64,000 nucleotides of DNA from assembly GCA_963614595.1 (NCBI GenBank), contig CAVECL010000004.1, forward strand, positions 2,268 through 66,267, written 5' to 3'. Under the pieces are notes generated by a model that saw nothing but the letters and a program-made list of their open reading frames with translations, did no database searches and had not been told where the DNA came from. Shown here in pieces: positions 1 to 64,000 of the stretch (positions are counted from its first letter, which is position 1; the number at the start of each line of letters is the position of its first letter). The stretch comes from Parasutterella excrementihominis. GTDB taxonomy: Bacteria; Bacillota_I; Bacilli_A; RFN20; CAG-826. A program made the translations under genes and the position numbers.

Positions 1-6
1 TACCAA

Positions 7-972
7 GTGGTGAAATACATCGGGGCCGTTCTTTTGATTTTGAGCCAGCTCGTCACCCTCAATAAAGTTTATTCCGCTTACTTTGGGGATGGGGGCTTCT
101 TGAGCGATGCTTTAACAAACGTCCTAGGAACGATCGGCTCAATGGGCTTGCCTCTTATCATGATGGGCACGTGCGCGGGGATTTTGCGGAACCGGAAACG
201 CATTTTCTGGTATTTGGGCGCTTACGCGGCGGGGGCCGCCTCTTTCATCCTCATCGAAGAAATCGCGGTGACGGGGTATCTTTATTTTGTTTTGAAGATG
301 AGCGGAATCGCGATCGACCTGGATGTCATCGAAATCGTGGAAACCATCATCCTTGGAATTTTGCACCAATTCACGAGCCTCAATGTCTTCGTCGATCTAT
401 TGCTCGTCTCTTCTTTTTGCTTCTTTTTCTTTTACACCCCGAAAAAGCACGTCAAGGTGCTCCGCTGGTTCGTCTTGCTCCCTTTGGCTTATTTGCTCGC
501 CTCCTATGTCTTGACCGTTCTCAATAAGTTCGGCGCGGTGTCTTTGGACATCTATGTTCTCTATCTCTTGCCAAGCAAGAAGATATCCGCCTACGTCATC
601 GTCCTTTCGATGCTTCTTTACCTGAAGCTGTTCAGCACCGATAAGGAAAACCCAAACGTGGATAGCAGATCCTTCGCCGTGTTCATGTCTTTTGTCATCG
701 TCTTCCTTTGCATCATTGACGCGTTCCTTGGCTGTTTTCCTAACGCCTCGAATTTCTGCGTAGGGAGCAGCTACATGCTTTTCACTTGCATTCCGGTGGT
801 CCTGCTTTTCGATTACAAGGCCGAAATCAAGCATCGCTGGATTTCCTGGACGCTGCCTGGGTTCTATCTGCTTGGCTATGGCACTTTGCTGTATTTTTAT
901 ACGGTCGTTGTCTTGGACATCCTGAAAAAAGTGAGCGAGCTTGCCGAGGCTCTCAATGGGGCGGGTTCATAA
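7..972 (+). CDS. polytopic integral membrane protein, function unknown (possibly 5'-truncated by window edge)
   Basis: 321-aa ORF with about 8 hydrophobic segments. The listed start is GTG and the frame stays open back to nt 1, so the true start may lie upstream. Confidence 0.55.
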   Translation: MVKYIGAVLLILSQLVTLNKVYSAYFGDGGFLSDALTNVLGTIGSMGLPLIMMGTCAGILRNRKRIFWYLGAYAAGAASFILIEEIAVTGYLYFVLKMSGIAIDLDVIEIVETIILGILHQFTSLNVFVDLLLVSSFCFFFFYTPKKHVKVLRWFVLLPLAYLLASYVLTVLNKFGAVSLDIYVLYLLPSKKISAYVIVLSMLLYLKLFSTDKENPNVDSRSFAVFMSFVIVFLCIIDAFLGCFPNASNFCVGSSYMLFTCIPVVLLFDYKAEIKHRWISWTLPGFYLLGYGTLLYFYTVVVLDILKKVSELAEALNGAGS

Positions 973-1044
973 GCCGCATCGGCTTCTGTTAGGCTCGAAA
1001 GGAAAAGCTGATCGCCGGTAAAAACATTTTGCCTTTCGTGTCCC

Positions 1045-1065
1045 GCGGCAAAACGCCGCTTTTTA
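1045..1065 (+). terminator. weak intrinsic terminator candidate
   Basis: GCGGC (1045-1049) / GCCGC (1055-1059) 5-bp stem with AAAAC loop, followed by TTTTT. Lies 73 nt after the stop at 972. Confidence 0.35.
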
Positions 1066-1311
1066 TACGCGCCGCCATTCTTTCCCTCTATTTATGCCCG
1101 AGCGCCTTTGAAATGAGTGAAACGTCTCCTCGTTAAGGCGATTCAAATTTGGGATGAGCGACCTCAAAGATAGTCTTGCAGCTTTTTCTCGCCGGATATT
1201 GTCTTTATTCGGCGGAAGGCTGCCATGCTCTTTCCCAAAAGGCCCAAACGTTTTGCTAAGTGATATCATTACGCCCGTCTTCAAATTTTTGCTGACAATG
1301 AGGTGAGAACG

Positions 1312-1953
1312 ATGATTATCAATTTCTTAGGCGATTCCATCACCGAAGGGTCCTGCGCAGGTTCTGTGGAAGGTATTTATTCCGCGGTTTGTTGCTCTTT
1401 GATCGGTGCAAAAGAGGGGAATTATGGTTTAAGCGGCACCCGCATCGCAAGGCAAAGGGTCAATATCAACGGCAATCCCGACGAGGACTTCCTCCTCCGC
1501 GCGAGATGGATGGCGCCCTGCGATTTCCTCTTCGTTTTCGGAGGGACGAACGATTATGGGCATGGGGATGCCCCCTTTGGGAAGAGAGGAGACGCAACCC
1601 CTTGGACCTTCTATGGCGCCCTGAAATGCCTGATCGATTATCTGCTCGAGGTCAAAAATCTTAAGAAGGAGCAAATTTGTTTCGTTCTTCCGGCTTTGCG
1701 TTACGACGAGGAAAACCGCCATGGGGACGGGTCCATCTATTGGATGGATAAGCCTTCCCTGGAGGAATACCGCAAAGCGATCGTTGAGGTCTGTTCCGAT
1801 TACGGAATCGATACCCTGCGCATCTCCTCCCTTCCTATGCCGGAGACCAATGCGCCAAGCGAATATCATGTGGATGGTCTTCATCCAAACGCGAAAGGGC
1901 ATCGCCTTCTAGGCGAGGAACTAGCTGAGTATCTCAAGAAGAAAGGCTTCTAA
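1312..1953 (+). CDS. SGNH/GDSL-family hydrolase (esterase/acylhydrolase)
   Basis: Block I FLGDSITEG, block III GGTNDY and block V DGLHPN motifs. GAGGTGA RBS lies 5 nt before the ATG at 1312; the ORF-track start at 1303 is GTG. Confidence 0.8.
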   Translation: MIINFLGDSITEGSCAGSVEGIYSAVCCSLIGAKEGNYGLSGTRIARQRVNINGNPDEDFLLRARWMAPCDFLFVFGGTNDYGHGDAPFGKRGDATPWTFYGALKCLIDYLLEVKNLKKEQICFVLPALRYDEENRHGDGSIYWMDKPSLEEYRKAIVEVCSDYGIDTLRISSLPMPETNAPSEYHVDGLHPNAKGHRLLGEELAEYLKKKGF

Positions 1954-2351
1954 ATAACGCGTCCTGAAGGTCATCGTGCGTTTGACGTGGGGGCGTTTGT
2001 CAATCATGAGGGCCCTGTATCTTTTTTCAGTTCACGGTAAAGCTGGTATGGCTAGGCGCCTGCTATCCGATAATCGAGTCTGGCTTCTTCCTCTTTTTGC
2101 TAGCGTCATTAGATTTCTTAGCGCTTATGCGGAACAAGATGGACGGGCCTTCCTCTATTGACGCCAATGGGGATCCGCTTGCATTTGTCTTCCGTTGAAT
2201 CATTGCTAAAAGGCATACGATTCCTTCGTAATTTTAAGTTTTGGCCTAACGAAGTTCAGAAAAGATGATTTTATTTCCTTCCAAAAGCCGCCGAACAGAA
2301 GAAAGGAAATAATTCGTGTACATCGATTGTTTTAAAAATATTGGAAAGTTA

Positions 2352-2389
2352 AGAAATCGGTTGACTAAAGCGCTTACATATGCTTAAGT
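2352..2389 (+). promoter_or_regulatory. promoter of the GH81 gene with two operator-like sites
   Basis: -35 TTGACT (2361-2366), 17-nt spacer, -10-like TTAAGT (2384-2389). AGAAATCGGTTGAC (2352-2365) overlaps the -35. The cre-like CTAAAGCGCTTACA (2365-2378) lies in the spacer. Confidence 0.45.
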
Positions 2390-2414
2390 TTGTATCAGCA
2401 TGTGAGGAACTTTC

Positions 2415-5408
2415 ATGAAAGCAAAAACCAATTTTCTCCCTCTTCTTATCCTCAACGTCCTTATTCTTAGCGCTTGCGGAGCGGCTGAAAAGCAAGGCCC
2501 CTCTTCGTCTGCCGATGCCAAAGATTCCGCCTCGGAGCGGCAGGAGGAGTCCCTGCCTTCTGAGTCAAAAAGCATTCAAGAAAGCGAGGATGCCTTTTCC
2601 TCTGAAGCGGCTGGCGGCGACGTTTCTAGCGACGGGGAAGACGGCGAACAAAGCGAATCTGGCGAGAAGGGTAGCGAAAGTTCGGAGGAACCGTCTCCAA
2701 CGCCCATTATTTCCGGCAGCCTCATTTGGCTCGGCGCAGATGATGTCACATGGCCTTTGAACCATTATTTCGATCCCTTTGAAGACGTGAAAGCCGTGGA
2801 TGACAAGGGGGAGGATTTTTCTTCCTTCATCTCAGTCTCCGGGCATGTCGATTACGGCAAAGAAGGCCCTTACACTTTGACCTATAAAGTGGGGGAGAGC
2901 CGGATCAGCAGGACGGTCACCATCAAAAGCGGGGCCTCGCTTAAAACTTATGCCAGCAAGAACATCTCTTTCAGCGAAAGCTTTGCGAAAGGGAGCGTGA
3001 GAAGCGGGGAGGCCGATGTCAGCAAACCCCGTTATTCCCCTTCATATATGAGCTCGCGCTTCGCGGGCAAGCCCGTTCCCACGAATAAGTGGTGGTCTTG
3101 CCTCGCCGTGCAGAACAGGGGAGGGATGAGCGGAACCATCGCCAACTCCCTCTACCCCGGAGCCTATAAGTCCGCCTTCGTCCAAGACGGCTTTGAGTTC
3201 ACCGATAATGGCAAAGGCTTCGTGGAGTATATGAAAGCCGGAGCCGCGGGCAACGAGAACACCGCCGCGGTGCACGCGAACTTCTTCTCTGATTCCATTT
3301 GGAGGACGCCGAATCTCTCTTCCGCCTATCAGACCTCCGTCATCGATTACAGCGATGCCTCCGTGAAGGTCGCTTGCCGCAATGGCGGTGAAGGAAGCGA
3401 AGACGAGATGGTGGCGACGATGAGCCAAGGGGCCCCGTTCGCCTATCTTGAAATCAAAGGCAATCAGCTGCAGGGCACGTTCAGGACCGCTGGGATTACC
3501 CGTGGTTACGCCTATTACGATCTGGATGGCAACGAGATCGCCGCGAATTCTTCTTATAGCGGAAAGGCGATCATCGTAAAACTGGGCGGCGCACATTGCG
3601 GATATACCGCCACGACGTGGGGAGGCATCGGAAGCCCTACCTACAAGGATTCCTACTTCTTGCTGGTCGCGAAAAGCGGAAGTGTTTTCACCCCAGTCCA
3701 TCGCGCCCATCCAGACGCCACTCTAAACGATGGACTAGACCTTGCCTTGGCGGGGAACACGGTGGCTTTTGCAACCCTTGGGGATACCGATACCTCTTTT
3801 AATGACGTCCTTTCCCAAGCCAAATCCCTTGTCCCTCACGCCTACACCAAGGTAAATGCCATCTTCTCTAGCTACCAAGTGAATCACGAGACTGGCAAAG
3901 TCATGACCGCTTTCAATGCCCAAACGGAAAAGATGGAAGGAGATGAAGATCCTGTTTTAGGGCTATTCCCCCATCAATATAAGAATTCCTCTTTGTCCCT
4001 TACTCCCTACTATCACCATGGCTTCCAAGGCAGAATTAAATTCGCCTATGCTTCTAGCTTTGCGACAACCCTCTCCTTCAATGGCATCCTGCCGAATCTT
4101 CCCCTCGCCTCTAACTTAGATAAGAGCAAGATGAAGGAATATCTTTCCTTCCTGGATGAAAACAACGTCCCGGGAAGCAGAAATTATGACAATGACACGA
4201 ACGCCTACATCAATAAGAGCGCCCCTTATTGGAACGCGAAGGCCCTCTATCCGCTTGCCCAAGGCCTTTTCATCGCCGAGCAGCTGGGCGAAAGCGCGCT
4301 TTCCCTTAGCTTCAAAGACAAGCTAAGGACTGTTCTAGCCGACTGGTATAGCTACGACGCGACCATTCCAGCTCGCGACGAAAGCGCAAACCAGGCCGGG
4401 GATCGTTACTTCTATTACAATTCGGAGTATGGCGCCCTCACCTTCAGCGACGACGAGTTCAACACCTCCGGTGAGCTGAGCGATCATCACTTCACCCATG
4501 GCTATCTCGTTTACGCCGGGGCGATGCTTTCTCTTTTCGATTCCGATTTCGCTTCTTCTTACAAAGACATGCTCTCTTTTGAGGTTAGGGATTTCGCTTC
4601 CTACGACAAAGAAGATTCCCTATTCCCTTATCTTCGCTGCTTCGATCCCTACATGGGCCATTGCTGGGCGAATGGCCTCTCTTGCTTCAGCGATGGGAAC
4701 AACGAAGAAAGCGAGGGCGAGGCCTTATCTGCTTGGGCGGGGGCGTATCTCTATGGGCAGCTCAGCGGAGACCAAAAGCTCATCGATGCCTCAATCTACG
4801 GCTATACAAGCGAGCTTGTCAGCGCAAAAACCTATTGGTTTGACTACGACAAGGACGTGTGGCTTCAGGAAGCCCATGATGCGCGCATCGGCTGCATGGC
4901 CATCCAGTGGGGCGGCAAATACGACTACGCAACTTGGTTTGGCGCGAACCCTAGCTTCATCTATGGCATCGAATGGTTGCCGATCGGCCATTACCTTTCC
5001 GGTTACGCTTCTAATGAAAGCGAGCGCAGCCGCCTAAAGGAAATCTACGGCCTTTATGAATCGGCCCAAGCTTCCTCTCCCACCGAGAAAACCTGGCGCG
5101 CTAACTTCGCGAGCGTCAAATCGCTTTTCGACCCGGAGGGGGCTATTTCCGACTTCGACGTCGAAGCCATGAAGAAAGAAGATTATCCTAACGAAATCGC
5201 TCTTGGCTATTATTTTGTGAACGGGAACAAGGGCCTAGGCTACCGTCAGGACGATATGAGCGTCGCTTCGCCTTACCTTAGCTTCGCCTCCTATGCGAAC
5301 GGGGCTTATCTTTATAATCCGACTTCCTCCAGCGTGAAGACGAGCATTAAACTCGGCTCCATCACCAAGGAAGTCACCGTCCCAGCGAAATCCTTCCTTA
5401 AGGCCTAA
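2415..5408 (+). CDS. GH81-family endo-beta-1,3-glucanase, lipoprotein
   Basis: Lipobox LILSAC followed by a Ser/Glu/Asp-rich linker. SDHHFTHGYLVYAGA (nt ~4482-4505) and NNEESEGEALSAW (nt ~4698-4724) resemble the conserved DHHFHYGY and acidic E-x-S-x-E blocks of GH81 as I remember them. Confidence 0.7.
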   Translation: MKAKTNFLPLLILNVLILSACGAAEKQGPSSSADAKDSASERQEESLPSESKSIQESEDAFSSEAAGGDVSSDGEDGEQSESGEKGSESSEEPSPTPIISGSLIWLGADDVTWPLNHYFDPFEDVKAVDDKGEDFSSFISVSGHVDYGKEGPYTLTYKVGESRISRTVTIKSGASLKTYASKNISFSESFAKGSVRSGEADVSKPRYSPSYMSSRFAGKPVPTNKWWSCLAVQNRGGMSGTIANSLYPGAYKSAFVQDGFEFTDNGKGFVEYMKAGAAGNENTAAVHANFFSDSIWRTPNLSSAYQTSVIDYSDASVKVACRNGGEGSEDEMVATMSQGAPFAYLEIKGNQLQGTFRTAGITRGYAYYDLDGNEIAANSSYSGKAIIVKLGGAHCGYTATTWGGIGSPTYKDSYFLLVAKSGSVFTPVHRAHPDATLNDGLDLALAGNTVAFATLGDTDTSFNDVLSQAKSLVPHAYTKVNAIFSSYQVNHETGKVMTAFNAQTEKMEGDEDPVLGLFPHQYKNSSLSLTPYYHHGFQGRIKFAYASSFATTLSFNGILPNLPLASNLDKSKMKEYLSFLDENNVPGSRNYDNDTNAYINKSAPYWNAKALYPLAQGLFIAEQLGESALSLSFKDKLRTVLADWYSYDATIPARDESANQAGDRYFYYNSEYGALTFSDDEFNTSGELSDHHFTHGYLVYAGAMLSLFDSDFASSYKDMLSFEVRDFASYDKEDSLFPYLRCFDPYMGHCWANGLSCFSDGNNEESEGEALSAWAGAYLYGQLSGDQKLIDASIYGYTSELVSAKTYWFDYDKDVWLQEAHDARIGCMAIQWGGKYDYATWFGANPSFIYGIEWLPIGHYLSGYASNESERSRLKEIYGLYESAQASSPTEKTWRANFASVKSLFDPEGAISDFDVEAMKKEDYPNEIALGYYFVNGNKGLGYRQDDMSVASPYLSFASYANGAYLYNPTSSSVKTSIKLGSITKEVTVPAKSFLKA

Positions 5409-5466
5409 GGAAAGCGAAAGCGATTTCCTAAATTAGCCTTTTAAAATAAAAAAATATCGACGCCAA

Positions 5467-5522
5467 GGGAAAGAAAGCGGTTACCAAAACCCCTTGTCAA
5501 CCGCTTTCCTTTCCCCTAGAAT
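5467..5522 (+). promoter_or_regulatory. promoter TTGTCA-17-TAGAAT with an inverted pair of operator-like sites (also a long hairpin)
   Basis: -35 TTGTCA (5494-5499) and -10 TAGAAT (5517-5522). AGAAAGCGGTTACC (5472-5485) and GTCAACCGCTTTCC (5496-5509) are inverted copies. Together they form a ~16-bp stem with one bulge. Confidence 0.45.
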
Positions 5523-5584
5523 ATAAGCATCGATTGAAGCTGCTTACGTAGAGGCCCTTTAAGGGCAGAAAGGAAATTCTGACT

Positions 5585-7417
5585 ATGAAAGCAAAACTTA
5601 AAGTCTTCTCTCTCGTCTCTTTGGCGTCCGTCTCTTCGATGGCCGTCCTTGCCGTCAATTCATTGGCGAATGGCGGCTCGATGAAAATGAAGGCGGGCGA
5701 AAGCAACGAAAGATCATTCACCATCACCGCGGATGCGATTCGCGAGGCATTGGGGGAAGATGGCAGCGCGACCTCCCGCAAAGCTGCGAACTTCTACGTC
5801 AACGGCATGGAATTTGCCATCAACAATGCTTATTACGCGGATGGGAAGATTAATGTTTCTGGGGGAGCGCTTTATAACGTCACTCTTGCTGGGTCGTCGG
5901 TTGGAGAGAACAAAGTCGTTGGCACGGGCTTCAAGAAGGTCGTCATCAATGGCTATGATTCCAAGACAGGCGCGAACAGCTTCTTCAAAAACGATAAATT
6001 GGCCACCATCGAGGAGCATCCTCTTGGCGCCGTGAATGAAAATCAAACCATTAATTTAGACAAAGCAAGCGAGAAGGCGGCGCGTTTTGAATTCAGTTTC
6101 GGTGCGGGAGACGGGACCTATTTCACTTCCGTCACTTACACTTACACCTGCGGCTATGCGACGCCCACCATCGACGAAATCACGGGCGATGCCTCTTCGA
6201 TCGATGTCGGCGGAAAGGCAAATCTAGTTGCAAACACCTCTTATGCTACCGAAGCGGCCACGTTTACTTGGGAGAGCTCCTCGGACGCGATCGCAACCGT
6301 GAGCGGCACCGGCGCGACTGCGGAGGTCACCGGCGTCGCCGGAGGCGATGCGACCATCACTTGCACGCTTACCGATGGAACGTACACAAGCAGCGCAACC
6401 TATGAGGTCAAGGTAAACGCGGCTTCGGCGAAGCAGGAAGCCCTGATCGTTCTTGATACTTGCTCCGTCCAAGGCGCTGGAGTTTTCGTGAGGTTCAATC
6501 CGACCGCCAACGGCATGGCCTTTGGCGATAACATAGTCGCTTATTGCAATGAATTGGAAACTTCCGCGAAGGTCATTGAAGGCACCCAGAAGGTAAACAG
6601 TTCCAACTTCCAGGAACAAAGCGCAACCAGCACCACGTTCTATGTAACCCTTGATAGCGCGGCCGTGAGCGGCAATTTCGCTTTGGCCGTTTCCTTCAAA
6701 GACACGACCAATAACGTCGTTTATGCTGCGAACGTCTATTTCAAAGACGGGCAAATCGCCCCGAGCTTGACTTTGAGCGGCGCGGCTAAGGTCGTGGTTG
6801 GAAACACTGTCGAACTAATTGCCGAGAAAGGATATTTCCTTACTGGCGATGCGACTTACTCCTTTGCTTCTGACAATACGGATGTCGCGACCGTTACTTC
6901 TAGTGACAACGTCGCGACCGTAAAAGGCGTTAAAGCCGGAACGGCGAACATCACCGTGACGATGACTCTTGACGGCAAGACTTACACGTCCACCAAAGCC
7001 ATTGCGGTCACCGCGGAAGCGACGGCTGCGACTGCGCTGACTCCTTCTTCGGGAGAGATTAATGGTGCTCAGTTCTGGCTTCGCGGGATAGACAACACTA
7101 AATTGGGCGTCACGGGAGAGAACTTGACGCAGATCACCACGAAGGCCAGCGTTACCGTCACATATAATGGGGACGGTGACGTTCCTGACGCCTACGCTCC
7201 CCATGTCGGCGAGAACAAGATTACCCCCAATAGCTATACCTATGAGGACATCAATTCGGACACGGTCACCCTTTATGTGCCAATTTCGATTGGGCTTGAG
7301 GCCTCGTGGGACATCACTTGGAATATTCATGTTGACATCACGAATGCCAACGGGGATGAATTCACCATCGACTGCCGTTTCGTGAAGACCACTTTTGCTC
7401 CTGGCGCTTCCGACTAA
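5585..7417 (+). CDS. secreted protein with bacterial Ig-like (Big_2) domains
   Basis: Signal peptide without a lipobox. Two Big_2-like segments (ATVSGTGATAEVTGVAGGDATITCTL and VATVTSSDNVATVKGVKAGTANITVTM). No LPXTG motif. Confidence 0.65.
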   Translation: MKAKLKVFSLVSLASVSSMAVLAVNSLANGGSMKMKAGESNERSFTITADAIREALGEDGSATSRKAANFYVNGMEFAINNAYYADGKINVSGGALYNVTLAGSSVGENKVVGTGFKKVVINGYDSKTGANSFFKNDKLATIEEHPLGAVNENQTINLDKASEKAARFEFSFGAGDGTYFTSVTYTYTCGYATPTIDEITGDASSIDVGGKANLVANTSYATEAATFTWESSSDAIATVSGTGATAEVTGVAGGDATITCTLTDGTYTSSATYEVKVNAASAKQEALIVLDTCSVQGAGVFVRFNPTANGMAFGDNIVAYCNELETSAKVIEGTQKVNSSNFQEQSATSTTFYVTLDSAAVSGNFALAVSFKDTTNNVVYAANVYFKDGQIAPSLTLSGAAKVVVGNTVELIAEKGYFLTGDATYSFASDNTDVATVTSSDNVATVKGVKAGTANITVTMTLDGKTYTSTKAIAVTAEATAATALTPSSGEINGAQFWLRGIDNTKLGVTGENLTQITTKASVTVTYNGDGDVPDAYAPHVGENKITPNSYTYEDINSDTVTLYVPISIGLEASWDITWNIHVDITNANGDEFTIDCRFVKTTFAPGASD

Positions 7418-7426
7418 GTCCATTCT

Positions 7427-7461
7427 AACCCCGGGTTCTCCTTTCCCCGGGGTTTTCTTTT
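7427..7461 (+). terminator. rho-independent terminator
   Basis: Perfect 9-bp stem AACCCCGGG (7427-7435) / CCCGGGGTT (7446-7454) with a 10-nt loop, then TTCTTTT. Begins 10 nt after the stop at 7417. Confidence 0.8.
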
Positions 7462-7478
7462 GCTTAAAATTTCTTTAT

Positions 7479-7961
7479 ATGCGTCAAAGTTTCTTGAACG
7501 AGCGGAAAAAAGGCAAGGCGTTGAAGCAAAGGCGCTTCCTTGCTTTTTTCTACGTTGCGCTTGGAATCCTATTCACGGGCCTAGTTGCCTTGCTGTTTGT
7601 TTTTCAAAACCGCCTCAATTACATATGGATGCTCTGCCTGTTTTGCCCACTTCTTTGTTTTTTGTTGCTTGTCTTCTTCTATTCGCTCTTCTTCCTTTCC
7701 CGCCCTTTGTCTTCTTTGCTGAAGATCTATGCGAGCTTGGAACGCAGAAAGCCCGCGGTCGCTTCTTTGACTTACTTAGGAACTAAAGAAGGCAAAGAGA
7801 CGGAGCGGAACCTTACGTGCCAGGTCCTCCGTTTCGAAAACGGAGAGAGAAGGGAGATGTTCTTTTATGCCTTGGAAGAAGAGGAGATTGCTTTGAAGGC
7901 CGGACAGCGTTACGAGATAAAGGAGATCTCCTCTTTTTTGGTGGAGGCGAATGAGCTATGA
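7479..7961 (+). CDS. small membrane protein, unknown function
   Basis: The ORF-track start at 7395 lies inside the terminator, so the first ATG after it (7479, MRQSFLNERKK) was chosen. Two long hydrophobic segments are followed by a charged C-terminal domain. Confidence 0.5.
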   Translation: MRQSFLNERKKGKALKQRRFLAFFYVALGILFTGLVALLFVFQNRLNYIWMLCLFCPLLCFLLLVFFYSLFFLSRPLSSLLKIYASLERRKPAVASLTYLGTKEGKETERNLTCQVLRFENGERREMFFYALEEEEIALKAGQRYEIKEISSFLVEANEL

Positions 7962-8578
7962 ACCTGAAGCCAAACAAAAGGAAGATCGCCCATTTCTTCT
8001 CCTCCTATTCCTGGATGTGGCTGCTTAGTTCCGCTTTGCTCTGCTTTGGCCTTTGGTATGGGGTATCTTCGGTGAACGCTCCAAGAAAAGAGGAGACTTT
8101 CGCTTATTTTTTTGAAGCTTATGAGCTTAAGGAGAACTCAATTGCAGAAAAGAGCAGGGAGGTGTGTCCTTCTTTGCTTAAAGTCGATGTTTACGAGGCC
8201 TCTCCGGATGAGAGCCTATTGACCACCAAGTTCTCTTCCTTTGGGCTGACTTCCGATTTTTTGCTTCTATTGGAAAGCGACCTGGATGAAATGAAAGACG
8301 TCATCAAAAGCAACCTCAAGAGCCTAGACGAATCCTCGTTCTCTTTCGGGAACGACGTTGAGGCCTATGAGGCATACGGGGAGACCTTTGCCTTCAAGCT
8401 GCATGATGGGGAAAACGAGGAATACAATGCCAGATTCGTTTCGAACTCCCTTTTCGATTTTGGGGATAAGCAGAAGTCGTTTTATGTTTGCGTCCCTCTT
8501 GATTCCGTCCATTACGGGGAGAAAACGGACTATGGTTTTGATCTGGTGTCTGCCTTCTTCAAAGGGGAGCTTCTATGA
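7958..8578 (+). CDS. single-pass membrane-anchored protein, unknown function
   Basis: ATGA start/stop overlap with the upstream gene. One N-terminal TM segment, then an acidic extracytoplasmic domain. Confidence 0.55.
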   Translation: MNLKPNKRKIAHFFSSYSWMWLLSSALLCFGLWYGVSSVNAPRKEETFAYFFEAYELKENSIAEKSREVCPSLLKVDVYEASPDESLLTTKFSSFGLTSDFLLLLESDLDEMKDVIKSNLKSLDESSFSFGNDVEAYEAYGETFAFKLHDGENEEYNARFVSNSLFDFGDKQKSFYVCVPLDSVHYGEKTDYGFDLVSAFFKGELL

Positions 8579-9357
8579 ACGGGGATCTGCCTAGAAACAG
8601 GATGGAGGCTTTGAAACTCGCCCTTAAGGAGAATCCTTGGAGATTCGTCCTGCTTTCCCTTCTTTCCGCCCTCTTCGCTTTGCCTCTTTTCGCCTACGTC
8701 TTTTATTTTTCCTTTGTCTTCTCCTTCCCGGAAGGGAATGTGTACGCGCTTCTTTTCTTTTATCTTGGCTACGTTCCTTGCCTTTGCCTCTTTTTCCTAG
8801 GGCAGGGTGGTTTGTTCTACAGCCTTAAGAAACTTTCTTTCCTTGAAGGGGTGATCTTGCCCGAAGATTTCTTTTCTGGGGTAAAGAAGAACGCGAAGGA
8901 GAGCCTGCTCACCGGGCTTTTCCTCGGGATCAATTACTTCGTCATCAAGCTTTTTTTGGCTTATCTTCCCAGCCTTTCTTTGGGGGCGATATGGAACGTG
9001 GTTTTAAGCGGAGTCGCTTATTCGCTTCTTTTCTTGCTTTCAATCCCATTGCTTTTCGTCATGCCTCAGGCCTCGTTGTATTCTTCTTCTTTCTTCTTGC
9101 TTTATCTCAATGGCTGGAGATTCTTCTTGGGGAAGTTCATCTCCAATTTAGGCATATACCTCCTGCTTCTTTTGCCTTATATCCTTTTTGAGTCGCTGCC
9201 TTATCTCGCCGTTTTCATTCTCGCCGCCTTGCTTCTAAGCCTTTTCTATTTCGCCTTTTCCGTTTTTGTCTTCGTGCTTTATTCCCACGCCATTTTCGAC
9301 AAGACCATCAATGCGAAACAGTTTCCTGAGCTTATTCGAAAAGGCCTAGGAAAATAA
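8575..9357 (+). CDS. polytopic membrane protein (possibly YesL/DUF624-like)
   Basis: ATGA overlap with the upstream gene and about 6 TM segments. The family call rests only on size, topology and sugar-locus context. Confidence 0.45.
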   Translation: MNGDLPRNRMEALKLALKENPWRFVLLSLLSALFALPLFAYVFYFSFVFSFPEGNVYALLFFYLGYVPCLCLFFLGQGGLFYSLKKLSFLEGVILPEDFFSGVKKNAKESLLTGLFLGINYFVIKLFLAYLPSLSLGAIWNVVLSGVAYSLLFLLSIPLLFVMPQASLYSSSFFLLYLNGWRFFLGKFISNLGIYLLLLLPYILFESLPYLAVFILAALLLSLFYFAFSVFVFVLYSHAIFDKTINAKQFPELIRKGLGK

Positions 9358-9402
9358 GCTGAGTTTCCTTGATTTTCTTTTGTTTCCCAAATTTTGTCCC
9401 CG

Positions 9403-9411
9403 TGTTACAAT
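9403..9411 (+). promoter_or_regulatory. extended -10 element TGTTACAAT upstream of the LacI gene
   Basis: TGnTACAAT match about 45 nt upstream of the ATG at 9455. No good -35 element. Confidence 0.4.
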
Positions 9412-9454
9412 CCTTCGGGAAAGGGGTTTCCTAACGAGGAAGCCGCACGCTTAT

Positions 9455-10471
9455 ATGAGAAACATCACTATTTATGATATTGCCAAGAAGACCAAGCTTT
9501 CCCCCAGCACTATCTCGAAGGCTTTAAACGATTATCCTACGATCCCCGAAGAGACCAAGAAAAAAATCGCCAAGGCCTGCAAAGAGATGGGTTATATCCC
9601 AAACGTCTCCGCGAAAGCCCTGTCGAAGAAAGCGAGCCGCAACATCGGGATCCTCGCTTATTTCGGCTTGGACATCTCCCCCTTTAAGATGCCTTTGTTC
9701 ACCGGCATCCTGGATTCTTTCCAACAAGAGATGAACGAGAGGAATTACGACCTTCTCTTCATCGGCAGGAGCGTCGCGGGAAGAGAAGGGACTTTTTACG
9801 AGAACTGCGTCAGCCGCGACGTCGCAGGCGTTCTTCTTTTCGGAAGGCTGGATTCCAAGGAGATGCAGGAGGTGATTGATTCGCCCTTGCCTAGCGTTGG
9901 CTTCGACTACGGGGGGAGCAAAATCACCAGCGTCACCTCCGACAACTATTCCTCGGTGAAAGCTCTCACCCAGCATCTTCTTAAGAACAGCCACCGGAAT
10001 ATTGTTTTCCTCCATGGCGAGGATAATTATCCTACCAGAGAAAGAATCAGGGGTTACTTGGGCGCTTTTGAGGAAGCGGGCATCGAGCCTCCTAGGGAAG
10101 GCCTAGTCGAAGCAAAATATCTCGATAAAGAGTCCGTGAAGAATCTGACCTCGAACTTGATCAGAAGGGTCAATCCGCCTAGCGCTATCCTTTTCCCGGA
10201 CGACAGTTCGGCGATCTCGGGGCTTGAGGCCATCAAAGAAGCTGGGCTAGAGTGCCCCAAAGACATCTCCGTCTGCGGATTTGACGGCATCGAAAGCTCG
10301 CAGATCGTCACCCCTCATCTCACCACCGTGAGGCAAGACGTCAGCAAAATCGGCAAGACCCTTGCCCGTGAATTGATCCTCGCCTTGGAGCAAAGAGAGA
10401 ATTACGTCGCTCGCCAAATCGAGATTGAAAGCGCGCTCCTTCTTGGCCAATCCACTGGCAAAAAGGAGTGA
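9455..10471 (+). CDS. LacI-family transcriptional regulator
   Basis: N-terminal HTH (MRNITIYDIAKKTKLSPSTISKALN...YIPNVSAKALS) followed by a periplasmic-binding-protein-like sugar domain. The internal ATG at 9455 is preferred over the listed 9380. Confidence 0.9.
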   Translation: MRNITIYDIAKKTKLSPSTISKALNDYPTIPEETKKKIAKACKEMGYIPNVSAKALSKKASRNIGILAYFGLDISPFKMPLFTGILDSFQQEMNERNYDLLFIGRSVAGREGTFYENCVSRDVAGVLLFGRLDSKEMQEVIDSPLPSVGFDYGGSKITSVTSDNYSSVKALTQHLLKNSHRNIVFLHGEDNYPTRERIRGYLGAFEEAGIEPPREGLVEAKYLDKESVKNLTSNLIRRVNPPSAILFPDDSSAISGLEAIKEAGLECPKDISVCGFDGIESSQIVTPHLTTVRQDVSKIGKTLARELILALEQRENYVARQIEIESALLLGQSTGKKE

Positions 10472-10481
10472 TCTTTGCATC

Positions 10482-10527
10482 AAAAAGACCAATTTGGGGA
10501 CGGGATTTCCCCAGGGTCTTCTTTTTT
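10482..10527. terminator. bidirectional intrinsic terminator between convergent genes
   Basis: Nested stems AAGACC (10485-10490) / GGTCTT (10515-10520) and TGGGGA (10495-10500) / TCCCCA (10508-10513). An A-run lies on the left and a T-run on the right. Confidence 0.7.
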
Positions 10528-11980
10528 ATTTGCCTAAATAGAGCAAAGAGGCATCGTCAAAGCAGGCTTTTGCACCATTTTCGAGGCAAAGGTTGATGGA
10601 AAGCTCCTTCGCCCCCTTGGCGATGACGACTTCCTGAGAATAATCCTTCCATCCCTCCTCTAATTCGAGAATCGCTTTCTCTTTGGCTTTCTTGCCATAG
10701 ACGATCTCGATATAGGCTTTGCCCGTTGCGCCTAGCTTGTTCGCGGAGATGCTTAGCTTATAACGGTAGCCAGGATAGGCGAGAGGGAGCGTCTGCCCGA
10801 CGTAGGTGTTGTTCCCATCGTCTTCGATGAGCATCGAATGGGAGCCTTCCTTCCCCTCATCGCTCAGACTCACTTTGCCCTCGCCCGATAGAAGATCCCA
10901 ACCGGTGTACTTGCTGCCGTCTACGACCGATTCCCCGATAGTCTCAAAATCCCCGTTTACGATTTTGTTTTTGTTTTCCGTCTCTTTGACATCGATTGTC
11001 TGAATGCTCGATTTGCTGGGATCGGTATGCGTGTAGGCGGGATTCCCCGTGGCTTCGGTCACGTATTGGGAGGAAAAGGAGAAAGGGGCGTAAGAAATCT
11101 CATCGATCAGCATGTATTCCGTGTCAAAGCAAGGTGCGCCGGCCCAAGAAGGGCACCAAAGCCCAACCCAAAGCGGCATGGCCGTCTCGGGGACGCAGCT
11201 GCCTTCGATCGAGGTGATGAGCTGGCCGTCGAAAAACCAGTCGACGCGCTTCTCGTGGGTTAAGGGGTAATCCGTGTACCAGTCGAAGGTGTAGGTATGG
11301 AATTCGCCGTCGTTGATGTAGCTGATGGAGCTGACGTCGATGTCGTTGCTTTGCTTGTTGGTATGCGTGGTCCAAGTGGTGCACCACTCGTTGCTGTATT
11401 GCCCGTTCCCTCCTAATTCGATGTCGATTTCGTTTTGGCTAGTGGCCTCGGAGCCCGTCTTGCAATAATAGGTCCACATCGCGGTGACCGCGCCTTGCCT
11501 GGGCATGGCTTTCATCTTGATTTCATAACGTCCGGGGTAAAGGAAATTCTTGCTCATGATGCAGGCGCCTTCGGCTTTCGTCATGCCTGACTTGGCTTTG
11601 GAAAGGTCGCTGTCTTTGCAATATGCGCCTCTAGCGCGCACGCCCAAATAGGTAGAAGAGCCATCTTGGACGTAGAAGAGGTTGCGTGCCCGCACCCCGT
11701 TATGCCAATCTCCCGCGCCGCCCGCGTCCCAATATCCGTCGATCACCCACCAGGAGGAATCATCCATCTTTCCCGAAGAGAAATCCTCATCGAAAGAAAG
11801 CCCGCAATCTTTTTCGTAGCCTACGCGGTTCTCCACGTCTTTGTAATATGCGTCGCCATCAAAAGCGACGGGCTGTATCAAATCCCCCTTGTTTCCATTC
11901 TCTTCCTTGCCTTGAGAGCAGGAAGCGAGGCTCAAGGCGCTCGCGGCGAGGGGCAGCAAGAGGACAATTCTCTTTTTCAT
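10526..11980 (-). CDS. GH16 beta-glucanase (laminarinase-type) lipoprotein with C-terminal CBM4/9-like module
   Basis: Lipobox LSLASC. Catalytic motif EIDIELGG (nt 11417-11431). C-terminal NGDFE...GW jelly-roll-like module. The ATG at 11980 has an AAGGAG RBS; the listed 12043 start is discounted. Confidence 0.85.
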   Translation of the reverse strand: MKKRIVLLLPLAASALSLASCSQGKEENGNKGDLIQPVAFDGDAYYKDVENRVGYEKDCGLSFDEDFSSGKMDDSSWWVIDGYWDAGGAGDWHNGVRARNLFYVQDGSSTYLGVRARGAYCKDSDLSKAKSGMTKAEGACIMSKNFLYPGRYEIKMKAMPRQGAVTAMWTYYCKTGSEATSQNEIDIELGGNGQYSNEWCTTWTTHTNKQSNDIDVSSISYINDGEFHTYTFDWYTDYPLTHEKRVDWFFDGQLITSIEGSCVPETAMPLWVGLWCPSWAGAPCFDTEYMLIDEISYAPFSFSSQYVTEATGNPAYTHTDPSKSSIQTIDVKETENKNKIVNGDFETIGESVVDGSKYTGWDLLSGEGKVSLSDEGKEGSHSMLIEDDGNNTYVGQTLPLAYPGYRYKLSISANKLGATGKAYIEIVYGKKAKEKAILELEEGWKDYSQEVVIAKGAKELSINLCLENGAKACFDDASLLYLGK

Positions 11981-11992
11981 GTTGTGACTCCT

Positions 11993-12043
11993 TAGAAATC
12001 GGTTTCCTAACAAAAATTTAGCATTTGCACGCAAGAAATTCAA
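11993..12043 (-). promoter_or_regulatory. minus-strand promoter TTGAAT-17-TAAATT plus operator-like palindrome
   Basis: -35 at 12038-12043 and -10 at 12015-12020 (read on the minus strand). TAGAAATCGGTTTCCTA (11993-12009) sits between the -10 and the RBS. Confidence 0.55.
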
Positions 12044-12082
12044 CGAGGAGCAGAAAATATTGAAAGCCCTTCCAAAAAATGA

Positions 12083-12137
12083 TTGAAACCCAAAAAACGA
12101 TTCCTTAAAATAAGGGCATTGAGAAACCGATTTCCTA
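12083..12137 (+). promoter_or_regulatory. promoter TTGAAA-17-TAAAAT plus operator-like palindrome for the ABC/glucanase operon
   Basis: -35 at 12083-12088, exact 17-nt spacer, -10 at 12106-12111. GAGAAACCGATTTCCTA (12121-12137) lies just downstream of the predicted TSS. Confidence 0.6.
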
Positions 12138-12162
12138 AATCGGCTTGAATGAGGAAGAAAAC

Positions 12163-13605
12163 ATGAACAAAACTTTGAAAAGGATGCCCATCTTAGCTTG
12201 TCTTGCTCTGACTGGCGCTCTCGCCAGCTGTTCCCAAGGCGGAGGAGAGACCAAAGCCGAGGATGAGCTTTGGATCTGCGCCTACGACGGAGGATATGGC
12301 AGAGAGTGGCTTGAGAATATGGCCGCCGCCTTCGCCGAGAAGACCGGCATCAAAGTCCATGTCGATCTCGACACGACCGTGCTTGACCGCATCGAGAGCA
12401 ACCTCAAGGACGGCGGCGATTACGACATCTACATGTCTCATGACATCAACTGGCGAAGCTATGCGGCTTCCGGCTGGCTCGCCGATCTCGATGATGTTTA
12501 CAGCGCCACCGTCGAAGGGACGAATAAGACATTCGAGCAAAGATGCGTGAGCGGGGCTGCCAAAAACTCCAAACTCACCGTGAACGGGGAAGAGCATTAC
12601 TACAAAGTCTGCTACACCCAAGGGGCCGGCGGATTCGTCTACAATATCGACATGTTCGAGGAGAACGGATGGAAAGTCCCGACGACTTACGCGGACCTCG
12701 TCTCCCTTTGCAACACCATCGTGAGCGCCAACCTCACCACCTCCACCCATAAGAAGGTCGTTCCTTTCGCTTGGAGCGGCAGCGACCGCCAGTACTATTG
12801 GGACTATCCCGTCTTCGAATGGTGGGCGGAACTCGCTGGCATCGAAAAGATTGAGAAGATCCTCGAATACAAAGGCTCGGACGGGAAATACACGACGGGC
12901 TATGAGATGTATAACCCCGATACCTACTACGCCGAATTCAAGCAGGCCTATCAAATGTGGTGGGATCTAGTCGCGAGCAACTCCGCCAACAGCACCTCCA
13001 CTAGTCGCGCCGATTCTTTAGGCAAGGCGCAGACCTCCTTCATCAACGGCGAAGCCGCCATGATTCCTTATGCCCAATGGGCCAAGTACGAGCTTGAAAA
13101 CACGAACGAAGGCGAGCTCGATTTCGACATTGCCATGATGAAGACCCCGAAGGTCACCGCGGATGCGGAAGAGGTGAACTACCTCGTCGGCTTCGGCGAT
13201 TCGGTCATCGTCCCATCAAATTCCCCCAACATCGCTTTGGCTAAGAAATTCATCTCCTATATGGCGACGAAAGAGGCCTGCCATGATTTTGTCAAGGACG
13301 CCAAAGGCGCTTTCCTCGCCTTTGATTACAACGACGTCGATTTGAGCGACATTGAGAAAGACGATCCCTACATCAAGTCGATCCATGAGAAACTCTCCCA
13401 TACGAATTTTTCTCTCGTCTCGCAGAATCCGATAACCTATCTCACCACGAACAAGGTCATGCCTTGGGTCAACAATGAATATTATTACGTCAAAGCGGCC
13501 TCCGATCCCTCTAGCTACACCGCAGACATCGTCACCAAAGCGGTTTACGAAGCCGCGAAGAGCGGCTGGGCAAGCTGGTGCCGCACCGCGAGTTTGAGCG
13601 ACTGA
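12163..13605 (+). CDS. ABC transporter sugar-binding lipoprotein (family 1 SBP)
   Basis: Lipobox GALASC with typical SBP length and composition. First gene of the permease operon. The ATG at 12163 has a GAGGA RBS; the listed 12145 start is TTG. Confidence 0.85.
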   Translation: MNKTLKRMPILACLALTGALASCSQGGGETKAEDELWICAYDGGYGREWLENMAAAFAEKTGIKVHVDLDTTVLDRIESNLKDGGDYDIYMSHDINWRSYAASGWLADLDDVYSATVEGTNKTFEQRCVSGAAKNSKLTVNGEEHYYKVCYTQGAGGFVYNIDMFEENGWKVPTTYADLVSLCNTIVSANLTTSTHKKVVPFAWSGSDRQYYWDYPVFEWWAELAGIEKIEKILEYKGSDGKYTTGYEMYNPDTYYAEFKQAYQMWWDLVASNSANSTSTSRADSLGKAQTSFINGEAAMIPYAQWAKYELENTNEGELDFDIAMMKTPKVTADAEEVNYLVGFGDSVIVPSNSPNIALAKKFISYMATKEACHDFVKDAKGAFLAFDYNDVDLSDIEKDDPYIKSIHEKLSHTNFSLVSQNPITYLTTNKVMPWVNNEYYYVKAASDPSSYTADIVTKAVYEAAKSGWASWCRTASLSD

Positions 13606-13606
13606 T

Positions 13607-14575
13607 ATGACTTTGGTGAAGAAAGCCCCAAACAACGCGAAAAGAAAGACCAACCACTGGGCGGTCTATCTTTTCGTCGCTTTGATGCTGCTTTACCCCG
13701 TCGCTCATTTCTGCTTGATGTGGTTTGGAGTGAACATAAACTCCATCTTCTTAGCCTTCAAGCGCCCGAATGGGAACGGGGTGCTGGTCTGGAATCTTTC
13801 TTTGTGGGATGGCACTTCCTCTTGGTGGGATGCCCTTTTCTACAACTTCAAGACCCTTTTCATGGGCTTCAGCGATTCGACGCAGTATCCGATTTACCTC
13901 AATTCAATGATGTATTTCGTGATCTCTTGCTTGATTACCTTGCCCATTTCCTTCTTCTTCAGCTACTTCGTTTTCAAAAAAATCGCCGGCAGCGCCTTTT
14001 TCAAGGTGATTTTCTACATCCCTTCCATCATGCCCTTGCTGATTCTGTGCATGGCATACAAGTATTCTCTTTCTCCAGGTGGATTGATACCGGGTCTTCT
14101 CGATGCGATTCATGTGGGATACGGCGATTTTTTCCTTGACCTCTTCGTCAACACCGCCTCTAAGCAATGGGCCGTATGGCTTTTCTGCATCTGGGCCGGC
14201 ATCGGTTACGACGTCATCTTGCTGACTGCGGGCATGTCCCGCATCCCGCGAGATATCTTGGAGAGCTGCAAAATGGACGGGGTCAATCCCTTCCGCGAGT
14301 TCTTCAAGATCATCGTCCCGTTGACTTGGCCTACTTTCACGACTCTTTTCATCTTCGGGATGATGTCTGTCTTTAATGTCACTTTCCAGCCTTTCTTCCT
14401 TACTTCGGTCGACAAAGACACTCAAACCATTGGGCTTTATATCTACAACGCCTCGAAGGGCAGCGGTCTCCATGAGCCTGCCACGATGGGCCTTTTCTGC
14501 TCGCTTGTGGGGGCGCCGATCATCTTGGGCGCGCGCTCTTTGCTCAATAAATGCTTCAAGAATGTGGGGTTCTAA
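13607..14575 (+). CDS. ABC sugar permease (MalF/UgpA-type)
   Basis: 6-TM permease carrying an EAA-like loop (MSRIPRDILESCKMDGVNPFREFFKIIVP). Confidence 0.85.
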   Translation: MTLVKKAPNNAKRKTNHWAVYLFVALMLLYPVAHFCLMWFGVNINSIFLAFKRPNGNGVLVWNLSLWDGTSSWWDALFYNFKTLFMGFSDSTQYPIYLNSMMYFVISCLITLPISFFFSYFVFKKIAGSAFFKVIFYIPSIMPLLILCMAYKYSLSPGGLIPGLLDAIHVGYGDFFLDLFVNTASKQWAVWLFCIWAGIGYDVILLTAGMSRIPRDILESCKMDGVNPFREFFKIIVPLTWPTFTTLFIFGMMSVFNVTFQPFFLTSVDKDTQTIGLYIYNASKGSGLHEPATMGLFCSLVGAPIILGARSLLNKCFKNVGF

Positions 14576-14578
14576 ACG

Positions 14579-15529
14579 ATGAACGCGGCAACTTACAAAA
14601 TCCTGAAAGCCCTCGAAAAGAACGGCGACGCGCGCAAAGCCGATGGCTACGCTCGCAAACACGATATCCTCTATAAGCGTCACGGCGGGGAGAAAGCCCT
14701 CTTTATCGCGATGGGGGTTCTCTTCACGATCTTCGCGATTTCCTTCATCTTGCCTTTCCTTTGGATTCTGATGAATGCCTTTAAGGGGACCAAAGAATTC
14801 GCGACCGACTCTTTGGCCTGGCCTTCTAGCTTCAACTTCAATAATTTCGTTAGCGCCTGGAATTTCTCCAGCAGGGCGACATCTGGCTACACTTTCCTTC
14901 AAATGATCGGGATGTCCGTCCTCGTCGCGGGAGGAGGCACGATTGCCACCGTCCTCACGAGTTCCTGCGCTGCTTGGGTCGTCGCCAAATACCGTTTCCC
15001 CGGCAGAAGCGTCATCTTCGGGGTCGTTATCTTCTCCCTCATCGTCCCGATTGTCGGGGCGCTTCCTAGCCAGATGCAGCTCATGCGCTCCTTGCATCTC
15101 ACCGATTCGGTGATCGGATGCATCTTCCTCTATTCCGGGGGCTTCGGGAGCAATTTCCTTTTGCTCTACAGCTTTTTCAAAAACCTTTCTTGGACTTATG
15201 TCGAGGCGGCGAAGATCGACGGAGCGAGCGATTTCCGCATCTTCGTGCAGATCATCGTCCCGATGGCCAAAGGCCCGATGACCGCGGTCACCATCTTGAC
15301 CCTCATCGGACTTTGGAACGACTACATCACCCCTTCGCTTTACCTTCCTAAGCAGCCGACCATTGCCTATGGCATCTATCTCATGCAGTCGACGATGGTG
15401 GACACAAAGCAGAATTACCCGCTTTTCTTCGCGATCATCATCCTCACCATGATCCCCATCCTTCTCATCTTCGTCTTATTCAACAAGACGATCATGGAGA
15501 ACACCTCCGTTGGAGGACTTAAAGGCTGA
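14579..15529 (+). CDS. ABC sugar permease (MalG/UgpE-type)
   Basis: Permease carrying an EAA loop (VEAAKIDGASDFRIFVQIIVPM). Confidence 0.85.
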   Translation: MNAATYKILKALEKNGDARKADGYARKHDILYKRHGGEKALFIAMGVLFTIFAISFILPFLWILMNAFKGTKEFATDSLAWPSSFNFNNFVSAWNFSSRATSGYTFLQMIGMSVLVAGGGTIATVLTSSCAAWVVAKYRFPGRSVIFGVVIFSLIVPIVGALPSQMQLMRSLHLTDSVIGCIFLYSGGFGSNFLLLYSFFKNLSWTYVEAAKIDGASDFRIFVQIIVPMAKGPMTAVTILTLIGLWNDYITPSLYLPKQPTIAYGIYLMQSTMVDTKQNYPLFFAIIILTMIPILLIFVLFNKTIMENTSVGGLKG

Positions 15530-15576
15530 TCGGGGGTTCTACCCCAAACAATACAAATAGGGAAAGGAGAATTAAC

Positions 15577-17085
15577 ATGAAAATAAAAACCCTGTTGTTA
15601 TTAAGCGCCAGCGCCTTGATGCTCGCTTCCTGCGGAGGGAACGAGAACAAGGACAGCGAAAAGAAAGGCGATGAGTCAAGTCAAGTAACTCCGCCTTCCT
15701 CGGAAACCAGCAACGACAAAGAAAGCAGCGCCGGGGACGATGTCTCTAGCGACGAAAGCCAGAAGGAGGAAAAATCCTCCGAAAGCGCAGGCCAAGATGA
15801 TAGTTCTGAGCCGAGGCCCGCTGAGAAGGCAAACCTCTTCTATCAAGATGGCGACATCCTGATTGGACAGGGCGAGACCGCGATGAGCAACGGCCAAATC
15901 GGATGCTGGTTTGGCGATGGCGGAAAAGTGACCGCCTTTACCCACGCAAACGGCAAATACAGCCTCTCTTATGCGGCCGCTGGCCAATGGTATGGCGTCC
16001 AGGTCTTCTATAAGCTGCCTTATTCGGTCGCCGGCGACTCCTATCACATCGAAACAACCTTCCATAGCGATACGGCAGGCACGTTCACCATCAACAACGA
16101 GACCATCACCGTTGAGGCGAATACCGACTACTCCTATTCAAAGGATTTCACGACTACCTCTGCCACCGTCATTTCCATGCAGCTTGGCGTAAATGGGACC
16201 AGCGTAATGGGCGGTTCCTTGCTCACCTTCACAGATCCCGTCATCAAAGACAACGGGGACAACAAGTACCATAAAGTCACCTTCAAAAACGGCGATGTCG
16301 CGGTCAAGGAAATCCAAGTCAGAGACGGCAAGACCGTCAAGGCTCCTGCTGATCCAACCGCCCCCGAAGGCCAGATCTTCGATGGCTGGTATGACGGGGA
16401 AACCAAATTCTCTCCTGATGCCGTCATTAGCAGCCCGAAAACCTATATCGCCAAATTCGCCGACGCCTCATCCTCCAAAAAAGTCACTTTCAAGACCGCG
16501 GACGGGAAAGTGCTTAAAGAAATCGACGCCGTCTCCGGCAAGACCATCACGGCTCCGACGGATATCAGCATCTACGCTTATTCGATCGTCGGCTGGCTGA
16601 CCACCGAGGGAGCGCCCTTCGATTTCGCCACCCCAATAAGCGATGATCTGACTCTCATCGCAAAAACCCAGATCAGCCCGACGACCTATTTCAACGCCGC
16701 GGATACGGGATATGCCATCCCAAGCCAGCATTGCTCGGTAACGGATGAAGGCGCCTACAAGGTAAGCGGGCTCACCCCTTATAAGTCCGACTCGTGGATG
16801 ATTCAAGTGAATTTTGCACCCATTCCTGCGGATGAGGCGAAAGAATATACAATCAGCTTCGCCTATATGGTCAACAGCGACAAGGCTAAGGCCCAGGTGT
16901 TTTCCGGAACGACTTATGGGAACGTCCTCCTTTTGACCAAGTCGACCGCCTTCCAAACCGCTTCGATCACTTTCACCGGACCTCTTGGCGAAGGCGATAA
17001 GAAACTAACCTTCGAGCTTGGCGCGATCGACGACGTCGAAACCATCGAATTCCAAGTCAAAGACGTCGTCTTGACTTCGAAATAA
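15577..17085 (+). CDS. surface lipoprotein with CBM-like modules and two Listeria-Bacteroides (Flg_new) repeats; putative glycan-binding protein
   Basis: Lipobox LMLASC and an acidic Ser-rich linker. Repeats YHKVTFKNGD...FDGWYD and KKVTFKTADG...VGWL. N- and C-terminal beta-sandwich-like segments. Confidence 0.6.
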   Translation: MKIKTLLLLSASALMLASCGGNENKDSEKKGDESSQVTPPSSETSNDKESSAGDDVSSDESQKEEKSSESAGQDDSSEPRPAEKANLFYQDGDILIGQGETAMSNGQIGCWFGDGGKVTAFTHANGKYSLSYAAAGQWYGVQVFYKLPYSVAGDSYHIETTFHSDTAGTFTINNETITVEANTDYSYSKDFTTTSATVISMQLGVNGTSVMGGSLLTFTDPVIKDNGDNKYHKVTFKNGDVAVKEIQVRDGKTVKAPADPTAPEGQIFDGWYDGETKFSPDAVISSPKTYIAKFADASSSKKVTFKTADGKVLKEIDAVSGKTITAPTDISIYAYSIVGWLTTEGAPFDFATPISDDLTLIAKTQISPTTYFNAADTGYAIPSQHCSVTDEGAYKVSGLTPYKSDSWMIQVNFAPIPADEAKEYTISFAYMVNSDKAKAQVFSGTTYGNVLLLTKSTAFQTASITFTGPLGEGDKKLTFELGAIDDVETIEFQVKDVVLTSK

Positions 17086-17111
17086 TTTGCTCGGCCTTCC
17101 TCTTCGGAGGG

Positions 17112-17150
17112 CCTTGCGCAAAGGGAGACTCATCCTCTCTTTGCGCAAGG
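17112..17150 (+). other. perfect 12-bp stem-loop in intergenic spacer
   Basis: CCTTGCGCAAAG (17112-17123) pairs with CTTTGCGCAAGG (17139-17150) across a 15-nt loop. No T-tail follows. Confidence 0.5.
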
Positions 17151-17175
17151 CAAATGGCCAGAATTGGAGATAAAT

Positions 17176-18576
17176 ATGAAAAAACTAAGCAAAACTCTCT
17201 TCGCTCTCGCTTCTTTCGCCCTCTTAACTTCCTGCGGGGATAACACCCCGGCCCTAGACGTCGCCAAAGACGTCTTCGACAACGGGAAAGTCTATTTTGA
17301 GGTGGGAAGCGAGGAGAACGTTTCGGTGAAAATCGATATCGCCGGGACTATCAGCGGGATCAGCTGCGGCAGAACCAAAGCGGAAGCCGGCCAATACTCA
17401 TACAAAGACGGCATTCTCACCTTGGCGGGCGGCTTCGTAAGCAAACTCACTTTCGGAGAAAAGGACATTCGCATCACCGCCGATAAGACCACGACGGTCA
17501 AAGCCCTTGTCTGCACCAAAATCATCAAGACGGCAGAAGATTTCCAAAACATCAACGAAAACCTCGACGGGACCTATGTGCTAGGGAACGACATCGATCT
17601 CTCCTCGATTGATAATTTTGAGCCCCTTGGCCGTTACGTCTCCGAGGAAGACACCTCAAACCATTATTTCCATGGCATCCTTGAGGGAAATGGCCACACC
17701 GTTAAAAACGCGACCGTCTATTGGAGCGACAGCGTTGGCTCAAACAAGAATGTTTATGGGGGCTACGGGACGAAGTTCACCGACGTCGCCCACGTCAATG
17801 GCGACAACATCGGCCTCTTCCAGATCATCGGCAGCGCCGGAGTCGTCCGCAACGTGAATTTCAGCAACATCAAAGTCAGGGGCAGGACAATCGTCGGCGT
17901 CATCGCGGGAAACTGCGCAGGCACCGTCTATAACTGCACCATCGATTCGAAATGCAAAGCGGAGATGGGCACCCATTTCTATGACGATGACTGCAATATG
18001 GGAGGCGCTTTCGGAATCGTCGGCGGTTCGGGGAACGTCTATAACGTGGTATCGAGCGTTTCTGACCTTGTCCTTGGAGGCAAAGGGGATGGAAGCGACG
18101 ACCAAGGCGTTTACATTGATTACAGCGACGACTACAAAGGCAAGACCGATGGGAATGGCTGGGATCATGTGAATGACGAATCTTGCAATTGGTGGAGGTT
18201 CTGCGCGGTCGACAAAGTCGATTCGAAAAACAGCAAGATCATGGATAGCAATGGGGCGCCAAGCAATGGCCAATACGCCTTTGTCGGCAAATGCTGGGGC
18301 AGCGTGTCCAATTGCGTCGCCAAATCCTTCAATTATGCCCCGATGAACGAGTCTTCCCGCGCGATTTATTTCGGGCAGACCCATCTTGGAGCGAATAAAC
18401 CCACCTCGGGCGAAAGCGATATGGGCACTCTCTCCAATTGCCAAATGCTAAGCGACGAGGCGATGAAGAAAGCCGAGAACTATTCCTCTTTCGACACCTC
18501 CGTGTGGAACATCAAGGACGGCGCCGTGCCTAGCTTAATCGAACAATACACCTACCTTCCTGCCAGCCAGGAATAA
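17176..18576 (+). CDS. GLUG-motif repeat lipoprotein, unknown function
   Basis: Lipobox ALLTSC. Motifs FHGILEGNGHTVKN, IGLFQIIGSAGVVRNVNF, IVGVIAGNCAGTVYNC and GGAFGIVGGSGNVYNV resemble GLUG/beta-helix repeats. The ATG at 17176 has a GGAGA RBS. Confidence 0.55.
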   Translation: MKKLSKTLFALASFALLTSCGDNTPALDVAKDVFDNGKVYFEVGSEENVSVKIDIAGTISGISCGRTKAEAGQYSYKDGILTLAGGFVSKLTFGEKDIRITADKTTTVKALVCTKIIKTAEDFQNINENLDGTYVLGNDIDLSSIDNFEPLGRYVSEEDTSNHYFHGILEGNGHTVKNATVYWSDSVGSNKNVYGGYGTKFTDVAHVNGDNIGLFQIIGSAGVVRNVNFSNIKVRGRTIVGVIAGNCAGTVYNCTIDSKCKAEMGTHFYDDDCNMGGAFGIVGGSGNVYNVVSSVSDLVLGGKGDGSDDQGVYIDYSDDYKGKTDGNGWDHVNDESCNWWRFCAVDKVDSKNSKIMDSNGAPSNGQYAFVGKCWGSVSNCVAKSFNYAPMNESSRAIYFGQTHLGANKPTSGESDMGTLSNCQMLSDEAMKKAENYSSFDTSVWNIKDGAVPSLIEQYTYLPASQE

Positions 18577-18599
18577 CTTAAATTCCATCAGGAGACTTT

Positions 18600-21500
18600 A
18601 TGGTCAAATATTCTTTTCGCGGTTCACGTTTCATCGTCGAGGATTTCACCTCGGCCAAGACTTTTGCAAGCTTCCTCCCGGCGGTAGCGGGGGAAGACGG
18701 CAAGCCCCTTTGGGCATTCTACGCCAACGTCGGCCAATGCATGGGCGGTTTCGGGGTGAACAGCAAAGAGACCCCGATCACTCCTTTTGACTCGGCGAAT
18801 CTCGCTTATAGCAACATTCCCGTTAAGGGCTTCCGGACTTTCTTGAAAATCAACGGGGAAGTCTATATGCCTTTCTTCGCGAAGAAAGACGCGGCAAAAA
18901 GAGTCATGGACATTGGCCAAAGCGATTTTTCAATCTCAGAAGACAATGGGATCTACCGGATGGAAGTGACCTATTCTTCCTTGAGCCATCATCCTTACGC
19001 GGCTCTTCTAAGAGAGGTCTCCTTCACGAATGTCAGCAATGAAGAATACGACATCAGCCTCGTCGATGGCACTCCTGTTTTTTTCCCGCTTGGGCTATCG
19101 AATTTCTGCTATAAAGAGCTCGTCTCTTTGATGGCGGCTTATTGTGAGGTTCTCGAGTTGGAGGAGAACTCCCCCTTTGTGCGCTTCAAAACCTCAACGG
19201 GCGATAATTCGGTCGTCACCGCAGCGATTAACGGGAACGCTTTCGTCTCCGTGGACGAAAACGGCAGGAGGCTAACCTCCATCGTGGATCCCTCCATGGT
19301 GTTCGGGGACGATGCGAGTCTATTGACTGTTGAGCCTTTCTCTCAGGATGAGGAATCCTTTTTGTCCTATCCTCAGCAAAAGGAAAACAAATTGCCATGC
19401 GCTTTCTCTTACGCGAAGAAGACCCTTAAGCCCGGCGAAAGCTACCGTTTCCTCAGCGTTTATGGTTCCTTTGACGATGAGCTTAGCTGGCAAAAAGCCT
19501 TGGACGAGATCAGCCTTCGCTGGGGCGAGAAGCAAATCAAAGAGACCTCGAAGCTCATCGAGAGCCTGCTTTCTCCCTGCGACGTCCATACGGCTTATCC
19601 CCTTTTCGATTTGACCTGCAAGCAGAGCTATTTGGATAACAACCTCCGCGGAGGGTTCCCCGTGCTGCTTAACGATGGGAAAGCGGGGCAGCCTTACTAC
19701 CTTTACGGCCGCAAGCATGGCGACATGGAAAGAGATTACAACTCTTTCGTCATGCCTAGCCGCTACTATTCTAGCGGCCCCGGCAATTTCCGCGACGTGA
19801 ATCAAAACAGAAGGAGCGACCTTTATTTCTCTCCTTTTGTCAAAGATTACAACATCAGGCTTTTCTTCTCGCTCATCCAGGCCGATGGGCAGAACCCTCT
19901 CAACGTTCAAAGCGAGGCCTTCGTCCTCGATGACGGGGCGGACCTTTCTTTCTTAGGCAAGATAGAAGGCAGGGACGAGTTGATCTCCCTTTTGAAGCAT
20001 TTCAGGCCCTTTGAACTGTATACCTATCTCCGCGATTCCTTGAAGTTGGAGAAAAATGAGGCGGATGCTTTGTTCAGCCAATGCCTAGGGGTCTGCCACC
20101 AAGTCGTCGAGGGAAACTTCGGCGAAGGCTATTGGGTGGACCATTGGACTTACAACGTCGATCTTCTCGAATCCTATTCCTCCGTCTATCCCGATAAAGA
20201 GGAAGAGCTTTTCTTCGGTTCGGATTATCCCTATTTCTATTCCCCTGTTTATGTTGAGCCCCGCGAGGAAAAATACTGCCTCAATAACGAAGGCAAGCCG
20301 AGACAATACGGGGCCATTGACCTCAATGCGAGCAAGAAATGGTGCGAAGCCCATCGTTTCGATTTCAATCAAACCGCTTATCTGAAAGACGAAAAAGGGA
20401 AGATCGTCAAGACGAACCTCGCAGGCAAGATCATCAATCTCATCCTTGTCAAATTCTCGACGCTGGATTCCTGTCAATTGGGCATTGAGATGGAATGCGA
20501 GAAGCCAGGGTGGAACGATGCGATGAATGGCTTGCCGGGCTTGTTCGCCTCCGGGCTGAGCGAGACGGTAGAGCTTCTGCGCCTCGTCAATTATGCGAGA
20601 AAGCACCTATCCCCTTTCGAAAACGCATGCATGCCCTTCATGAATGAGCAATTCATCTTCTTGAAAGGCATTGAGGACAACGTGAATGCCTTCCTTTCCT
20701 CCAAACTCCCTTCCTTTGAATTTTGGGACAGGGAGAGCTCGCTGCGCGAAGCCCTTCGAAGCAATTTGAAGGAATGCTCCAGCGGGGAGATGAAGGAAGT
20801 CAAGATAGCTTCCATTCTCCCTCTTCTTCGCCAAATTGCGTCGATTCTAGAAAAAGGCATCGACAAAGCAAAGGAAATCGGCGGGGGCATCTTGCCCAGC
20901 TATCTTCTTTATGAGCCTACCTCCTTCACGAAGACCGGCAAGAAGAACCATATGGGCTTAGAGACCATCAAAGTCGGCGGATTCAAGCTCGTCACGATCC
21001 CCGTTTTCCTTGAAGCTTCCGCTCGCGCTTTCAAACTCGGCAAAGAGGCGATGAGCGAGAAGGACTACGCCTCCATCAAATCCAGCGGCGTCTATGACGC
21101 GAGGCTTCATTTCTACAAGACCTGCGCGCCGATAGATGATGCCCCCTTTGAAATCGGGCGCGTTCATGCCTTCACCAAAGGCTGGCTCGAAAGAGAATGC
21201 AACTTCCTTCACATGGACTACAAGTACCTCCTTGGGCTCCTTAAGGGAGGGTTCTATGAGCAGTTCTATTCCGAGCTTCCCACGAACCTTGTTTGTTTCA
21301 TGGATCCCTATGTCTACGGCAGAAACCCCGCAGAAGCCAGCTCTTTCATCGTTCCTAGCTGCAATCCGAACAGGTCGCTATGGGGACGAGGGTTCTTCGC
21401 TCGTCTCACCGGAGCGAACGCCGAGTTCCTCAATATGCTCTGCATACTCTTCCTTGGAGAAGACCTATTCAAGATCAAAGAAGGCGAGTTAGCCTTCGCC

Positions 21501-21737
21501 CTTTCTCCAAAGCTAAGCGCCTCTTTCTTCGATGAGAAGAACGAAGCCTCCTTCTTGCTTTTTGGGAAAACCGAAATCGTCTACCACAATCCCGAGCGGT
21601 TGGATTGCTACAAAGGGGTGGCGCTTTCCTATTCTTTGGATGGGAAGGAACATATAGGCGAGGTCAAAGGCGAGGATGCCATTTCTATCCGCGAGGGCAG
21701 GGTCAAGCGCATCGACGTGAGGATCGCCCATGAATAA
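18600..21737 (+). CDS. large cytoplasmic GH94-like (clan GH-Q; GH94/GH149/GH161-type) putative beta-glucan phosphorylase
   Basis: 1045 aa with no signal peptide. NFRDVNQNRRSD (nt 19785-19820) and PGWNDAMNGL (nt 20508-20534) resemble the RD..QD and DWND catalytic blocks of GH94 phosphorylases as I recall them. The beta-1,3-glucanase context supports the call. Confidence 0.45.
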   Translation: MVKYSFRGSRFIVEDFTSAKTFASFLPAVAGEDGKPLWAFYANVGQCMGGFGVNSKETPITPFDSANLAYSNIPVKGFRTFLKINGEVYMPFFAKKDAAKRVMDIGQSDFSISEDNGIYRMEVTYSSLSHHPYAALLREVSFTNVSNEEYDISLVDGTPVFFPLGLSNFCYKELVSLMAAYCEVLELEENSPFVRFKTSTGDNSVVTAAINGNAFVSVDENGRRLTSIVDPSMVFGDDASLLTVEPFSQDEESFLSYPQQKENKLPCAFSYAKKTLKPGESYRFLSVYGSFDDELSWQKALDEISLRWGEKQIKETSKLIESLLSPCDVHTAYPLFDLTCKQSYLDNNLRGGFPVLLNDGKAGQPYYLYGRKHGDMERDYNSFVMPSRYYSSGPGNFRDVNQNRRSDLYFSPFVKDYNIRLFFSLIQADGQNPLNVQSEAFVLDDGADLSFLGKIEGRDELISLLKHFRPFELYTYLRDSLKLEKNEADALFSQCLGVCHQVVEGNFGEGYWVDHWTYNVDLLESYSSVYPDKEEELFFGSDYPYFYSPVYVEPREEKYCLNNEGKPRQYGAIDLNASKKWCEAHRFDFNQTAYLKDEKGKIVKTNLAGKIINLILVKFSTLDSCQLGIEMECEKPGWNDAMNGLPGLFASGLSETVELLRLVNYARKHLSPFENACMPFMNEQFIFLKGIEDNVNAFLSSKLPSFEFWDRESSLREALRSNLKECSSGEMKEVKIASILPLLRQIASILEKGIDKAKEIGGGILPSYLLYEPTSFTKTGKKNHMGLETIKVGGFKLVTIPVFLEASARAFKLGKEAMSEKDYASIKSSGVYDARLHFYKTCAPIDDAPFEIGRVHAFTKGWLERECNFLHMDYKYLLGLLKGGFYEQFYSELPTNLVCFMDPYVYGRNPAEASSFIVPSCNPNRSLWGRGFFARLTGANAEFLNMLCILFLGEDLFKIKEGELAFALSPKLSASFFDEKNEASFLLFGKTEIVYHNPERLDCYKGVALSYSLDGKEHIGEVKGEDAISIREGRVKRIDVRIAHE

Positions 21738-23394
21738 AAAAGCCTGGCCTCTTGCTTTGGCGCTTCTTTCATTGGCTTCTTGCACCCTTTCTTTCAACGT
21801 TGACCCATCTTCTAAAAATCGTGATGAAACTTCCTGCGACCTTGAGGAAAGCAAAGAAGGGGAAATTTCGTCTGAACGATCAGACGCTTCCTCTTCTGAA
21901 GGAATCATCGATTCCAAAGAGAACGTCCCTTCTTCCTTTAGCGAAGAGTCCTCCCAAGGGAAGAACGTCTTCTATGACGGGGGTTTCTTGGAAGGAGGGG
22001 AGAGCGATTCCTCCGCTAATCCCGGCGCCTGCTACCTTTGGTATGGCTATAACTGCGGGGGAGAGGTGAGCAGCAAAAGCTCAAGCGAAGACGAATACCG
22101 CATCTCCTATAAGGCCTCTTTGAATTGGTGGGCGGTGCAGCTTTTCTATCAAGCTCCCTATGCTGAGGAAGGGGAGGTGCTTACCATTTCCACCTCTTTT
22201 TACAGCGATGTCGAAGGGAAAATCACCGTCAACGGCGAGGCCGTAGCCCTCAAGGCAAATTCTTATACCCCTTATGAGAAAACCATCACGACAAGCGCGA
22301 ATAGCCAAGGGTATCTCTCGACGTTCTCCATTCAGCTTGGCGTGGATGGGATTGGCTTTTTGAAAGGCGGCGTCTTCGCGATGAAAAAGCCCACCATCCG
22401 GAGCGAAGACGCTTATCATACGGTGAGTTTCTTGGACAAAGGAAAGACCTTGAAGAAAATTGAGGTAAAGGAGGGGAAAACGGTTGCGCCTCCTCCTTCT
22501 CCAGAGCCTGATAGCGGCTATAGCTTCTCGGGATGGGAAGATAATGGGGTTATCTATAGCTCCTCTTTGGCGATTACCCGCCCCCATTCTTTTTCTTCGG
22601 TCTATAAGCAGGGCGAAAGCACCATCTCTTCCTATGTTCCTGAAGGCTACTCTCTCGTTTGGAACGATGAGTTCAACGGGGATTCCCTTTCTTCAAGCAA
22701 TTGGTCCTGCCAAGTCGGGAACGGTTATGAATACGGCATCTGGGAATGGGGCAACGCCGAGAAGCAATATTACAAAGAAGAAAACGCGTGCGTCAGCGAT
22801 GGGGCGCTGAGAATCACCGCCAAAAAAGAAACCACGACCTACGGATCCACAACTTATCGTTATTCCTCTGCGCGCTTAAGAAGCTACAACAAAGTCCATT
22901 ATCATTACGGCTATATCGAAGCCCGCATCAAAATGCCTTTGGGCACGGGTGTATGGCCGGCTTTCTGGATGCTTCCCGAATCCACTTACAACGGGAATGG
23001 CTGGCCCCATAGCGGCGAGATCGACATCATGGAATGCAGAGGCAGGCTCAGCAATCAGTCAACCTCCGCGCTTCATTATTCCGCGGACGGCTCAAGCAAC
23101 GACGCCTATCAGACCGGGACGAATTCCTCCTTCGGAAGCATTGATTCTTACCATTGCTACGGATTGCTATGGACGCAGGATTCCATCGCTTTCATGGTAG
23201 ACGGAATGACTCATCTGACCGTGAAAAGCTCAACATGGTTGGGCGGCTATGGTGGAGGCGACCCCTTCTCTCAGGATTTCCACATCCTTTTCAATCTTGC
23301 GATCGGGGGCAAGTTCGATGAGGGAAGAGAGCCCGATTCTTCCTTCTCCAGCGCGGAGATGAGCGTTGATTACGTGAGGTGGTACCAAGCATGA
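21730..23394 (+). CDS. GH16 laminarinase-type lipoprotein with N-terminal CBM-like module and Flg_new repeat
   Basis: Lipobox LSLASC and catalytic GEIDIMECRG (nt 23017-23034). Overlaps the upstream gene by 8 nt. Confidence 0.85.
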   Translation: MNKKAWPLALALLSLASCTLSFNVDPSSKNRDETSCDLEESKEGEISSERSDASSSEGIIDSKENVPSSFSEESSQGKNVFYDGGFLEGGESDSSANPGACYLWYGYNCGGEVSSKSSSEDEYRISYKASLNWWAVQLFYQAPYAEEGEVLTISTSFYSDVEGKITVNGEAVALKANSYTPYEKTITTSANSQGYLSTFSIQLGVDGIGFLKGGVFAMKKPTIRSEDAYHTVSFLDKGKTLKKIEVKEGKTVAPPPSPEPDSGYSFSGWEDNGVIYSSSLAITRPHSFSSVYKQGESTISSYVPEGYSLVWNDEFNGDSLSSSNWSCQVGNGYEYGIWEWGNAEKQYYKEENACVSDGALRITAKKETTTYGSTTYRYSSARLRSYNKVHYHYGYIEARIKMPLGTGVWPAFWMLPESTYNGNGWPHSGEIDIMECRGRLSNQSTSALHYSADGSSNDAYQTGTNSSFGSIDSYHCYGLLWTQDSIAFMVDGMTHLTVKSSTWLGGYGGGDPFSQDFHILFNLAIGGKFDEGREPDSSFSSAEMSVDYVRWYQA

Positions 23395-24218
23395 AAAAAT
23401 ACCTAAATCTGTTTATGATTCCTTTATTGCTAGGCTGCGGCGGAGAAGCAAACGATCCCAAGAAGCTCGATGGCTATGAGCTTGTTTTCGAAGATGATTT
23501 CGAAGGGGATAGCCTCAACACCGATATTTGGACCTATGAGACCGGGAACAACGGCGGATGGGGGAACCAGGAACTTGAGTATTACACCAAGGACAACGCC
23601 TCAGTGAAAGACGGCGTGCTCACCATCACCGCGAAGCGAGAAGAGAAAGAAGGGTATCACTTCACCTCTAGCCGCATTAAAACCGCCGGGAAGGCTTATA
23701 TCACCTATGGGCGAATCGAAGCGAGGATCAAACTGACCGCGGGCAATGCTCTTTGGCCGGCTTTTTGGATGATGCCAGAAAGGAATTCCGGCTGGCCGCA
23801 AGATGGCGAGATCGACATCATGGAGAACAAGGGAAGCGACCCGTACACGACTTCCAGCGCCGTCCATTATCTCAATACGGCAAGGCAGCATGAATATCAA
23901 ACGGGCACCTATTCCTGGAGCAAAAGGAAAAACGAAGGTTCGATTGAAGACTATCATGTCTATGCTCTTGTTTGGGATGAAGAAGGGATGACTTTCTTTG
24001 TTGACGAGCATCAGAAGCTCTATGTCCCAAAAAGGGTTTATCATCCGGAGAATGGGGTTTACGAAGGAGATGGGAACGAACCTTTCAACAAGGATTTCTA
24101 TGTGATTCTCAACTTCGCAATCGGAGGCAATTTCGATTCCGGCCACAGCGAGCCCGACAAGGATTTCGAATCTGCGACGATGGAAGTCGATTACGTGAGG
24201 ATGTACGCTTTCGCCTAA
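23391..24218 (+). CDS. GH16 laminarinase-type lipoprotein (catalytic domain only)
   Basis: Lipobox LLLGCGG and catalytic [10 protein letters not shown] (nt 23808-23825). ATGA overlap with the upstream stop. Confidence 0.85.
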
Positions 24219-24229
24219 GGAGGCCTCTT

Positions 24230-25786
24230 ATGGACAAAACCGATTACAAAGCGACTTATTTGAAAGAGAAAGAAGAGCGGAAGAGAAGAGACGCCGCCTA
24301 TAAGGCGATGGAGAAGGAAGAAAAGGCCTCCTCCAAACTTTCCCATGTTTATGAGGGGGATAGCTATCTCTCTTGTCAGCATCTCAACAAGATTTATTCC
24401 AATCGCGTCCAAGCGGTCTTTGACTTTGATCTGGAAATCAAAGAGGGCGAGTTCATTGTCCTTGTTGGCCCTTCTGGATGCGGAAAATCAACAACCCTAC
24501 GCATGATCGCAGGACTTGAGGACATCACCGGAGGGGATCTCTATATCGAGGGCAAATACGCGAACCGGCTCGATCCTAAGCAAAGGGGCGTGGCGATGGT
24601 TTTCCAAAGCTATGCGCTTTATCCTCATTTGAGCGTTTATGAGAATATGGCCTTTGGCTTAAGAGGAACCAAAGGACGCTATCCAAACTATATCGTTTCC
24701 GAAGAGAAGCAAGCGGAGATCAAAGCTCGTTACCTTGAAAGCGTCCTTGCTTTGAAGCAGGAGCTTAAGGAAGCTAGGAAAGAAGACAAAGCCGCCCTTC
24801 GTTTAGCCATAAAGCAAAAGAAAAGAGAGAGGGATGAAGAACTCTTCGCCTCCCTGGAAAAAGAAAAAGACCAAGCCGGAAACCTTATCCTGAAGGAAAG
24901 GAAAATCAACTCCTTAGAGATCAACCACGAAGTGATGAAAGCCGCGAAAGCCCTGCAAATCACGCCTTATTTGGACCGAAAGCCAACGGCTCTCTCCGGC
25001 GGACAATGCCAAAGGGTCGCCTTGGGAAGGGCGATGGTTCGCAATGCGAAGATCTTCCTTCTTGATGAGCCGCTTTCGAATCTTGACGCCAAACTGCGCG
25101 TTGCCATGAGAAGCGAGCTCGTCCGTTTGCATGATGAGCTTGGCATGACCATCCTCTATGTCACGCACGATCAGACTGAAGCGATGACGATGGCGGATCG
25201 CATCGTCATCATGAAAGATGGAGTCATTCAGCAAATCGGAACTCCTTTGGACGTTTATCAAAGGCCGGAGAACGTCTTCGTCGCGACTTTCATCGGCTCC
25301 CCGACGATGAACATCAGGAAGGCCAAGGTCAATGGGAAATCCCTTTGCTTAGGCGAGGATTCCTATGAACTCAGCGAAGACGAGCTTAAGGCAATCGAAA
25401 GCTTCTACGAGAAGAAGAAAGAAGATCTAGAGGCGCTTAAATCCGAACGATTGAAGGATGATGATTTGGCGAGGGTTGAAAACGAGCTTAAGCGCGTGGA
25501 TGAGTATTTGAAGACAAAAACCGTAGACGTGCGCTTTGGCGTTAGGCCCGAGGACATTCTCCTCGAAGATGAGGGCGAGCCTTGCTATAAGCCCTTTAAA
25601 GCGAAGTGCGAAGTCGTTGAGCTTCTTGGGGCGGAGTATTACCTCCATTATTCCTTTTTGGATAAAGACATGGTTGCGAAAGTTCCCAATCATGAGCTTA
25701 TCCTCGCTGGGCAAGAGATCGAACTTCGTTATAATAAGGAAGGCATCCATCTTTTCGATGATGCGACTGAGGAGCGGATTTTCTAA
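24230..25786 (+). CDS. MsmK/MalK-type ABC ATPase with charged coiled-coil insertions
   Basis: Walker [10 protein letters not shown], signature LSGGQCQRV, Walker B FLLDEPLS and an H-loop. Compared with the canonical 380-aa paralogue at 55197, it has about 45 extra N-terminal residues and about 85 residues inserted after FGL (nt ~24665-24919). Confidence 0.85.
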
Positions 25787-25789
25787 GTT

Positions 25790-27049
25790 ATGAAGTTGAT
25801 TGTCAGCAAAGAGAACCATTATCTTGAAGAAAGAGGGGTCTGCGAGCATGCCGGCGCGGTTTCTATCCGCGTGGAGAAGGGGTTATCATCCTTTCCTTTC
25901 CTTGGCTTTGGGGGCGCGTTCACCGAATCTAGCGCCTACGTTTATTCTTCGTTGAGCGAAGCCAACAAGAAAAAAGTCATTGCCTCTTATTTTGGCCAAG
26001 ATGGGCTTGGATATAATCTAGGGCGCGTTTGCATTGGGAGCAGCGACTTCTCTGTCGCGAGTTATTTTTATTCGACGAAAGACGACCTCTCCGATTTCTC
26101 TTTAAAACATGAGGAACGATATCTTTTCCCTTTCTTGCGCGACGCCTATTCAGAGGCAAAGGAAATGAGGCTTCTCGCCTCGCCTTGGTCTCCCTTGGCC
26201 AAATGGAAGAGCAACTTGGATCTTGAGCACGGCGGTTTTCTCAAAAAGGAGTTTTACCCCTCTTTCAGCGAGTATGTCCGTCTTTATTGCGAGAACATGG
26301 GAAAGAGGGGATTCCCCATCTCTTATCTCACCGTTCAGAACGAGACTGAGGCAACTCAGGTTTGGGAGTCTTGCCTATATTCTCCCGAACAGGAGGCTTC
26401 TTTGCTCTCCTTCTTAAAGAAAGATAATCCTGATATTGAGATTTTCGTCCACGACCATAACCGCGATCGCATGGTCGAAAGAAGCAGGGAGATCTTTTCC
26501 GTTAATCCTACGGATGCTTCCGGGATTGCTTTCCATTGGTATGACAGGACCTGCTTTGATGAAGTGAGGGAGGCCGCGAGGAGATTTCCTTCTAAAAGGC
26601 TCATGTTCACCGAAGGCTCCGTGGAAACCTCGGCCTCGGATTTCAAAGGGATCGGATCTTATTCCTCCTTTCTCAGATATCTAGAAAATTATTTGAAGGA
26701 TCTGAATAACGGCTGCACGGCTTTCTTCGATTGGAATCTGATCCTTGACTTGAAAGGCGGGCCGAATCACGTGGGCAATTACTGCGAGGCCTTGCTGATG
26801 GGGGAAGGGGACACCTTGCATTTCCTCCCTTCCTATTATGCCGTCTATCATTTGGCTCATTTTATAAAAAGAGACGCAAAAACCCTTTATTTGACATCGT
26901 CTGATCCCGCTTTGATTTGCGCTGGCGCCATAAATCCAAATGGGGAAAAAGTCTATTCGTTCCTAAACAAAGGGAATCCAACGTATGTTGAGGTTGATGG
27001 GGTTACCTTCTTTTTGGATCATGAAGAAGCGGCGACTCTGACCCTTTGA
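25790..27049 (+). CDS. GH30-family glycosidase (glucosylceramidase/beta-1,6-glucanase type), cytoplasmic
   Basis: GFGGAFTESSAY N-terminal block, acid/base-like TVQNETEA and nucleophile-like MFTEGS. No signal peptide. Confidence 0.75.
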   Translation: MKLIVSKENHYLEERGVCEHAGAVSIRVEKGLSSFPFLGFGGAFTESSAYVYSSLSEANKKKVIASYFGQDGLGYNLGRVCIGSSDFSVASYFYSTKDDLSDFSLKHEERYLFPFLRDAYSEAKEMRLLASPWSPLAKWKSNLDLEHGGFLKKEFYPSFSEYVRLYCENMGKRGFPISYLTVQNETEATQVWESCLYSPEQEASLLSFLKKDNPDIEIFVHDHNRDRMVERSREIFSVNPTDASGIAFHWYDRTCFDEVREAARRFPSKRLMFTEGSVETSASDFKGIGSYSSFLRYLENYLKDLNNGCTAFFDWNLILDLKGGPNHVGNYCEALLMGEGDTLHFLPSYYAVYHLAHFIKRDAKTLYLTSSDPALICAGAINPNGEKVYSFLNKGNPTYVEVDGVTFFLDHEEAATLTL

Positions 27050-27111
27050 TTTCCTCTCGAATTTAAAACCAAGACCTGTATCGCCCCGTGATCTTGCGGA
27101 TGAATATTTCA

Positions 27112-27133
27112 AAAGAGCCAAAAATGGCTCTTT
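27112..27133. terminator. bidirectional intrinsic terminator
   Basis: AAAGAGCCA (27112-27120) / TGGCTCTTT (27125-27133) with an AAAA loop. T-rich tails on both strands. Confidence 0.65.
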
Positions 27134-27135
27134 GT

Positions 27136-27168
27136 CTTTAACTCAGAAAAGGCTTTTCTGAGTTAAAG
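27136..27168. terminator. perfect 16-nt inverted repeat next to the stop of the 843-aa gene
   Basis: CTTTAACTCAGAAAAG (27136-27151), then G, then CTTTTCTGAGTTAAAG (27153-27168). No clear T-tail. Confidence 0.4.
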
Positions 27169-27171
27169 AAT

Positions 27172-29703
27172 TCATTGGATTTCAGGTTTTGGACTCCCGC
27201 ATTCGGAACAGAACTTGCCTTTGTTCTCGGCTTTGCAGTTGGGACAAACCCAGGATGAGTTCTCTTTGGCTGATGGTTGCTCGGAGATTTCTTTTGGTTC
27301 AGGCTCGCTCGTTGAGACGTTAAGCTTTTGGCTTGCGTCGCCTTCATTTATGGGCATCGTTTCGAAATGCGTATGGGAGGCAACCCATTTCTTCATTTTG
27401 ATGCTGAGCCAAAGCCCGTAAATTCCAAAGGTGACGATGGTCAAGATAAACCAAACGATGTATTTGCCAAAGAGCTGGATTCCTTTGCCATCAAATTCCA
27501 GGCGATTCCCATCGATGATTGTGTGCTTGACTTCCCAATTCTCTTTAAGGCACTTTGCCCAAGGGTAGGCGATGCCAAGAGTGAAGACGGTCATCAAGAA
27601 ACTTAGCAAGTTATATCCGATGAGCTGAATAAGGCGTCCATCGAAGGTGGATTTGCTTTCCGTGGTATTCTCGTTCCCTCCGATATGGGAATGGGACGCG
27701 GTCCATTTTTTCATCTTGATGGCGAACCAGAAGGAGAAGATCCCGAAGGTGATGATGGTAAGAAAGACCCATAGGATGAATTTTCCTAATAGCTGCACCC
27801 CTTTGCCATCAAAAGAAAGCCTTTTCCCATCCACGACGAGATGTTTGACCGACCATCTTTCCACGAAGCATTTCGCCCAAGGATAGCCGATGCCGAAGGT
27901 GATGCCTGTGAGGAGAGCCCCCAGCAAACGATAACCAATGAGCTGGATGAGCCGCCCATCGAAAGTCGAGGTGCCTCTCGGATTGGCTTTTATCTTCTCC
28001 GTGAGCTTAAGAATTCGCTCGTTCAAGGCGGCGACTTTCTCCGTATCCCCTTCTTTCGTGGCGGTTTTGAGGTCTTTTTGCAAAGCTTCGAGTTTTTCTT
28101 CGTCCGTCATGGCACGCGGTTTCTTGCCAATCTCGGGCAAGGCTTTGGAAGAGGCATAACCCTCCGCAAGCCTCTTGCTGAAGAAAATTAGAGGGAAAAC
28201 CAAGCCCGCTAAAACAAGAAGAATCACAATGCCGACGATCATGTCCTTAACGGAATAATTTATTATTGGATAATTGGGGTGTATGAACAAGAAGGCGTAA
28301 CTGGGAAAGATGTTCATTATTCCTTCAAGCACGATAAGGAGGCCGATTGAGCCGATGCTGATGTAATTCTTGATTTTCTCGTTTCTTCTATGTTTCAGCA
28401 GTAAGACGATTGAGGCCACGATCGAAGCGAGAATGAGGGCAATGAGGATGAGATGGGGCAGTGCTCCTTTTAGCCCTGCCATTGAAAGCAAGTTTGTTGC
28501 AGACCCAAGGAGCTGAGCGCAAAGCGAAGAGAAGGCTAAGACCCTTAACGACAAAGTCATCTTTTTGGAACGGGCCAATCCGATGAGAATGAAAATGAGG
28601 TTAAGGACGAGATAGGCAAATGCAATTAGAAGCGGAATCGCCCCATAGTCGGCCATCTCGACAAACCATGATTCCTTATTAACCCCGTACTCTTGCCTAT
28701 GTTCCACAAAAGCAGGGATGCAGAGAATCTGAAGAAGCAAAACGGGAAGAGAAACGATGAGAAAGGCAAAACGCGAGGGCTTTAGAGCGTCTTTCCGTTT
28801 CTGGTATTCCAACATTTCCTTTGCTAAGTCGTTTGCTTGAGCGGAGGCTTCGGAAGGCCCGAGGGCAACAACCTCCGCTTGCCCCGCTGCCGCCATTGGT
28901 TTGGTCTCGACGGCTTTTTGCGCTTTTGCCACTATCGCCGCCGCCTTTTTCTCTGCGGCTTCTCGCGCCTTGGCTTCTTTTTCCGCCTTTTTTTGCTCTT
29001 CTTGGGCTTCGCGTTCCGCCTTTTTCGCGGCACGCTTCTCTTCCAAAGCAAGGCGTTCTTTTTCTTTCCTTTCTAAGAGGATCTTCCTCTCCTCTGCTTT
29101 TTTCGCGTCGAGGGCTGCGCGTTTTCCGATTTTCCTTTCTTTCGCCGCCACCTTGGCCGCTTTGATATCCACGCGCACCTCTTTGGCCGCTTTCACCATA
29201 AGAACGAACATCAAAACATAGATGGCTAAAAAGAGTATCGGGCTGAATAGAGCGGTCCATATAAGCCAATCGTTATATCCTGTGAAGAGCGCCAAAAAGC
29301 CCTGCCCGCGATCATTGCTGGCTCCGGTCCCGTTTATGATGCCTTGCTCAATTCGCAGCATCCACGGAAGAATTTCGGCCAGAAAAATCGCGTAAACTCC
29401 AAGGACGGAAAACAAAAGGATAAACATGGAGGCTTTGTTGATGCGATATACGTTGCTCGCTTTTTTAACCCAGCATGTGCAAAGCCTGAAGACCAAAAAC
29501 AAAATTATCGAAACGCCAAAGCCGAGGAAAGGGATTGCCAACAGTTGAGCGTTAGTGGCGTAAGCCTCCCTTTTGCTGGTTTCCCCAAAAGCCCCAAGCG
29601 AAGCCATATAGAAAATTATAAAGCCAAAGGCTAAGGCGAACGTTAAACACGCGAACCAAGTGAATTTTGTCCCGCGGTTCTGCTTCGTTGTTTTCTCTTC
29701 CAT
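27172..29703 (-). CDS. 843-aa multi-domain membrane protein: two TM bundles, K/E/A coiled coil, tandem DUF898(YjgN)-like repeats, C-terminal zinc ribbon
   Basis: About 4 TM segments, then a Lys/Glu/Ala-rich segment (nt 28900-29193), then about 8 TM segments. Two 96-aa repeats both start STFDGRLIQLIGY (nt 27682-27969 and 27364-27651). The C-terminal motif is WVCPNCKAENKGKFCSECG (nt 27193-27252). Confidence 0.6.
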   Translation of the reverse strand: MEEKTTKQNRGTKFTWFACLTFALAFGFIIFYMASLGAFGETSKREAYATNAQLLAIPFLGFGVSIILFLVFRLCTCWVKKASNVYRINKASMFILLFSVLGVYAIFLAEILPWMLRIEQGIINGTGASNDRGQGFLALFTGYNDWLIWTALFSPILFLAIYVLMFVLMVKAAKEVRVDIKAAKVAAKERKIGKRAALDAKKAEERKILLERKEKERLALEEKRAAKKAEREAQEEQKKAEKEAKAREAAEKKAAAIVAKAQKAVETKPMAAAGQAEVVALGPSEASAQANDLAKEMLEYQKRKDALKPSRFAFLIVSLPVLLLQILCIPAFVEHRQEYGVNKESWFVEMADYGAIPLLIAFAYLVLNLIFILIGLARSKKMTLSLRVLAFSSLCAQLLGSATNLLSMAGLKGALPHLILIALILASIVASIVLLLKHRRNEKIKNYISIGSIGLLIVLEGIMNIFPSYAFLFIHPNYPIINYSVKDMIVGIVILLVLAGLVFPLIFFSKRLAEGYASSKALPEIGKKPRAMTDEEKLEALQKDLKTATKEGDTEKVAALNERILKLTEKIKANPRGTSTFDGRLIQLIGYRLLGALLTGITFGIGYPWAKCFVERWSVKHLVVDGKRLSFDGKGVQLLGKFILWVFLTIITFGIFSFWFAIKMKKWTASHSHIGGNENTTESKSTFDGRLIQLIGYNLLSFLMTVFTLGIAYPWAKCLKENWEVKHTIIDGNRLEFDGKGIQLFGKYIVWFILTIVTFGIYGLWLSIKMKKWVASHTHFETMPINEGDASQKLNVSTSEPEPKEISEQPSAKENSSWVCPNCKAENKGKFCSECGSPKPEIQ

Positions 29704-29783
29704 GGATAAGACCTCTTTTTAAGATATGATAGGAAAAGGAGCGCCAACGAAGCGCCAACTCAATGAAAGCAAGGGAAAATGTC

Positions 29784-31181
29784 TTAAGCGGTTTCCTCAA
29801 CCTTTTCGTTCGTCGTTATGGCGTATCCGCATTTTTTCTTCCATCTGCCGCAGAAGAACATTGCCACCGAGATGCACATGCCTACGCCCCAGCCAATCGG
29901 CCAAGCAAAGAATATGCCTTCATATCCGAAAAGATGGCCGAGGACCAATGCGCCAATGACCCTGCAAACGAGATCGGCGGAAGTGCCCAAAGTGAACCCA
30001 AGCATGTCTGTCGCGCCTTTTAGAATTCCGTCTAAAGGAATCTTGATGACCATGAAGACGAAGAAAGGAACGACGCAGAGAATGAACAATTTTCCAGAGT
30101 TCACGATGACATCGACCTCGCCTTCGGCGTCACTGCTTAAGAAGAGGCGCACCCAAAACTCACGGAAAGGAAGAATCACGACCATCGCCAGAGCGCAGAA
30201 AGCGGTTGAGATGATAAGCGTCGAGAAATATCCCTTCATGATGCGGTCATATTTCTTAGCTCCGACGTTTTGCGAGACGAAGCTAGAAAGGGCGTTGCAG
30301 AGAACCGTGAAGATATTGATCGCGATGTAGCAGATTTTATAAGCGGCGCTATATCCTCCTGCGACGCTATTCCCGCCAATCGAAGTTAGAATGGAAGTGA
30401 TCAAGACCCCGCCCACGGATATGAAGCATCCCTGAAGGATGGAAGGAGCGGCGATTCCGATGATGGATTTGAGGACGGCTTTATCGAACTTCTCATAATG
30501 GTTCGCGTCGAATTTTTTGATGCAACGGAATAAGACGACTACGGATAAGACCCCCGCGATGCCCTCAGAGATGATCGTGCCTAAAGCCAAGCCTGCGCTG
30601 TTCATCTTGATCGGCATGACGAAGAGAAGGTCCAAGGCGATGTTCAATAAGGTAGAAAAAATCAAGAAGTAAAGGGGCGTTTTTGAATTCCCGAACGCCT
30701 GGAACATATACATCGAATAGTTATATAGGAATAGGAAGATGACCCCGGCGATATAGATGAGCATATAGGACAAGGCCTCATTGAAACAACCTTCGCTCTC
30801 GCCTTTGCCAACCATCGCGTTCAATAAAGGGTAGATGATCGCCATGCCGATTGCGGTGACGATGAGCCCTAGAATAATTGTCGAAATCAAACCAACGGTC
30901 GCGGTCTTTTTTAGGTTTTTCATATCTTTCGCGCCGAAGAACTTCGCCGCGACCACGCCGCAGCCCACACCGAAGCCAACCGCGATATCCAAGAAAACAA
31001 CCGTGATTGGATAAACGATTCCAACTGCGTTGAAACTGTCGAGGTTGGCGATGAAATGGCCGGCGATGAAATTGTCTGCCAGGTTGTAAAGCTGCTGCAG
31101 CGTAGCGCTTAAAACCAAAGGAATCGAAAAAAGCAGGATGATCTTGAATGGATTGCCCACCGTCATGTCTTTTAACTTCAT
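29784..31181 (-). CDS. MATE-family efflux transporter
   Basis: 12-TM protein with a MATE-like N-terminus (GNPFKIILLFSIPLVLSATLQQLYNLAD). The ATG at 31181 is preferred over the listed 31277. Confidence 0.85.
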   Translation of the reverse strand: MKLKDMTVGNPFKIILLFSIPLVLSATLQQLYNLADNFIAGHFIANLDSFNAVGIVYPITVVFLDIAVGFGVGCGVVAAKFFGAKDMKNLKKTATVGLISTIILGLIVTAIGMAIIYPLLNAMVGKGESEGCFNEALSYMLIYIAGVIFLFLYNYSMYMFQAFGNSKTPLYFLIFSTLLNIALDLLFVMPIKMNSAGLALGTIISEGIAGVLSVVVLFRCIKKFDANHYEKFDKAVLKSIIGIAAPSILQGCFISVGGVLITSILTSIGGNSVAGGYSAAYKICYIAINIFTVLCNALSSFVSQNVGAKKYDRIMKGYFSTLIISTAFCALAMVVILPFREFWVRLFLSSDAEGEVDVIVNSGKLFILCVVPFFVFMVIKIPLDGILKGATDMLGFTLGTSADLVCRVIGALVLGHLFGYEGIFFAWPIGWGVGMCISVAMFFCGRWKKKCGYAITTNEKVEETA

Positions 31182-31286
31182 AAAAACCTCGGGAAAGAGT
31201 CTAGTCACCTTCGGAAGAAGTGGCTCATGTAAACGCTTACTCGATCTTTCCGCGCAAAATTGCTTATCGGAGTTCATTGATCAACT

Positions 31287-31303
31287 CTTTTTGCGCAAAA
31301 AAG
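31287..31303. promoter_or_regulatory. palindrome CTTTTTGCGCAAAAAAG upstream of the MATE gene
   Basis: Near-perfect inverted repeat about 105 nt upstream of the MATE start codon. Confidence 0.3.
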
Positions 31304-31546
31304 TTGGCTTAGTCGACCAGCTTATTGAAAAGCTGGATTTCAATTCTTCCCGCGAAATTTAGATTTTGCCTAAAAAGCAGCATCCTCATAAACGCGGCCT
31401 GCTTCGGGTTTTTGCAGAGCAAGTCAAAGATCCGAAAACGGGATTGACACGAATTGAAGTTGATTGCGAAAAATGTTGAACTTGTGATTTGTGGCGGAAC
31501 ATTGGGACGCGTCTCGAAAACCGCGCAAAAACGCCATTTTTTTGAA

Positions 31547-33748
31547 TTAAGCCCGCAAAATCTCCCTATTTCGCATCTTTGTGTCGATGATTGTGCATTT
31601 TTCATCGGGCCTAAGCCCTTTAACGACAACGTTCTTTTCGTCGCATTTAACCTCGATGATGCGATAAGGGTTTTTAAGGCTGGAGTCGTCTTCGTAGTAA
31701 CGGTAGACCATCGTGCCCTCCGCGATTGGATAGATCTCAAAAACGATTCCGCCTTCTTTGAAAAGAGGAACGATTCCGCCTTCCTTTACGAAATAAATCG
31801 GGAGGTCGCCTGGTTTGTTTTGGAATGTTCCTTGGCCTGAATAAGGTCTTCTTCCTTCAAACCACACGCCTTCTGGCAACGAAACAGTCACGTCCTTCGC
31901 CCCTTTGTCGAATATGGGGCAAGCAAGGATGGAATTTCCGCAGAAGAAGCAATCCGCCTCCTCGTCATAATCTGGGTATTTCATGAACACGGGATAGATC
32001 ATTGGGTGATATGTTTCAACCGCGTTCATGGCCTCGCTATATAAGTAGGGAAGGAGTTCTTGCCTCAATGCGAATAAGCCTTTGACTTTCTCCTTCAGCT
32101 TTGGGTAAAGCCAAGGCATCGTGGAAGAGCCGTCGGGATTCCAAGAATGCAAAGTGAACCTCGGCGTGAAAATCCCATAGGCGATCCAACGCAGAAAAAG
32201 CTCTTCGCTAGGCTTTTCACCTGCAAACCCCCCAATGTCTTGGCCGATAAAAGCGAAGCCTGTTAAAGCGGAGGTCATCGCCATTTTGTGATTGCCCCTA
32301 AAATCCTCGAACGAGGTGTTGTTGTCGCCGGTCCAGGTCTCGCATACCCGTTGGAAACCCGCGCAGGCGGAACGGGTGACTGCCATGTGCCTCTTGGCTT
32401 TTGACGTGGCTTCGTTTGAGGCGTTAGCCATAAGCAAAGAGAAGAGGGGTCTGATCAATTTGGCTTTCACGGGGTGAGCGAATCCATCTGCATACACCTC
32501 TTCATCATGGATATCATATTCGTTGTTGTCGTTCCAAATGGAGTCGTATCCCAGATCGACGAGATTCTCTTTGACGCATTTGCTCCAGAAGTCATAGGCT
32601 CCATCGTTTGTGAAATCCAAATAGCTCCCCATCCCTCCCCAAAAGGGAAAGACGTAGGGGCTGCCGTCGAGATAATGGAGGAACCATCCACGTTCCTTTA
32701 TATATTGATATAAGGGGTGCGTGGTTAAGAAAGCAGGCTTGATGTTCGGCAAAAAATGAATGCCCAATTCCTTGAATTCGTCCGCAAGCCCTTTTGGGTC
32801 GGGGAATTTCTCTTTGTTCCAATGGAAGACGCAGCGTTTGTCCCCGATTTGGGTGTAGCCGCTAGAAAGGTAGAAGCCACCGCAGTCGATGGAATAGTCT
32901 TTGCACTGATCAACGAACCCATGCAACGCTTCCACGGGGTGATTGGAATCCGTATAGGCCATTGTGGAGCCGCAGTATTTGAAACTCCATTTTGGGGGCA
33001 AGAAGGATTTGCCGCTTAAATAGGTGAAACGCTCGACGATCTCCTCGATGGTTCCGAAGATGACGTAATAGACGAGGCTTTCTTCTTCGCAATGGAAGTG
33101 CTTGTAGGTCTCGTAATAATTGTTGTGCTCTCTTCCGAAATCGATTTCTCCGTTAGCGTAGGTGTCGTAGAAAATCCCATAGGAGCCCACGCTGTTTTTG
33201 CAGATGAAGAAGGGGATTTGCTTATAGAGAGGATCGCTTTTATTCGCGTTGAAGCCTAACGCGTCGAAGGTCTCAAGCTTAAAGGACTGCAAGTTTTTAT
33301 TAACGGGACCCGTTTTATCTCCTAAACCATAAATATGCTCGCCTTGCTCTCTAGAAAGATAGTGATAGCTGCCTTTCCCCATCTCTCCTTCGAAGTTATA
33401 GGCGAGGATCTCTCTATCGGAGAAGAGCTTCTTCCCGCCTTTGAAATAATGAATGAAGAAGTTGTGGGGATCGACTTTGATGGCGACGTCATCGATTTCG
33501 AATTCGTTGTCTTTCTCTTGAGGAACCTCTTCTAAGCCCTCTATGGATAATCGATCTCTGCCGTGGCGGGGCATTGTGGATGTGCCTGGGCAAATGGAGA
33601 ATGTAGGGAAGAGGCCTTCTTTGTTTTTGTAGATTGCCACGCGGAGCATATGCTTGAAAAAATCCAGCTGAACGTAGCTTCCGTCTGCGAAATATAGCCT
33701 TTTTGCGGGCTTTTTCTCGATTAAGACGAAATTATGGTCGTATTTCAT
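31547..33748 (-). CDS. GH31 alpha-glycosidase, cytoplasmic
   Basis: Nucleophile block DSIWNDNNEY and TWTGDNNTSFEDF block typical of GH31. ATGA overlap with the upstream esterase stop. Confidence 0.85.
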   Translation of the reverse strand: MKYDHNFVLIEKKPAKRLYFADGSYVQLDFFKHMLRVAIYKNKEGLFPTFSICPGTSTMPRHGRDRLSIEGLEEVPQEKDNEFEIDDVAIKVDPHNFFIHYFKGGKKLFSDREILAYNFEGEMGKGSYHYLSREQGEHIYGLGDKTGPVNKNLQSFKLETFDALGFNANKSDPLYKQIPFFICKNSVGSYGIFYDTYANGEIDFGREHNNYYETYKHFHCEEESLVYYVIFGTIEEIVERFTYLSGKSFLPPKWSFKYCGSTMAYTDSNHPVEALHGFVDQCKDYSIDCGGFYLSSGYTQIGDKRCVFHWNKEKFPDPKGLADEFKELGIHFLPNIKPAFLTTHPLYQYIKERGWFLHYLDGSPYVFPFWGGMGSYLDFTNDGAYDFWSKCVKENLVDLGYDSIWNDNNEYDIHDEEVYADGFAHPVKAKLIRPLFSLLMANASNEATSKAKRHMAVTRSACAGFQRVCETWTGDNNTSFEDFRGNHKMAMTSALTGFAFIGQDIGGFAGEKPSEELFLRWIAYGIFTPRFTLHSWNPDGSSTMPWLYPKLKEKVKGLFALRQELLPYLYSEAMNAVETYHPMIYPVFMKYPDYDEEADCFFCGNSILACPIFDKGAKDVTVSLPEGVWFEGRRPYSGQGTFQNKPGDLPIYFVKEGGIVPLFKEGGIVFEIYPIAEGTMVYRYYEDDSSLKNPYRIIEVKCDEKNVVVKGLRPDEKCTIIDTKMRNREILRA

Positions 33749-35088
33749 TTCGGATCTCCAAGGAAGGTGTTTCTGAATAGCTGCCACTTATTTGGCTTGC
33801 CCATTTTGATGCAGTCGGTCCTGATGCATAGGGCTTTCCCTTTCCTCTTTTCCCATAAGGGCAAACTGGCGGCGTTTGGATTTCCGCTGCGCGCGAAATT
33901 CGCGATGTAGCGCATGAGCGTCTCCGAGACCCTCCTATCGCCCTCATCATATGGCCTCCAGGAGCTATCAAGGGTCCCAAAGACGTAACGGATGTCGCTG
34001 GAATGAAAGGCTTTGTTCTTGTCCCCTTTCGCATCGACATCGAAATAATAAACATACGCGTCGTTGTTTTTGGCGTAAGAGAGCCCCATATGGGCAAGAA
34101 TCGCCGTGTACATATCGTTGTTCGTGAAGCCGACGATCGTGGGAACTTTCACTTTGTCCTTGAAGAGCTCTTCCTGACTTTTCTTCAAATAGTAATGGTC
34201 GATCATCGTCATCGTGGAGATCAGGTTGTCTTTCCTTCTGCTTTTGACGATTTCTAAGGCATCGAATATCTTTTTGGGGTCGATGAGCTTGAATTCCTCT
34301 AGGGCGGCGCACCCGCATTCCTGCATGACGTCTAACCAATACTCTCTTCTTTCCTCGACGGGTTTTGGGGTGCCCATGGAAGGGAATTTGCCTGCCCCAG
34401 ACATCATGATGGCCTTATCGAATAAGCCTTTGCATCGGTCCGAAAGCAACATGGTTTGGATGGACATCGCACCAGCGCTTTGGCCCATGACGGTGATGTT
34501 GCCGGGATCGCCGCCGAAGTCCGCAATGTGTTTCCTGATCCATTTAAGAGCGGTCGCCTGATCATCCAGCCCGAAATTTCCTTCATGCCCGTATTGCTTG
34601 CTTGTCTCCTCGTGAGTGAAATAGCCAAAGACGCCGACTCGATATTGGATGAAAACCGTGATGATTCCTAGCTTGGCAAGGGAGTCCCCATCGAAGCCCG
34701 ATTCGCTGTTGGCTCCGCTATCGAAACCGCCGCCATGGATGAAAACGATGACAGGGTATGTGCCTTTTTGCTTTGGGACGTAGATATTGAGATTCAAGCA
34801 GTCTTCAGAATAGTTGAAGGTCAGACCCTCGCGGAATTCCTTGTGGTAGAACATCCTTTCGGGGATTTCCAGGTGGGCGTAGTAGCAACGTTTCTGAATG
34901 CAGGCGTCCCCGAAATGGGTCGCGTCGAATTCCTTGCCTAAGCTGCTGACTTCTTCTGCATAGGCGAAGCGTCTAGCTTTCGCGTAAGGAACGCCTAAGT
35001 AGGCATAGCTATTTTCTTCCTCTATGCCCTTGATTGTCCCTAAAGACGTGGGGACGGTCACTGTTTTGATTGATTTCTCTTCGCCCAT
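33745..35088 (-). CDS. type-B carboxylesterase (PnbA-like)
   Basis: Oxyanion block FIHGGGF and nucleophile elbow GQSAGA. The ATG at 35088 is preferred; the listed 35127 start is TTG. Confidence 0.85.
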   Translation of the reverse strand: MGEEKSIKTVTVPTSLGTIKGIEEENSYAYLGVPYAKARRFAYAEEVSSLGKEFDATHFGDACIQKRCYYAHLEIPERMFYHKEFREGLTFNYSEDCLNLNIYVPKQKGTYPVIVFIHGGGFDSGANSESGFDGDSLAKLGIITVFIQYRVGVFGYFTHEETSKQYGHEGNFGLDDQATALKWIRKHIADFGGDPGNITVMGQSAGAMSIQTMLLSDRCKGLFDKAIMMSGAGKFPSMGTPKPVEERREYWLDVMQECGCAALEEFKLIDPKKIFDALEIVKSRRKDNLISTMTMIDHYYLKKSQEELFKDKVKVPTIVGFTNNDMYTAILAHMGLSYAKNNDAYVYYFDVDAKGDKNKAFHSSDIRYVFGTLDSSWRPYDEGDRRVSETLMRYIANFARSGNPNAASLPLWEKRKGKALCIRTDCIKMGKPNKWQLFRNTFLGDPK

Positions 35089-35160
35089 AGGAATGCCCTT
35101 TCTAAAAGAGATATAAATGCTTGGCAAAATGATAATCTAGGGAAAAGGGTTTTCCCATAA

Positions 35161-35181
35161 TTAATTAAAGGGGTTAATTAA
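35161..35181. promoter_or_regulatory. 21-bp AT-rich palindrome TTAATTAA-AGGGG-TTAATTAA in a divergent promoter region
   Basis: Lies between the esterase start (35088, minus strand) and the kinase start (35242, plus strand). The same architecture recurs at 38854, 47591 and 50889. Confidence 0.55.
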
Positions 35182-35241
35182 TCGCGTCATTGTCCTTTTC
35201 GCCCTTTCTTCGCCCAATGCTCATAAGGTAGAATCTCCTTC

Positions 35242-37131
35242 ATGAAGCCTGGACTCAAAAAAGAAGCTACGTCCCTCGCGGTTTTTCTTTTGTCATTCCT
35301 CGCTATTTTCATTACTTGCTTCGCCCTTGTGAAAAGCGACGCGAACATGAATGGCAAGCAGGGGCTGCCAGACCTCGCGGATTGCAGCCTCGATTTCAAT
35401 GGATGCGAATTCGGAGAGACTTACGTCAAGCAACACATGAAGGGCGAATACGAGTTTTTCTATAACAAGTGGATCGTAGAAGAAAATTACACGGGGGAGC
35501 CGGATTGCCGCGTGAACGTGCCCCATCATTACAAAAACACGGTTCTGAATGGCGAAAGATTAAGCAATGAGGGCTATTCCTCCTACAGGATGTATATAAA
35601 AGGGCTCCCTGTCGGGACGAAAATCTGGTTCATCAACAACAACTTCGTCGGGGGTTTCTACGCCTATATCAACTCAGAGCTTGTCGTGAAATATGGGACG
35701 AGGGCGAAAACGGGAACCTGCCTTAGCAACGGGGGAGACGACATGACCTTGGAATACATCGTCAAAGACAGCAATCCTTTGACGGTTGTTTTCGAGGTAT
35801 CCTCGAGCTATCAAGGCGGGCTCACTTCTCCGGCTAGATTAGCCATCAACACTCTTGGAAGGAACCCGACCTCTCAATATCTCACGAATAACATCGGCTT
35901 CGTGATGATGGGCCTCATCCTTGGCTTGCTCGCCTTCTCTTTCGTGATCAATTTAGGGGCCGCAAAGCGGGATTTCTCCTTCTCGCTTGTCATGGGGGTC
36001 ATCACATTGATGAGCTTTTTCTCCATCGACGTCTATTGGAGGGTGCTCTCCATCTTCAGAACGAACACGTATAACTCCATCATCTTCCTTGATTTGCTGA
36101 TCGCGACGGTTTTGCCTTTTGCTTTGTACTATCACCTTGCGAAGAATCAAAAGATAAAGCATAACTGGGCCTATCCGATTGCCTTTGGGGCTATATCCAC
36201 TTTATCGGTGATTTTCTATTTCGTGCTTATGGGAACCTTCTACCAAGTGATTCCTTTGATTTTTTCCTTGCTTAGCCTCGCTTTGCTTTTGATCCCTTTG
36301 ACGAAAGGGATGTTCGAAGGGGCGAGGATTAATCTCGCCTTCATCTTCATGGTGTTCTCCTTGCTTACTTACTACGCGATCACTTTTTTCGATCTAGAGA
36401 ACATCATGATTGCGGGGACGGAGCAAAGCATCTCTTACGTGATGCTTCCGATCATCGTGATCATCATCGTCCTTTATCGCTTATCGACCGCGACCAAGAC
36501 GAAGCGTTATATCAAAGCCTTGGAGAAAGAGCAGAAGGCTCTGCAGATGAAAGCGGAAGCCTTAACCGAACAAATCAAGCCCCATTATGTCTTCAATTGC
36601 CTCTCTTCCATCCAAGGCGCATATCAAGAAGACAGCAAGAAAGGCGAGAGGATGCTGACAATGTTCTCCAAGCACTTAAGGGACAGCCTAGACGTCTCTT
36701 CTGACCTCGTCCCCTTTGAAAAGGAAGTGGAGCGCATCCTCCGTTACGCGGAACTGGAAAACATGAGGAAAGAGAAGAAAGTCGATTTGCTCCTTAACCT
36801 CGAAAGCACGGATTTTTCTCTCCCTCCCTTAAGCTTGGAACCCTTTATCGAGAACGCCTTCAAGCACGGCAAACTTGAGAAAATAAACGATGGGTATGTG
36901 TCTGTTTCAAGTTTTGAGGAAGAGAAAGACCACCTAATTCTAATCGAGGACAACGGGGTTGGATTCGACGTGAATCAGGTGAAGCCTAGCTCCGTGGGCA
37001 TAAAGAACGCGAAGGAAAGGCTGAAAATCCTCTGCGGAGCTGAGGTCCAAATAACCTCTAGGCCAAACAAGGGCACCACAGTGGAGATAAGAATCCCAAA
37101 GGAGAGTGAAGATGAACGCGATCGTGTTTGA
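35242..37131 (+). CDS. 7TMR-DISM sensor histidine kinase (LytS/YesM-type His_kinase + HATPase_c)
   Basis: N-terminal extracytoplasmic domain followed by 7 TM segments. Phosphoacceptor region IKPHYVFNCLSSIQ and a C-terminal ATPase (IEDNGVGF, GIKNAKERL). Confidence 0.85.
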   Translation: MKPGLKKEATSLAVFLLSFLAIFITCFALVKSDANMNGKQGLPDLADCSLDFNGCEFGETYVKQHMKGEYEFFYNKWIVEENYTGEPDCRVNVPHHYKNTVLNGERLSNEGYSSYRMYIKGLPVGTKIWFINNNFVGGFYAYINSELVVKYGTRAKTGTCLSNGGDDMTLEYIVKDSNPLTVVFEVSSSYQGGLTSPARLAINTLGRNPTSQYLTNNIGFVMMGLILGLLAFSFVINLGAAKRDFSFSLVMGVITLMSFFSIDVYWRVLSIFRTNTYNSIIFLDLLIATVLPFALYYHLAKNQKIKHNWAYPIAFGAISTLSVIFYFVLMGTFYQVIPLIFSLLSLALLLIPLTKGMFEGARINLAFIFMVFSLLTYYAITFFDLENIMIAGTEQSISYVMLPIIVIIIVLYRLSTATKTKRYIKALEKEQKALQMKAEALTEQIKPHYVFNCLSSIQGAYQEDSKKGERMLTMFSKHLRDSLDVSSDLVPFEKEVERILRYAELENMRKEKKVDLLLNLESTDFSLPPLSLEPFIENAFKHGKLEKINDGYVSVSSFEEEKDHLILIEDNGVGFDVNQVKPSSVGIKNAKERLKILCGAEVQITSRPNKGTTVEIRIPKESEDERDRV

Positions 37132-37882
37132 TGATGAAAAGGAATCCTTGCTTGTGTTTTCCTCGCACGCAATCGACGTGCCGAACCTGAGCCTGAACGT
37201 CTTCTCTTCCCGCTACGAAGAGGCGCTTGTTTATGCGCGTTCCCATAAAGTGGACGCGGCTTTCCTCGACATTGTGATGCCTGGGATGGATGGGGTTAGC
37301 TTCGCGAAGTCCTTGATTAAGATCTCCCCGAACATCAAGATTGTTTTCATCACGGGCTACGCCCAAGATGAGGAGGCGATCCGAAAAGAGATCGGGCCTA
37401 ATTTCTTTGCTTTCTGTTACAAGCCATATGAGGAGGGAACCATCCACGAGATCTTCGCGAAGATGATGAGCGAAGATAAACCCCTCATCGTATTTAAGGC
37501 ATTCCCTAGGTTCGATATGTACGTGAATGGGATTCTCGTGGATTTCGAAAGATCCAAGGCAAAAGAGCTTCTCGCTTTGCTTGTGGATCACCGCGGGGGA
37601 GAGGTGACGATCGAAGAGGCCGCCACCAAGCTTTGGATGGATAAGGATTATGAGCTGTCCGCAAGGCTTTACCGCGATGCGACGAGCCGGCTCAGAATGA
37701 AGTTTAGCGAATACGGGATTTCTTATTTGGCGGATTTCGGCAGGGGGAGGGCTTCTCTAAATTGCGAATACGCCTCCTGTGATTACTGGGACTATCTTGA
37801 TGGGGATTCTTCTTTGTTCAAAGGCGAATACATGAGGCCTTACGAATGGGCTGTGGAGCAAGAGGACTACATGAGCAGGTAA
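37112..37882 (+). CDS. response regulator with SARP/BTAD-like winged-helix output domain
   Basis: REC domain (DDE...DAAFLDIVMPGMDG...K). The C-terminus (FDMYVNGILVDFERSKAKELLALLVDHRGGEVTIEEAATKLW) is SARP-like. GGAGAG RBS lies 5 nt before the ATG at 37112, which overlaps the kinase 3' end. Confidence 0.75.
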   Translation: MNAIVFDDEKESLLVFSSHAIDVPNLSLNVFSSRYEEALVYARSHKVDAAFLDIVMPGMDGVSFAKSLIKISPNIKIVFITGYAQDEEAIRKEIGPNFFAFCYKPYEEGTIHEIFAKMMSEDKPLIVFKAFPRFDMYVNGILVDFERSKAKELLALLVDHRGGEVTIEEAATKLWMDKDYELSARLYRDATSRLRMKFSEYGISYLADFGRGRASLNCEYASCDYWDYLDGDSSLFKGEYMRPYEWAVEQEDYMSR

Positions 37883-38290
37883 CTGGCCTTTAAAAGAAGG
37901 CCATGATGACTATCGAAGAGGAATGAAGACACACTAAGGAGCCTGCGATGAAATTCATTGATGGGCTCTGCGGAAAGCTACGCCTCCGTCTTCGATGGAC
38001 GCTTTCTTCGGGGCGCATATGGCCAAGATGGCTGAGAGGACTTATAAAACCTTCTAACATCCAACCCTATAACCCCGGATTCAATTGGCGCTTGCCTCTC
38101 TGCTTTCAATGTTGGTTTCCAATCCTTTTAATTGGCAAATGGGGAGAAAAGGGAAAATAAATAGGAGGTTCGCATAGATTCACATTTTTATCTTCTTAGA
38201 GCCAACCGGCTAGGTAGATTCGGAGGCATTTTTACGAGTTAAAAATCAATAAACAATACAGGCGTCTTATAAATGGTCACTTTGGACTAA

Positions 38291-38318
38291 TTGCTTGAAT
38301 GGTCTCCCTCCCTATAAT
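38291..38318 (+). promoter_or_regulatory. promoter TTGCTT-16-TATAAT for the Hpt gene
   Basis: -35 at 38291-38296 and -10 at 38313-38318. GGAG RBS at 38337-38340 before the ATG at 38347. Confidence 0.5.
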
Positions 38319-38346
38319 GCCAATGCCTAGAAAACGTGGAGACGGC

Positions 38347-38700
38347 ATGATCGATTTGAAAAAGTTCTACAACAGCGTTGGCTCCGATGCGGATGATGTC
38401 ATTAGCCGTTTAGGAGGAAACGCCCGTCTTGCGAAGCGGTTCGTCAAGAGGTTCTTGGATGACAAATGCTTTTCGGATTTGCTCCTTTCCTTTGAGAAAG
38501 ACGATGCCCAGTCTGCTTTGAGGGCCGCCCATACCTTAAAAGGGGTTGCGGCGAACCTTGGAATGCAGACTTTGTTCGTCAAAACCTCTGAAGTCACCGA
38601 GCTTTTGGACGCAGGGAAACTTGAAGAATGCAAGAAAGCCTTGCCCGCTCTGCAAGAGGAATATTTCCGGGTTCGCTCTCTTGTCGAAGACCTTGTCTGA
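38347..38700 (+). CDS. stand-alone Hpt (histidine phosphotransfer) domain protein
   Basis: Canonical Hpt motif AAHTLKGVAANLGM in an ~117-aa helical protein. Confidence 0.7.
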   Translation: MIDLKKFYNSVGSDADDVISRLGGNARLAKRFVKRFLDDKCFSDLLLSFEKDDAQSALRAAHTLKGVAANLGMQTLFVKTSEVTELLDAGKLEECKKALPALQEEYFRVRSLVEDLV

Positions 38701-38849
38701 ACTTTTGCTCTAATCGCGAATTTCCAGCTTTTCCTGAGACGCGTTTTCGTTAGCTTAAATAGGCCATTATCGTCTGCTAAGCCACAAAAAATGTCTTTCT
38801 GCCCATTGGACCATCGCGGAGGAAGGCATCATGAGTTTGTTTGCGCTAG

Positions 38850-38907
38850 GTAGTTTTTTAAGCGAGTTAAAAAACTACTAGGAAAGCGCTTCCAAATTGC
38901 TTATAAT
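38850..38907 (+). promoter_or_regulatory. transporter promoter region: 12-bp-arm AT-rich palindrome, cre-like site and -10 TATAAT
   Basis: GTAGTTTTTTAA (38850-38861), GCGAG, TTAAAAAACTAC (38867-38878). Then GGAAAGCGCTTCCA (38881-38894; 13/14 match to the cre consensus TGNAANCGNTTNCA) and TATAAT (38902-38907). Confidence 0.55.
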
Positions 38908-38934
38908 CATTCCAAACGAAAGGCTTTTTCAAAT

Positions 38935-40446
38935 ATGGAAGAAAAAACAAAAATGGAAACTAGGACCGACCGTTCTTACATTTCCAAAACTTCCGGGTTG
39001 CAAGGAAAAGACTATATCGGCTATGCCCTAGGCGATTTTGCCGGTTGCCTTTGCTTCTCTACGGTCACGACGATCCTGCAGAAGTACTACACGGACATCT
39101 TGGGCTTGACCCCGTTGTTCATCATGATCATGTTCATCGTCGCCCGTGTGTGGGACGCGATCAACGACCCGATCATGGGGCGCATTGTTGATATCAGGCG
39201 CCCGGGGAAAGATGGCCGTTATCGCCCTTGGATGAAGTGGGTGGCCATTCCCCTTTGCCTTGCCACCATCCTGATGTTCTTGCCCTCTAGCGAAGCGGCT
39301 CAGTGGATGGGCGGTGTTGGGACAATGGTTTATGCCACGATCACCTACATCATCTTCGGCATGGTCTACACCGTGCATCAGATTCCTTACGGTTCGCTCG
39401 CCAGCGTCGTTACAACTGACGCCAAGGAAAGAAACAAGTTATCCGTCTTCCGCTCCGCAGGCGCGGCGCTTGGATCGATGCCGATTCTCATCCTTACCAT
39501 GTTCTATTCCAAAAAGCTCTGGAATGAAGATGGCACAGCGAAGCTAGGCGAAAACGGAAAGCAGCTCACCCAGGTTCAATATCTTCCGATTATCATCGGC
39601 GTTTCCGTGCTTGCCGTTGTCGGCTGCGTCCTTCTTTTCATCGCTTATCGCAATAACAAAGAAAGGGTGGTCGCCAAACCCGCTGAGCACAAGAAAGGCG
39701 AGACTTGGAAAATCGCTAAGAACCTCCTTAGGAACCACAACTTCGTCGCTATCTGCCTTGTGGGGCTTTTGCTCCTCGCCGCGCAGATGTTCACGCAGTC
39801 TTTCTACACCTATCTTTTCAACGATCTTTTCTCCGCGAACTGGATGAACCTCGCTTCTCAGGCGTGCTCTTATGGGCCAATGGTCGTGCTTATGTTCTTT
39901 GCGGGCAAACTTGTTAGGAAGTTCGGGAAGAAAGAAATCTGCGCCGTCGGGGGCATTGTTGCGGCGGTGCCTAACGTCATTCTTATCTTCTTAAAAGACG
40001 CGATTGTCGCCACCCCGATTCTCTTCTTGCCTTTCTGCCTCATTAGCGGCATCGGCATTTCGATCATCACCCTTGAGATGTGGGCGTTAGCCACTGATGC
40101 GATTGATGATGTCGAGGTTAAAACGGGTCTCCGAAATGACGGGTCCTCTTATTCCACCTTCATGTTCTTCCGCAAGATGGGCCAGGTTCTCGCCGCCATC
40201 TGCGTGAACGTCGCCCTTATTGCCATGAACTACAAATCCGGCAGCGGAGAGGTCCAAACCGCGGAAACGCTCAACACCATGTATTATATGGCCACCGCCA
40301 TCCCGGCCGGACTATTCGCCCTCCTTGGTCTCACGCTTATCTTCCTTTATGGCCTTAGCAAAAAGAAAACCGATGAGCTGCAGGACAGAAAAGAAGAGCT
40401 TCTTGCGAAGCAGGTTGAGAACAACGAAGTCACGATCGGCGGATAA
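38935..40446 (+). CDS. GPH-family glycoside:cation symporter (YihO/MelB-like)
   Basis: 12-TM protein with the GPH signature RVWDAINDPIMGRIVD. Confidence 0.85.
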   Translation: MEEKTKMETRTDRSYISKTSGLQGKDYIGYALGDFAGCLCFSTVTTILQKYYTDILGLTPLFIMIMFIVARVWDAINDPIMGRIVDIRRPGKDGRYRPWMKWVAIPLCLATILMFLPSSEAAQWMGGVGTMVYATITYIIFGMVYTVHQIPYGSLASVVTTDAKERNKLSVFRSAGAALGSMPILILTMFYSKKLWNEDGTAKLGENGKQLTQVQYLPIIIGVSVLAVVGCVLLFIAYRNNKERVVAKPAEHKKGETWKIAKNLLRNHNFVAICLVGLLLLAAQMFTQSFYTYLFNDLFSANWMNLASQACSYGPMVVLMFFAGKLVRKFGKKEICAVGGIVAAVPNVILIFLKDAIVATPILFLPFCLISGIGISIITLEMWALATDAIDDVEVKTGLRNDGSSYSTFMFFRKMGQVLAAICVNVALIAMNYKSGSGEVQTAETLNTMYYMATAIPAGLFALLGLTLIFLYGLSKKKTDELQDRKEELLAKQVENNEVTIGG

Positions 40447-40449
40447 AAC

Positions 40450-41418
40450 CTATTCCCCGAAAATCTTATTAAAGGCGCCTAGCGCGCCTTTAATTTCGTT
40501 GATTTTCTGATAGTCCTCATAGACGCAGATCTTGGTTAAATCGAAGTCCGGCTTCAAAGAAATGATTTGCTTTTTCAACAGGGCGATTATATCTTCGGAA
40601 GTGAGCAAAGCGCCGGAAAGAATGATTTTTTGCAGGGATAATAAGGAATCCGCGTTGCAAAGAGCGAAGGAAAGAACGGTTAGAATCCCATCGAGCTTCG
40701 CTTTGTTTTTTTGAATCAAAGCAAGGCCTTCTTTCTCTTCGACTTCCCTCCCCAGGATGGAAGAATAGGAAATCGTGTCTTCTACGGTCTTATCTCGATA
40801 GAACGTGTGGCCAAGCTCGGAGGTGGCTCCAAGAGGCTTGCCGTTGGTGTAAATCGAAGAACCGAGACCAGGGCCGTATTTCACAAGGAGGAAGTTCTTG
40901 TCCTCGTGATGGGATAAAGAATAGATGGAGGCAAGGCAATCTACGTTGTTGAAGACGAAGTAGGGAACGCCGCTTCCTTGAACCTCATGGAACAATCCTG
41001 GATAACGCGTCTTAAAAGACTCTAGGCTCGCCTCGCCGCGAATGGTTATGCCGATGCCCAGCATCCTTCTTTTGGGTTTGGAGAGAATGTCGCCTAAAGA
41101 AGTTGCAGCATCGTCGGAACTGAAAATCGGTTCCCCGGAGAAATCCACGAGATTGAGGTAGGAATGATGCTTTCTCACGTCTATCGACAGGAAAGAGCCA
41201 TAATTGGCGTTAAGGGTGACGCGCAGTTCTCTTCTGCCGACTTTTTGGCTGGTTTTGCTGCTGGTTTCCAAAACCAGGCCATCGTTGATCAAAGGCTTAA
41301 GGGCTAGAGTTAAAGCGGCGTTTGTCAAGGCGAGCTTCGACGCGAGCAAAGTCCTCGTGGAGCTTTTTTCCACGAGCAGGATGCGAATGATTGTTTTCTG
41401 CGTTTTCGTCAAAGCCAT
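40450..41418 (-). CDS. ROK/NagC-like transcriptional regulator
   Basis: N-terminal wHTH (TQKTIIRILLVEKSSTRTLLASKLALTNAALTLALKPL) followed by a sugar-kinase-like fold with ELGH. The usual Cys-rich zinc motif is not evident. The ATG at 41418 is preferred. Confidence 0.6.
   Translation of the reverse strand: MALTKTQKTIIRILLVEKSSTRTLLASKLALTNAALTLALKPLINDGLVLETSSKTSQKVGRRELRVTLNANYGSFLSIDVRKHHSYLNLVDFSGEPIFSSDDAATSLGDILSKPKRRMLGIGITIRGEASLESFKTRYPGLFHEVQGSGVPYFVFNNVDCLASIYSLSHHEDKNFLLVKYGPGLGSSIYTNGKPLGATSELGHTFYRDKTVEDTISYSSILGREVEEKEGLALIQKNKAKLDGILTVLSFALCNADSLLSLQKIILSGALLTSEDIIALLKKQIISLKPDFDLTKICVYEDYQKINEIKGALGAFNKIFGE
40469..40500 (+). terminator. intrinsic terminator for the symporter gene, embedded in the 3' end of the convergent ROK gene
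   Basis: TTAAAGGCGC (40469-40478) / GCGCCTTTAA (40484-40493) with a 5-nt loop, then TTTCGTT. Confidence 0.6.
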
Positions 41419-41422
41419 AATT

Positions 41423-42139
41423 TTATAGGAATAGTGTAACCCCTGAAAGAAGCAAGAGGACACAGGTAATCTTCATGAAAACGTTTTTTGATAGCTTGGG
41501 GACGACGAAGGAGCCGATGACCAAAGAAAGGATGGTGGCTCCCGCCCCAAAGCCGAGAAGCATCCAAACATGAGCTGTAAATAAGCCGTCCATCATCTCA
41601 GTGGCGAAGAGCATCGAGTTCAAAATGATCCAAAGCAGCGATAAGGTAGATCTGAATTTGCTCTTATCCTTAAGTTCGTGTAGGGCGTAGATAACAACAA
41701 AGGGGCCGCCTGAAACATATAGTTTATGCATGATTCCGCCCAGGAAAAGGAAGATGATCATTAGCCACTTCGGAAGATTCACTTTCTCGAAATCCACGAA
41801 GAAGAAAGCAACCGCAATCACGATTACAAGCGAGGCGTATACGTATAAAAGGATCTTCGTGTCCATCGGGATGAGCTCAATCGCGAACCCCGTCCCAAAC
41901 CCCGCTCCAACGGATAAAAGAATAATTAAAAAATGTTTCCAATCAATGTCCTTGAAATGGGCGGCTACGATATAAACGCAGACAACCATGGCAACGAGAT
42001 TCAAAACTGGTTTAGCGGTGTTTGCCCCCTCCAATTTGAGAGAAAGAGGCATCGCCAAAACCGTTCCGGCGAAGCCGGTGATGGTTTGAATGATGTTGCT
42101 GATGAAGATTATCAGGATGAAAAGAATGTCTTGGACCAC
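41423..42139 (-). CDS. TauE/SafE (TSUP) family anion exporter
   Basis: About 7-8 TM segments, 238 aa, N-terminal ITGFAGTVLAMP motif. The GTG start overlaps the upstream stop (TAGTG). Confidence 0.75.
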   Translation of the reverse strand: MVQDILFILIIFISNIIQTITGFAGTVLAMPLSLKLEGANTAKPVLNLVAMVVCVYIVAAHFKDIDWKHFLIILLSVGAGFGTGFAIELIPMDTKILLYVYASLVIVIAVAFFFVDFEKVNLPKWLMIIFLFLGGIMHKLYVSGGPFVVIYALHELKDKSKFRSTLSLLWIILNSMLFATEMMDGLFTAHVWMLLGFGAGATILSLVIGSFVVPKLSKNVFMKITCVLLLLSGVTLFL

Positions 42140-42753
42140 TAGAAATCAACTCTTATGTTTTCTCCGACTATGCCGACGTAAGCCCCGTTTTTTGCTTGAA
42201 CGGCGTCTTTGTGGGCGTAAAGCCATTTATTGACCTTCCAAAGTTTTTTGTCTTTGGGGATCTCCGCTAAGTCCATATTCGTTCCGTCTCCCAAGATGAT
42301 GAGGCAGCGAAATCCATCCTTGCTTAGTTTGCATGGAGAGAAATGAAAGACGTAGGGATATAAACAAACGGCCTGCCCTTTCTTCAGCAAGAAGGCCTCG
42401 ACGTCTTTGGAATCAAGCACGCCATCGCAAACATCATCTTGATTCGCCAAAAGCAAAACAAGATCGTCCCCGGCGACATCGACTTCTGGACAGGCGTGGT
42501 ATTCCATGCAATTAAGCAGGGAATTGAAGCCGTTGCAGTAGCCAACTTCAATTTCGCCAAATCCGTATATTTCCTCTTTGATCTCTGAAATTCCCCGCAA
42601 AACCTTCATGTTTTCATCACTGCGTACGTAAATATTGCCTTCTTGCGGCATCTTCGCGCGCCCATGAAGATAAGAAACCATCTCGCTGGTGTCTAGATTC
42701 AAGACTTTGCCAAACTTATGGAAAAGGGGATCAGTAACGCTTCGTATTTTCAT
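42139..42753 (-). CDS. DUF4867-like (cupin-type) protein
   Basis: About 204 aa. The N-terminal pattern IRSVTDPLFHKFGKVL...PQEGNIYV matches my recollection of DUF4867. GGGAG RBS lies before the ATG at 42753. Confidence 0.5.
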   Translation of the reverse strand: MKIRSVTDPLFHKFGKVLNLDTSEMVSYLHGRAKMPQEGNIYVRSDENMKVLRGISEIKEEIYGFGEIEVGYCNGFNSLLNCMEYHACPEVDVAGDDLVLLLANQDDVCDGVLDSKDVEAFLLKKGQAVCLYPYVFHFSPCKLSKDGFRCLIILGDGTNMDLAEIPKDKKLWKVNKWLYAHKDAVQAKNGAYVGIVGENIRVDF

Positions 42754-44062
42754 CAAGGATCTCCCAGTTCATAAGTCTGGCTAGATAAGTCATGGCTTTC
42801 TTGTATTGCACGTAGCCCATGATGACGTGATGGGCGACGCCGGTATAGGCAACCGTGTCGACGACCTCATTGATGGGGCGATTAAACACGACTTTGGCAT
42901 AGGTTCCTGAGAGGTCTTTGGTCATTGGAAAAGCTTCGCCTTCTTCATAGTAAATTCTTGTTCTCCCCCTGGCGGTGTCGATGCGGAGGATGGACATCTC
43001 GCCTTCTTTGAGGACGAAGTCCGCGGTGACTCCCTTCCCGCCGGCGAAATAAGTTTCCAAAGATCTGTTGCAACGCTTGTCCCAAAGATTGCACGGGGCT
43101 ACGCCATCATGCCAAAGGAGCGCGTAGTTCTCTTCGTAGTTGACTTGGGAAAGGTCGGCCATGAAGGGGGTGGGTTCGCCTGCTGCTTTGACGGCGACCA
43201 TGCTTAAGGCCGCCTCGATGTCGCCTTCGCAGGCAAGAAGAATCCCTCTTGATTGCAAGACGGACATCATCGCGCAGGGAGAGACCCCGTAGTTTTTCGC
43301 AAATTCTGGCCAGCAGCGGATGGCAACCACGTCGAGGCCCTTTTCCTTCATGAATTTTTCGGCGACCACGATGAGACGGGAAACCTGTTTGACTTGATAA
43401 TCATTGAGCTTCTTGCAGTCGAAAGTCGCGCGGAGATTCTTTTCTTCTTTCGCGCTTTCTTCCTCGTCTGCCTCTCCGCCGAAGAAATCGCTTAATTCAT
43501 AATGGCTGATGAGGATTCCCAGCTCTTTGTATAGATGAAGCTCATCCACCCCGACGTTATAGAAGCCTTGAGCGTGGAATCCGATGAGACCGACGCTCGA
43601 ATTCTCCAAAGCGGTTTTCATCTTGATGGCTTTGACCCAGTCATGATCGACGTCGTCTCCGACGTAGACGATGTAGTCGTCCACCCCGCCCTTATAGAGA
43701 TTTGAAGCGTTCAAGTTAACTCCGCAGACCGCGTTAAGTCGAATCTTCCCCCCATCGTATGGGAGCTCGTTATATCCCTGGAGGAGGAAAGGCTTCTTGA
43801 CGATATCGTGGAGGATCAATGCAAGCCCGCCTAAATGGAAGGTCGCGGAGACGACGACGAGGGCATCCACGTGTTTTTCGACGAAATAGTTGCCGGCTTC
43901 TTTAGCCTCGTTGGCTTCGATGACCATTGTGGGGTAGTAGACCCAGTCGATGGAATCATCTTCCATCACTTTCTTGCACCTTTCTTGATAGAGTTTGAAG
44001 GCGGTTTCGTAATCAAATGTTTTGCGGACTAGGCAAACTAGGCCGATGATGGGCTTTCTCAT
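42731..44062 (-). CDS. L-fucose/L-arabinose isomerase-like sugar isomerase
   Basis: About 443 aa. The N-terminal Rossmann-like block GLVCLVRKTFD...VDALVVVSATFHLGG is typical of the fucose-isomerase-like family. 1-nt gap to the upstream gene. Confidence 0.55.
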   Translation of the reverse strand: MRKPIIGLVCLVRKTFDYETAFKLYQERCKKVMEDDSIDWVYYPTMVIEANEAKEAGNYFVEKHVDALVVVSATFHLGGLALILHDIVKKPFLLQGYNELPYDGGKIRLNAVCGVNLNASNLYKGGVDDYIVYVGDDVDHDWVKAIKMKTALENSSVGLIGFHAQGFYNVGVDELHLYKELGILISHYELSDFFGGEADEEESAKEEKNLRATFDCKKLNDYQVKQVSRLIVVAEKFMKEKGLDVVAIRCWPEFAKNYGVSPCAMMSVLQSRGILLACEGDIEAALSMVAVKAAGEPTPFMADLSQVNYEENYALLWHDGVAPCNLWDKRCNRSLETYFAGGKGVTADFVLKEGEMSILRIDTARGRTRIYYEEGEAFPMTKDLSGTYAKVVFNRPINEVVDTVAYTGVAHHVIMGYVQYKKAMTYLARLMNWEILDENTKRY

Positions 44063-44063
44063 G

Positions 44064-44900
44064 TTATTTGACCTCATTGACGATTTTGTAGGAAGCGGAG
44101 AAGTCCTCCTTTGCAAGGCCTTCTTTCATCGCTTCTTCGTAGATAGAGACAATACGCGTTAAGGCAGGGCATTCTTTTCCGGCGTCATTCGCCATTTCTC
44201 TGGCGAAATGAACGTCTTTGTTCATGTTTTCCACCGAGAATGCGGTGGGGTAGGTGTTGGAAATAATGTTTTTGGCTTTGGTGTCCAAATAGAAGCACTG
44301 GGCTCCGCCATAGCCTAACGCGGTGATGACTTCTTCCTGATTGAGGCCAAGGGCTTTTGCCAGGCCAAGGATTTCATTGACCCCGTTTTGGATCTCTCCG
44401 ACTAAGCCGTTGTGGAGGATCTTCATCTGAAGTCCTGCGCCGTGGCCGCCCATGTAGATGATGTTCTTGCCCATGCAAGAAAGAACGGGTTTTATGTTTT
44501 CGTAGATTTCTTTTTTGCCGCCCACGTAGATGCCTAGTTCGCCTTTAACGGCGGCAGGCTGAGACTTCACGACGGGGCAATCCAGGATTTCGACGCCCGT
44601 TCCTTCCAATTCCTTTGCGACCTTTTGGTTCGTTGATGGGGAGATCGTGGACATGTCAATCCAAATCTGACCTTTGCGGAAGTGGGGTTTCAATTCGGAA
44701 AAGAGCGAGAGCATATGCTCGTTTTTTGGAACCATGGAGATAATGACGTCCGCGAAGTCTGCGCATTCTTTATAGGATGAGGCAAAGGGGAATGGGGTGT
44801 CTTTTTTTATGACATCATAGCCGAGTAAGGGATATTCTTTGGCGACGTTATTGGCCATAGGCATCCCCATGATGCCAAGGCCGATAAAAGCGATTCTCAT
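44064..44900 (-). CDS. NAD(P)-dependent 3-hydroxyisobutyrate dehydrogenase-family reductase (YihU-like)
   Basis: MRIAFIGLGIMGMPMA dinucleotide-binding motif and HIBADH-type length and C-terminal domain. Confidence 0.85.
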   Translation of the reverse strand: MRIAFIGLGIMGMPMANNVAKEYPLLGYDVIKKDTPFPFASSYKECADFADVIISMVPKNEHMLSLFSELKPHFRKGQIWIDMSTISPSTNQKVAKELEGTGVEILDCPVVKSQPAAVKGELGIYVGGKKEIYENIKPVLSCMGKNIIYMGGHGAGLQMKILHNGLVGEIQNGVNEILGLAKALGLNQEEVITALGYGGAQCFYLDTKAKNIISNTYPTAFSVENMNKDVHFAREMANDAGKECPALTRIVSIYEEAMKEGLAKEDFSASYKIVNEVK

Positions 44901-44901
44901 C

Positions 44902-45582
44902 TTAATTTCCTTTCGTGTGGTCCCAGGCATCCTGGAAAACGCCTAAGCCATAAGTGGTAAAGGGGTGGTTGAAGCTGTCTTCGTAGACGGCTAGACCAGC
45001 GGTGACGATATCGGCGCCTAGCTCAGCGGCATCGGCGATCTGCTTGCCGTTTCTTACCGCGGCCACGATGATCTCCGTTTCGTATCCTTTTTCTTTATAG
45101 ATGTTCACAAGCTGGGAGATGTATGGGTAAGTGTCTTCTCCGTTGTTTTCTTTCCATCCGACGAAAGGAGAAACGAATTTGGCGTTGATTCGCCCGGCTT
45201 GGATGGCTTGAGAGGGAGAGAAGACCAAGGTGACGTTTGTGCGGATGCCAATTTTCTCGAGCTGATAGGCGGCTTTGACTCCTTCGGTGGTGCAGGGGAT
45301 TTTGATCGCGAAGTTCTCGGAAATCGCAGAGACCCTCCTTGCCTCTTCCATCATGTCCTCGGCTTTGTTCAAGTGGGGGTTGATCTCAACTGAGACCGGG
45401 AAGACATCGATGCCTTCTAAATGGTTCTCCTTAATCCAATTGGCAATGTCGGTAATCGCGGTTAAAAAAGGTTTGCCCGAAGCCATGATGTGCTTGGGAT
45501 TCGTGGTGACCCCGTCGATTTTGTAGTTCTTATAAGCAAAGTCGATTTCATTTAATTTGGCTGAATCAAGAAAATATTTCAT
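44902..45582 (-). CDS. FSA/TalC-type transaldolase-family enzyme
   Basis: MKYFLDSAKLNEI...GVTTNPKHI N-terminus, Schiff-base Lys context FAIKIPCT, and VSPFVGW. About 226 aa. AGGAGG RBS and ATGA overlap with the upstream stop. Confidence 0.85.
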   Translation of the reverse strand: MKYFLDSAKLNEIDFAYKNYKIDGVTTNPKHIMASGKPFLTAITDIANWIKENHLEGIDVFPVSVEINPHLNKAEDMMEEARRVSAISENFAIKIPCTTEGVKAAYQLEKIGIRTNVTLVFSPSQAIQAGRINAKFVSPFVGWKENNGEDTYPYISQLVNIYKEKGYETEIIVAAVRNGKQIADAAELGADIVTAGLAVYEDSFNHPFTTYGLGVFQDAWDHTKGN

Positions 45583-47564
45583 TGTAAGTTTCCTCCTTTT
45601 TCTTGGCTTAGATTTTTGAATAACTCCGCAAAAGTCGAGCCTTTCTTGTAAAAAGCAATAGGCAGGCCTATTGGCGAATCGATTTCTCCTTCCCCTGAAG
45701 GAACCTCTATGTTCGTGAAGAACTGCACCCATTCTCCTTTCGGAAGATAGTAACGATGCCTTGTTTCAGCGGGTCTTAGCACAGGGGAAACTAGAACGTC
45801 TGGGCCGAACATATATTCCCTCTTGTTCACATAGGCTTCTTGCTCATCGAAATAGAAGAAGAGGGGCGCGATCATCGGAGTGTTGTTTTTGTAATACTCT
45901 TCGTAAAGATGCTCGCGATAAGGTTTCAGTCTAACGAAGATGTCCGTGTTTTTGATGAATTCAGGATAGGTGTTGGGATTATCGTATTGGACATTGTTCT
46001 TGGGCTGATTGCCTTCGTGGGTGCGGTAGATCGGCGAGAAGATGTTCATCTCCGCCCAACGGTTGAATAGCTCCGCGTCTCTTTTCATCGGGTACAAGGC
46101 CGTGATGGTCGTGTAGCCTCCGATGTCGCTATGAATGACTCCCGCCCCAGAACAGGCTAAAGAGATGCAGGCTGGGATAACGCTTGCTAAGCCATATTCG
46201 TCTGAGTAATCGACGTGCTGGTCGCCATTCCACATGGAATTCGTGAATTGGAAGGTATGGCCATAAGCCGCTCTAGAGAAGTAGAAGATCTCGTCTTCCT
46301 TCCCTTCTTCCTTGACTGCGTCAAATGAGCACTTCGCCCACATGGTCGGCCAGCGGTTATGGAGTTTCTCGCTCTCTCCGCCATAGCAAACCGAATCGGT
46401 TGGCAAATATTCTCCGAAGTCTGCCATCCAACCTGAGAGGCCGTATTCGATCATGTTCTTCTTGATGATGTCGACGTACCATGCGCGGGCGGTTGGATTG
46501 GTGAGATCCACGATTCCGGCGTTAAAAGTGGTGGATTTGATGTGATAGACGGAGCCGTCTTTATGGCGGATCAGGAAGCCTTTCTTTTTAGCTTCTAGAT
46601 ACATCGGGGCTCCTTCCTTTAAGAAGGTGTTGATGTAGCCAAGAAAACGCACGCCCTCGGAATTCAGTTTCTTGATGATCTCTTTTAAGTTAGGATAAAG
46701 CTTCTCGTCGGCTTTCCAGTTCCAATAGACCTGATAGCCGAAGCTCGTCACGTGATTTCCGCACCAGTCCTGGCACCAAATAGCCGCGATTTTCAGTCCT
46801 TTTTGCTTGGCTTCCTCATATTTCTTGAGCAAAACCTCGCTGCCGCCCTGGATTGCCAGAATGACCCCGTCATTGACCCAGGAAGGCACTTTTGGCTGAA
46901 GCCCAACGAGTTTAGAGACCTCTTGAGATAGACCAAGCATGGAATCCGACGCGATCAGCGAAATCGATTGAGGGATCTGCCTGAATTTGATAAGCAGCTC
47001 ATCCTTTTTGAAGGAAAGAAAGCCATATGTGTCTTCGTGGCAATAAATCGCATAGCCTTTGGAGGACATGAACGACGGCGCGGAGCAATAAGTCTGATGG
47101 TCCTTATACGGGGATTCATGATCCGGCTGAGGGCCATGAAGCCTTTCCCTTAATTGCTTCTTGGCTATTTTCATCACCTGCTGATGCTCGCTGACCCAGA
47201 TGGGGACGTCTTTCCCTTTCAAATCAACGGTGGTGTATTGTTCGCCACAGCCATAGATATGCTCATCTTCAAACGTTTTGAAGCGGAGGGTGAAGCGGTT
47301 GTAGCCCGGATCGACATGGAAATGGAATTTTATCCAGGGGTCTTTGTCGACGATTATCTCTGCCTGAACTTTACCGTCGGTAAAGATGTAGCGCTTCCCG
47401 TCCTGGAAAGAGAAAACCAGCTTATGACGGTCGGTTATATGGTCTTTCGTCTTGAAAGAGCCCCTTGTCATCTTATAGCTTGCCTTGCCTTTGCCAATCA
47501 CCATATAGCAAGAGCCGTCGGTTAGCTGCCGCAAAAAATAGTCGTATAGTTCTTCTTTGCTCAC
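45579..47564 (-). CDS. yihQ: YihQ-family GH31 (sulfoquinovosidase-like) glycosidase
   Basis: GWMADFGEYLPTD, WNGDQHVDY, HSDIGGYTT and RTHEGN blocks match E. coli YihQ as I recall it. GTG start with an AAAGGAGGG RBS. Confidence 0.8.
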   Translation of the reverse strand: MSKEELYDYFLRQLTDGSCYMVIGKGKASYKMTRGSFKTKDHITDRHKLVFSFQDGKRYIFTDGKVQAEIIVDKDPWIKFHFHVDPGYNRFTLRFKTFEDEHIYGCGEQYTTVDLKGKDVPIWVSEHQQVMKIAKKQLRERLHGPQPDHESPYKDHQTYCSAPSFMSSKGYAIYCHEDTYGFLSFKKDELLIKFRQIPQSISLIASDSMLGLSQEVSKLVGLQPKVPSWVNDGVILAIQGGSEVLLKKYEEAKQKGLKIAAIWCQDWCGNHVTSFGYQVYWNWKADEKLYPNLKEIIKKLNSEGVRFLGYINTFLKEGAPMYLEAKKKGFLIRHKDGSVYHIKSTTFNAGIVDLTNPTARAWYVDIIKKNMIEYGLSGWMADFGEYLPTDSVCYGGESEKLHNRWPTMWAKCSFDAVKEEGKEDEIFYFSRAAYGHTFQFTNSMWNGDQHVDYSDEYGLASVIPACISLACSGAGVIHSDIGGYTTITALYPMKRDAELFNRWAEMNIFSPIYRTHEGNQPKNNVQYDNPNTYPEFIKNTDIFVRLKPYREHLYEEYYKNNTPMIAPLFFYFDEQEAYVNKREYMFGPDVLVSPVLRPAETRHRYYLPKGEWVQFFTNIEVPSGEGEIDSPIGLPIAFYKKGSTFAELFKNLSQEKGGNLQ

Positions 47565-47585
47565 GCGTTTCCCTCCTTTGTTTTC

Positions 47586-47638
47586 CTTAATTAATTAAGT
47601 GACTTAAAAATTATAAAGGCAAACTCTTCTCGTTTCAA
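47586..47638 (-). promoter_or_regulatory. promoter TTGAAA-17-TATAAT of the yihQ operon with an AT-rich palindromic operator
   Basis: On the minus strand, -35 is at 47633-47638 and -10 at 47610-47615. TTAATTAA-GTGAC-TTAAAAAT (47591-47611) overlaps the -10 and TSS. CTTAATTAATTAAG (47586-47599) is a perfect 14-bp palindrome. Confidence 0.6.
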
Positions 47639-47749
47639 CATGAGTGGTAGAAAAATACGTAGCTTAACCTATGAAAAGGCCGGTAATTGTTAGTAAAAAT
47701 GGCGTAAAACCTAGAGATGATTTGGAATTGCGCCGTTTTTATTTGTGAC

Positions 47750-48391
47750 TTATTCGATACCGAATAGGTATTTTCGATAAAGCTTTTCCGTCTTTTCTTT
47801 GCCTATGTTTTTGACGAAGACGTCGGTTGAGGCGCCGCCATGCTTAAGCAAGCCATTCACGTAAACGGCTTGGAGGGCTTTCTTCTCTTCCGGATTTATG
47901 CCTTTCGCTTCTTTGATGATCTTGCAGAACTCGTTTAGATAAGCCTCGATGGTTTCGCCGAACAAGACTTTATCTTTTTTGGATTTGTTCGCGGTGGAGA
48001 CGCTTAGGCGGATTGGGTCATACCATGCGGGCTTCGCCTGGTAGGCTGGAACGTCTTTCAGTTTTTCTTTGATCGCCTGAAGGGAAGGATAGTCGGTTTT
48101 CTCTTTTAAGGTGTCGTAGCACTCAATTATGACCGTCTCGTTCTTCATTACTTCGATCGCGTCGTAGCTGAATAATGGGACGTCTTTGGTGAAAACCGTA
48201 AGCATAATCGCGTCCGTCTTCATAAGGCCCAGCATTGCCTTGCCTTTGAGAATCGATAGACGCCCTATTCCTTTTACGTCATAACAGACAACGTTGAACT
48301 TCATCGGTCCGACTTTCATTTTGGCGAATTCGCCGATATCGAGTTTGCTTAGCTCGAAATATTTGCCAAAGATGTTTTCAATGGTTTCCAT
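47750..48391 (-). CDS. hypothetical cytoplasmic protein
   Basis: 213-aa ORF with coding-like composition. There is only a faint resemblance (LTVFTKDVPLFSYDAIEV...ECYDT) to ferredoxin-dependent bilin reductase folds. Confidence 0.45.
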   Translation of the reverse strand: METIENIFGKYFELSKLDIGEFAKMKVGPMKFNVVCYDVKGIGRLSILKGKAMLGLMKTDAIMLTVFTKDVPLFSYDAIEVMKNETVIIECYDTLKEKTDYPSLQAIKEKLKDVPAYQAKPAWYDPIRLSVSTANKSKKDKVLFGETIEAYLNEFCKIIKEAKGINPEEKKALQAVYVNGLLKHGGASTDVFVKNIGKEKTEKLYRKYLFGIE

Positions 48392-48634
48392 AAATGGGTT
48401 TCCTTTGCGGTGAAAATATTAGGTCTTCTTATAAGCCAAAAGCAACCAAAGGCGATGAAACGGTTTGGGTGAAATTGTTGCCTAAATTTTTTTAGCCTAA
48501 AAATTTTTAGGCAACGAAAATCACCGCAAAAACTCATGATTTGTGGAGGCAATGCGGGACTTCGTAGGGATTCCACAGGATTTTCGAAATGCTTAAGGCA
48601 AATTTGTGTTGCTAGTATCTCCTTCCTAAAACTG

Positions 48635-48643
48635 TGTTAAAAT
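48635..48643 (+). promoter_or_regulatory. extended -10 TGTTAAAAT placed 7 nt before the ATG (leaderless candidate)
   Basis: TGnTAAAAT at 48635-48643 and ATG at 48651. No Shine-Dalgarno sequence lies between them. Confidence 0.4.
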
Positions 48644-48650
48644 CCGGGCC

Positions 48651-49172
48651 ATGGTTACCAAAGAAGAAGTGCGATTTTTGCACCTGTTATTTGCTTCCTG
48701 GATTGTTTTGATGGCTTTTGCCGTGGCGACGACCGTTCTTTCCATCGTAAATATTTGGCAAGCCAATTCGATGAACAACAACATCTTCGAATTGCTTTTC
48801 ATGGCGTTCCACATTATTTTGCTAGGCTTCCTGATCATGGTCACCTTAAACGCCTTCAAAAAAGGAAGTCATATCATCAGGTCCCTAACCTATGGAGCCT
48901 ATGAGGGGGCGAGCCTTTTCTACCGCGCTCTTTCTATCCTTATTTTAATAATAGGGATTGCCTTAACTGTATTCGGAATCCTTTTCTTGGCTCCCACGGG
49001 CATTCATGACTTTGGCTTCCCAATCACTTTGAAGTGGGCGATGGTAAATGCGGGGCTGACACTTGCAGTCCTGAGCCTTGCTTTCTTGCTGTTTCCGATT
49101 TTATTCGCGAAGAATCCTACTTTGACCAAGCAAAAAGAAAACGAACTTAATGAAGGGAAAAAACAAAGATGA
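48651..49172 (+). CDS. small 4-5 TM membrane protein, unknown function
   Basis: 173-aa hydrophobic ORF. Its stop overlaps the GH13 start (ATGA). Confidence 0.5.
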   Translation: MVTKEEVRFLHLLFASWIVLMAFAVATTVLSIVNIWQANSMNNNIFELLFMAFHIILLGFLIMVTLNAFKKGSHIIRSLTYGAYEGASLFYRALSILILIIGIALTVFGILFLAPTGIHDFGFPITLKWAMVNAGLTLAVLSLAFLLFPILFAKNPTLTKQKENELNEGKKQR

Positions 49173-50824
49173 AAAAGAAAGCTGCTTTACTAGGGATTAC
49201 CGCCTTATCCCTTGCCGCATTGACGGGATGCAAATCAGGGGCAGACACCGCCGCTTCCGGCAAAAACGCTGAGACGACGTCTATTTACGACCCTCTTGAT
49301 GATGACGAGATCTATTTGCAGAAGGATCCCGCGGACGATTACGTCTACGCGGATTCCAGCAATGAGGACGGGTCGATGAATTATGAGATTTTCGTTCGCT
49401 CATTCTACGATTCTAACGGCGATGGAATCGGTGATCTCAATGGCGTGAAAGCCAAACTCCCTTACATCGCCGACATGGGATATAAAACGATCTGGCTGAT
49501 GCCGATTTTCCCTAGCATGAGTTACCACGGCTATGACGTGACCGACTACTATAACGTCAACGATGATTACGGCACCCTCGAGGACTTCGACTCTTTAATA
49601 AGCGAAGCGAAAAAGCATAACATCGACATCATGCTCGACATGGTTTTGAACCATTGTTCTTTGCAAAACCCTTATTTCGCCGAGGCCTTCGCGGATTATA
49701 AAGCAGGCAAAACCGGCGAGGGCTCGAAGGCTGACTGGTTCAATTTCGGGTCCACGGGCGATCATGTCTATCAAGGCATTCGTTACGAATCCAAATTCGA
49801 TGCGAATATGCCGGACTTTAACCTAGATTCGGAAGGCGTCCGCGCCGAGATGGAAAACATTGTCAAATTCTGGATCGATCGCGGGGTAAAAGGATTCCGT
49901 CTCGATGCGGTGCTTTATTATTACTACCAAGTAACGAATAAAAACGTCGAATTCCTAAATTGGCTTGCGGACACTTGCCATAAATACGATCCTGATTTCT
50001 ATATGGTAGGGGAATGCTGGGCCTCAAGCGCCTTGCTGAACACGTATTTTTCCTCCAAATGCGATTCGTTCTTCGATTTCTCTTTGCCAAGCGGGGGAGA
50101 CAACGTCTGCATAAGCTACCTCAAAGGATATGGGCGAATCGAAAACGTCAGCGAGAACATCGAGAAGAACGAGACCGCCCGGAAGGAGAAGAACCCGGCT
50201 GCTTACACTTCTTATTTTTTGAGCAACCATGACATGGACCGCATCTCCAAGAACTTCACGGACGAGAATGCTTATAAATCAGCCTGTTCTTTCTATGCCT
50301 TGCTTCCCGGAGATGTCTACACCTATTACGGCGAGGAAATCGCCTTAAAAGGCACCCGAGGCACGAATCCGGATGACCAAAACGACGTAAAGCGCCGCTT
50401 GCCCATGATTTGGAGCAAAAACGATAAGACCGGCGAATGCGCCTTTCCGGATAAAAGCCGTCCAGATCTAGACACTACCGAGCAAGTCGAAGAGGGCGTG
50501 GAAGACCAGCGAAGCAAACCTTTTTCTCTTACAAACCATTACAAGATGATGATCCACATAAGGAACAAGTATTCTTGGATCAAACGCGCGACCTACAAAG
50601 ACCTTTCATCCGAGCTTAATACCAGCGAGTACTCGGTGATGGCTTATTCCTTGTCTTGCGGGGATGAGAAAATAATCGTCGTCCATAATTTTTCCAGCCA
50701 TAACGTGGAGGTCGCTTCTCCGGGAAGCGAAATCGTGGACCAAATCAACACGATGCATCGCATCCCGGAGCTGAGCGGAGGTAAGCTTCGCCTTGCCGCC
50801 CATAGCAGCGTAATTCTTAAGTAG
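49169..50824 (+). CDS. GH13 alpha-amylase-family lipoprotein
   Basis: Lipobox AALTGC. GH13 regions I-IV are present: DMVLNH, GFRLDAVLY, GECW, FLSNHD. Confidence 0.9.
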   Translation: MKKKAALLGITALSLAALTGCKSGADTAASGKNAETTSIYDPLDDDEIYLQKDPADDYVYADSSNEDGSMNYEIFVRSFYDSNGDGIGDLNGVKAKLPYIADMGYKTIWLMPIFPSMSYHGYDVTDYYNVNDDYGTLEDFDSLISEAKKHNIDIMLDMVLNHCSLQNPYFAEAFADYKAGKTGEGSKADWFNFGSTGDHVYQGIRYESKFDANMPDFNLDSEGVRAEMENIVKFWIDRGVKGFRLDAVLYYYYQVTNKNVEFLNWLADTCHKYDPDFYMVGECWASSALLNTYFSSKCDSFFDFSLPSGGDNVCISYLKGYGRIENVSENIEKNETARKEKNPAAYTSYFLSNHDMDRISKNFTDENAYKSACSFYALLPGDVYTYYGEEIALKGTRGTNPDDQNDVKRRLPMIWSKNDKTGECAFPDKSRPDLDTTEQVEEGVEDQRSKPFSLTNHYKMMIHIRNKYSWIKRATYKDLSSELNTSEYSVMAYSLSCGDEKIIVVHNFSSHNVEVASPGSEIVDQINTMHRIPELSGGKLRLAAHSSVILK

Positions 50825-50888
50825 CCATCTAATAAATTCGGATTTAGAACCATCTGAATGAGTTTTTTTCGGCGTTTTGAAACAACTG

Positions 50889-50909
50889 TTAATTAACTTC
50901 CTTAAAAAA
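50889..50909. promoter_or_regulatory. 21-bp AT-rich palindrome TTAATTAA-CTTCC-TTAAAAAA
   Basis: Lies in the intergenic region upstream of the SBP operon. Same architecture as the sites at 35161, 38854 and 47591. Confidence 0.5.
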
Positions 50910-51014
50910 CAAGAAAGGGGTTTCAAAAAACTCTTTACAATCAAGTCCGAGTTTCACAAAATAGTGCCATGGATTTATAGAGGAAGGCGCAAGCGCTTTA
51001 TTCTTCACGAAAAA

Positions 51015-51028
51015 TGTAAGCGCTTTTC
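51015..51028 (+). promoter_or_regulatory. cre-like site TGTAAGCGCTTTTC
   Basis: 12/14 match to TGNAANCGNTTNCA, 26 nt upstream of the ATG. A second AAGCGCTTT core lies at 50991-50999. Confidence 0.5.
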
Positions 51029-51053
51029 TCTAGATTATTGAAAGGAGAAAAAA

Positions 51054-52637
51054 ATGAAACTCAATAACAAAATCCTTTTTGCTCTCGCATTAACCCCGGC
51101 GATGCTTTTGGGCTCTTGCAACGGGAGCAATCCTGGCGGTGAATCCGCGGGGGGGTCCAACACGCCTGGCCCGAAAGAGACGGTTAAGATCTGGTGCTCT
51201 GAAGTAGAGGGCGTCGCCACTTCCTTCAAGACCATTGCCGAGAAGTGGGCGAGCGATAACAATCTCAACTATGAATTCGAAGTTACCGGCATCACCGAAG
51301 CGGATCAGGCCACTCAGATGCTTTCTGATGTTTCCGCTGGCGCTGATATCTATTGCTTCGCGCAAGATCAGTTTGCGCGTCTTGTTCAGGGAGCCGCCTT
51401 GTCTGAGCTTGGGCCCGGCGCTTCTGCTTGGGTCAAGGAGAACAACGTTGAAGACTCTATCAATGCCGTTACTTCTGGCGAATCGATTTACGCCTATCCT
51501 TTAACTGCTGACAACGGCTACTTCATGTATTACGACAAGAGCGTTATCGATGCCGATCATCTCGGCAGCCTCGAAGATATTGTCGATGATTGTGAAAAAG
51601 CCGGGAAAAACTTTTCTTTTCAACTCGGTGGATCCGGCTGGTATACCGCTTCTTTCTTCATGTCTCGTGACGAAAAAGGCGACCAACTTTGCCATTCCAA
51701 TTGGACGACGGATAATAAAGGCAAGTTCACTTCAGTCGATGATAACTGGAATTCAGACAACGGCGTGATTGCCGCGAAAGGCATGCAGCATTTGGTGAAA
51801 TCCGATTATTGGATGGATAGCTCAAATGCGGCTGACTTCTCTGCGAGCACTCCATCTGCCGTTGTTGTTTCCGGCTCTTGGGATTATACGAGCGCCAAAA
51901 AGGCTCTTGGCGATAATATGGGCGCCGCTGAGCTTCCGAGTTTCAAAGTAGACGGCAAGTCTTATCATCTCGGTTCTTTCTCCGGCTACAAACTACTCGG
52001 TGTCAAGCCGCAGACTGACTCTACTAGGGCGGCAAATCTCAACAAGCTCGCTCAGGTTTTGACTGGCTATGATGCTGAAATGGCAAGACTTGAGGCGTTT
52101 GGATGGGGCCCCTCCAACAAGCAAGCTCAGGCATCGGACGAATTCAAGGCCAACCCGGCTCTAGGCGCTCTTAGGGCCCAAATCAAGTACGCCACCGTTC
52201 AGGGTCAAATTCATGGCAGTTGGTGGGATATCTCCAAAGTTGTCGGAACCTCGCTTAAAACCGCGGGTACCGACGATGATTCCATCAAAGCCGTCCTCAA
52301 GACTTATAGCGACGCTGTGAGTGGCGTTCTTGGCATGAGTGACGAAGAAAAGCGCGCCTTCACCGTTATCGGCGAATTCGCGACGGCTCCTGTCGATGGC
52401 TGGACTAATTGGATCACCGATCTTCCGATGACCGAAGATCCGGAGGGCACCTGGACCAGCCCTGCGATCACTTTGACCGCTGGTGACAAGTTCAAAGTCC
52501 GTCAGGGCAAATCCTGGGATGTTAATTACGGCAAAAACGGCGACAACTATGTCGTCTCGGAAGAAGAAGCCGGCACCAAGAAGATTCAGCTCGTTTCTAC
52601 TTCTACTACCGGCGTTATCACGCTTCTTGACGCCTAA
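51054..52637 (+). CDS. MalE/CycB-type oligosaccharide-binding lipoprotein with an extra C-terminal CBM-like domain
   Basis: Lipobox LLGSC and an SBP core of about 430 aa. An additional ~94-aa domain (nt 52353-52634; FTVIGEF...GW.NW...M...GTW...LTAGDKFKVRQGKSWDVNYG) follows. Confidence 0.8.
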   Translation: MKLNNKILFALALTPAMLLGSCNGSNPGGESAGGSNTPGPKETVKIWCSEVEGVATSFKTIAEKWASDNNLNYEFEVTGITEADQATQMLSDVSAGADIYCFAQDQFARLVQGAALSELGPGASAWVKENNVEDSINAVTSGESIYAYPLTADNGYFMYYDKSVIDADHLGSLEDIVDDCEKAGKNFSFQLGGSGWYTASFFMSRDEKGDQLCHSNWTTDNKGKFTSVDDNWNSDNGVIAAKGMQHLVKSDYWMDSSNAADFSASTPSAVVVSGSWDYTSAKKALGDNMGAAELPSFKVDGKSYHLGSFSGYKLLGVKPQTDSTRAANLNKLAQVLTGYDAEMARLEAFGWGPSNKQAQASDEFKANPALGALRAQIKYATVQGQIHGSWWDISKVVGTSLKTAGTDDDSIKAVLKTYSDAVSGVLGMSDEEKRAFTVIGEFATAPVDGWTNWITDLPMTEDPEGTWTSPAITLTAGDKFKVRQGKSWDVNYGKNGDNYVVSEEEAGTKKIQLVSTSTTGVITLLDA

Positions 52638-52660
52638 TTGAATCTGAAGCGATAAACATA

Positions 52661-52699
52661 GGGTGGGGTTTAATTCACTTTTGCCCCACCCTTTTGGTC
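52661..52699 (+). terminator. intrinsic terminator/attenuator between SBP and permease genes
   Basis: GGGTGGGG (52661-52668) / CCCCACCC (52684-52691) with a 15-nt loop, then TTTTGGTCTTTT. Confidence 0.65.
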
Positions 52700-52728
52700 T
52701 TTTATAAAGTGATGACGAAAGGCGAACT

Positions 52729-54264
52729 ATGAAAAAGTATAGTGGTTTGGAATATCTGCAACTCACGAAGCTTCAACGGTTTGGCTACAAATTTATTGCC
52801 TTTTTCTGCGCAATTCCCCTGTGGTTTAAGAATTTAGGCATAAAAATTTGGAAACAGCTCAAGCGATTTGGGCTGTTTGTCGCCCATGATGCCGTCGATC
52901 TCGTGCAGACTTTTATTAAAGGCGATTGGAAGACCCGCTTGTCTTATCTCATTATGGGATTTGGCTCCGCGACCCGAGGACAAGTATTAAGAGGGCTTCT
53001 GTTCTTCCTGTTTGAAGCTGTTTTTATTACGTATATGTGCTTGCCCCAAGGAGGCGGGTACTGGTTAAGCATGATGCCGTCTTTAGGCAAACTTGGCCCA
53101 TCGAGGGTGCTTGACGTTGATCTGGATGTTTATGTTTATCAGTACAACGACAACTCTTTCCGCATCCTGCTTTATTCCGTTTTGACGATTTTCTTCATCA
53201 TCGCTTTCATTTACACCTGGCGGCTCAACATCAAGCAAAATCGCATCGCTCAGGAAATCATCGCGAGCGGGAAGAAACTCAAAAGCGGGAAGCAAGACCT
53301 CCATTCGCTCATCGATGATCAATTCCATAAAACGCTTTTGGCCTTGCCCGTGACGGGAATCATCATTTTCACGGTTCTGCCGATTGTGTTTATGATCCTG
53401 GTTGCCTTCACCAACTATGACGGCACCCATAACGGCTACACGAATAACCTCTTCCATTGGGTCGGGCTTGATAACTTCAATACGCTTCTTAGTTGGAACA
53501 GCGGGAACAAGTCCTATAGCGCGGCCTTTGGCGAGATTCTCTCCTGGACGCTGATCTGGGCCTTCTTCGCGACCTTCTCGAACTACTTCCTCGGGATGAT
53601 CGTCGCGATGATGATCAACAAGAAAGGGATTCGCCTTAAGAAGGTTTGGCGAACGATTCTGGTTCTCACGATCGCAATCCCTCAGTTCATCTCCTTGCTC
53701 TACGTATCTAAGATGTTCGCCAATAACGGAATCGTGATCGCGAAGCTAAGAGAATGGTTCAACGTTCCCACATCGTTCAGCTTCTATGATGATCCCACTT
53801 GGGCCAGGGTCACCGTCATCTTCATCAATATATGGATCGGCATTCCATATCTTATGCTCATCGCGACGGGCATCTTGATGAATATCCCCGCAGATCTCTA
53901 CGAATCCGCGAAGATCGACGGGGCCAACGTCTGGCAACAGTATTTCAAGATCACCCTGCCTTATATGCTTTTCGTCACCGGTCCATACCTATTGACTTCT
54001 TTCATAGGCAACATGAACAATTTCAACGTCATCTACTTGCTGACGGGCGGCGGGCCGACAAACCCGAATGCCTCTGGCGCTTCTGGCTCGGTTGGCTATA
54101 CGGATTTGCTCATCACATGGCTTTTCAAAATCACGACCAGCACCAACTCGGAGTATTACATGGCTTCCGTTGTCGGCATCATGGTCTTCCTTGTTGCCGC
54201 CGTGCTTTCGCTTATCGTGTATAACCTCATGCCGTCTAACAAACACGAGGAGGACTACCAGTAA
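52729..54264 (+). CDS. MalF/GanP-type ABC permease
   Basis: 511 aa and about 8 TM segments. EAA loop ESAKIDGANVWQQYFKITLP. Confidence 0.85.
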   Translation: MKKYSGLEYLQLTKLQRFGYKFIAFFCAIPLWFKNLGIKIWKQLKRFGLFVAHDAVDLVQTFIKGDWKTRLSYLIMGFGSATRGQVLRGLLFFLFEAVFITYMCLPQGGGYWLSMMPSLGKLGPSRVLDVDLDVYVYQYNDNSFRILLYSVLTIFFIIAFIYTWRLNIKQNRIAQEIIASGKKLKSGKQDLHSLIDDQFHKTLLALPVTGIIIFTVLPIVFMILVAFTNYDGTHNGYTNNLFHWVGLDNFNTLLSWNSGNKSYSAAFGEILSWTLIWAFFATFSNYFLGMIVAMMINKKGIRLKKVWRTILVLTIAIPQFISLLYVSKMFANNGIVIAKLREWFNVPTSFSFYDDPTWARVTVIFINIWIGIPYLMLIATGILMNIPADLYESAKIDGANVWQQYFKITLPYMLFVTGPYLLTSFIGNMNNFNVIYLLTGGGPTNPNASGASGSVGYTDLLITWLFKITTSTNSEYYMASVVGIMVFLVAAVLSLIVYNLMPSNKHEEDYQ

Positions 54265-54266
54265 TT

Positions 54267-55184
54267 ATGCGCAAAACATATATAAGTAACGACGGTTCTT
54301 TGAAAACGACCGTCGAAAAGCGCCACATGGGGATGCACGCCAAAACGGTTCTCTCCAATGTTGGAATTTACATTATTCTCGTTTTGATGGCCGTGATTTG
54401 GCTGCTCCCTTTTGTCGGGATCTTGCTTGATAGCTTCGAATGCTCGACTACCTCGCCCCACGGCTGGATGTGGCCAAGACAGTGGGGGATCGACAATTAT
54501 GTGAAGCTATTCACCAATAGCGAGAACTTCCAATTCGTCCGCTGGTTCCTCAATACCTTCATCATGGCCTTAGTCACCGCGGTTATTCAGACGCTCATCG
54601 TCCTTTGCATGAGCTACACGCTCTCGCGTCTGCGCTTCAAAGGGCGCAAATTCCTCATGAACTTCATGCTCGTCCTTGGCATGTTCCCCGGCATGCTCAC
54701 CATGATCATCCTCTACCGTGTCCTCGCGGACATGGGATTGACTCAAGCCAACGCCGTTCCGGGGTTGATCCTCGTATACGTGGCTAGCTCAGGCATGGGC
54801 TATTACGTCTCCAAGGGATTCTTCGACACGTTGCCGAAAAGCCTGGATGAAGCGGCGAGAGTGGATGGGGCGACCAACGCGCAGGTCTTGTTCAAAATCA
54901 TCCTGCCTTTGTCTAAGCCCATCGTCATTTACACCTTGCTAACGGCTTTTATGGGACCTTGGGGCGACTTTGTGTTCGCCAAATACGTCGCCGCGGGCGA
55001 TCTCTCCGGCTTCAACGTGGCGGTTGGCCTTCAGAATCTCATCAGCACCAATTCCGGGCTTACCACGAACTATTCGGCCTTCTGCGCGGGCGGAGTCATC
55101 GTTGCCGTGCCGGTCGCTATCTTGTTCATCTGCTTGCAGAAATATTATGTCGAAGGTGTCACTGGTGGCGCCGTCAAAGGATAG
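54267..55184 (+). CDS. MalG/GanQ-type ABC permease
   Basis: EAA loop DEAARVDGATNAQVLFKIILP. The start is uncertain; an alternative ATG lies at 54327. Confidence 0.85.
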   Translation: MRKTYISNDGSLKTTVEKRHMGMHAKTVLSNVGIYIILVLMAVIWLLPFVGILLDSFECSTTSPHGWMWPRQWGIDNYVKLFTNSENFQFVRWFLNTFIMALVTAVIQTLIVLCMSYTLSRLRFKGRKFLMNFMLVLGMFPGMLTMIILYRVLADMGLTQANAVPGLILVYVASSGMGYYVSKGFFDTLPKSLDEAARVDGATNAQVLFKIILPLSKPIVIYTLLTAFMGPWGDFVFAKYVAAGDLSGFNVAVGLQNLISTNSGLTTNYSAFCAGGVIVAVPVAILFICLQKYYVEGVTGGAVKG

Positions 55185-55196
55185 GAGGAACTTACT

Positions 55197-56339
55197 ATGG
55201 CAGAAGTTAAACTTACAAACGTCAAAAAAATCTATCAAGGCGGCGTCGTTGCCGTCCATGATTTCAATCTCACGATCAAGGATAAGGAGTTCGTCGTTTT
55301 CGTCGGGCCTTCGGGCTGCGGCAAATCCACGACTCTCCGCATGATCGCGGGATTGGAGGAGATCAGCGAAGGAACCGTTGAAATCGACGGAGAAATCGTC
55401 AATGACCTCCAGCCGAAGGACCGTCATATCTCGATGGTCTTCCAAAACTATGCGCTTTATCCTCATCTCACCGTTTTTGAGAATATGGCCTTCCCCCTTC
55501 GCTTGCAGCGTCCGAGGATGAGCCAAGATGAGATTTATAAGCGCGTCACGAACGCCGCGGAGATCCTTGGCATCACCCCTTATCTCACCCGCAAGCCCAA
55601 AGCCCTCTCGGGCGGCCAGAGGCAGCGCGTCGCAATCGGCCGCGCGATGGTCAAGGATTGCAAGGTCTTCCTCATGGACGAGCCGCTTTCGAACCTCGAC
55701 GCGAAGCTTCGCAACCAGATGAGGGCCGAGATCATCCTTCTCCGCAAAAAGATCGAGACCACTTTCGTCTACGTCACCCATGACCAGACCGAGGCCATGA
55801 CCCTTGGCGATAGGATCGTCATCATGAAGGATGGCTTCATCCAACAAGTCGGCACGCCTCATGAAGTCTTCGATAAGCCGGTAAACCTCTTCGTCGCCGA
55901 ATTCATCGGCGCCCCGAAGATGAATACCTTCCCGGCTGTTCTGACCAAAGAGGGCAGTAAGTATTACGTCTCCGCTTTTGGCGGCAAGCTGCCGGTTGAT
56001 GGCGATAGGGTTGCTATCCTTGATGAGAAAGTGACTGTTCCGGAAGAAGGGCTCAACCTCACCCTCGGCGTCCGCCCCGAGCATATCGTTCTTGGAAAAG
56101 AAGGGGATCCTGCGTCGATTCACGTGACAATTCAAGTCAACGAGATGATGGGCAGCGAGCTTCATCTGCACGTGCTTACGGATGATGGCACCGCATTGGT
56201 AATCCGCGTTCCGACGATTCAGCTGAGCGAAGAAGAAAGAGACTCCATGGTGGCTGGCAAAGACTTCTACATCACCTTCGAAGGGAAGGTCATGCAGTTC
56301 TTCGATGCCGCAAACGGCTCTTCTCTCCTCTTCAACTAA
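55197..56339 (+). CDS. MsmX/MalK-type ABC ATPase (canonical length)
   Basis: Walker [31 protein letters not shown] and a TOBE-like C-terminus. AGGAGG RBS. Confidence 0.9.
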   Translation: MAEVKLTNVKKIYQGGVVAVHDFNLTIKDKEFVVFVGPSGCGKSTTLRMIAGLEEISEGTVEIDGEIVNDLQPKDRHISMVFQNYALYPHLTVFENMAFPLRLQRPRMSQDEIYKRVTNAAEILGITPYLTRKPKALSGGQRQRVAIGRAMVKDCKVFLMDEPLSNLDAKLRNQMRAEIILLRKKIETTFVYVTHDQTEAMTLGDRIVIMKDGFIQQVGTPHEVFDKPVNLFVAEFIGAPKMNTFPAVLTKEGSKYYVSAFGGKLPVDGDRVAILDEKVTVPEEGLNLTLGVRPEHIVLGKEGDPASIHVTIQVNEMMGSELHLHVLTDDGTALVIRVPTIQLSEEERDSMVAGKDFYITFEGKVMQFFDAANGSSLLFN

Positions 56340-56346
56340 AACCTAT

Positions 56347-56368
56347 GGGGCGCGGAAACGCGCCCCTT
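56347..56368 (+). terminator. GC-rich hairpin with GAAA tetraloop
   Basis: GGGGCGCG (56347-56354), GAAA, CGCGCCCC (56359-56366), then TT. The T-tail is short. Confidence 0.55.
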
Positions 56369-56425
56369 AACTCTTAAGATCTTGGCTTGCTCATCGTGAG
56401 AAGCCAAATTAGAAAGGATAACTCT

Positions 56426-58639
56426 ATGAAAAAGAAAATTGTGCTTGCCCTTTCCTTGTTGTCTCTTGGTTTAGCGGGATGCTCCGCAGACCAGGGCAAG
56501 AGCCAAAGTTCCGAGCTAACTAGCGATTACAATAGCGAGCGCACGAGCGAGGGTTCTTCAACGGGCGCTTCCGAAAAAGAAACCGTCTCTTCCAGCATTG
56601 ATGATCCCGATGATCAGATCTTCGACCGCAACGACGGCGAAGCTTTGGAAGTCAAAGACGTCACTAGCCCCTATGTCGTCGGCACAACCACAAATGCGGC
56701 AATCTACGATTACGATAGCGTCTACGCGAACAAGCCCACGAATGCCTTGGCGGATGATTTCGCCTGGGGCGTGGATTGCTCCTCGCTTTACGAAGTCGAA
56801 AAAGCGGGCGGCCGTTTCTATGGCGAAGACGGCAAGGAAGCAGACCTCTTCCAAATCCTGAAGGCAGGGGGAGCCAATTATGCGCGCTTCCGTCTTTGGG
56901 TGGACCCCTTTGACAAAGATGGCGTGAGCTATGGCGGAGGCACCAACGATATCTCCACGGACATCTATCTTGCCAAGCGCGCCGCATCGGCCGGGATGAA
57001 GATCCTTATCGATTTCCATTACAGCGATTCCTGGGCCGACCCCTCCAAGAAGTGGGCCCCGAAGGCGTGGATGACCCTTAAGGACGGGAAACCCACGATC
57101 AATGAGAAGACCCAATACAAAAGAGTGGGGGATTTCACTTCTCATGCCCTGAATGCTTTCAAGAACGCAGGGGTTAATGTCAGCGCGGTTCAAATCGGCA
57201 ACGAGACCAATAACGGCATGGCCGGATCTTCCAACGCCGCTTCTTGGTATTTCGCCGAGATGATCAAAGCGGGCGTCGATACCGCTAAATCCGTCTTCCC
57301 AGGCGTCAAAACCATCGTTCACCTAGCTAACGTCAATAACCCTAGCGGCGTTTACAAAGTCTATAACAACCTCGTCCGCTGGAAGGTTGACTGGGACGTC
57401 TGCGGATTAAGCTACTATCCCTATTGGCATGGCGGCAGAGACAACCTCCAAACCGTCATGGACTATTGCGCGAATACCTATGGCAAAGAAGTCATGATCG
57501 TCGAAACGGCCTGGGGGTATACGGATGAAGGGGCTAGCTTCTGCAACAATCAGTTCTCCTCCAAACTCAATGAAGCGGGAGGCTACCTCACTTCTTATCA
57601 GGCGCAGGCTTCGGAACTTGCCGAGCTTGCCGATTGCCTCTCGAAAGTCCCCGGTTCCAAAGGCACGGGCATCTTCTATTGGGAGCCCGCTTGGCTTCCG
57701 AAGGAGGGAAGCGGATGGATCAGCAAAACCGGCTATTACTACAACGACCACGGCTACGACTATAGCGAAGCGAGCGACCTAACCGGCTACAGCGATTCTT
57801 CCTGCTATTCGAGCTGGGCCAACCAAGCCTGGTTTGACTATTCCGGCAAAGCCCTTCCTTCTTATAAAGCCTATAAGCTCATCCAAGATGGCTCGAAAAC
57901 CAAGGATGAAGAGGATCTAGACGCCGTGAAAAACGCCTTCACCGCGACCTATAACCTCTCCGATGGCTCGGATTCAATCCCGACGAGCGGCCAAATCAAA
58001 ACGAACCTTGACCGCTTGAGAGTTGCCGATATCGCTTGGGACAGCGATGAGATGGAGGCCCTTAAAAAGGCGGAGCAAGGCCATTACACGATCCATGGCA
58101 AGCTCGAAGATTTCGATGTCACTTGCGACGTTACCGTTATTTATAACTACGTTCAGGACAATTCCTTCGAGAATCAAACCACCTCTTCCGGGAACGCGAA
58201 CGAATTCAAGGTCGGCTCTCCCTGGAGCTTGACCGCTTCTTCGAATGGCATTCGCGTCGAGACGAAGAGCGAGGGCAACCGCACCGGAACCCATTACTTC
58301 CATTGGTGGGCCTCTACCGCGTTTAGCTTCACCCTTTCCCAAACTCTTTCCAACATCCCCGCGGGAACCTACAACCTCAGCACCTATGTGCTTACCCATA
58401 TGGCCAATGAATATGGGGGATACACGAAAGCCAGCCTCTTCTACCAAATCGGAGCGGGGGACAAAGTGGAGGTTTCGATGCTCTCCAACTGCAAAGGATA
58501 TGGCTCCGGCCTTGTTGAATGGTCCATCCCCTCGATCGTCGTCTCTTCCTCTAGCGACGTCACCGTCGGCATGGAAGTCGAAGCGGGCGCCCAATCCTGG
58601 GGGCATAACGATGACTGGTCCTTCATCATGGCTAGCTGA
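56426..58639 (+). CDS. GH53 endo-beta-1,4-galactanase lipoprotein with C-terminal binding modules
   Basis: Lipobox LGLAGC. GH53 blocks RFRLWVDP, IDFHYSDSWADP, VQIGNE, GLSYYPYWHG and IVETAW. About 250 extra C-terminal residues look CBM-like. Confidence 0.85.
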   Translation: MKKKIVLALSLLSLGLAGCSADQGKSQSSELTSDYNSERTSEGSSTGASEKETVSSSIDDPDDQIFDRNDGEALEVKDVTSPYVVGTTTNAAIYDYDSVYANKPTNALADDFAWGVDCSSLYEVEKAGGRFYGEDGKEADLFQILKAGGANYARFRLWVDPFDKDGVSYGGGTNDISTDIYLAKRAASAGMKILIDFHYSDSWADPSKKWAPKAWMTLKDGKPTINEKTQYKRVGDFTSHALNAFKNAGVNVSAVQIGNETNNGMAGSSNAASWYFAEMIKAGVDTAKSVFPGVKTIVHLANVNNPSGVYKVYNNLVRWKVDWDVCGLSYYPYWHGGRDNLQTVMDYCANTYGKEVMIVETAWGYTDEGASFCNNQFSSKLNEAGGYLTSYQAQASELAELADCLSKVPGSKGTGIFYWEPAWLPKEGSGWISKTGYYYNDHGYDYSEASDLTGYSDSSCYSSWANQAWFDYSGKALPSYKAYKLIQDGSKTKDEEDLDAVKNAFTATYNLSDGSDSIPTSGQIKTNLDRLRVADIAWDSDEMEALKKAEQGHYTIHGKLEDFDVTCDVTVIYNYVQDNSFENQTTSSGNANEFKVGSPWSLTASSNGIRVETKSEGNRTGTHYFHWWASTAFSFTLSQTLSNIPAGTYNLSTYVLTHMANEYGGYTKASLFYQIGAGDKVEVSMLSNCKGYGSGLVEWSIPSIVVSSSSDVTVGMEVEAGAQSWGHNDDWSFIMAS

Positions 58640-58653
58640 TTAGGAATAAACAT

Positions 58654-60483
58654 ATGGAAAACAAATTCGTTCTAACGTTGATCGACAGGCCGGAGATGGC
58701 CCCGGAATATGCGCAGAAGACCACCCAAAGCGGCAAATCCGACGATTTGACTTCGACTGCGCTTCTTGATGAATCTCTTTCGATCTTCATCTTCCAACAG
58801 GATGAGGCCCATAAAAGAGGGCTCAAGACCACGATTGAGATGACTTATGCCTCGCTTTTCAGCGACCTCGTCGTCGAACTTGCCAAAAGAGACCACGAGA
58901 AGTATGGCGATGAAATCGCCTTGACTCTCCTTGGCCTCCCTTGCGAGCAGTTCTATGAAAAGTACAAGACCAAGGACTTCTGCATCTGGATGTTCTCCAA
59001 CGAAGACAAGGAAAGAATCGTCGACGACGTCTTCTCTCTTTTCTATGAGAAGTTCGGCTTCTACCCCGAATCCACGGGCTCCTATTACATGGATGCCTAT
59101 ACGATCAACTACATCAAGAAGAAATACCCGATGGTGAAATGCGCCGTCGCGACTTGCTGGGAGGAAGGGGTGAAGTGCTACCACACGACCAACAATTCTT
59201 GGTACACCTTCATCGACGGCGGGCCTTGGGCCCCTTGGATCCCTTCCAAGGTGAATAGCTGCCTACCCGCCGACAGCAAGGAAGACGACTCCGGAATCGT
59301 CGCCATTCCCCATCTTTCTCGCGACCTTATGGCTTGCTTCGACGGGAATGGCTCGAACTTCGGCACCCATCCGCAGAACGTTCTCCGCGGCATGATCTAC
59401 GAAGACAACGAGCTCCCTTATTTCTTCAACCTCGTCGATATGTACCGCGAGCAGGGCAAATACAATAGCGGCCATTCCTACAACATGATGTTCGTGGGAC
59501 CGGGCTGGCTGAACAAGGCGGGAAGATGGGAGCAGCCTTACGAATTGCTCCGCAAAAGCTACTGCGACGGACTTGATTACTACGCAAAGCTCAAGAAGGA
59601 AGGCAAGCTCGTGGATATGACCATGAGCGAATACGCGGACTATTACCGCAAAGAGCATCCTTCCTATATGGAGCCAGAAGTCGCCCTTTGGAAAGACGTG
59701 CTCTATGGCTCGGACAAACAGTATTTTTGGTATTACGACCCCTATATGAGAGCCTGCCTTGACTTCAACCAGGGCGGGGCGATGATTTGCCTCAATCCCT
59801 ACGTGGGCAAGCTTGATCTGCCCGTCGGCATTGGCACGGGGAACGCGTACAACTGCTCTTATCCTTATATCATCCAAGCCAATTACCGCGCGGGCTTCTT
59901 CACCCATTACGCGGGGCAAGGAACCCTCAAGAGCTGCGTCATTAAACGTCATAACGAAGAAGTGGACCTCGCCCTTGAAAGAACGCTTGCCACCTATTCG
60001 AAAGTCGGGGAAGACATCCTTCTCACGACGAACGACTTCGATGTCGTCTTCTCCGATCTGACCGTCAAGATGCGTTCGAAATACCTTTTCAAGAAAGGAA
60101 CGGGGGAGATCCTCACCACCAGAGAGATCCTCTCTTCGCTTGATGAGGAGGGCGTTGAGATCGAAGACTACTTGGTTGGATGCTATGGCATCGACGAATA
60201 TAGCGATGACATGACCGGCGTCATCCTTGAAGTCGAGGGAAACGGCAAAGAATCCATCGATTACGCCTACAAGATGAGGTGCATTGAAAGGAACGAAAGC
60301 CTGGCTAGAGCCATCATCCCGCAGGTCAACACGATCGTTGAGATGGGAAGCGATGACGAAGGCTATGCTGGCCGCATTGAGGAAGGCATCGCCTTCTCCC
60401 CGATGTTCCGCTTAAGCATCAAGAAAAGATTCACTAGCAAAGGAGAATTAAGCTCATGGCTCAAAGTAAAAAAGGTGCATTGA
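58654..60483 (+). CDS. 609-aa cytoplasmic protein of unknown family
   Basis: Coding-like composition, no signal peptide, and no motif I can assign. Flanked by two GH53 genes. Confidence 0.5.
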   Translation: MENKFVLTLIDRPEMAPEYAQKTTQSGKSDDLTSTALLDESLSIFIFQQDEAHKRGLKTTIEMTYASLFSDLVVELAKRDHEKYGDEIALTLLGLPCEQFYEKYKTKDFCIWMFSNEDKERIVDDVFSLFYEKFGFYPESTGSYYMDAYTINYIKKKYPMVKCAVATCWEEGVKCYHTTNNSWYTFIDGGPWAPWIPSKVNSCLPADSKEDDSGIVAIPHLSRDLMACFDGNGSNFGTHPQNVLRGMIYEDNELPYFFNLVDMYREQGKYNSGHSYNMMFVGPGWLNKAGRWEQPYELLRKSYCDGLDYYAKLKKEGKLVDMTMSEYADYYRKEHPSYMEPEVALWKDVLYGSDKQYFWYYDPYMRACLDFNQGGAMICLNPYVGKLDLPVGIGTGNAYNCSYPYIIQANYRAGFFTHYAGQGTLKSCVIKRHNEEVDLALERTLATYSKVGEDILLTTNDFDVVFSDLTVKMRSKYLFKKGTGEILTTREILSSLDEEGVEIEDYLVGCYGIDEYSDDMTGVILEVEGNGKESIDYAYKMRCIERNESLARAIIPQVNTIVEMGSDDEGYAGRIEEGIAFSPMFRLSIKKRFTSKGELSSWLKVKKVH

Positions 60484-60716
60484 ACTACCGCTGCCCGCAG
60501 TGTTTCATGCGCGACATCGACATCGACATGTTCTATGACGAAGAGAAGCACGAATACTATTGCATCCGCTGCTGCTTCCATGGAGACGAAGCGAAAGTCA
60601 AAGACTGGAACCAGATGATCAAACTTAAGTACGGGCACATCATGGACCGGGTCACCTCGTTCAACGAGGACAACGAGCCAATCACCTGGCATCCCTACAA
60701 AAAAGGAGAGCTTTGA
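60456..60716 (+). CDS. 86-aa Cys4 zinc-ribbon-like protein
   Basis: CPQC...(24 aa)...CIRCC motif. AGGAG lies 10 nt upstream. Overlaps the upstream gene by 28 nt and the downstream start by ATGA. Confidence 0.45.
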   Translation: MAQSKKGALNYRCPQCFMRDIDIDMFYDEEKHEYYCIRCCFHGDEAKVKDWNQMIKLKYGHIMDRVTSFNEDNEPITWHPYKKGEL

Positions 60717-61828
60717 TGTTTTTAGGTATCGATGCCTCGACCCAAATGGAGGTCGACGCGAAATCCCCTCATTATTATTATGCCGGCAAAGAAGTCGAGC
60801 CTTGGCAGTTCCTCTTTGACCATAACGGCGTGAAGAGCATGCGCCTCCGCCTTTGGGTGGATCCTTATGACGATGAAGGCCATCCTTATGGAGGGGGCAC
60901 AATTGACTTCTCGACTTGGATCAAACTCGCCAAAAGAGCCGCAAAAGTTGGTTATTCCATCCTTTTGGACATCCATTACAGCGATTTTTGGTGCGATCCG
61001 GGGAAGCAATTCATCCCGAAATCGTGGCGTGGCCTCAACGTGGATCAGCTTGCGGAGAAGGTCTATGAATATACGAGAACAACCTTGCTTGCGATTGCGA
61101 AAGAAGGCATTGAGGTTCCCTATATCCAAATCGGGAACGAGATCACCAACGGCATGCTTTGGCCGCTTGGCCAGCTCGGCCCAAGAGGAGAAGATGGGCT
61201 TCGTTCCAACTACGACAATCTCGCTCTCTTCTTAAGAAGCGGCATCAAAGCCGCGAGGGAAGTCGCCCCTGAATCCAAGCTCATCATCCATTTGGAAAAG
61301 AGCTATGACGTGGAGCTTCACGAAGAGTATTATCGCGAGATCATCAAACGCGGAGTTGACTTCGATATCGTCGGGCTTTCCTATTATCCCTATTGGCACG
61401 GCACTTTTCCGATGTTCTTTAAGAACGTCGACAATCTAAAAGATAAGTTCCATAAGCCAATTTGGATCGTCGAGACGGGTTATGGCTTCACCATGGAACC
61501 CTTCTTGATGAACGGGAACTATGGCGACAACCTGATCTCAGAGAAATTCTTCGAACAGGAAAACGTCTTCCATCCTTACCCTCTTAGCAAAGAAGGCCAA
61601 AAGGACTTCATCACGAACCTTCTGAAGCTTTCCGCTGAACATGGGGTCGAGGCCATCTATTACTGGGAGCCTTTCTGGCTTCCTTTGCCTGGGCTATGCT
61701 GGGCAACGGAAGAAGGGGAAGCCTTTACCGGGGAAACCGGAAAGCCCACGCATAATGAGTGGGCGAACCAGTGCCTCTTCGATTATGAAGGGAACGCGAC
61801 CCCTGGGTTAGACGCCTATAAACTTTGA
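60713..61828 (+). CDS. GH53 galactanase-like enzyme lacking a signal peptide
   Basis: GH53 blocks MRLRLWVDP, LDIHYSDFWCDP, IQIGNE, GLSYYPYWHG and WIVETGYG. Starts MFLGIDAS with no hydrophobic leader. Confidence 0.8.
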   Translation: MMFLGIDASTQMEVDAKSPHYYYAGKEVEPWQFLFDHNGVKSMRLRLWVDPYDDEGHPYGGGTIDFSTWIKLAKRAAKVGYSILLDIHYSDFWCDPGKQFIPKSWRGLNVDQLAEKVYEYTRTTLLAIAKEGIEVPYIQIGNEITNGMLWPLGQLGPRGEDGLRSNYDNLALFLRSGIKAAREVAPESKLIIHLEKSYDVELHEEYYREIIKRGVDFDIVGLSYYPYWHGTFPMFFKNVDNLKDKFHKPIWIVETGYGFTMEPFLMNGNYGDNLISEKFFEQENVFHPYPLSKEGQKDFITNLLKLSAEHGVEAIYYWEPFWLPLPGLCWATEEGEAFTGETGKPTHNEWANQCLFDYEGNATPGLDAYKL

Positions 61829-61840
61829 TTCATAAGGCTA

Positions 61841-61868
61841 AAAAGAGTGGGGAAACCCACTCTTTTTA
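61841..61868. terminator. bidirectional intrinsic terminator
   Basis: AGAGTGGG (61844-61851), GAAA, CCCACTCT (61856-63). Flanked by AAAA on the left and TTTT on the right. Confidence 0.75.
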
Positions 61869-61873
61869 AGCTG

Positions 61874-61900
61874 GTTTTGCGGGTTTTTTGATGCAAAACC
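61874..61900. terminator. second hairpin next to the stop of the minus-strand ATPase gene
   Basis: GGTTTTGC (61874-61881) / GCAAAACC (61893-61900) with a 11-nt loop. Confidence 0.45.
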
Positions 61901-61903
61901 TTC

Positions 61904-63032
61904 TTATTCTTTGCAAAGCAAATATTCGGCAAATCGAGGGAAAGAGAACTTCAAGTAGCCATATTTCGGATTTTGAAGAATCCCTTTCTTGAGCAGGCGA
62001 TCTCGATATACGCCCATGGTCTTGGAATTGAATCCGCTGCGTTTTCGCAGATCTTCCACCTTTACGGTTTCGTTTGTTTTAAAACTTAGAAGAAGCCGCT
62101 GCTCGTTAGAACTCAACCCCGAGAAGACTTTATCGTAAACGTAATCCCCCATGTATTGATCAAATTCGCTTATCGTTTCTTTGGTTAAATCCTTTTCGCC
62201 CTTGTCATAGAGCAAATGCCCAAGAACTTGGTAAGCGTAGGCGTAGCCATTCGTAAATTTGGCTAGGCTTATAGCTTTGTCCTGATCGATTCCCAAATGA
62301 GTTTCGTAAGAGGAAGCTATGGCGCTGATGCTCAAAGGCTCCAAAGAAATTTTAGGTGCCCTATATAGAAAGGTTAAAGTTGCGTCGTCTTGAAGACGGG
62401 ACACGTTTTTATATAGACCCGTCATCAAGAGCAAAATTTTATAGTCGCGTCGAATAAGGGACTTGTATGCTTGCACGGATTTTTTCATCTCTGGGCTGTT
62501 GTCCACTTCGTCGATTGTAATTAGCACCCTTTTTCCTTTTTTGTTTAGACAGCCGACCATTTTCTTTATTAAACTAATCGCTGTTGTGGCCGGTTCTTTC
62601 CCTTTTAGCGAAAAGCTAACGCCCTGAAATGAAAAGCTAAATTCCCCTTTAAGGAACAATCTTTTCGCAATCGTTGTTTCATAAATCTCTGAAGCCACAT
62701 TCTCTAAGATTTGATCTTTTGGCCCTGGATCAACAACAATCCAGTCATCGCTTTTAGCCAAATAATTTGATACGTTAGAAAGCAAAACCGTTTTTCCGCT
62801 TCCTCTAGGGCCCGTGATAATGTAGGCATAACTCGTGATTGGGCCGGCCGAAAAATCAGAGGTAATTTTTTCCGCTTCCTTGATCCTTTTTTATAGGCGC
62901 GCTCGGTTCGATTCCGAAGGTTATCGTGAATGGATGCCGAAAATCAGAGGTAATTTTTTCCGCTTCCTTGATTCTTTTTATAGGCGCGCTTGGTTCGATT
63001 CCGAAGGTTATCGTGAATGGATTGCCCGTCAT
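61904..63032 (-). pseudogene. P-loop ATPase (archaeal-ATPase/AAA-like with C-terminal wHTH), disrupted by frameshift; carries an in-frame 29-codon duplication
   Basis: GGAGG RBS and ATG at 63032 give MTGNPFTITFGIEPSAPIKRIKEAEKITSDF. The unit is then repeated, and the frame breaks at a T6 tract (62887-62892; T5 in the other copy), giving a stop at 62856-62858. The +1 frame continues KRIKEAEKITSDFSAGPITSYAYIITGPRGSGKT (Walker A) to 61904. Confidence 0.6.
62847..63022 (-). repeat. tandem direct duplication, 89 bp + 87 bp
   Basis: Copy A is 62847-62935 and copy B is 62936-63022. They differ by 2 substitutions and 2 single-base homopolymer indels. Confidence 0.9.
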
Positions 63033-63051
63033 ATTTTGCCTCCTTGATAAA

Positions 63052-63099
63052 TTTAGAACTCTTTAGAACTTTTATTTTCTTTTAGAACTCTTTAGAACT
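63052..63099. repeat. four copies of TTTAGAACT in two 10-bp-phased pairs
   Basis: Copies at 63052-63060, 63062-63070, 63081-63089 and 63091-63099, starting 20 nt upstream of the ATPase start codon. Confidence 0.85.
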
Positions 63100-63186
63100 T
63101 TCAAGGAAAATGCATCTATGCCCCTCGTCTTTTTGCTTTCTCAGTCGCCAGATTCGGCGTTTTCAGTTTGAAGCATGGAATAATTT

Positions 63187-64000
63187 TTAGTTTTTAAGGC
63201 AACCGATTGGAACAACTTTAACGCCAGACTTAAGGTCATAAGCGGTCGATGATCCTGTGATGATGAGAAGCAATGACGGTAAATCCATTTGCATGTAAGG
63301 GTCGGAACAAGAGCCGTTATAAGCGTTTATTTTGCTTTGAATTTGGAGCAGGTGCCTTTCTGCTTCTTCGATTTGTCCTTCTCCCAGTTTCATCTCAATC
63401 AAAGCGTAGCGTCCATCTTTCAATGTGAGAACAGCATCACATTCAAGACCGTTTCGGTCATGATAGTAGTTTATTTCTCCGCCAAATTCTGAGGAGTAGA
63501 TCCTTAAGTCCCGAATGCAAAGGGACTCAAAGAAAAAGCCGAAATCCAAAAGGTTGCGTACTATTGTGTCTTTTGTAAGCGAAAGAGCGGCTATCGCCAG
63601 CGATGGTTCCGATATGTTCTTCTTCGGAATTGAATACATGTTCGCCTTTGATTTCATAAGAGGAGACCATGCTTCCACGTCTTCGATTACGAATAAATCT
63701 TCAAGGGCTCTTTTGTAGTCATAATAGCTGACGTCGCTAAAAGAAAAATCGGTTCCCCTGATTTCTGCGGCGATTTTGGTATTTTTGGCCAATGTGCACA
63801 GGTTCTTTGAATAAACCCTTAGCAGACGTTTTGCTAAAACTGCATTTCTTTTTACGCCATCTACATCGTGAATATCTTTGCTTATGATGTCCTCCACATA
63901 ATCTTTCGCAGTTTCCAGCGCGAGGTCATCGCTGGGCGCGTTCAATGATGTTGGGAAGCCGCCTCTGCAACATGCGAAAATTAGATGGTCAAGGGAGAGA
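63187..64000 (-). CDS. AAA ATPase with C-terminal DUF4143-like domain (5' end outside window)
   Basis: The frame stays open to nt 64000 (...RGGFPTSL...). The C-terminal block DFGFFFESLCIRDLRIY...YYHDRNGLECDAVL...ALIEMKLG is typical of DUF4143/restriction-endonuclease-like ATPases. Confidence 0.6.
   Translation of the reverse strand, partial: LSLDHLIFACCRGGFPTSLNAPSDDLALETAKDYVEDIISKDIHDVDGVKRNAVLAKRLLRVYSKNLCTLAKNTKIAAEIRGTDFSFSDVSYYDYKRALEDLFVIEDVEAWSPLMKSKANMYSIPKKNISEPSLAIAALSLTKDTIVRNLLDFGFFFESLCIRDLRIYSSEFGGEINYYHDRNGLECDAVLTLKDGRYALIEMKLGEGQIEEAERHLLQIQSKINAYNGSCSDPYMQMDLPSLLLIITGSSTAYDLKSGVKVVPIGCLKN

Follow-up and report, generated by a model that had tools for sequence, protein, structure and literature searches.

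A literature search gave two regulators for the catabolism of sulfoquinovose, a plant sulfosugar, namely the DeoR-family protein CsqR (YihW), which represses the sulfoquinovose (yih) genes of Escherichia coli (PMC10991401), and the product of an annotated GntR-family gene in the sulfo-TAL cluster of Bacillus aryabhattai (PMC7491151). Both resemble the candidate described here in being local regulators within sulfoquinovose catabolic clusters, and their operators differ from the ROK operator because the protein families differ (DeoR and GntR versus ROK). A sulfoquinovose regulator of the ROK type was found neither in a full-text literature search nor in the sulfoquinovose papers that were checked.

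Within the ROK family, NagC and Mlc of E. coli combine a winged helix-turn-helix (HTH) with a sugar-kinase-like domain and control sugar uptake and catabolism; TT at -6,-5 and AA at +5,+6 are the sole invariant positions of their operators, and the Gly-Arg of the ROK linker, which follows the HTH, touches the operator DNA (PMC4288165). The locus analysed here resembles these systems in its protein architecture, including the linker Gly-Arg, in its presumed control of sugar uptake and catabolism, and in its quasi-palindromic sites with AT-rich arms around a variable centre, in which the TT/AA at ±5,6 are kept, which bears out the likeness to NagC/Mlc operators noted in an earlier, sequence-only reading of this DNA. 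It differs from them in that the protein has 322 rather than about 406 residues, is without the zinc-cysteine motif and is ~17% identical in a structural alignment, in that the 21-bp operator has TTAA as its core and GTCAC conserved at its centre, and in that the presumed effector is a sulfosugar, with no EIIB-type partner implied. The best profile and fold matches are Lmo0178, a Listeria ROK repressor (PDB 5F7P/5F7Q/5F7R; E 1.8e-15, TMq 0.72-0.75 to the operator-bound form), and the MecR2/XylR-like 4IJA (E 3.9e-11, TMq 0.75), which are likewise local regulators of sugar-utilisation loci, although identity is ~18-20% and the 322-residue protein is ~60-80 residues shorter.

The sulfoquinovose locus and its palindromes

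The window, that is the whole 64,000-nucleotide stretch of DNA that was analysed, carries the following genes of interest:

31547-35088, minus strand: carboxylesterase-family esterase and second GH31 glycosidase, a separate unit behind operator 1
38935-40446, plus strand: GPH-family glycoside:cation symporter (TIGR00792, 276 bits, over cutoff)
40450-41418, minus strand: predicted 322-residue divergent zinc-less ROK-family regulator, last gene of the sulfoquinovose operon
41423-47564, minus strand: sulfo-transaldolase (sulfo-TAL/SFT) operon, with a gene order shared by ~30 related loci
51054-56339, plus strand: ABC sugar importer operon (solute-binding protein (SBP), two permeases, MalK-type ATPase)

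The operon encodes a YihQ-type GH31 sulfoquinovosidase (NF007746, 668 bits, over cutoff), a transaldolase (TIGR00875, 177 bits, under the cutoff of 246), a sulfolactaldehyde reductase-like dehydrogenase matching NAD_binding_2/11, a sulfoquinovose isomerase-like protein (NF048012, 178 bits, E 3e-52, under the equivalog cutoff of 700), a DUF4867 protein (SftX; PF16161, 214 bits) and an exporter matching TauE, a composition that agrees with published sulfo-TAL clusters (PMC7491151, PMC11968277). The GPH symporter gene adjoins the operon at all loci, and its product is a candidate importer of sulfoquinovose or sulfoquinovosyl glycerol. In many relatives the esterase and the second GH31 are co-transcribed with the GPH gene.

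Four 21-bp palindromes, numbered here as operators for their predicted role, lie in the promoter regions of these units:

Operator 1, 35161-35181: TTAATTAA-AGGGG-TTAATTAA, between the divergent esterase-GH31 and histidine kinase genes
Operator 2, 38854-38874: TTTTTTAA-GCGAG-TTAAAAAA, upstream of the GPH symporter gene, with perfect arms over 12 bp (38850-38878)
Operator 3, 47591-47611: TTAATTAA-GTGAC-TTAAAAAT, read on the minus strand as ATTTTTAAGTCACTTAATTAA, ahead of yihQ, with which the sulfoquinovose operon begins
Operator 4, 50889-50909: TTAATTAA-CTTCC-TTAAAAAA, upstream of the SBP-ABC operon

The sequence-only reading had given these positions and sequences, including the 12-bp arms of operator 2, and was exact in every case. 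The consensus is TTTTTTAAGTCACTTAAAAAA, 21 bp in length with the core TTAA-N5-TTAA; over 30 distinct sites, T occupies matrix positions 5-6 and A positions 16-17 (0.98 each), the TTAA core is without variation across the clade, and the central GTCAC is also conserved, with sites 1 and 4 deviating from it. Scored against a position weight matrix (PWM) built from sites of other genomes that had been picked by the strict pattern, which makes the scores partly circular, operators 2, 3, 4 and 1 reach 29.9, 28.5, 24.3 and 18.3 bits, operator 1 being the lowest of the set because its spacer AGGGG departs from the consensus.

The genome comprises 1.71 Mb at 50% GC, with 182 kb of intergenic DNA at 45% GC. 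The pattern WWWWTTAA-N5-TTAAWWWW has six matches in it, all six intergenic and four of them inside a 16-kb part of the window, against an expectation of 0.05-0.25 for the 182 kb of intergenic DNA under Markov orders 0-4. With the arms unchanged, other spacers from 0 to 12 gave 0 or 0-1 matches, or 3 in the case of N9, and a reversed-pattern control gave none. At a PWM threshold of at least 18 bits the genome yields 8 matches, where 0.25 are expected and the reversed genome yields 0. The motif is thus non-random and far above chance, and the proposal that it exceeds what AT-rich intergenic DNA would yield withstood the Markov, spacer, reversed-pattern and reversed-genome controls alike. Three more sites lie on other contigs, at a glycerol-3-phosphate oxidoreductase operon, a second GPH symporter and a lipoprotein gene, which extends beyond the window the suggestion, supported here, that several sugar loci belong to one regulon. 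In the DNA ahead of the glpA-like operon, conservation among genomes G000, G019 and G012 is confined to the site and the promoter-like block after it. The weaker site C1:56498 (TTAATCATCTTAA) has a strict site as its orthologue in G019, yet was left out of the count because its PWM score here is only -1.8.

These figures bear on the proposal that the palindromes are not protein operators at all, being instead chance AT-rich promoter DNA, UP elements or RNA hairpins, which we regard as scarcely credible. The arms are indeed A/T tracts resembling UP elements, and hairpin folding of sites 1 and 2 is possible at -5.3 and -12.9 kcal/mol (z about -4); against this stand the 6 matches versus at most 0.25 expected, the strict spacer of 5, the conserved central GTCAC and the absence of the motif from a genome of the same genus, G006, that is discussed below. 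The RNA hairpin was rejected: sites 3 and 4 (-1.3 and -0.5 kcal/mol) fold no better than shuffles, sites 1, 2 and 4, being placed ahead of the predicted promoters, would not be transcribed, and an Rfam search of the sites gave no match.

A fifth, shorter palindrome has to be kept apart from this set:

38228-38246: 19-bp palindrome ATTTTTACGAGTTAAAAAT (ATTTTTA-CGAGT-TAAAAAT), upstream of the Hpt gene

It had been described as a related site with one base less that shares CGAGTTAAAAA with operator 2. The palindrome exists and CGAGTTAAAAA is common to the two, but at 19 bp it is two bases shorter, one per arm. Its proposed role as a related, fifth operator was rejected, as it scores less than 8 on the PWM and, of its two arms, the right one alone is conserved in G012 and L041.

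The ROK-family protein and its probable link to the sites

By profile and by fold, the 322-residue protein is a ROK-type regulator. Matches to MarR-type HTH domains fall on residues 2-62, for which the AF2 model (pLDDT 91) predicts three helices and a wing, and its profile matches include TM1224 and Mlc besides Lmo0178 and 4IJA. In a Foldseek search with this model, the best 50 PDB matches are all ROK-family proteins, repressors as well as sugar kinases, with TMq 0.70-0.75 against the regulators 4IJA, 5F7Q, 2HOE, 1Z05 and 1Z6R, and 0.71-0.75 against MecR2, operator-bound Lmo0178 and Mlc. The window protein itself scores 19.1 bits against PF00480 (E 0.001), short of the Pfam gathering threshold (22.9); of the 37 family members aligned, 35 match this profile at E<0.01 (best E 1.6e-10), and many homologues have a precomputed PF00480 match. 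The glycine-rich GxGxG...ExGH sugar-binding signature is present (GPGLGSSIYTNGKPLGATSELGH, residues 182-204), with G182, G184, G186, E201 and G203 invariant and H204 invariant in 8 orthologues and at least 90% conserved in 37 sequences; the linker Gly-Arg (G61 R62) is invariant in both the 8- and the 37-sequence alignments.

The zinc-binding cysteine motif of ROK proteins is CxCGxxGCxE. The 322-residue protein lacks it, having just three cysteines (161, 254, 298) and no CxC, which marks the family as a shortened, zinc-less branch of ROK. The DxGxT ATP motif is likewise absent, and a strict PROSITE-like pattern for the sugar-binding signature has no match in the protein. This branch is present in ~10% of the sampled genomes of the order, which are uncultured gut and rumen Bacilli.

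The earlier reading had put forward this protein, encoded at 40450-41418, as a candidate binder of the palindromes, and co-occurrence, the absence of the motif from G006, the ROK fold and the operator geometry all favour the predicted binding. At ~30 related loci (27-53% GC) a ROK homologue (34-87% identity) ends the sulfo-transaldolase operon, and at loci with such a homologue the palindrome lies directly upstream of yihQ in 23/23 cases and of the GPH symporter in 26/26. The orthologue-bearing genomes (G000, G019, G012, G001, G008, G010 and G011) together hold 27 motif versus 3 control matches, and a site lies within 7 kb of every orthologue in the genus genomes; 18 genomes of the same genus without the orthologue hold 37 motif versus 44 control matches. 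One genome without the regulator, G002, has motif matches in or at coding regions with no related genes, which were taken as chance. G006, of the same genus, carries yihQ-TAL-reductase-isomerase-TauE and a divergent GPH gene without the ROK gene, and its intergenic region contains no palindrome, the best PWM score being -11.6. Similarly, the motif is absent from loci L071-L073, whose ROK-like genes are just 22-30% identical. On this evidence the 322-residue protein would in all likelihood bind the sites, and the 21-bp palindromes are very probably its operators, although the same co-occurrence would be seen for any other factor that invariably travels with the ROK version of the locus.

Such another binder has been considered in the form of the response regulator from the neighbouring LytS-type two-component system (35242-37882) or of a global catabolite regulator, with the ROK gene as a mere neighbour. 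Site 1 lies within the upstream region of the kinase, cre-like boxes occur in the same promoters, and co-occurrence is correlation only; yet the kinase/regulator/Hpt block is found only in G000, G012, G019 and L041, and most loci with both operators are without it. In G006, related kinases and a response regulator stand beside a sulfoquinovose operon that has no palindrome. The adjacent two-component system was rejected on these grounds, the block being an insertion in few genomes and the motif being missing from G006. A global factor, for its part, would not follow one accessory gene through the genomes of a genus, and the cre-like box is a separate GC-cored element outside the palindrome family:

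38881-38894: cre-like box GGAAAGCGCTTCCA, between operator 2 and the -10 box, at the same position in most GPH promoters

Taken together, a different binder is very unlikely. The inserted block also bears on operator 1, as it splits the esterase from the GPH gene in G000, G019, G012 and L041, which are the only genomes or loci where the esterase has a site of its own; operator 1 most likely serves the esterase-GH31 unit. Operator 4 is conserved in G019, a weak footprint because the whole intergenic region is conserved there, and the ABC sugar importer operon is a candidate for having been added to the regulon at the species level.

Promoter geometry and the proposed mode of action

The position of the sites relative to the core promoter differs between the units, which bears on what the bound protein would do. 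At yihQ a promoter is predicted that is the best match (11/12) in 16 kb:

47610-47638, minus strand: predicted sigma-70-type promoter of the yihQ operon, TTGAAA-17-TATAAT

Operator 3 shares 2 bp with the -10 box of this predicted promoter, the last 2 bp of the box, in line with the overlap with the -10 and the transcription start that had been claimed for it, and the layout of -35, 17 nt and TATAA(T) abutting the operator is conserved at related loci. In the mechanism proposed here, a dimer of the ROK protein would grip the two AT-rich arms via its N-terminal winged helix-turn-helix domains; at yihQ the operator would take in the transcription start together with the tail of the -10 box, so that RNA polymerase should be blocked when the protein is bound. 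Because of this overlap, the protein probably represses at yihQ, and the whole sulfo-transaldolase operon, the regulator's own gene included, would be subject to its (auto)repression. Release would follow the binding of a sugar in the kinase-like domain, most likely sulfoquinovose, sulfoquinovosyl glycerol or sulfofructose; that the inducer is a sulfosugar has an even chance of being right. The GPH symporter and the esterase-GH31 unit would also be under the ROK protein, and the targets in the species group would include the glycerol-3-phosphate oxidoreductase operon, the second GPH symporter, the ABC sugar importer and probably the lipoprotein gene.

At other promoters the sites lie further upstream. 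In almost every GPH promoter a conserved -10-like box follows 27 nt after the end of the operator, and the gap is the same at the esterase promoter here; the -35 boxes of these promoters are poor (TAGGAA, TAGTAA), with the operator at about -60 to -40. Operator 4 ends 25 nt ahead of a promoter-like TTTACA-17-CAAAAT at 50934-50962, and the site of the second symporter ends ~37 nt before TTGTAG, which gives approximate positions of -50 for GPH, -50 for the esterase, -70 for the SBP and -85 for the second symporter. Since these sites are upstream of the core promoter, simple occlusion fails to explain repression at these four units.

This layout is the basis of an alternative model in which the ROK protein is dual-acting, its effect depending on where the site lies. 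Sites that overlap the core promoter, as in yihQ and the glpA-like operon, would mediate repression; sites ahead of a weak -35 box, as at the promoters of GPH, the esterase, the ABC importer and the second symporter, would mediate either activation or a repression that works solely by looping or by occlusion of an UP element. The 27-nt gap at the GPH and esterase promoters and the distances of 25 nt and ~37 nt from the -35 at the ABC importer and the second symporter would fit such a role, and NagC, itself a ROK protein, both represses and activates. It has to be noted, though, that in a distant clade (L067, L068, L070) the GPH operator sits at a repressor position, overlapping the -35 region because its end is only 14 nt before the -10 box, that a transporter activated only without inducer makes little physiological sense, and that the constant spacing may reflect inheritance rather than selection. 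Dual action is thus rather unlikely. A wider joint reading, which we put forward tentatively as possible rather than probable, would see here the first sulfosugar-sensing ROK regulator, a sulfolipid-utilisation regulon and an AT-rich operator that doubles as an UP element at the upstream positions; this regulon would comprise the sulfo-transaldolase operon, the importer, the esterase with the second GH31, and the oxidation of the freed glycerol.

The outcome is a solid regulon prediction and no new principle. If true, the ROK regulator and its sharply defined 21-bp operator would provide a sensor and promoter pair for sulfosugars, and the esterase and second GH31 would become guilt-by-association candidates for the missing bacterial deacylation of sulfoquinovosyl (di)acylglycerol. 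The breakdown of the sulfolipid head group would be linked to the use of glycerol, and sulfoquinovose regulons would become predictable from sequence in uncultured gut and rumen Bacilli.

The sulfoquinovose locus and its palindromes

The yihQ operon has the gene make-up of the sulfo-transaldolase (sulfo-TAL/SFT) pathway known in Firmicutes (PMC7491151, PMC11968277), with a YihQ-type GH31 that scores 668 bits against NF007746, above the cutoff, an NAD-dependent reductase, and a sulfoquinovose-isomerase-like protein that matches NF048012 (E 3e-52) below the equivalog cutoff. Its last gene, encoding a 322-aa candidate regulator, is convergent with a GPH-family symporter gene, 5′ of which come genes for an Hpt protein, a response regulator and a LytS-type kinase, and divergent from these are the genes of a carboxylesterase-family esterase and of a second GH31. 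The sequence-only reading had described a 21-bp AT-rich palindrome in four promoter regions, and all four sites agree with the sequence in both position and letters. An ABC sugar importer is preceded by site 4.

47564-41423, minus strand: operon for the YihQ-type GH31, a transaldolase/FSA-type protein, the reductase, the isomerase-like protein, a DUF4867 protein and a TauE exporter
40450-41418, minus strand: gene for the 322-aa candidate regulator, last in the operon
38935-40446, plus strand: GPH-family symporter gene
35161-35181: site 1 (esterase-GH31 unit), TTAATTAA-AGGGG-TTAATTAA
38854-38874: site 2 (GPH symporter), TTTTTTAA-GCGAG-TTAAAAAA, the arms being perfect over 12 bp (38850-38878)
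47591-47611: site 3 (yihQ), TTAATTAA-GTGAC-TTAAAAAT
50889-50909: site 4 (ABC importer), TTAATTAA-CTTCC-TTAAAAAA

The window spans C4:2268-66267 in the genome of an uncultured member of the Bacilli. This genome (1.71 Mb in 61 contigs, 50% GC) contains 182 kb of intergenic DNA (45% GC) on a crude ORF map, as are all gene maps in this analysis. The pattern WWWWTTAA-N5-TTAAWWWW matches it six times, always in intergenic DNA and four times inside 16 kb of the window, against an intergenic expectation of 0.05-0.25 under Markov orders 0-4. Arms separated by spacers of 0-12 other than 5 gave 0 or 1 matches each (three for N9), and the pattern read backward gave none in this genome. These expectations and controls therefore argue against an equal density of such palindromes in AT-rich intergenic DNA, the outcome that the sequence-only reading had named as the one that would count against it. 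That the palindromes act as RNA hairpins is unlikely, with sites 3 and 4 folding at −1.3 and −0.5 kcal/mol, not better than shuffles, and with no matching Rfam family.

The esterase and second GH31 (31547-35088, minus strand) accompany the sulfoquinovose locus as conserved partners in relatives (L043, L048, L049, L055-L058, L061, L063, L065 and L070), often sharing a transcription unit with the GPH symporter with an operator in front. The esterase has no obvious signal peptide, and the best models for the second GH31 are alpha-glucosidase/alpha-xylosidase, below cutoffs. Since a 2026 review reports the sulfolipid-deacylating enzymes of aquatic bacteria as unidentified (PMC13436972), the two proteins are candidates for sulfolipid deacylation.

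Operator consensus and comparison across genomes

The core of the case is comparative. The pattern and its backward control were counted in 24 same-genus and 16 same-order genomes, and the six same-genus genomes encoding an orthologue of the candidate regulator (G019, G012, G001, G008, G010 and G011, with the window's own genome, G000) hold 27 pattern versus 3 control matches, the 18 same-genus genomes without one holding 37 versus 44. In every orthologue-bearing genome, a palindrome lies at most 7 kb from the regulator gene. The related loci, comprising those of the compared genomes and 37 more found by scanning 185,579 species genomes, conserve the order yihQ-TAL-reductase-isomerase-DUF4867-(TauE)-ROK, with one palindrome immediately 5′ of yihQ and a second immediately 5′ of the GPH gene. 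Related records, which stem from rumen and gut metagenomes, bear the labels Erysipelotrichaceae or Bacilli. A weight matrix, trained on sites that were themselves chosen by the pattern, reaches at least 15 bits in 23/23 yihQ and 26/26 GPH upstream regions, counting those that offer 100 nt or more, and this placement persists while regulator identity ranges over 34-87% and the GC content of the locus over 27-53%. In the order, 41 of 401 sampled genomes, from 6 of 70 genera, have an orthologue. Near-identical loci of one lineage (L038-L066) carry discordant record titles (Paludibacteraceae, Alistipes, Faecalibacterium, Slackia, Azospirillum and others) within a "cleanbin" MAG series, and the organism names of those records are untrustworthy.

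The matrix from the related-locus sites gives the consensus TTTTTTAAGTCACTTAAAAAA, the centre of which is conserved like the arms (G at position 9 and C at position 13, usually GTCAC), so that the whole 21-mer is palindromic about its central base. NagC and Mlc operators have AT-rich arms and, as sole invariant positions, TT and AA at ±5,6 from the centre (PMC4288165); the likeness to these operators proposed earlier is borne out by T at −6,−5 (positions 5-6) and A at +5,+6 (positions 16-17), each at 0.98.

Three natural controls (G006, L071-L073 and the esterase sites) favour the ROK gene over the pathway as the likely partner of the motif. The sulfoquinovose locus of G006, a genome of the same genus, consists of yihQ-TAL-reductase-isomerase-TauE and a divergent GPH gene (L088, G006:C202:9000-28000), with no ROK gene and with no palindrome in the yihQ/GPH intergenic region, where the top matrix score is −11.6. 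The motif is absent from L071-L073, the ROK-like gene of which is only 22-30% identical. Many genomes place the esterase and second GH31 behind the GPH gene in a single unit, with no site of their own, and an esterase with its own operator (site 1 in G000) is found only in G000, G019, G012 and L041, these also being the only ones with the kinase/response regulator/Hpt block (window 35242-38700) between the GPH and esterase genes. The block looks like an insertion splitting an ancestral GPH-esterase-GH31 operon, which would account for the presence of site 1. The two-component system was also considered as the palindrome binder, and was rejected, the block looking like a recent insertion.

The neighbours of the G006 operon include genes for two LytS-type kinases, for a response regulator (36% identical to that of the window) and for an alpha/beta hydrolase; there, a two-component system seems to have been swapped in for the regulator.

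The candidate regulator and its promoters

Pfam at its default threshold returned no match for the 322-aa protein, which scores 19.1 bits against PF00480 (gathering score 22.9), a model matched by 35/37 aligned homologues. The family profile matches solved ROK regulators (Lmo0178 at 1.8e-15, TM1224, XylR/MecR2, a Vibrio ROK regulator and Mlc), and the AlphaFold model (pLDDT 91, pTM 0.88) compares with MecR2, operator-bound Lmo0178, TM1224 and Mlc at TMq 0.70-0.75, ROK proteins being 50 of the 50 top matches in a structure search. The sugar-binding signature GxGxG...ExGH at residues 182-204 is essentially invariant (H204 in at least 90% of the 37), as are, without exception among the aligned homologues, G61 and R62 of the linker, where a Gly-Arg pair that nearly every ROK regulator cluster conserves has been linked to recognition of the operator (PMC4288165). 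Judged by profile and model, the family clearly belongs to the ROK regulators despite the sub-threshold PF00480 score. Compared with typical ROK regulators, however, the protein is 60-80 residues shorter, and a motif search of its sequence found neither a zinc-cysteine motif nor a DxGxT ATP motif; because it is short and without the zinc-cysteine motif, it is, by these features, a zinc-less, shortened ROK branch.

47638-47610, minus strand: predicted yihQ promoter, TTGAAA-17-TATAAT (11/12, the best match in the 16 kb scanned)
38881-38894, 50991-50999 and 51015-51028: cre-like boxes in the window
~8395-8410 of contig C13 of the same genome: cre-like box

The first two bases of operator 3 are the last two of the yihQ promoter, and related loci repeat the layout of −35 box, 17 nt, TATAA(T) and operator, with 12-34 nt from the operator end to the start codon. 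A protein on operator 3 would cover about −8 to +13 and would thereby be expected to repress the operon, which would imply autoregulation, since the regulator gene is the last in the repressed operon; a sugar ligand may release the regulator, by analogy with other ROK repressors.

The GPH operator lies at about −60 to −40, adjoining a poor −35 box. From its end to a conserved −10-like box is always 27 nt, a stretch that includes a cre-like box, GWAAGCGCTTWC; in a distant clade the distance to the −10 box is 14 nt, and the operator overlaps the −35 region. Other operator centres are near −50 (esterase), −70 (ABC importer) and −85 (second symporter promoter). At such upstream-placed sites, the protein may act by occluding an UP-element-like tract, by looping DNA from one site to another, or as an activator.

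Most related loci (L041-L065) have, at a constant position from the ROK operator to the GPH −10-like box, a GC-cored, cre-like palindrome (GGAAAGCGCTTCC, GTAAAGCGCTTAC or GTAATGCGCTTAC), and further ones lie 5′ of the ABC importer and, at the second symporter, within the promoter spacer. The arrangement suggests catabolite control layered onto the ROK-operator promoters. A 17-bp palindrome, GGGAAAA-GGG-TTTTCCC (35140-35156), of which G019 retains most and G012 half, sits between operator 1 and the esterase −10-like TATCAT, the position of the cre-like box in the GPH promoter.

The predicted regulon and its meaning

The matrix scan of G000 gave seven intergenic matches of 18-30 bits, the next intergenic one scoring 12, and one coding match at 18.3 bits without the TTAA cores; the reversed genome gave no match of at least 18 bits, the genome-wide expectation being 0.25. 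Matches on other contigs are:

C20:18079: 63 nt 5′ of an operon, the first product of which is closest to glycerol-3-phosphate oxidase/GlpA models, below cutoffs
C13:8460: 5′ of a second GPH-type symporter gene adjoining glycosidase-like ORFs
C33:5589-5609: TTTTTTAAACAACTTAAAAAG, 20.3 bits, 104 nt 5′ of a 793-aa lipoprotein gene of unknown function

Both G019 and G012 keep the C20 and C13 sites. Conservation at C20 is, on comparison of the three genomes, a true footprint, because the flanks of this glpA-like operon diverged while the site and the promoter-like block after it did not. A link to glycerol would be sensible, since sulfoquinovosidase frees glycerol from sulfoquinovosyl glycerol, and the E. 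rectale cluster includes a glycerol kinase for the glycerol so released (PMC11968277). The lipoprotein gene is a possible extra member; a cre-like TAAGCGCTTCC follows the C33 site immediately. Site 4 is kept in G019, but so is the entire surrounding intergenic region, and the centres of sites 1 and 4 are off consensus; both are probable members of the regulon, less certain than the other sites.

A related palindrome at 38228-38246 exists and has CGAGTTAAAAA in common with site 2, as had been noted, but at 19 bp it is two bases below the others, not one. It is not counted as an operator, its matrix score being below 8 and its right arm alone being kept in two relatives. The DNA 5′ of the Hpt gene (38228-38290) contains a stretch kept in G012 and L041: GTTAAAAA..AA.AAAC..TA.A.G.GTC, then GGACTA and a TATAAT box. 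The left arm of the palindrome is kept in neither, and the stretch may be a binding site for some other factor.

The sulfoquinovose regulators that a full-text literature search turned up are CsqR of E. coli, of the DeoR family, and an annotated GntR-family gene in the Bacillus aryabhattai cluster; the search yielded neither a sulfoquinovose regulator of ROK type nor an operator for one. Binding by the 322-aa protein, the direction of regulation and the effector are predictions from sequence. The protein and the palindrome are probably a ROK regulator-operator pair with a new specificity, probably for a sulfosugar, and the predicted regulon of the pair is unusually clean.

Follow-up and report, generated by a model that had tools for sequence, protein, structure and literature searches.

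The analysed stretch of DNA (the window, 64 kb) comes from an uncultured member of the class Bacilli, a gut bacterium that degrades plant glycans; around the cluster described here it contains many ordinary glycan-utilisation genes. Seven minus-strand genes (40450-47564) encode, in order, a GH31 glycosidase, a transaldolase, a reductase, an aldose-ketose isomerase, a DUF4867 cupin protein, a TauE/SafE-family exporter and a local transcription regulator. The eighth gene of the cluster, encoding a GPH-family symporter on the plus strand (38935-40446), ends 3 nt from the regulator stop (40450), in a convergent arrangement. The identical eight-gene order recurs in more than 30 related loci (approximately 30 related MAGs); the cluster is therefore a real conserved unit.

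Gene junctions and control sites

The minus-strand genes are tightly coupled. The GH31 stop and the transaldolase start overlap as ATGA (45582-45579). A single base (44901) separates the TAA stop of the transaldolase gene (44904-44902) from the reductase ATG at 44900, and another (44063) lies between the reductase TAA stop (44066-44064) and the isomerase ATG at 44062. The DUF4867 stop and the TauE start share the sequence TAGTG (42141-42137). All these junctions, as well as the adjacent convergent symporter, had been described in the original prediction and are reproduced by the ORF layout and the raw sequence; its list lacked the 23-nt overlap between the isomerase and DUF4867 genes (ATG at 42753, stop at 42731) and the 4-nt spacing between the TauE and regulator genes (stop at 41423, ATG at 41418). 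Compact operons typically have junctions of this kind, which are unsurprising by themselves. The family assignments made there were likewise all recovered in Pfam, NCBIfam or PDB searches, the ROK one weakly.

The regulator (40450..41418, minus strand) consists of an N-terminal winged helix and a truncated ROK-like domain. Its designation as a ROK regulator is backed by PDB matches to the ROK repressor Lmo0178 (E 4.7e-9) and to XylR (E 2.4e-3), but its score against Pfam ROK (19.1 bits) lies under the cutoff of 22.9, and matches to HTH_24/MarR are weak. Across related loci its gene is less conserved than any other of the cluster (48-87% identity).

A promoter-like site, TTGAAA-17-TATAAT (47610..47638, minus strand; 11 of 12 consensus matches), precedes the operon; it is the best site of an 11-kb scan, and related loci retain its -10 box. 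Directly downstream of the -10 box lies a putative operator, the palindrome TTAAGTCACTTAA (47595..47607). Each of the 27 related upstream regions contains this palindrome (26 with the strict pattern, plus locus L031 with a TATGAT -10 box); the flanking sequence has diverged. A second putative copy, TTTTTTAAGCGAGTTAAAAAA (38854..38874), has the same half-sites and perfect 10-bp arms, and is located upstream of the symporter gene in 26 of 26 related loci. The symporter promoter region also contains the palindrome AGGAAAGCGCTTCC (38880..38893), kept in 17 of 26 related loci, which we take to be a cre-like (CcpA-type) site by its resemblance to the consensus. The seven minus-strand genes would thus be driven by a sigma-70-type promoter, with the wHTH/ROK-like protein probably acting as a repressor, bound to the TTAAG-N3-CTTAA palindromes of the operon and symporter promoters; the cre-like site suggests catabolite repression.

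Transaldolase and associated proteins

The transaldolase (44902..45582, minus strand; SftT role) most clearly resembles a known sulfoglycolytic enzyme. With the sulfofructose transaldolase of Priestia megaterium, whose structure has been solved (BmSF-TAL, PDB ID: 8bc3), it shares 65% identity, and the match has an E value of 1.8e-90 and 305.6 bits, compared with 7e-43 and 150.0 bits for the best ordinary transaldolase, a gap of approximately 155 bits. All catalytic and sugar-orienting residues are kept (D6/E66/K94/N116/S138), as are the sulfonate residues W143/A175/R177. In this W-A-R pattern of SF-TAL, Trp replaces the phosphate-binding Arg after SPFVG, while Arg177 is kept. Both groups of residues are invariant across 37 related loci. 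The transaldolase, classed as FSA/TalC-type in the original prediction, is the diagnostic enzyme of the pathway, and it passes this test at the residue level.

The reductase (44064..44900, minus strand) belongs to the NAD(P)-dependent beta-hydroxyacid dehydrogenase family (Pfam NAD_binding_2 and NAD_binding_11) and is a putative sulfolactaldehyde reductase (SftR role). It scores under every NCBIfam equivalog cutoff, including that of the YihU model NF012005 (127.7 versus 348). Its description as YihU-like amounts to no more than 30% identity to EcYihU, with the catalytic K160 retained; the sulfonate residues of YihU, Asn174 and Ser178, are absent, their positions being taken by H163 and V167. 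H163 does not vary across 37 related loci. The name SlaB, previously given to the reductase, is incorrect: SlaB is the sulfolactaldehyde dehydrogenase, the reductase being SftR/YihU.

The isomerase (42731..44062, minus strand) putatively acts on sulfoquinovose (SftI role). Its match to the NCBIfam SftI model NF048012 covers the full length (E 2.9e-52) and reaches 178 bits, the cutoff being 700. Its sequence has no match in the PDB; its AlphaFold model (pLDDT 82, pTM 0.89) resembles L-arabinose and L-fucose isomerases (TM 0.8, E 1e-22). Judged by the sequence match and the predicted model, the enzyme is a distant relative of SftI with the AraA/FucI fold.

The remaining proteins have counterparts in sulfoglycolytic clusters. 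The DUF4867 cupin protein (42139..42753, minus strand; SftX/SqvB-type, Pfam E 1.7e-63) matches the B. megaterium DUF4867 protein (PDB ID: 9gyy, E 1.7e-41), and its 2His-2Glu metal site (E84, H86, E90, H137) is kept in 36 of 36 loci. The TauE/SafE-family anion exporter (41423..42139, minus strand; putative SftE role in DHPS export) matches Pfam TauE over its full length (E 2.4e-16), its gene having the same position in related loci. The symporter (MFS_2; 38935..40446, plus strand) scores 276 bits against TIGR00792 gph (cutoff 231), shares 30% identity with EcYihO and 28% with YihP, and is a putative importer of the plant sulfosugar sulfoquinovose (SQ) or of SQ-glycerol (SftA/YihO role).

The published sulfo-SFT/TAL set comprises the SftA importer, SftG, SftI, SftT, SftR, SftX and SftE (PMC7491151). 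As the cluster encodes this same set and its transaldolase residues match, the earlier interpretation is supported: the cluster is very probably a sulfoglycolytic sulfofructose-transaldolase (sulfo-TAL/SFT) operon of uncultured gut Bacilli. No SQ mutarotase gene is present, which counts against this reading.

The GH31 glycosidase and its substrate

The first gene of the operon (45579..47564, minus strand) starts with GTG, directly preceded by AAGGAGGG, and encodes a YihQ-family, SftG-like GH31 glycosidase. It scores 667.8 bits against NCBIfam PRK10426 (cutoff 553), and its top PDB matches are four solved sulfoquinovosidases (E 1e-146 to 1e-148). No signal peptide was found on any enzyme of the cluster, the GH31 included. 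The protein has the three-domain architecture of the GH31_13 Q/E-RWY sulfoquinovosidases (EcYihQ, AtSQase, ErSftG, PDB ID: 8r56) and shares with them the catalytic Asp pair, Q262/Q288, W304, Y508 and H537; the residues retained in the window enzyme are D382/D448, Q239, Q265, W281, Y484 and H516. As a family assignment, YihQ-like stands. The Q/E-RWY motif, however, has lost its sulfonate-binding Arg (R301 in E. coli YihQ), the hallmark residue of the sulfonate pocket in all four solved sulfoquinovosidases, and has Gln278 in its place. Further changes relative to YihQ are K300 to Y277, R294 to H271 and E366 to Lys. The Arg-to-Gln replacement occurs in 120 of the 120 closest homologues. These Q-type enzymes form a separate branch beside the R-type ones in a rough NJ tree, have a 3-residue insertion after GGYTT, and possess invariant residues (H127, K136, K316, H450) missing in R-type SQases. 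Nearly all examined contexts of the Q-type GH31 also include an MFS_2 gene.

The altered motif might mean that the same transaldolase chemistry is fed by a substrate other than ordinary SQ-glycerol. Such a substrate could be, for example, an SQ glycoside of another kind, an acylated or lyso-sulfolipid headgroup, or an alpha-glucoside with a different 6-substituent, with sulfofructose still processed downstream. Besides the loss of the Arg and the clade-specific invariants, a different specificity is favoured by the recurrence of carboxylesterases or alpha/beta-hydrolases beside Q-type GH31 clusters, and by the co-occurrence of a Q-type GH31 with a Gfo/Idh/MocA gene (NAD-dependent SQase family) in some sulfoglycolysis clusters. 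However, the enzyme keeps both catalytic Asp residues as well as W281, Y484, Q265, Q239 and H516, and the Q-type clade is tied to two different SQ pathways, being found inside both sulfo-TAL and sulfo-TK clusters. AmSqgH, an Alteromonas GH31 in which the RWY motif is wholly absent, is still a true SQase and a precedent for different sulfonate-recognising residues (PMC12780224); loss of the Arg thus need not mean loss of SQ specificity. AmSqgH is only approximately 28% identical to YihQ with the entire motif missing and feeds the sulfo-SDO (dioxygenase) pathway of marine gammaproteobacteria (PMC12780224), whereas the window GH31 is 41% identical and has lost only the Arg. A different entry substrate is unlikely. 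The embedding of the clade in sulfo-TAL and sulfo-TK clusters suggests that, despite the lost Arg, the Q-type GH31s make up an uncharacterised subtype of sulfoquinovosidase whose sulfonate pocket has been remodelled.

The predicted pathway and known systems

We infer all steps of the proposed sulfo-TAL pathway from homology and synteny. The GPH symporter would import SQ or sulfoquinovosyl-glycerol, from which SQ would be released by the cytoplasmic GH31, a member of an uncharacterised clade whose substrate recognition would do without the canonical Arg of the Q/E-RWY motif. The AraA/FucI-fold isomerase would convert SQ to 6-deoxy-6-sulfofructose, and the transaldolase would move the C1-C3 dihydroxyacetone unit to glyceraldehyde-3-phosphate, yielding fructose-6-phosphate and 3-sulfolactaldehyde. 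The latter would be reduced to 2,3-dihydroxypropanesulfonate (DHPS) by the NAD(P)H-dependent reductase and exported by the TauE protein, with the DUF4867 cupin putatively assisting, as in characterised systems. Weighed against the sulfo-TAL reading were the replacement of R301 by Q278 in the GH31, the mere 30% identity of the reductase to YihU, together with its missing Asn174/Ser178 contacts and its scores under every NCBIfam cutoff, and the sub-cutoff score of the isomerase (178 versus 700).

DHPS as the predicted end product follows published logic, as Clostridia with SftR but without SftD excrete it (PMC7491151). The 64-kb window encodes no sulfolactaldehyde dehydrogenase or DHPS-cleaving enzyme, which fits DHPS being excreted, as it is by E. 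rectale and C. symbiosum. There is a small chance that the pathway ends otherwise, either by oxidation of sulfolactaldehyde to sulfolactate elsewhere or by processing of DHPS by enzymes encoded outside the window. The product is not always readable from gene content, since E. gilvus excretes sulfolactate despite an encoded SftR (PMC7491151); PMC11489063 describes extended DHPS pathways (HpfG/HpfD) in some Firmicutes; the substrate pocket of the reductase is unlike that of YihU, and the visible genome amounts to 64 kb. Against these points, neither the cluster nor the window encodes an aldehyde dehydrogenase or a glycyl-radical enzyme; the reductase has an invariant pocket, and in every related locus its gene is translationally coupled between the transaldolase and isomerase genes; and a dedicated TauE exporter gene follows.

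Catabolism of a non-sulfonated sugar (a 6-deoxy-hexoside or an ordinary alpha-glucoside) by an enzyme of the FSA/TalC type together with a generic reductase, TauE being an unrelated membrane protein, would agree with the sulfonate residues missing from the GH31 and the reductase, the sub-cutoff scores of the isomerase and reductase and the glycan-utilisation genes of the window, but is highly improbable given the SF-TAL-specific W-A-R pattern and score of the transaldolase, a DUF4867 and TauE co-occurrence exactly that of proven SQ clusters, and the same GH31 clade in sulfo-transketolase clusters.

Among known systems, Eubacterium rectale (Agathobacter rectalis; EUBREC_2585-2596) and C. symbiosum encode the same functional set as the window: importer, GH31 SftG, fucose-isomerase-like SftI, SftT, SftR, DUF4867 SftX and TauE-type SftE, with no dehydrogenase (Frommeyer 2020, PMC7491151; Sharma 2025, PMC11968277). 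Like the window organism, E. rectale is an anaerobic Firmicute of the gut, and its expected or observed product is DHPS. Both are Clostridia, whereas the window organism belongs to uncultured Bacilli with a wHTH/ROK-like regulator, and E. rectale SftG (PDB ID: 6pnr) has the canonical Arg (FGKRLQWDW, versus FGYQVYWNW in the window GH31).

The Priestia (Bacillus) megaterium DSM 1804 sqv and P. aryabhattai SOS1 sft clusters share with the window the MFS symporter and TauE exporter, and the P. megaterium transaldolase is identical to that of the window in its active-site and sulfonate residues. The aerobic Bacillus clusters have a sulfolactaldehyde dehydrogenase (SftD/SlaB), leading to sulfolactate, and a GntR regulator (PMC7491151), whereas the window has the reductase and the ROK-like regulator, and an isomerase far under the SftI equivalog cutoff. 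The E. coli yih sulfo-EMP cluster (YihO/P, YihQ, YihS, YihV, YihT, YihU) also ends in DHPS and has counterparts in the same roles (GPH transporter, 30% identity; GH31, 41%; beta-HAD reductase, 30%), but its core chemistry relies on a kinase and an aldolase instead of a transaldolase, the fold of YihS is unrelated to that of the window isomerase, and the R301 of YihQ and N174/S178 of YihU are absent from the window counterparts.

The transaldolase pathway was described in 2020, and approximately 189 clusters are already catalogued; the window cluster thus constitutes a new member of a known route in a lineage of uncultured Bacilli. The Arg-lacking GH31 is the sole exception to its being an ordinary example of that route.

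Composition of the operon and the route it probably encodes

The region at 38935-47564 contains eight ORFs, all intact in the ORF layout of the window, seven of which follow each other on the minus strand. From the first transcribed gene to the last, these encode a YihQ-family GH31 glycosidase (45579-47564; three GH31 domains in Pfam and PRK10426), a transaldolase (44902-45582; TAL_FSA), a reductase (44064-44900; NAD_binding_2 and NAD_binding_11), an isomerase (42731-44062; SftI model, predicted AraA/FucI fold), a DUF4867 protein (42139-42753), a TauE-type exporter (41423-42139) and a wHTH/ROK-like regulator (40450-41418). The GPH symporter gene (38935-40446, plus strand; MFS_2) is convergent with them. 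Reading of the minus strand reproduced all the tight junctions of the original prediction, namely ATGA at 45582-45579, one-base gaps at 44901 and 44063, and TAGTG at 42141-42137; besides, the isomerase and DUF4867 genes overlap by 23 nt, and 4 nt separate the TauE gene from the regulator gene. Most starts have a Shine-Dalgarno-like sequence in front, no signal peptide was found on any enzyme of the cluster, and the GC content of the region is unremarkable relative to its flanks.

The transaldolase matches the sulfofructose transaldolase of Priestia megaterium (BmSF-TAL, PDB ID: 8bc3) with an E-value of 1.8e-90, whereas the best ordinary transaldolase reaches only 7e-43. The signature described for this enzyme type (PMC11659671) comprises the catalytic residues D6, E61 and K89 (the Schiff-base lysine), the sugar-orienting N111 and S133, and a sulfonate-orienting 'WAR' motif, whose Trp, Ala and Arg residues replace those that bind phosphate. 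At 65% identity to BmSF-TAL, the window enzyme retains the whole signature one-to-one (D6/E66/K94, N116/S138 and W143/A175/R177), and these residues are invariant across 37 related loci. They are the strongest single evidence that the encoded pathway would handle a sulfonated ketose. Together with the genomic context, the W-A-R signature makes a pathway for non-sulfonated sugars very unlikely.

The remaining components agree with this assignment to various degrees. The isomerase aligns over its full length with the SftI equivalog model NF048012 (E-value 2.9e-52), at 178 bits versus a cutoff of 700, and a sequence search of the PDB returned no match for it. Its AlphaFold model (pLDDT 82, pTM 0.89) superposes on L-arabinose and L-fucose isomerases with a TM-score of about 0.8; the predicted AraA/FucI fold fits the description of SftI as 'fucose-isomerase-like', and the position of the gene and the synteny in related loci are consistent with SftI as well. 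The DUF4867 protein (SftX) matches its Pfam family (E-value 1.7e-63) and the B. megaterium DUF4867 structure (PDB ID: 9gyy, E-value 1.7e-41), and it keeps the 2His-2Glu metal site. The exporter (SftE) gene is recognized by Pfam TauE (E-value 2.4e-16), while the GPH symporter, scoring above the TIGR00792 cutoff, is the candidate importer (SftA).

Frommeyer et al. (PMC7491151) defined the sulfo-SFT set as SftA, SftG, SftI, SftT, either SftR or SftD, SftX and SftE, and reported about 189 such clusters in Bacilli and Clostridia. The interpretation of the locus as a sulfo-TAL/SFT cluster, made in the original prediction, is borne out, because the window carries exactly this set, the SftI and SftR members being putative, in its reductase version without a dehydrogenase, and neither an aldehyde dehydrogenase nor a glycyl-radical DHPS (2,3-dihydroxypropanesulfonate) lyase was found anywhere in the 64 kb; all SF-TAL residues are present, too. 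The locus is thus very probably a real, conserved and regulated sulfo-TAL/SFT operon, a new example of a pathway known since 2020, the logic of which is already textbook knowledge in the field.

The reductase belongs to the beta-hydroxyacid dehydrogenase (beta-HAD) family; in all loci, its gene is flanked by those of the transaldolase and the isomerase. One naming slip of the original prediction concerns SlaB, which is the dehydrogenase rather than the reductase. The protein encoded here is only 30% identical to YihU and keeps the catalytic lysine; its score against the YihU equivalog NF012005 (127.7 bits) lies below the cutoff of 348. In YihU, the sulfonate pocket is formed by Asn174, Ser178 and the backbone of residue 123 (PMC8006165). 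The window enzyme has His163 and Val167 in place of Asn174 and Ser178, and both are invariant over 37 loci, including some of just 64-68% identity. The assignment as a sulfolactaldehyde reductase rests on gene position and pathway logic; the enzyme putatively acts on sulfolactaldehyde, hence DHPS would be the product. Strict anaerobes that possess SftR only, E. rectale and C. symbiosum, excrete DHPS (PMC7491151).

Conservation and putative regulation

A scan of species-representative genomes yielded 34 close loci, with isomerases 77-97% identical to that of the window; all eight genes occur in the same order wherever the related contig is long enough. The GH31 gene has a strong sigma-70-like promoter (TTGAAA-17-TATAAT, 47638-47610) in front of it, and a palindrome, TTAAGTCACTTAA (47595-47607), is located directly downstream of the -10 box. 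The palindrome is kept in all 27 related upstream regions, the rest of each having diverged. Its half-sites recur in a second copy, TTTTTTAAGCGAGTTAAAAAA (38854-38874), which lies upstream of the symporter gene in 26 of 26 loci; in 17 of these, a cre-like sequence, AGGAAAGCGCTTCC, comes next. Phylogenetic footprinting thereby points to a regulon controlled by a repressor, and catabolite control of the cluster appears likely. The probable repressor of the putative operators is the cluster's own regulator. With 322 residues, this protein is shorter than typical ROK members (about 400 residues); its winged-helix N-terminus is weakly recognized, and its Pfam ROK score (19.1 bits) is under the cutoff of 22.9. 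The best PDB sequence match is the Listeria ROK repressor Lmo0178 (E-value 4.7e-9, residues 9-206). An Rfam scan of the window returned nothing; therefore, no riboswitch or rRNA informs regulation or taxonomy.

A GH31 clade lacking the signature arginine

The GH31 enzyme scores above the cutoff of the curated YihQ model (PRK10426, 667.8 versus 553). As defined in the literature (PMC12780224), GH31 sulfoquinovosidases (SQases) carry a Q/E-RWY motif, which corresponds to Q288, R301, W304 and Y508 in E. coli YihQ; the sulfonate pocket of the latter consists of Arg301, Trp304 and a water bound by Tyr508 (PMC8006165, PMC12780224). Residues were mapped onto E. coli YihQ from MG1655. In an ungapped alignment, four of four solved SQases share FGKR..W.W (FGKRVMWNW in YihQ), while the window enzyme reads FGYQVYWNW. 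The hallmark sulfonate-binding arginine of GH31_13 is therefore absent, R301 being replaced by Q278; K300 and R294 are likewise changed, to Y277 and H271. Other key positions are conserved: the catalytic nucleophile and the acid/base aspartate (YihQ D405 and D472) correspond to D382 and D448 in intact WMADFGE and GDQ contexts, YihQ W304, Y508, Q288 and Q262 correspond to W281, Y484, Q265 and Q239, and YihQ H537 is kept.

Glutamine occupies the R301 position in 121 of 121 members of the clade (Q-type, as opposed to R-type enzymes with Arg), in which the best 120 homologues reach down to 46% identity. The clade includes at least 120 clusters at 90% identity, mostly from uncultured Bacilli and relatives. 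It was compared with R-type representatives drawn from an exhaustive search. Four residues, H127, K136, K316 and H450, are invariant in the clade and absent from the R-type; K316 belongs to the loop that follows the 'INTFLK' strand, and H450 is placed two residues past the acid/base aspartate. At the position of YihQ E366, R-type enzymes have Asp or Glu, in contrast to Lys343 in the window enzyme, which amounts to a charge swap. In a rough neighbor-joining tree, the 'H-K-Q-H' sequences form a large branch of their own beside the R-type SQases. A search of plasmids for the Bacillus sqv/sft cluster, the SftG of which would be typed as R or Q, gave no match. Neither the Q variant nor sulfoquinovose (SQ) metabolism in uncultured Bacilli orders was found described in the literature, the coverage of which was incomplete.

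Ten genomic contexts of Q-type enzymes were read, including the window. In seven of them the gene lies within a sulfo-TAL or sulfo-transketolase cluster: four (the window and loci L036, L040 and L041 of other genomes) represent sulfo-TAL clusters of identical gene order, two are sulfo-transketolase clusters (L038, L049), and one (L043) contains a 67%-identical isomerase together with a TauE-hydrolase fusion. The remaining three are bare MFS_2-GH31 pairs. It is this genomic context that argues for hydrolysis of SQ glycosides by the Q-type enzymes. A precedent is provided by the Alteromonas enzyme AmSqgH, a GH31 member without RWY that was experimentally found to be an SQase (PMC12780224). AmSqgH lacks the motif, whereas the window enzyme exchanges Arg for Gln and retains the Trp and Tyr. 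Because of the link of the Q-type contexts to sulfoglycolysis and of this precedent, the window GH31 is most likely a sulfoquinovosidase whose pocket has been remodelled. The broader proposal, that it represents a large uncharacterised SQase clade in which R301 is replaced by Gln, the charge is supplied from elsewhere and the sulfonate is recognized in a different mode, is put forward tentatively, at somewhat less than even chances. Candidate sources of the charge in such a clade are K316, H450, H127, K136 and the E366 to K343 swap; that K316, K343 or H450 stands in for the arginine is speculation.

Two of the Q-type sulfoglycolysis clusters additionally encode a Gfo/Idh/MocA oxidoreductase and an AP_endonuc_2 protein similar to sugar isomerases/epimerases (L036, 5120-7206; L049, 3672-4754 and 7975-8856). 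The Gfo/Idh/MocA fold family is that of the NAD-dependent GH188 sulfoquinovosidases, a hint that a single cluster may hold two glycosidases that differ in substrate.

Neighboring genes, host and implications

A cytoplasmic type-B carboxylesterase gene (33745-35127, minus strand) overlaps a second GH31 gene (31547-33787, minus strand), the product of which resembles ordinary alpha-glucosidases or alpha-xylosidases; in 11 related loci, this pair is next to the SQ cluster. More distant Q-type clusters show an esterase gene overlapping the GH31 start, a Hydrolase_4 gene after TauE, or a TauE-alpha/beta-hydrolase fusion (L036, 8796-10004 and 16151-17068; L043, 12517-14283). These carboxylesterases and hydrolases may remove acyl groups from lyso-sulfolipid or acyl-SQ. 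Another SQ glycoside is possibly the preferred substrate of the clade, for instance a lyso- or acylated sulfolipid headgroup on which the neighboring esterases would act as well.

Between the esterase and the symporter, the plus strand encodes a LytS/YesM-like histidine kinase (35242-37131), a receiver-only response regulator (37106-37882; 258 residues, no recognized output domain) and a stand-alone Hpt protein (38299-38700). As only the window and a few near relatives (L005, L045-L047) have this two-component system, it probably does not belong to the SQ cluster. Two proteins encoded upstream of the operon gave no family match, namely a soluble-looking one of 213 residues (47750-48391, minus strand) and one of 173 residues with a hydrophobic N-terminus (48651-49172, plus strand); they are kept only in the closest relatives (the former in L001 and L004, the latter in L001 and L003-L005).

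Farther away, the window contains a beta-1,3-glucan-type utilization locus (2415-27049) with GH81 (997 residues), three GH16 and one GH30 enzymes, a LacI regulator and ABC transporter components; two large proteins within it (17164-18576 and 18600-21737, the latter of 1045 residues) have no Pfam match. An 843-residue protein (27172-29703, minus strand), encoded downstream of a MatE transporter gene, matches the membrane domains DUF898, DUF6693 and DUF4234 in its C-terminal part. At 49169-61828 there are an alpha-amylase, an ABC sugar transporter (SBP, two permeases and a MalK-like ATPase) and two GH53 galactanases; a 609-residue protein (58654-60483) has no Pfam match. Given this gene content outside the SQ cluster, the host would be a fermenter of plant or algal glycans.

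All that is known of the organism comes from MAGs, and the proteins of the window occur on NCBI MAG contigs, for example in GCA_963612945.1. Homologues that bear a name carry the label 'Bacilli bacterium' or, when more distant, 'Acholeplasmataceae'; by our reading, the sample-set names of the relatives suggest ruminant gut metagenomes. MAG records among the closest relatives (L001-L034) with isomerases 88-97% identical to that of the window are titled Alistipes, Bacteroides uniformis, Slackia, Faecalibacterium, Lachnospiraceae and Prevotella, among others. At least some of these titles must be wrong, and the taxonomy submitted with the MAG series looks unreliable.

With this locus, which about 30 species-level MAGs carry, an uncultured lineage within the class Bacilli joins the likely DHPS producers. 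The part of the locus that deserves specialist attention is the arginine-less SQase clade, a ready target for the enzymology of sulfonate recognition without Arg. Since this glycosidase clade lacks the signature arginine, motif-based annotation may under-count SQ degraders; if the proposal is true, surveys relying on the RWY motif would miss a substantial share of those in herbivore and human guts.

Follow-up and report, generated by a model that had tools for sequence, protein, structure and literature searches.

Glutamine in place of the sulfonate-binding arginine in a clade of YihQ-family GH31 glycosidases from sulfosugar-degradation operons

The triad Arg301-Trp304-Tyr508 of E. coli YihQ is treated in the literature as the signature of GH31 sulfoquinovosidases (SQases) and serves as the filter by which candidates are kept or discarded, Arg301 being regarded as required. 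How, then, should one read a YihQ homologue that has lost this arginine? Such a gene lies in the window, i.e. the whole stretch of 64,000 nucleotides analysed here. A preliminary description of the locus left two options: either sulfonate is recognised differently, or the cluster serves another 6-substituted or neutral glucoside. Here, we examine which of them agrees with the protein itself, with its neighbouring genes and with its relatives.

The GH31 gene and its arginine-to-glutamine site

The open reading frame at 45579-47564 encodes a YihQ-family GH31 enzyme. The gene and the residues of its active site are as follows, residue positions being assigned by alignment.

45579..47564, minus strand: YihQ-family GH31 glycosidase, Gln-type, 661 aa
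46419..46421, minus strand: Asp382, catalytic nucleophile (E. coli Asp405, YicI D416; WMADFGE motif)
46221..46223, minus strand: Asp448, catalytic acid/base (E. coli Asp472, YicI D482)
46731..46733, minus strand: Gln278, codon CAG, at the position of the sulfonate-binding Arg301 of E. coli; Gln in 181/181 clade members
46734..46736, minus strand: Tyr277, codon TAT (E. coli Lys300); Y/S/T/H/E/K/R within the Gln clade
46752..46754, minus strand: His271, codon CAC (E. coli Arg294); cross-strand neighbour of residue 278 in a beta-hairpin of the AlphaFold2 model
46722..46724, minus strand: Trp281, codon TGG (E. coli Trp304, sulfonate pocket), conserved
46113..46115, minus strand: Tyr484 (E. coli Tyr508, holder of the sulfonate-bound water), conserved

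The GTG start is preceded, 7 nt upstream, by a strong ribosome-binding site, AAAGGAGG. The 661-residue product matches the Pfam GH31 domains PF01055 (4e-41), PF21365 and PF13802, as befits a (beta/alpha)8 catalytic domain flanked by N- and C-terminal beta domains, and scores 668 bits against the NCBIfam model NF007746, whose cutoff is 553. In a phmmer search of the PDB, SQases were the best matches (E = 1e-148 to 1e-125, with 9e-148 for E. coli YihQ), compared with 1e-39 for YicI. The AlphaFold2 model (pLDDT 84, pTM 0.87) matches the SQase structures 8R56, 5OHT, 6PNR and 5OHS with a TM score of 0.88, the next GH31 group reaching only about 0.7, and in the tree the protein lies inside the YihQ lineage, with YicI outside. 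The known enzymes E. coli YihQ, A. tumefaciens SmoI/AtSQase, E. rectale SftG (6PNR) and BmSQase (8R56) belong to the same GH31 subfamily, at 36-39% identity. With the validated SQases of the YihQ clade the window protein shares the Asp pair, the Gln262/Gln288 pair, Trp304, Tyr508, His537 and the operon position; relative to E. coli YihQ it keeps Q262, Q288, D289, W290, W304, D405, D472, Y508 and H537. No obvious signal peptide was seen in the 661-residue protein. A second YihQ-like gene was not found in the window, where the other GH31 gene (31547-33787) is of the ordinary alpha-glucosidase/xylosidase type.

On the other hand, the sulfonate-binding Arg of the Q/E-RWY motif (Arg301 in E. coli) is absent, its Trp and Tyr being present. 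As had been proposed in the preliminary description, the gapless equivalent of the YihQ motif reads SFGYQVYWNW: phmmer pairs tsfgYQvywnwk, with no gap, with the E. coli YihQ segment tsfgKRvmwnwk and with the KR motifs in 6PNR and 8R56. The numbering, anchored on the authentic E. coli K-12 YihQ (L081), places R301 at Q278, K300 at Y277 and R294 at H271. The plus strand reads CTG at 46731-46733, the reverse complement of which is the CAG codon named earlier. The exchange of the preceding Lys for Tyr, the retention of Trp and of the HSDIGGYTT Tyr, and the presence of the other YihQ blocks (GWMADFGEYLPTD, HSDIGGYTT and RTHEGN) all hold as well. Loop 482-492, which contains Tyr484, is poorly defined in the AlphaFold2 model. 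A second conserved arginine, corresponding to Arg294 of E. coli, is also lost from the window protein, a change that the first description had passed over.

Two trivial causes of the exchange were considered and rejected. A misalignment is at odds with the gapless match between identical flanks, the numbering anchored on YihQ and the matching fold. A one-off substitution or sequencing error is at odds with the clade-wide occurrence of Gln and with the use of both of its codons. Indeed, when close homologues were inspected, all of the 120 nearest ones (96-46% identity) carried Gln, as did the genes at 66 of 80 genome loci. Its codon in these 66 loci is CAG in 55 cases and CAA in 11, Arg being one transition away; since the codon varies, it is the residue that stays fixed. 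The homologues, the codon use and the covariation described below show a change that runs through the whole clade and is subject to selection. That it is not peculiar to the window gene had escaped the earlier description.

Sulfosugar gene clusters around Gln-type and Arg-type genes

The neighbouring genes in the cluster are the following.

44902..45582, minus strand: orthologue of sulfofructose transaldolase; 226 aa, start codon ATG at 45582 (PDB match, identity, residues)
44064..44930, minus strand: SLA reductase-like beta-hydroxyacid dehydrogenase, SftR type (Pfam NAD_binding_2/11)
42731..44116, minus strand: putative SQ isomerase, fucose-isomerase-like, from a divergent subfamily (weak Pfam Fucose_iso_C match)
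42139..42756, minus strand: DUF4867 cupin, SftX/SqvB type (Pfam E = 1.7e-63)
41423..42139, minus strand: TauE/SafE-family exporter, putative DHPS exporter (Pfam E = 2.4e-16)
40450..41463, minus strand: putative regulator (weak, sub-threshold winged-HTH/ROK-like Pfam and NCBIfam matches only; conserved in syntenic loci)
38935..40446, plus strand: GPH-family (MFS_2) glycoside:cation symporter, putative SQ-glycoside importer (Pfam E = 6.8e-75; TIGR00792 276 bits, cutoff 231)

The transaldolase is closer to the sulfofructose enzyme BmSF-TAL of B. megaterium (8BC3, E = 1.8e-90) than to an ordinary transaldolase (7e-43). It is 65% identical to BmSF-TAL and keeps D6, E61, K89, N111, S133, W138, A170 and R172, i.e. 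the catalytic, the sugar-orienting and the sulfonate-orienting (W138/A170/R172) sets. The reductase is 45% identical to that of the E. gilvus cluster, with identical pocket motifs. It differs from E. coli YihU by N174H and S178V, and all SftR-type sequences examined differ at both positions. These two differences were rejected as an argument against sulfonate: they are common to the reductases of E. gilvus and of a KR-type cluster and thus uninformative. The isomerase is the divergent member of the set: it scores 178 bits against the NCBIfam SftI model (cutoff 700) and is 24-28% identical to the isomerases of P. megaterium and E. gilvus, and about 50% to those of spirochaete sulfo-TK loci. P. 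megaterium and E. gilvus share the accessory set of TauE exporter, DUF4867 protein and glycoside importer, the latter of MFS_2 type in the window, and the DUF4867 family recurs in sulfoglycolysis clusters (PMC11968277).

Across loci, Gln-type genes occur in 44 sulfo-transaldolase and 5 sulfo-transketolase clusters, where they take the operon position otherwise occupied by Arg-type genes. One kind of sulfo-TK locus among them, in MAGs of Acholeplasma/Tenericutes, is the SqwD/SqwKL sulfoacetate variant. Arg-type genes were found in sulfo-EMP and sulfo-TK loci, and P. megaterium and E. gilvus carry them in sulfo-TAL clusters. The transaldolases adjoining Gln-type genes are mutually 57-94% identical and carry the catalytic and WAR residues of BmSF-TAL in 44/44 cases. 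The published sulfonate-type signature, S385A/F434/H461D/R520 (aligned to E. coli TktA), occurs in transketolase subunits next to GH31 genes of either type. The transketolase motif written 'RAFDR' consists of five non-contiguous residues. Since Gln-type genes sit inside ordinary sulfosugar-degradation operons, cleavage of sulfoquinovose (SQ) glycosides has most likely been retained.

Of the two initial options, a different mode of sulfonate recognition is the best-supported reading, and a cluster for another glucoside finds no support. A neutral or otherwise 6-modified alpha-glucoside, e.g. a quinovoside, would agree with the loss of three basic residues around the C6 pocket (R301Q, K300Y, R294H) and with the divergence of the cluster isomerase from validated SQ isomerases. 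Nevertheless, the invariant WAR motif in the neighbouring transaldolases, the closeness of the window's own enzyme to validated BmSF-TAL, the sulfonate-type transketolases, beside which SqwD/SqwKL-type genes would convert sulfoacetaldehyde to sulfoacetate, the TauE exporters, the same reductase pocket as in E. gilvus, which degrades SQ, and the retained Trp304 and Tyr508 make this option highly improbable.

A degenerate, non-catalytic paralogue acting as a sugar-binding or regulatory protein is improbable to a still greater degree, and we give it almost no credence. The absence of a residue regarded as essential speaks for it; against it, the nucleophile, the acid/base, His537 and the Gln262/Gln288 pair (Gln239/Gln265 in the window protein) are invariant across the alignment of the clade, purifying conservation is strong down to about 40% identity, and at 49 loci the Gln-type gene is the sole YihQ-family gene seen in the cluster.

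The validated SQases of E. coli, A. tumefaciens, E. rectale and B. megaterium are all of the Arg type, and so is the GH31 enzyme of E. gilvus, which degrades SQ. In the literature searched, neither a Gln-type enzyme nor an experimentally studied Gln-type organism was found, P. megaterium and E. gilvus being KR-type; the rumen, human and mouse SQ studies used free SQ and hold no residue-level information.

Extent of the Gln clade and its co-varying positions

Gln-type and Arg-type sequences were sampled by similarity to two queries, so that the counts given here describe these samples and not a census. Among the 150 nearest clusters at 50% identity, 78 are of the Gln type. In a neighbour-joining tree built with the diagnostic columns removed and YicI as outgroup, the Gln types group in one clade, which also takes in one Arg-type sequence (L059), with a bootstrap of 88/100. 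Strict monophyly of the Gln types is obtained in only 8/100 replicates because L059, from a spirochaete, nests among them; its lineage has kept Arg and carries Thr-Gly at positions 368/369. Gln-type genes are also found in the named strains Pseudobutyrivibrio ruminis DSM 9787 and Butyrivibrio sp. MB2005. The Gln clade is a large, deep branch of the sulfoquinovosidase family that had not been remarked on before.

Compared with the validated SQases, the window protein has Arg301 replaced by Gln, Gly368-Glu369 by Thr-Thr, Asn/Ser474 by His and SE(Q/P) by SEH, a different N-domain loop, and neither Lys300 nor Arg294. Three of these zones, in predicted active-site regions, are tightly coupled to the Gln change; this coupling was missed in the preliminary description.

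46527..46532, minus strand: Thr345-Thr346, replacing Gly368-Glu369 of E. coli; the pair that co-varies most strongly with the Arg-to-Gln change
46215..46217, minus strand: His450, two positions beyond Asp448, the acid/base; Asn474 in E. coli and Ser in Arg types of Firmicutes, by alignment
47136..47186, minus strand: N-domain loop 127-143, His127 followed by the basic helix HQQVMKIAKKQLRERLH (local motif; helix at 130-143 in the AlphaFold2 model)

At positions 368/369, TT is found in 181/181 Gln-type sequences and GE in 133/135 Arg-type ones. Gly368 of E. coli aligns with W380 of YicI, which, together with D306, C307 and F308, is reported to belong to the active site of that enzyme (Lovering et al. 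2005). From the covariation we infer that Arg301 and Glu369 contact each other in the canonical enzymes. Position 474 is His in 178/181 sequences of the Gln type, and no Arg-type sequence has His there. In the N-domain, a loop with a 4-residue insertion and the basic helix stands in place of the Arg-type loop SE(Q/P)G-VGRNKQ; the column of E. coli Q153 is alignment-sensitive and was scored by the local motif, SEH for the Gln type and SE[QP] for the Arg type.

Another basic residue might have taken over the role of Arg301, and the adjacent hairpin strand (R294/M295 in E. coli) was considered in this respect. Some Gln subclades do carry a candidate compensating Arg/Lys there (GCRR.. or GRRV..). 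The window's subclade reads GNHV, GHVV or GQII; none of its 132 sequences has Arg at 294/295, which is kept in the 49 other Gln-type sequences. Compensation from this strand was therefore rejected as a general solution. In a family-wide contrast, no basic residue was common to all Gln types and missing from the Arg types. The only Gln-type candidates left were His450, His127 and the basic helix, and a basic loop, VGRNK, occurs in Arg types too.

These changes extend beyond the C6 pocket, to His450 and the whole N-domain loop with its insertion and helix. This suits a reading in which the sugar is still SQ and the enzyme differs in the aglycone or lipid form (SQDG, lyso-SQDG or another SQ glycoside) or in relaxed specificity, the rebuilt loop and the His past the acid/base reshaping the +1 subsite. 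Remodelling at these likely aglycone-side residues could mean changed specificity instead of simple compensation. The presence of Arg-type and Gln-type genes in the same pathway types would also be expected if the form of the substrate differed and not the product. However, the absence of an obvious signal peptide and an adjacent GPH symporter, a kind used for soluble glycosides, favour cytoplasmic SQ-glycerol, the same substrate as that of Arg types. Moreover, the two types stood side by side in none of the loci examined. We regard an altered aglycone or specificity as rather unlikely. Somewhat greater, though still tentative, weight is given to the broader possibility that the clade is functionally distinct and more than a tolerated variant: with both its C6 pocket and its aglycone site remodelled, it would cover other substrates than classical SQases do, for example a different lipid form or natural SQ glycoside, or a second glucoside, modified at C6, that enters the same operons.

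Predicted sulfonate recognition and its consequences

The interpretation that we favour, and consider probable, is that the window GH31 is an SQase variant binding sulfonate through neutral hydrogen-bond donors. Imported by the adjacent GPH symporter, an SQ glycoside, probably sulfoquinovosyl glycerol, would be hydrolysed by this cytoplasmic retaining GH31 glycosidase, whose nucleophile and acid/base are Asp382 and Asp448, respectively. The SQ released would then enter the co-transcribed pathway, passing from the isomerase to the SF transaldolase and the SLA reductase, with export of DHPS by TauE. In the Gln clade, Gln and Thr-Thr stand in place of the canonical Arg301/Glu369 pair. Since a positive and a negative residue give way to neutral ones, the net charge of those positions is unchanged. 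The sulfonate could be held by the Gln278 amide, the Thr345/346 hydroxyls, the Trp281 indole NH and the water bound to Tyr484, with possible assistance from His450 or His127. Both the new pocket geometry and the SQase activity of the Gln type are what we infer.

Known systems provide partial parallels. SqgH of Alteromonas macleodii is likewise a GH31 SQase without the canonical Arg-Trp-Tyr triad; it belongs to a distinct clade without the Q/E-RWY motif, and its predicted residue set, R302, T377, K412 and F513, includes an Arg and a Lys (PMC12780224). In contrast, the window protein lies inside the YihQ lineage and keeps the Trp and Tyr, with no evident replacement Arg. A precedent within the family is the swap between Gln262/Gln288 of E. 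coli and Lys245/Glu270 of A. tumefaciens, reported to have been tested experimentally (Abayakoon et al. 2018, as summarised in other papers). There, an ion pair and a neutral pair interchange with function kept, the same logic as in the putative exchange of Arg301/Glu369 for Gln/Thr, although the tested pair reads a sugar hydroxyl and not the sulfonate. The E. coli SLA reductase YihU accommodates sulfonate in a pocket of Asn174, Ser178 and the Arg123 backbone NH (PMC8006165), that is, through neutral side-chain and backbone donors and no Arg side chain; its fold and reaction are unrelated, and the analogy is one of chemistry only. Finally, a family-level survey elsewhere found subclades that differ at a sulfonate-contact position and occur in variant gene clusters. 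In that family the contact comes from a backbone NH, so that the exchange of Leu for Tyr leaves the pocket as it was, whereas the Gln clade loses the charged side chain itself.

The lineages concerned include Faecalibacterium, Roseburia, Butyrivibrio/Pseudobutyrivibrio and Acholeplasma-type Tenericutes, taxa of the human gut and related animal guts that have been named as major SQ degraders or sulfo-TAL expressers. Searches that require the Arg miss their genes. Should the clade prove functionally distinct, it would add a new kind of GH31 specificity to the first step of sulfoglycolysis among gut Firmicutes, Tenericutes and spirochaetes; and if Gln types are not SQases, the entry step would be misassigned in many annotated sulfoglycolysis operons. 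If, on the other hand, they are active SQases, motif filters undercount SQ-degrading potential and the obligatory-Arg model of sulfonate recognition is incomplete. The natural exchange of Arg/Glu for Gln/Thr would then offer a tractable system for anion recognition without a charged ligand.

A glutamine at the sulfonate-binding arginine position of the GH31 enzyme

The sulfonate pocket of E. coli YihQ is composed of Arg301-Trp304-Tyr508(H2O) (PMC8006165). The sulfoquinovosidase (SQase) motif has been defined as Q/E-RWY (PMC12780224), and SQase candidates are still filtered on pocket or motif residues in recent work. Validated SQases, namely E. coli YihQ, A. tumefaciens SQase, E. rectale SftG (6PNR) and B. 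megaterium BmSQase (8R56), are all Arg-type, that is, they carry Arg at position 301 of E. coli YihQ (Ec numbering). The YihQ-family GH31 gene studied here is Gln-type, with Gln278 at this position.

Features of the GH31 gene
45579-47564, minus strand: GH31 ORF, 661 aa, GTG start with AAAGGAGG 7 nt upstream
46734-46736, minus strand: Tyr277, flanking Gln278
46731-46733, minus strand: Gln278, codon CAG (plus-strand triplet CTG)
46722-46724, minus strand: Trp281, flanking Gln278

When searched with phmmer against all PDB chains, the protein matched SQases best (E. coli YihQ, 9e-148; 6PNR; 8R56; A. tumefaciens 5OHS), and the next GH31 enzyme, YicI, was far weaker at 1e-39. The motif region gives a gapless alignment, tsfgYQvywnwk in the window and tsfgKRvmwnwk in E. 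coli, and residue numbering was confirmed on the authentic E. coli K-12 yih region. Three residues differ (R301->Q278, K300->Y277, R294->H271), while Q262, Q288, D289, W290, W304, the nucleophile D405, the acid/base D472, Y508 and H537 (Ec) are kept. The AlphaFold2 model, computed from a 12-sequence alignment (pLDDT 84, pTM 0.87), matches four solved SQases with a TM of 0.88, against about 0.7 for other GH31 structures. Since the alignment is gapless, the numbering confirmed and the fold matched, the preliminary description, which had Gln replacing the sulfonate-binding Arg, Tyr replacing the preceding Lys, and the pocket Trp and Tyr retained, is correct in every detail; the finding is real. 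In the same model, loop residues 482-492 (46089-46121, GGYTTITALYP), which carry Tyr484, have a pLDDT below 50, so that the model fixes neither the loop conformation nor the placement of Tyr484; Arg-type enzymes have a loop shorter by three residues (…GGYTT-LFE…).

Spread of the Gln type and coupled changes

Gln occupies Ec 301 in 120/120 nearest homologues (96% to 46% identity) drawn from a 5.8-billion-protein collection, which settles the check on close relatives proposed in the preliminary description; Ec 300-301 reads YQ in 83 of them, SQ in 25 and TQ, HQ and EQ in 4 each. When 1.84 billion proteins were searched exhaustively, the 150 best cluster representatives (50% identity) included 67 Gln-Trp-Tyr, 11 Gln-Trp-Phe and 41 Arg-Trp-Tyr, and 66 of 80 loci recovered from species-representative genomes are Gln-type; sampling was by similarity to the window protein and, for Arg-type sequences, to the GH31 of E. 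gilvus, and these proportions are indicative, not a census. The 66 loci use both CAG (55) and CAA (11), and therefore the residue is held constant while the codon drifts. A non-catalytic paralogue is very unlikely, given that the catalytic residues are invariant.

Groups carrying the Gln type (residue pairs are Ec 300-301)
The window's own lineage: uncultured gut Bacilli
Acholeplasma/Tenericutes MAGs
Lachnospiraceae/Treponema/Erysipelotrichaceae: motif GCRR-TGFG-YQ-VMWNW; includes Butyrivibrio sp. MB2005 and Pseudobutyrivibrio ruminis DSM 9787
Faecalibacterium/Oscillospirales: motif GRRV-TAVG-KQ
Spirochaetes: RQ/SQ

Six loci from CAV... 'cleanbin' assemblies (L002, L004, L005, L006, L034, L062) are 80-94% identical to the window's cluster and are labelled Lachnospiraceae, Bacteroidales, Alistipes onderdonkii, Roseburia hominis and Parabacteroides goldsteinii; independent relatives (L007, L009, L010) are labelled 'Bacilli bacterium'. 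Organism names in this series are evidently unreliable.

In an alignment of 316 YihQ-family members plus YicI (317 sequences), the state of several other positions follows almost perfectly from the residue at Ec 301.

Positions coupled to Ec 301
Ec 368-369: Gly-Glu in Arg-type (133/135); Thr-Thr in Gln-type (181/181)
Ec 474: Ser, Asn or Cys in Arg-type; His in Gln-type (178/181)

The N-domain loop reads W-T/S-S-E-(Q/P)-G-VGRNKQTY…AGGDYY in Arg types and, in the main Gln clade, W-V-(A/S)-E-H, after which come four inserted residues and a basic helix containing a conserved KK pair (residues 127-143 in the window enzyme, where AlphaFold2 predicts a helix at 130-143). Alignment with E. coli YicI places Ec K300-R301-V302-M303-W304 opposite F305-D306-C307-F308-W309 and G368 opposite W380, YicI positions that we take to lie in the active site, around C5/C6 and the sugar platform. 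The AlphaFold2 model pairs residues 270-273 with 276-279 in a tight hairpin, making residue 271 (Ec R294) a cross-strand neighbour of residue 278; Arg at Ec 294 is kept in some Gln subclades and lost in the window's.

That Arg301 and Glu369 are lost together suggests an ion pair between them in Arg-type enzymes, for which Gln plus Thr-Thr would be a charge-neutral substitute supplying amide and hydroxyl donors. Such an exchange would echo the Gln-Gln versus Lys-Glu pair swap known among SQases, as summarised in PMC12780224. Because His450 and the N-loop positions probably face the aglycone side, a changed glycoside or aglycone specificity with SQ (sulfoquinovose) still released is a serious rival, possible if on the unlikely side.

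In a neighbour-joining tree of 243 non-redundant sequences rooted on YicI, one split separates all Gln-type sequences (155/155), plus the Arg-type spirochaete L059, from the rest (bootstrap 88/100 with the diagnostic columns removed). L059 (KR, Thr-Gly, Leu474) clusters with L064, L070 and L066 (RQ/SQ, Leu474). This spirochaete MAG group, inside the Gln clade, has Thr-Gly or Thr-Thr at Ec 368/369, and L059, L064 and L066 retain the Arg-type N-loop. The group may be transitional or partly reverted, in which case its mixed states would help to reconstruct the order of changes.

Sulfoglycolysis genes and other genes of the window

The GH31 gene is tightly packed on the minus strand with genes for a transaldolase, a reductase, an isomerase, DUF4867, TauE and a weak wHTH/ROK-like ORF, followed by a convergent GPH symporter gene. 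The transaldolase shares 65% identity with the sulfofructose transaldolase of B. megaterium (1.8e-90 versus 7e-43 for ordinary transaldolase) and keeps the published catalytic triad D6, E61, K89, the sugar-orienting N111 and S133 and the sulfonate-orienting W-A-R, as do 44/44 transaldolases beside Gln-type genes. The reductase differs from E. coli YihU at N174 and S178; this is a family trait, since its pocket motifs recur in the reductase of E. gilvus, an SQ fermenter, and in that of one KR-type cluster.

Two Acholeplasma/Tenericutes MAG loci (L014, L015) encode a split transketolase, an RpiB-type isomerase, a CoA-acylating aldehyde dehydrogenase and a two-subunit ADP-forming CoA ligase, then a Gln-type GH31. 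These are the genes of the sulfoacetate variant of the sulfo-transketolase (sulfo-TK) pathway, which has been described in Acholeplasma sp. and is also reported from Tenericutes. The published SF-transketolase signature (S385A, F434, H461D, R520) occurs in subunits beside both Gln-type (L014-16, L053, L066) and Arg-type genes (L045, L060, L068). Of the Gln-type genes in the 80 loci, 44 have a sulfo-TAL and 5 a sulfo-TK context; of the Arg-type genes, 6 have a sulfo-EMP and 2 a sulfo-TK context. P. megaterium and E. gilvus, both validated sulfo-TAL organisms, have Arg-type genes. Thus, the two types are interchangeable occupants of one operon slot among sulfonate-specific enzymes. Sulfonate signatures in every neighbouring family examined make action of the Gln clade on a different sugar improbable, and speak against the earlier suggestion that the whole cluster targets another 6-substituted or neutral glucoside.

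The fucose-isomerase-like isomerase (42731-44116, minus) shares only 24-28% identity with its sulfo-TAL counterparts in P. megaterium and E. gilvus, and its NCBIfam SftI score of 178 bits lies below the cutoff of 700. Identity reaches about 50% with spirochaete sulfo-TK isomerases (L045, L060, L068) and 62-96% within the window's lineage (L002-L012, L034); the enzyme looks like the product of a second, putative SQ-isomerase subfamily. In three KQ-type sulfo-TAL loci (L038, L061, L080) there is a further, distant GH31 gene whose product has the motif YTSIGA(G/Q)RYVFNWN.

Immediately upstream of the GH31 gene, a 213-aa ORF (47750-48391, minus), conserved there in L001 (89%) and L003 (67%), is missing from more distant loci; neither Pfam nor NCBIfam assigns it to a family. 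Within a few kb of the SQ cluster, a second GH31 (31547-33787, minus, 746 aa) of ordinary alpha-glucosidase/xylosidase type, not YihQ-like (best PDB matches MalA, FjDex31A, YicI), overlaps by ~40 nt an upstream type-B carboxylesterase gene (33745-35127, minus, 460 aa; pNB-esterase-like, 1.8e-46); sulfolipid deacylation by this esterase would be pure speculation. Between this pair and the SQ-cluster transporter lie genes (35242-38700, plus) for a membrane histidine kinase (629 aa), a response regulator (258 aa) and a small Hpt-domain protein. Many polysaccharide-utilisation genes occupy 2415-25786 and 49169-60483; their products include GH81-like, GH16 and GH53 enzymes, as well as an ABC transporter alongside a lipoprotein amylase of the starch/maltodextrin type. 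The whole window has a GC content of 46-53%, its composition does not shift at the SQ cluster, and it contains no tRNA genes.

A probable sulfoquinovosidase subfamily without the pocket arginine

The most economical reading of the sequence data is that the window GH31 is probably a functional sulfoquinovosidase of a distinct, ancient subfamily with a rebuilt sulfonate pocket. Precedents exist both for Arg-free recognition, in YihU, whose sulfonate pocket consists of Asn, Ser and a backbone NH (PMC8006165), and for RWY-free recognition, in the distant GH31 SQase SqgH (PMC12780224). No mention of a Gln variant within the YihQ lineage was found in the literature searched, which did not include a key 2018 SQase-evolution paper. 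Faecalibacterium prausnitzii, Roseburia and related taxa have been named as human-gut sulfo-TAL expressers, and loci labelled Faecalibacterium (L049, L062) are KQ-type; therefore, the field already counts Gln-type genes as yihQ, without comment.

Collectively, these data point to a major, as yet uncharacterised variant of an enzyme type already known rather than to a new pathway. The annotation of SQ degraders is affected, because motif filters would discard the Gln clade. Furthermore, this clade bears on how sulfonate could be recognised without arginine.
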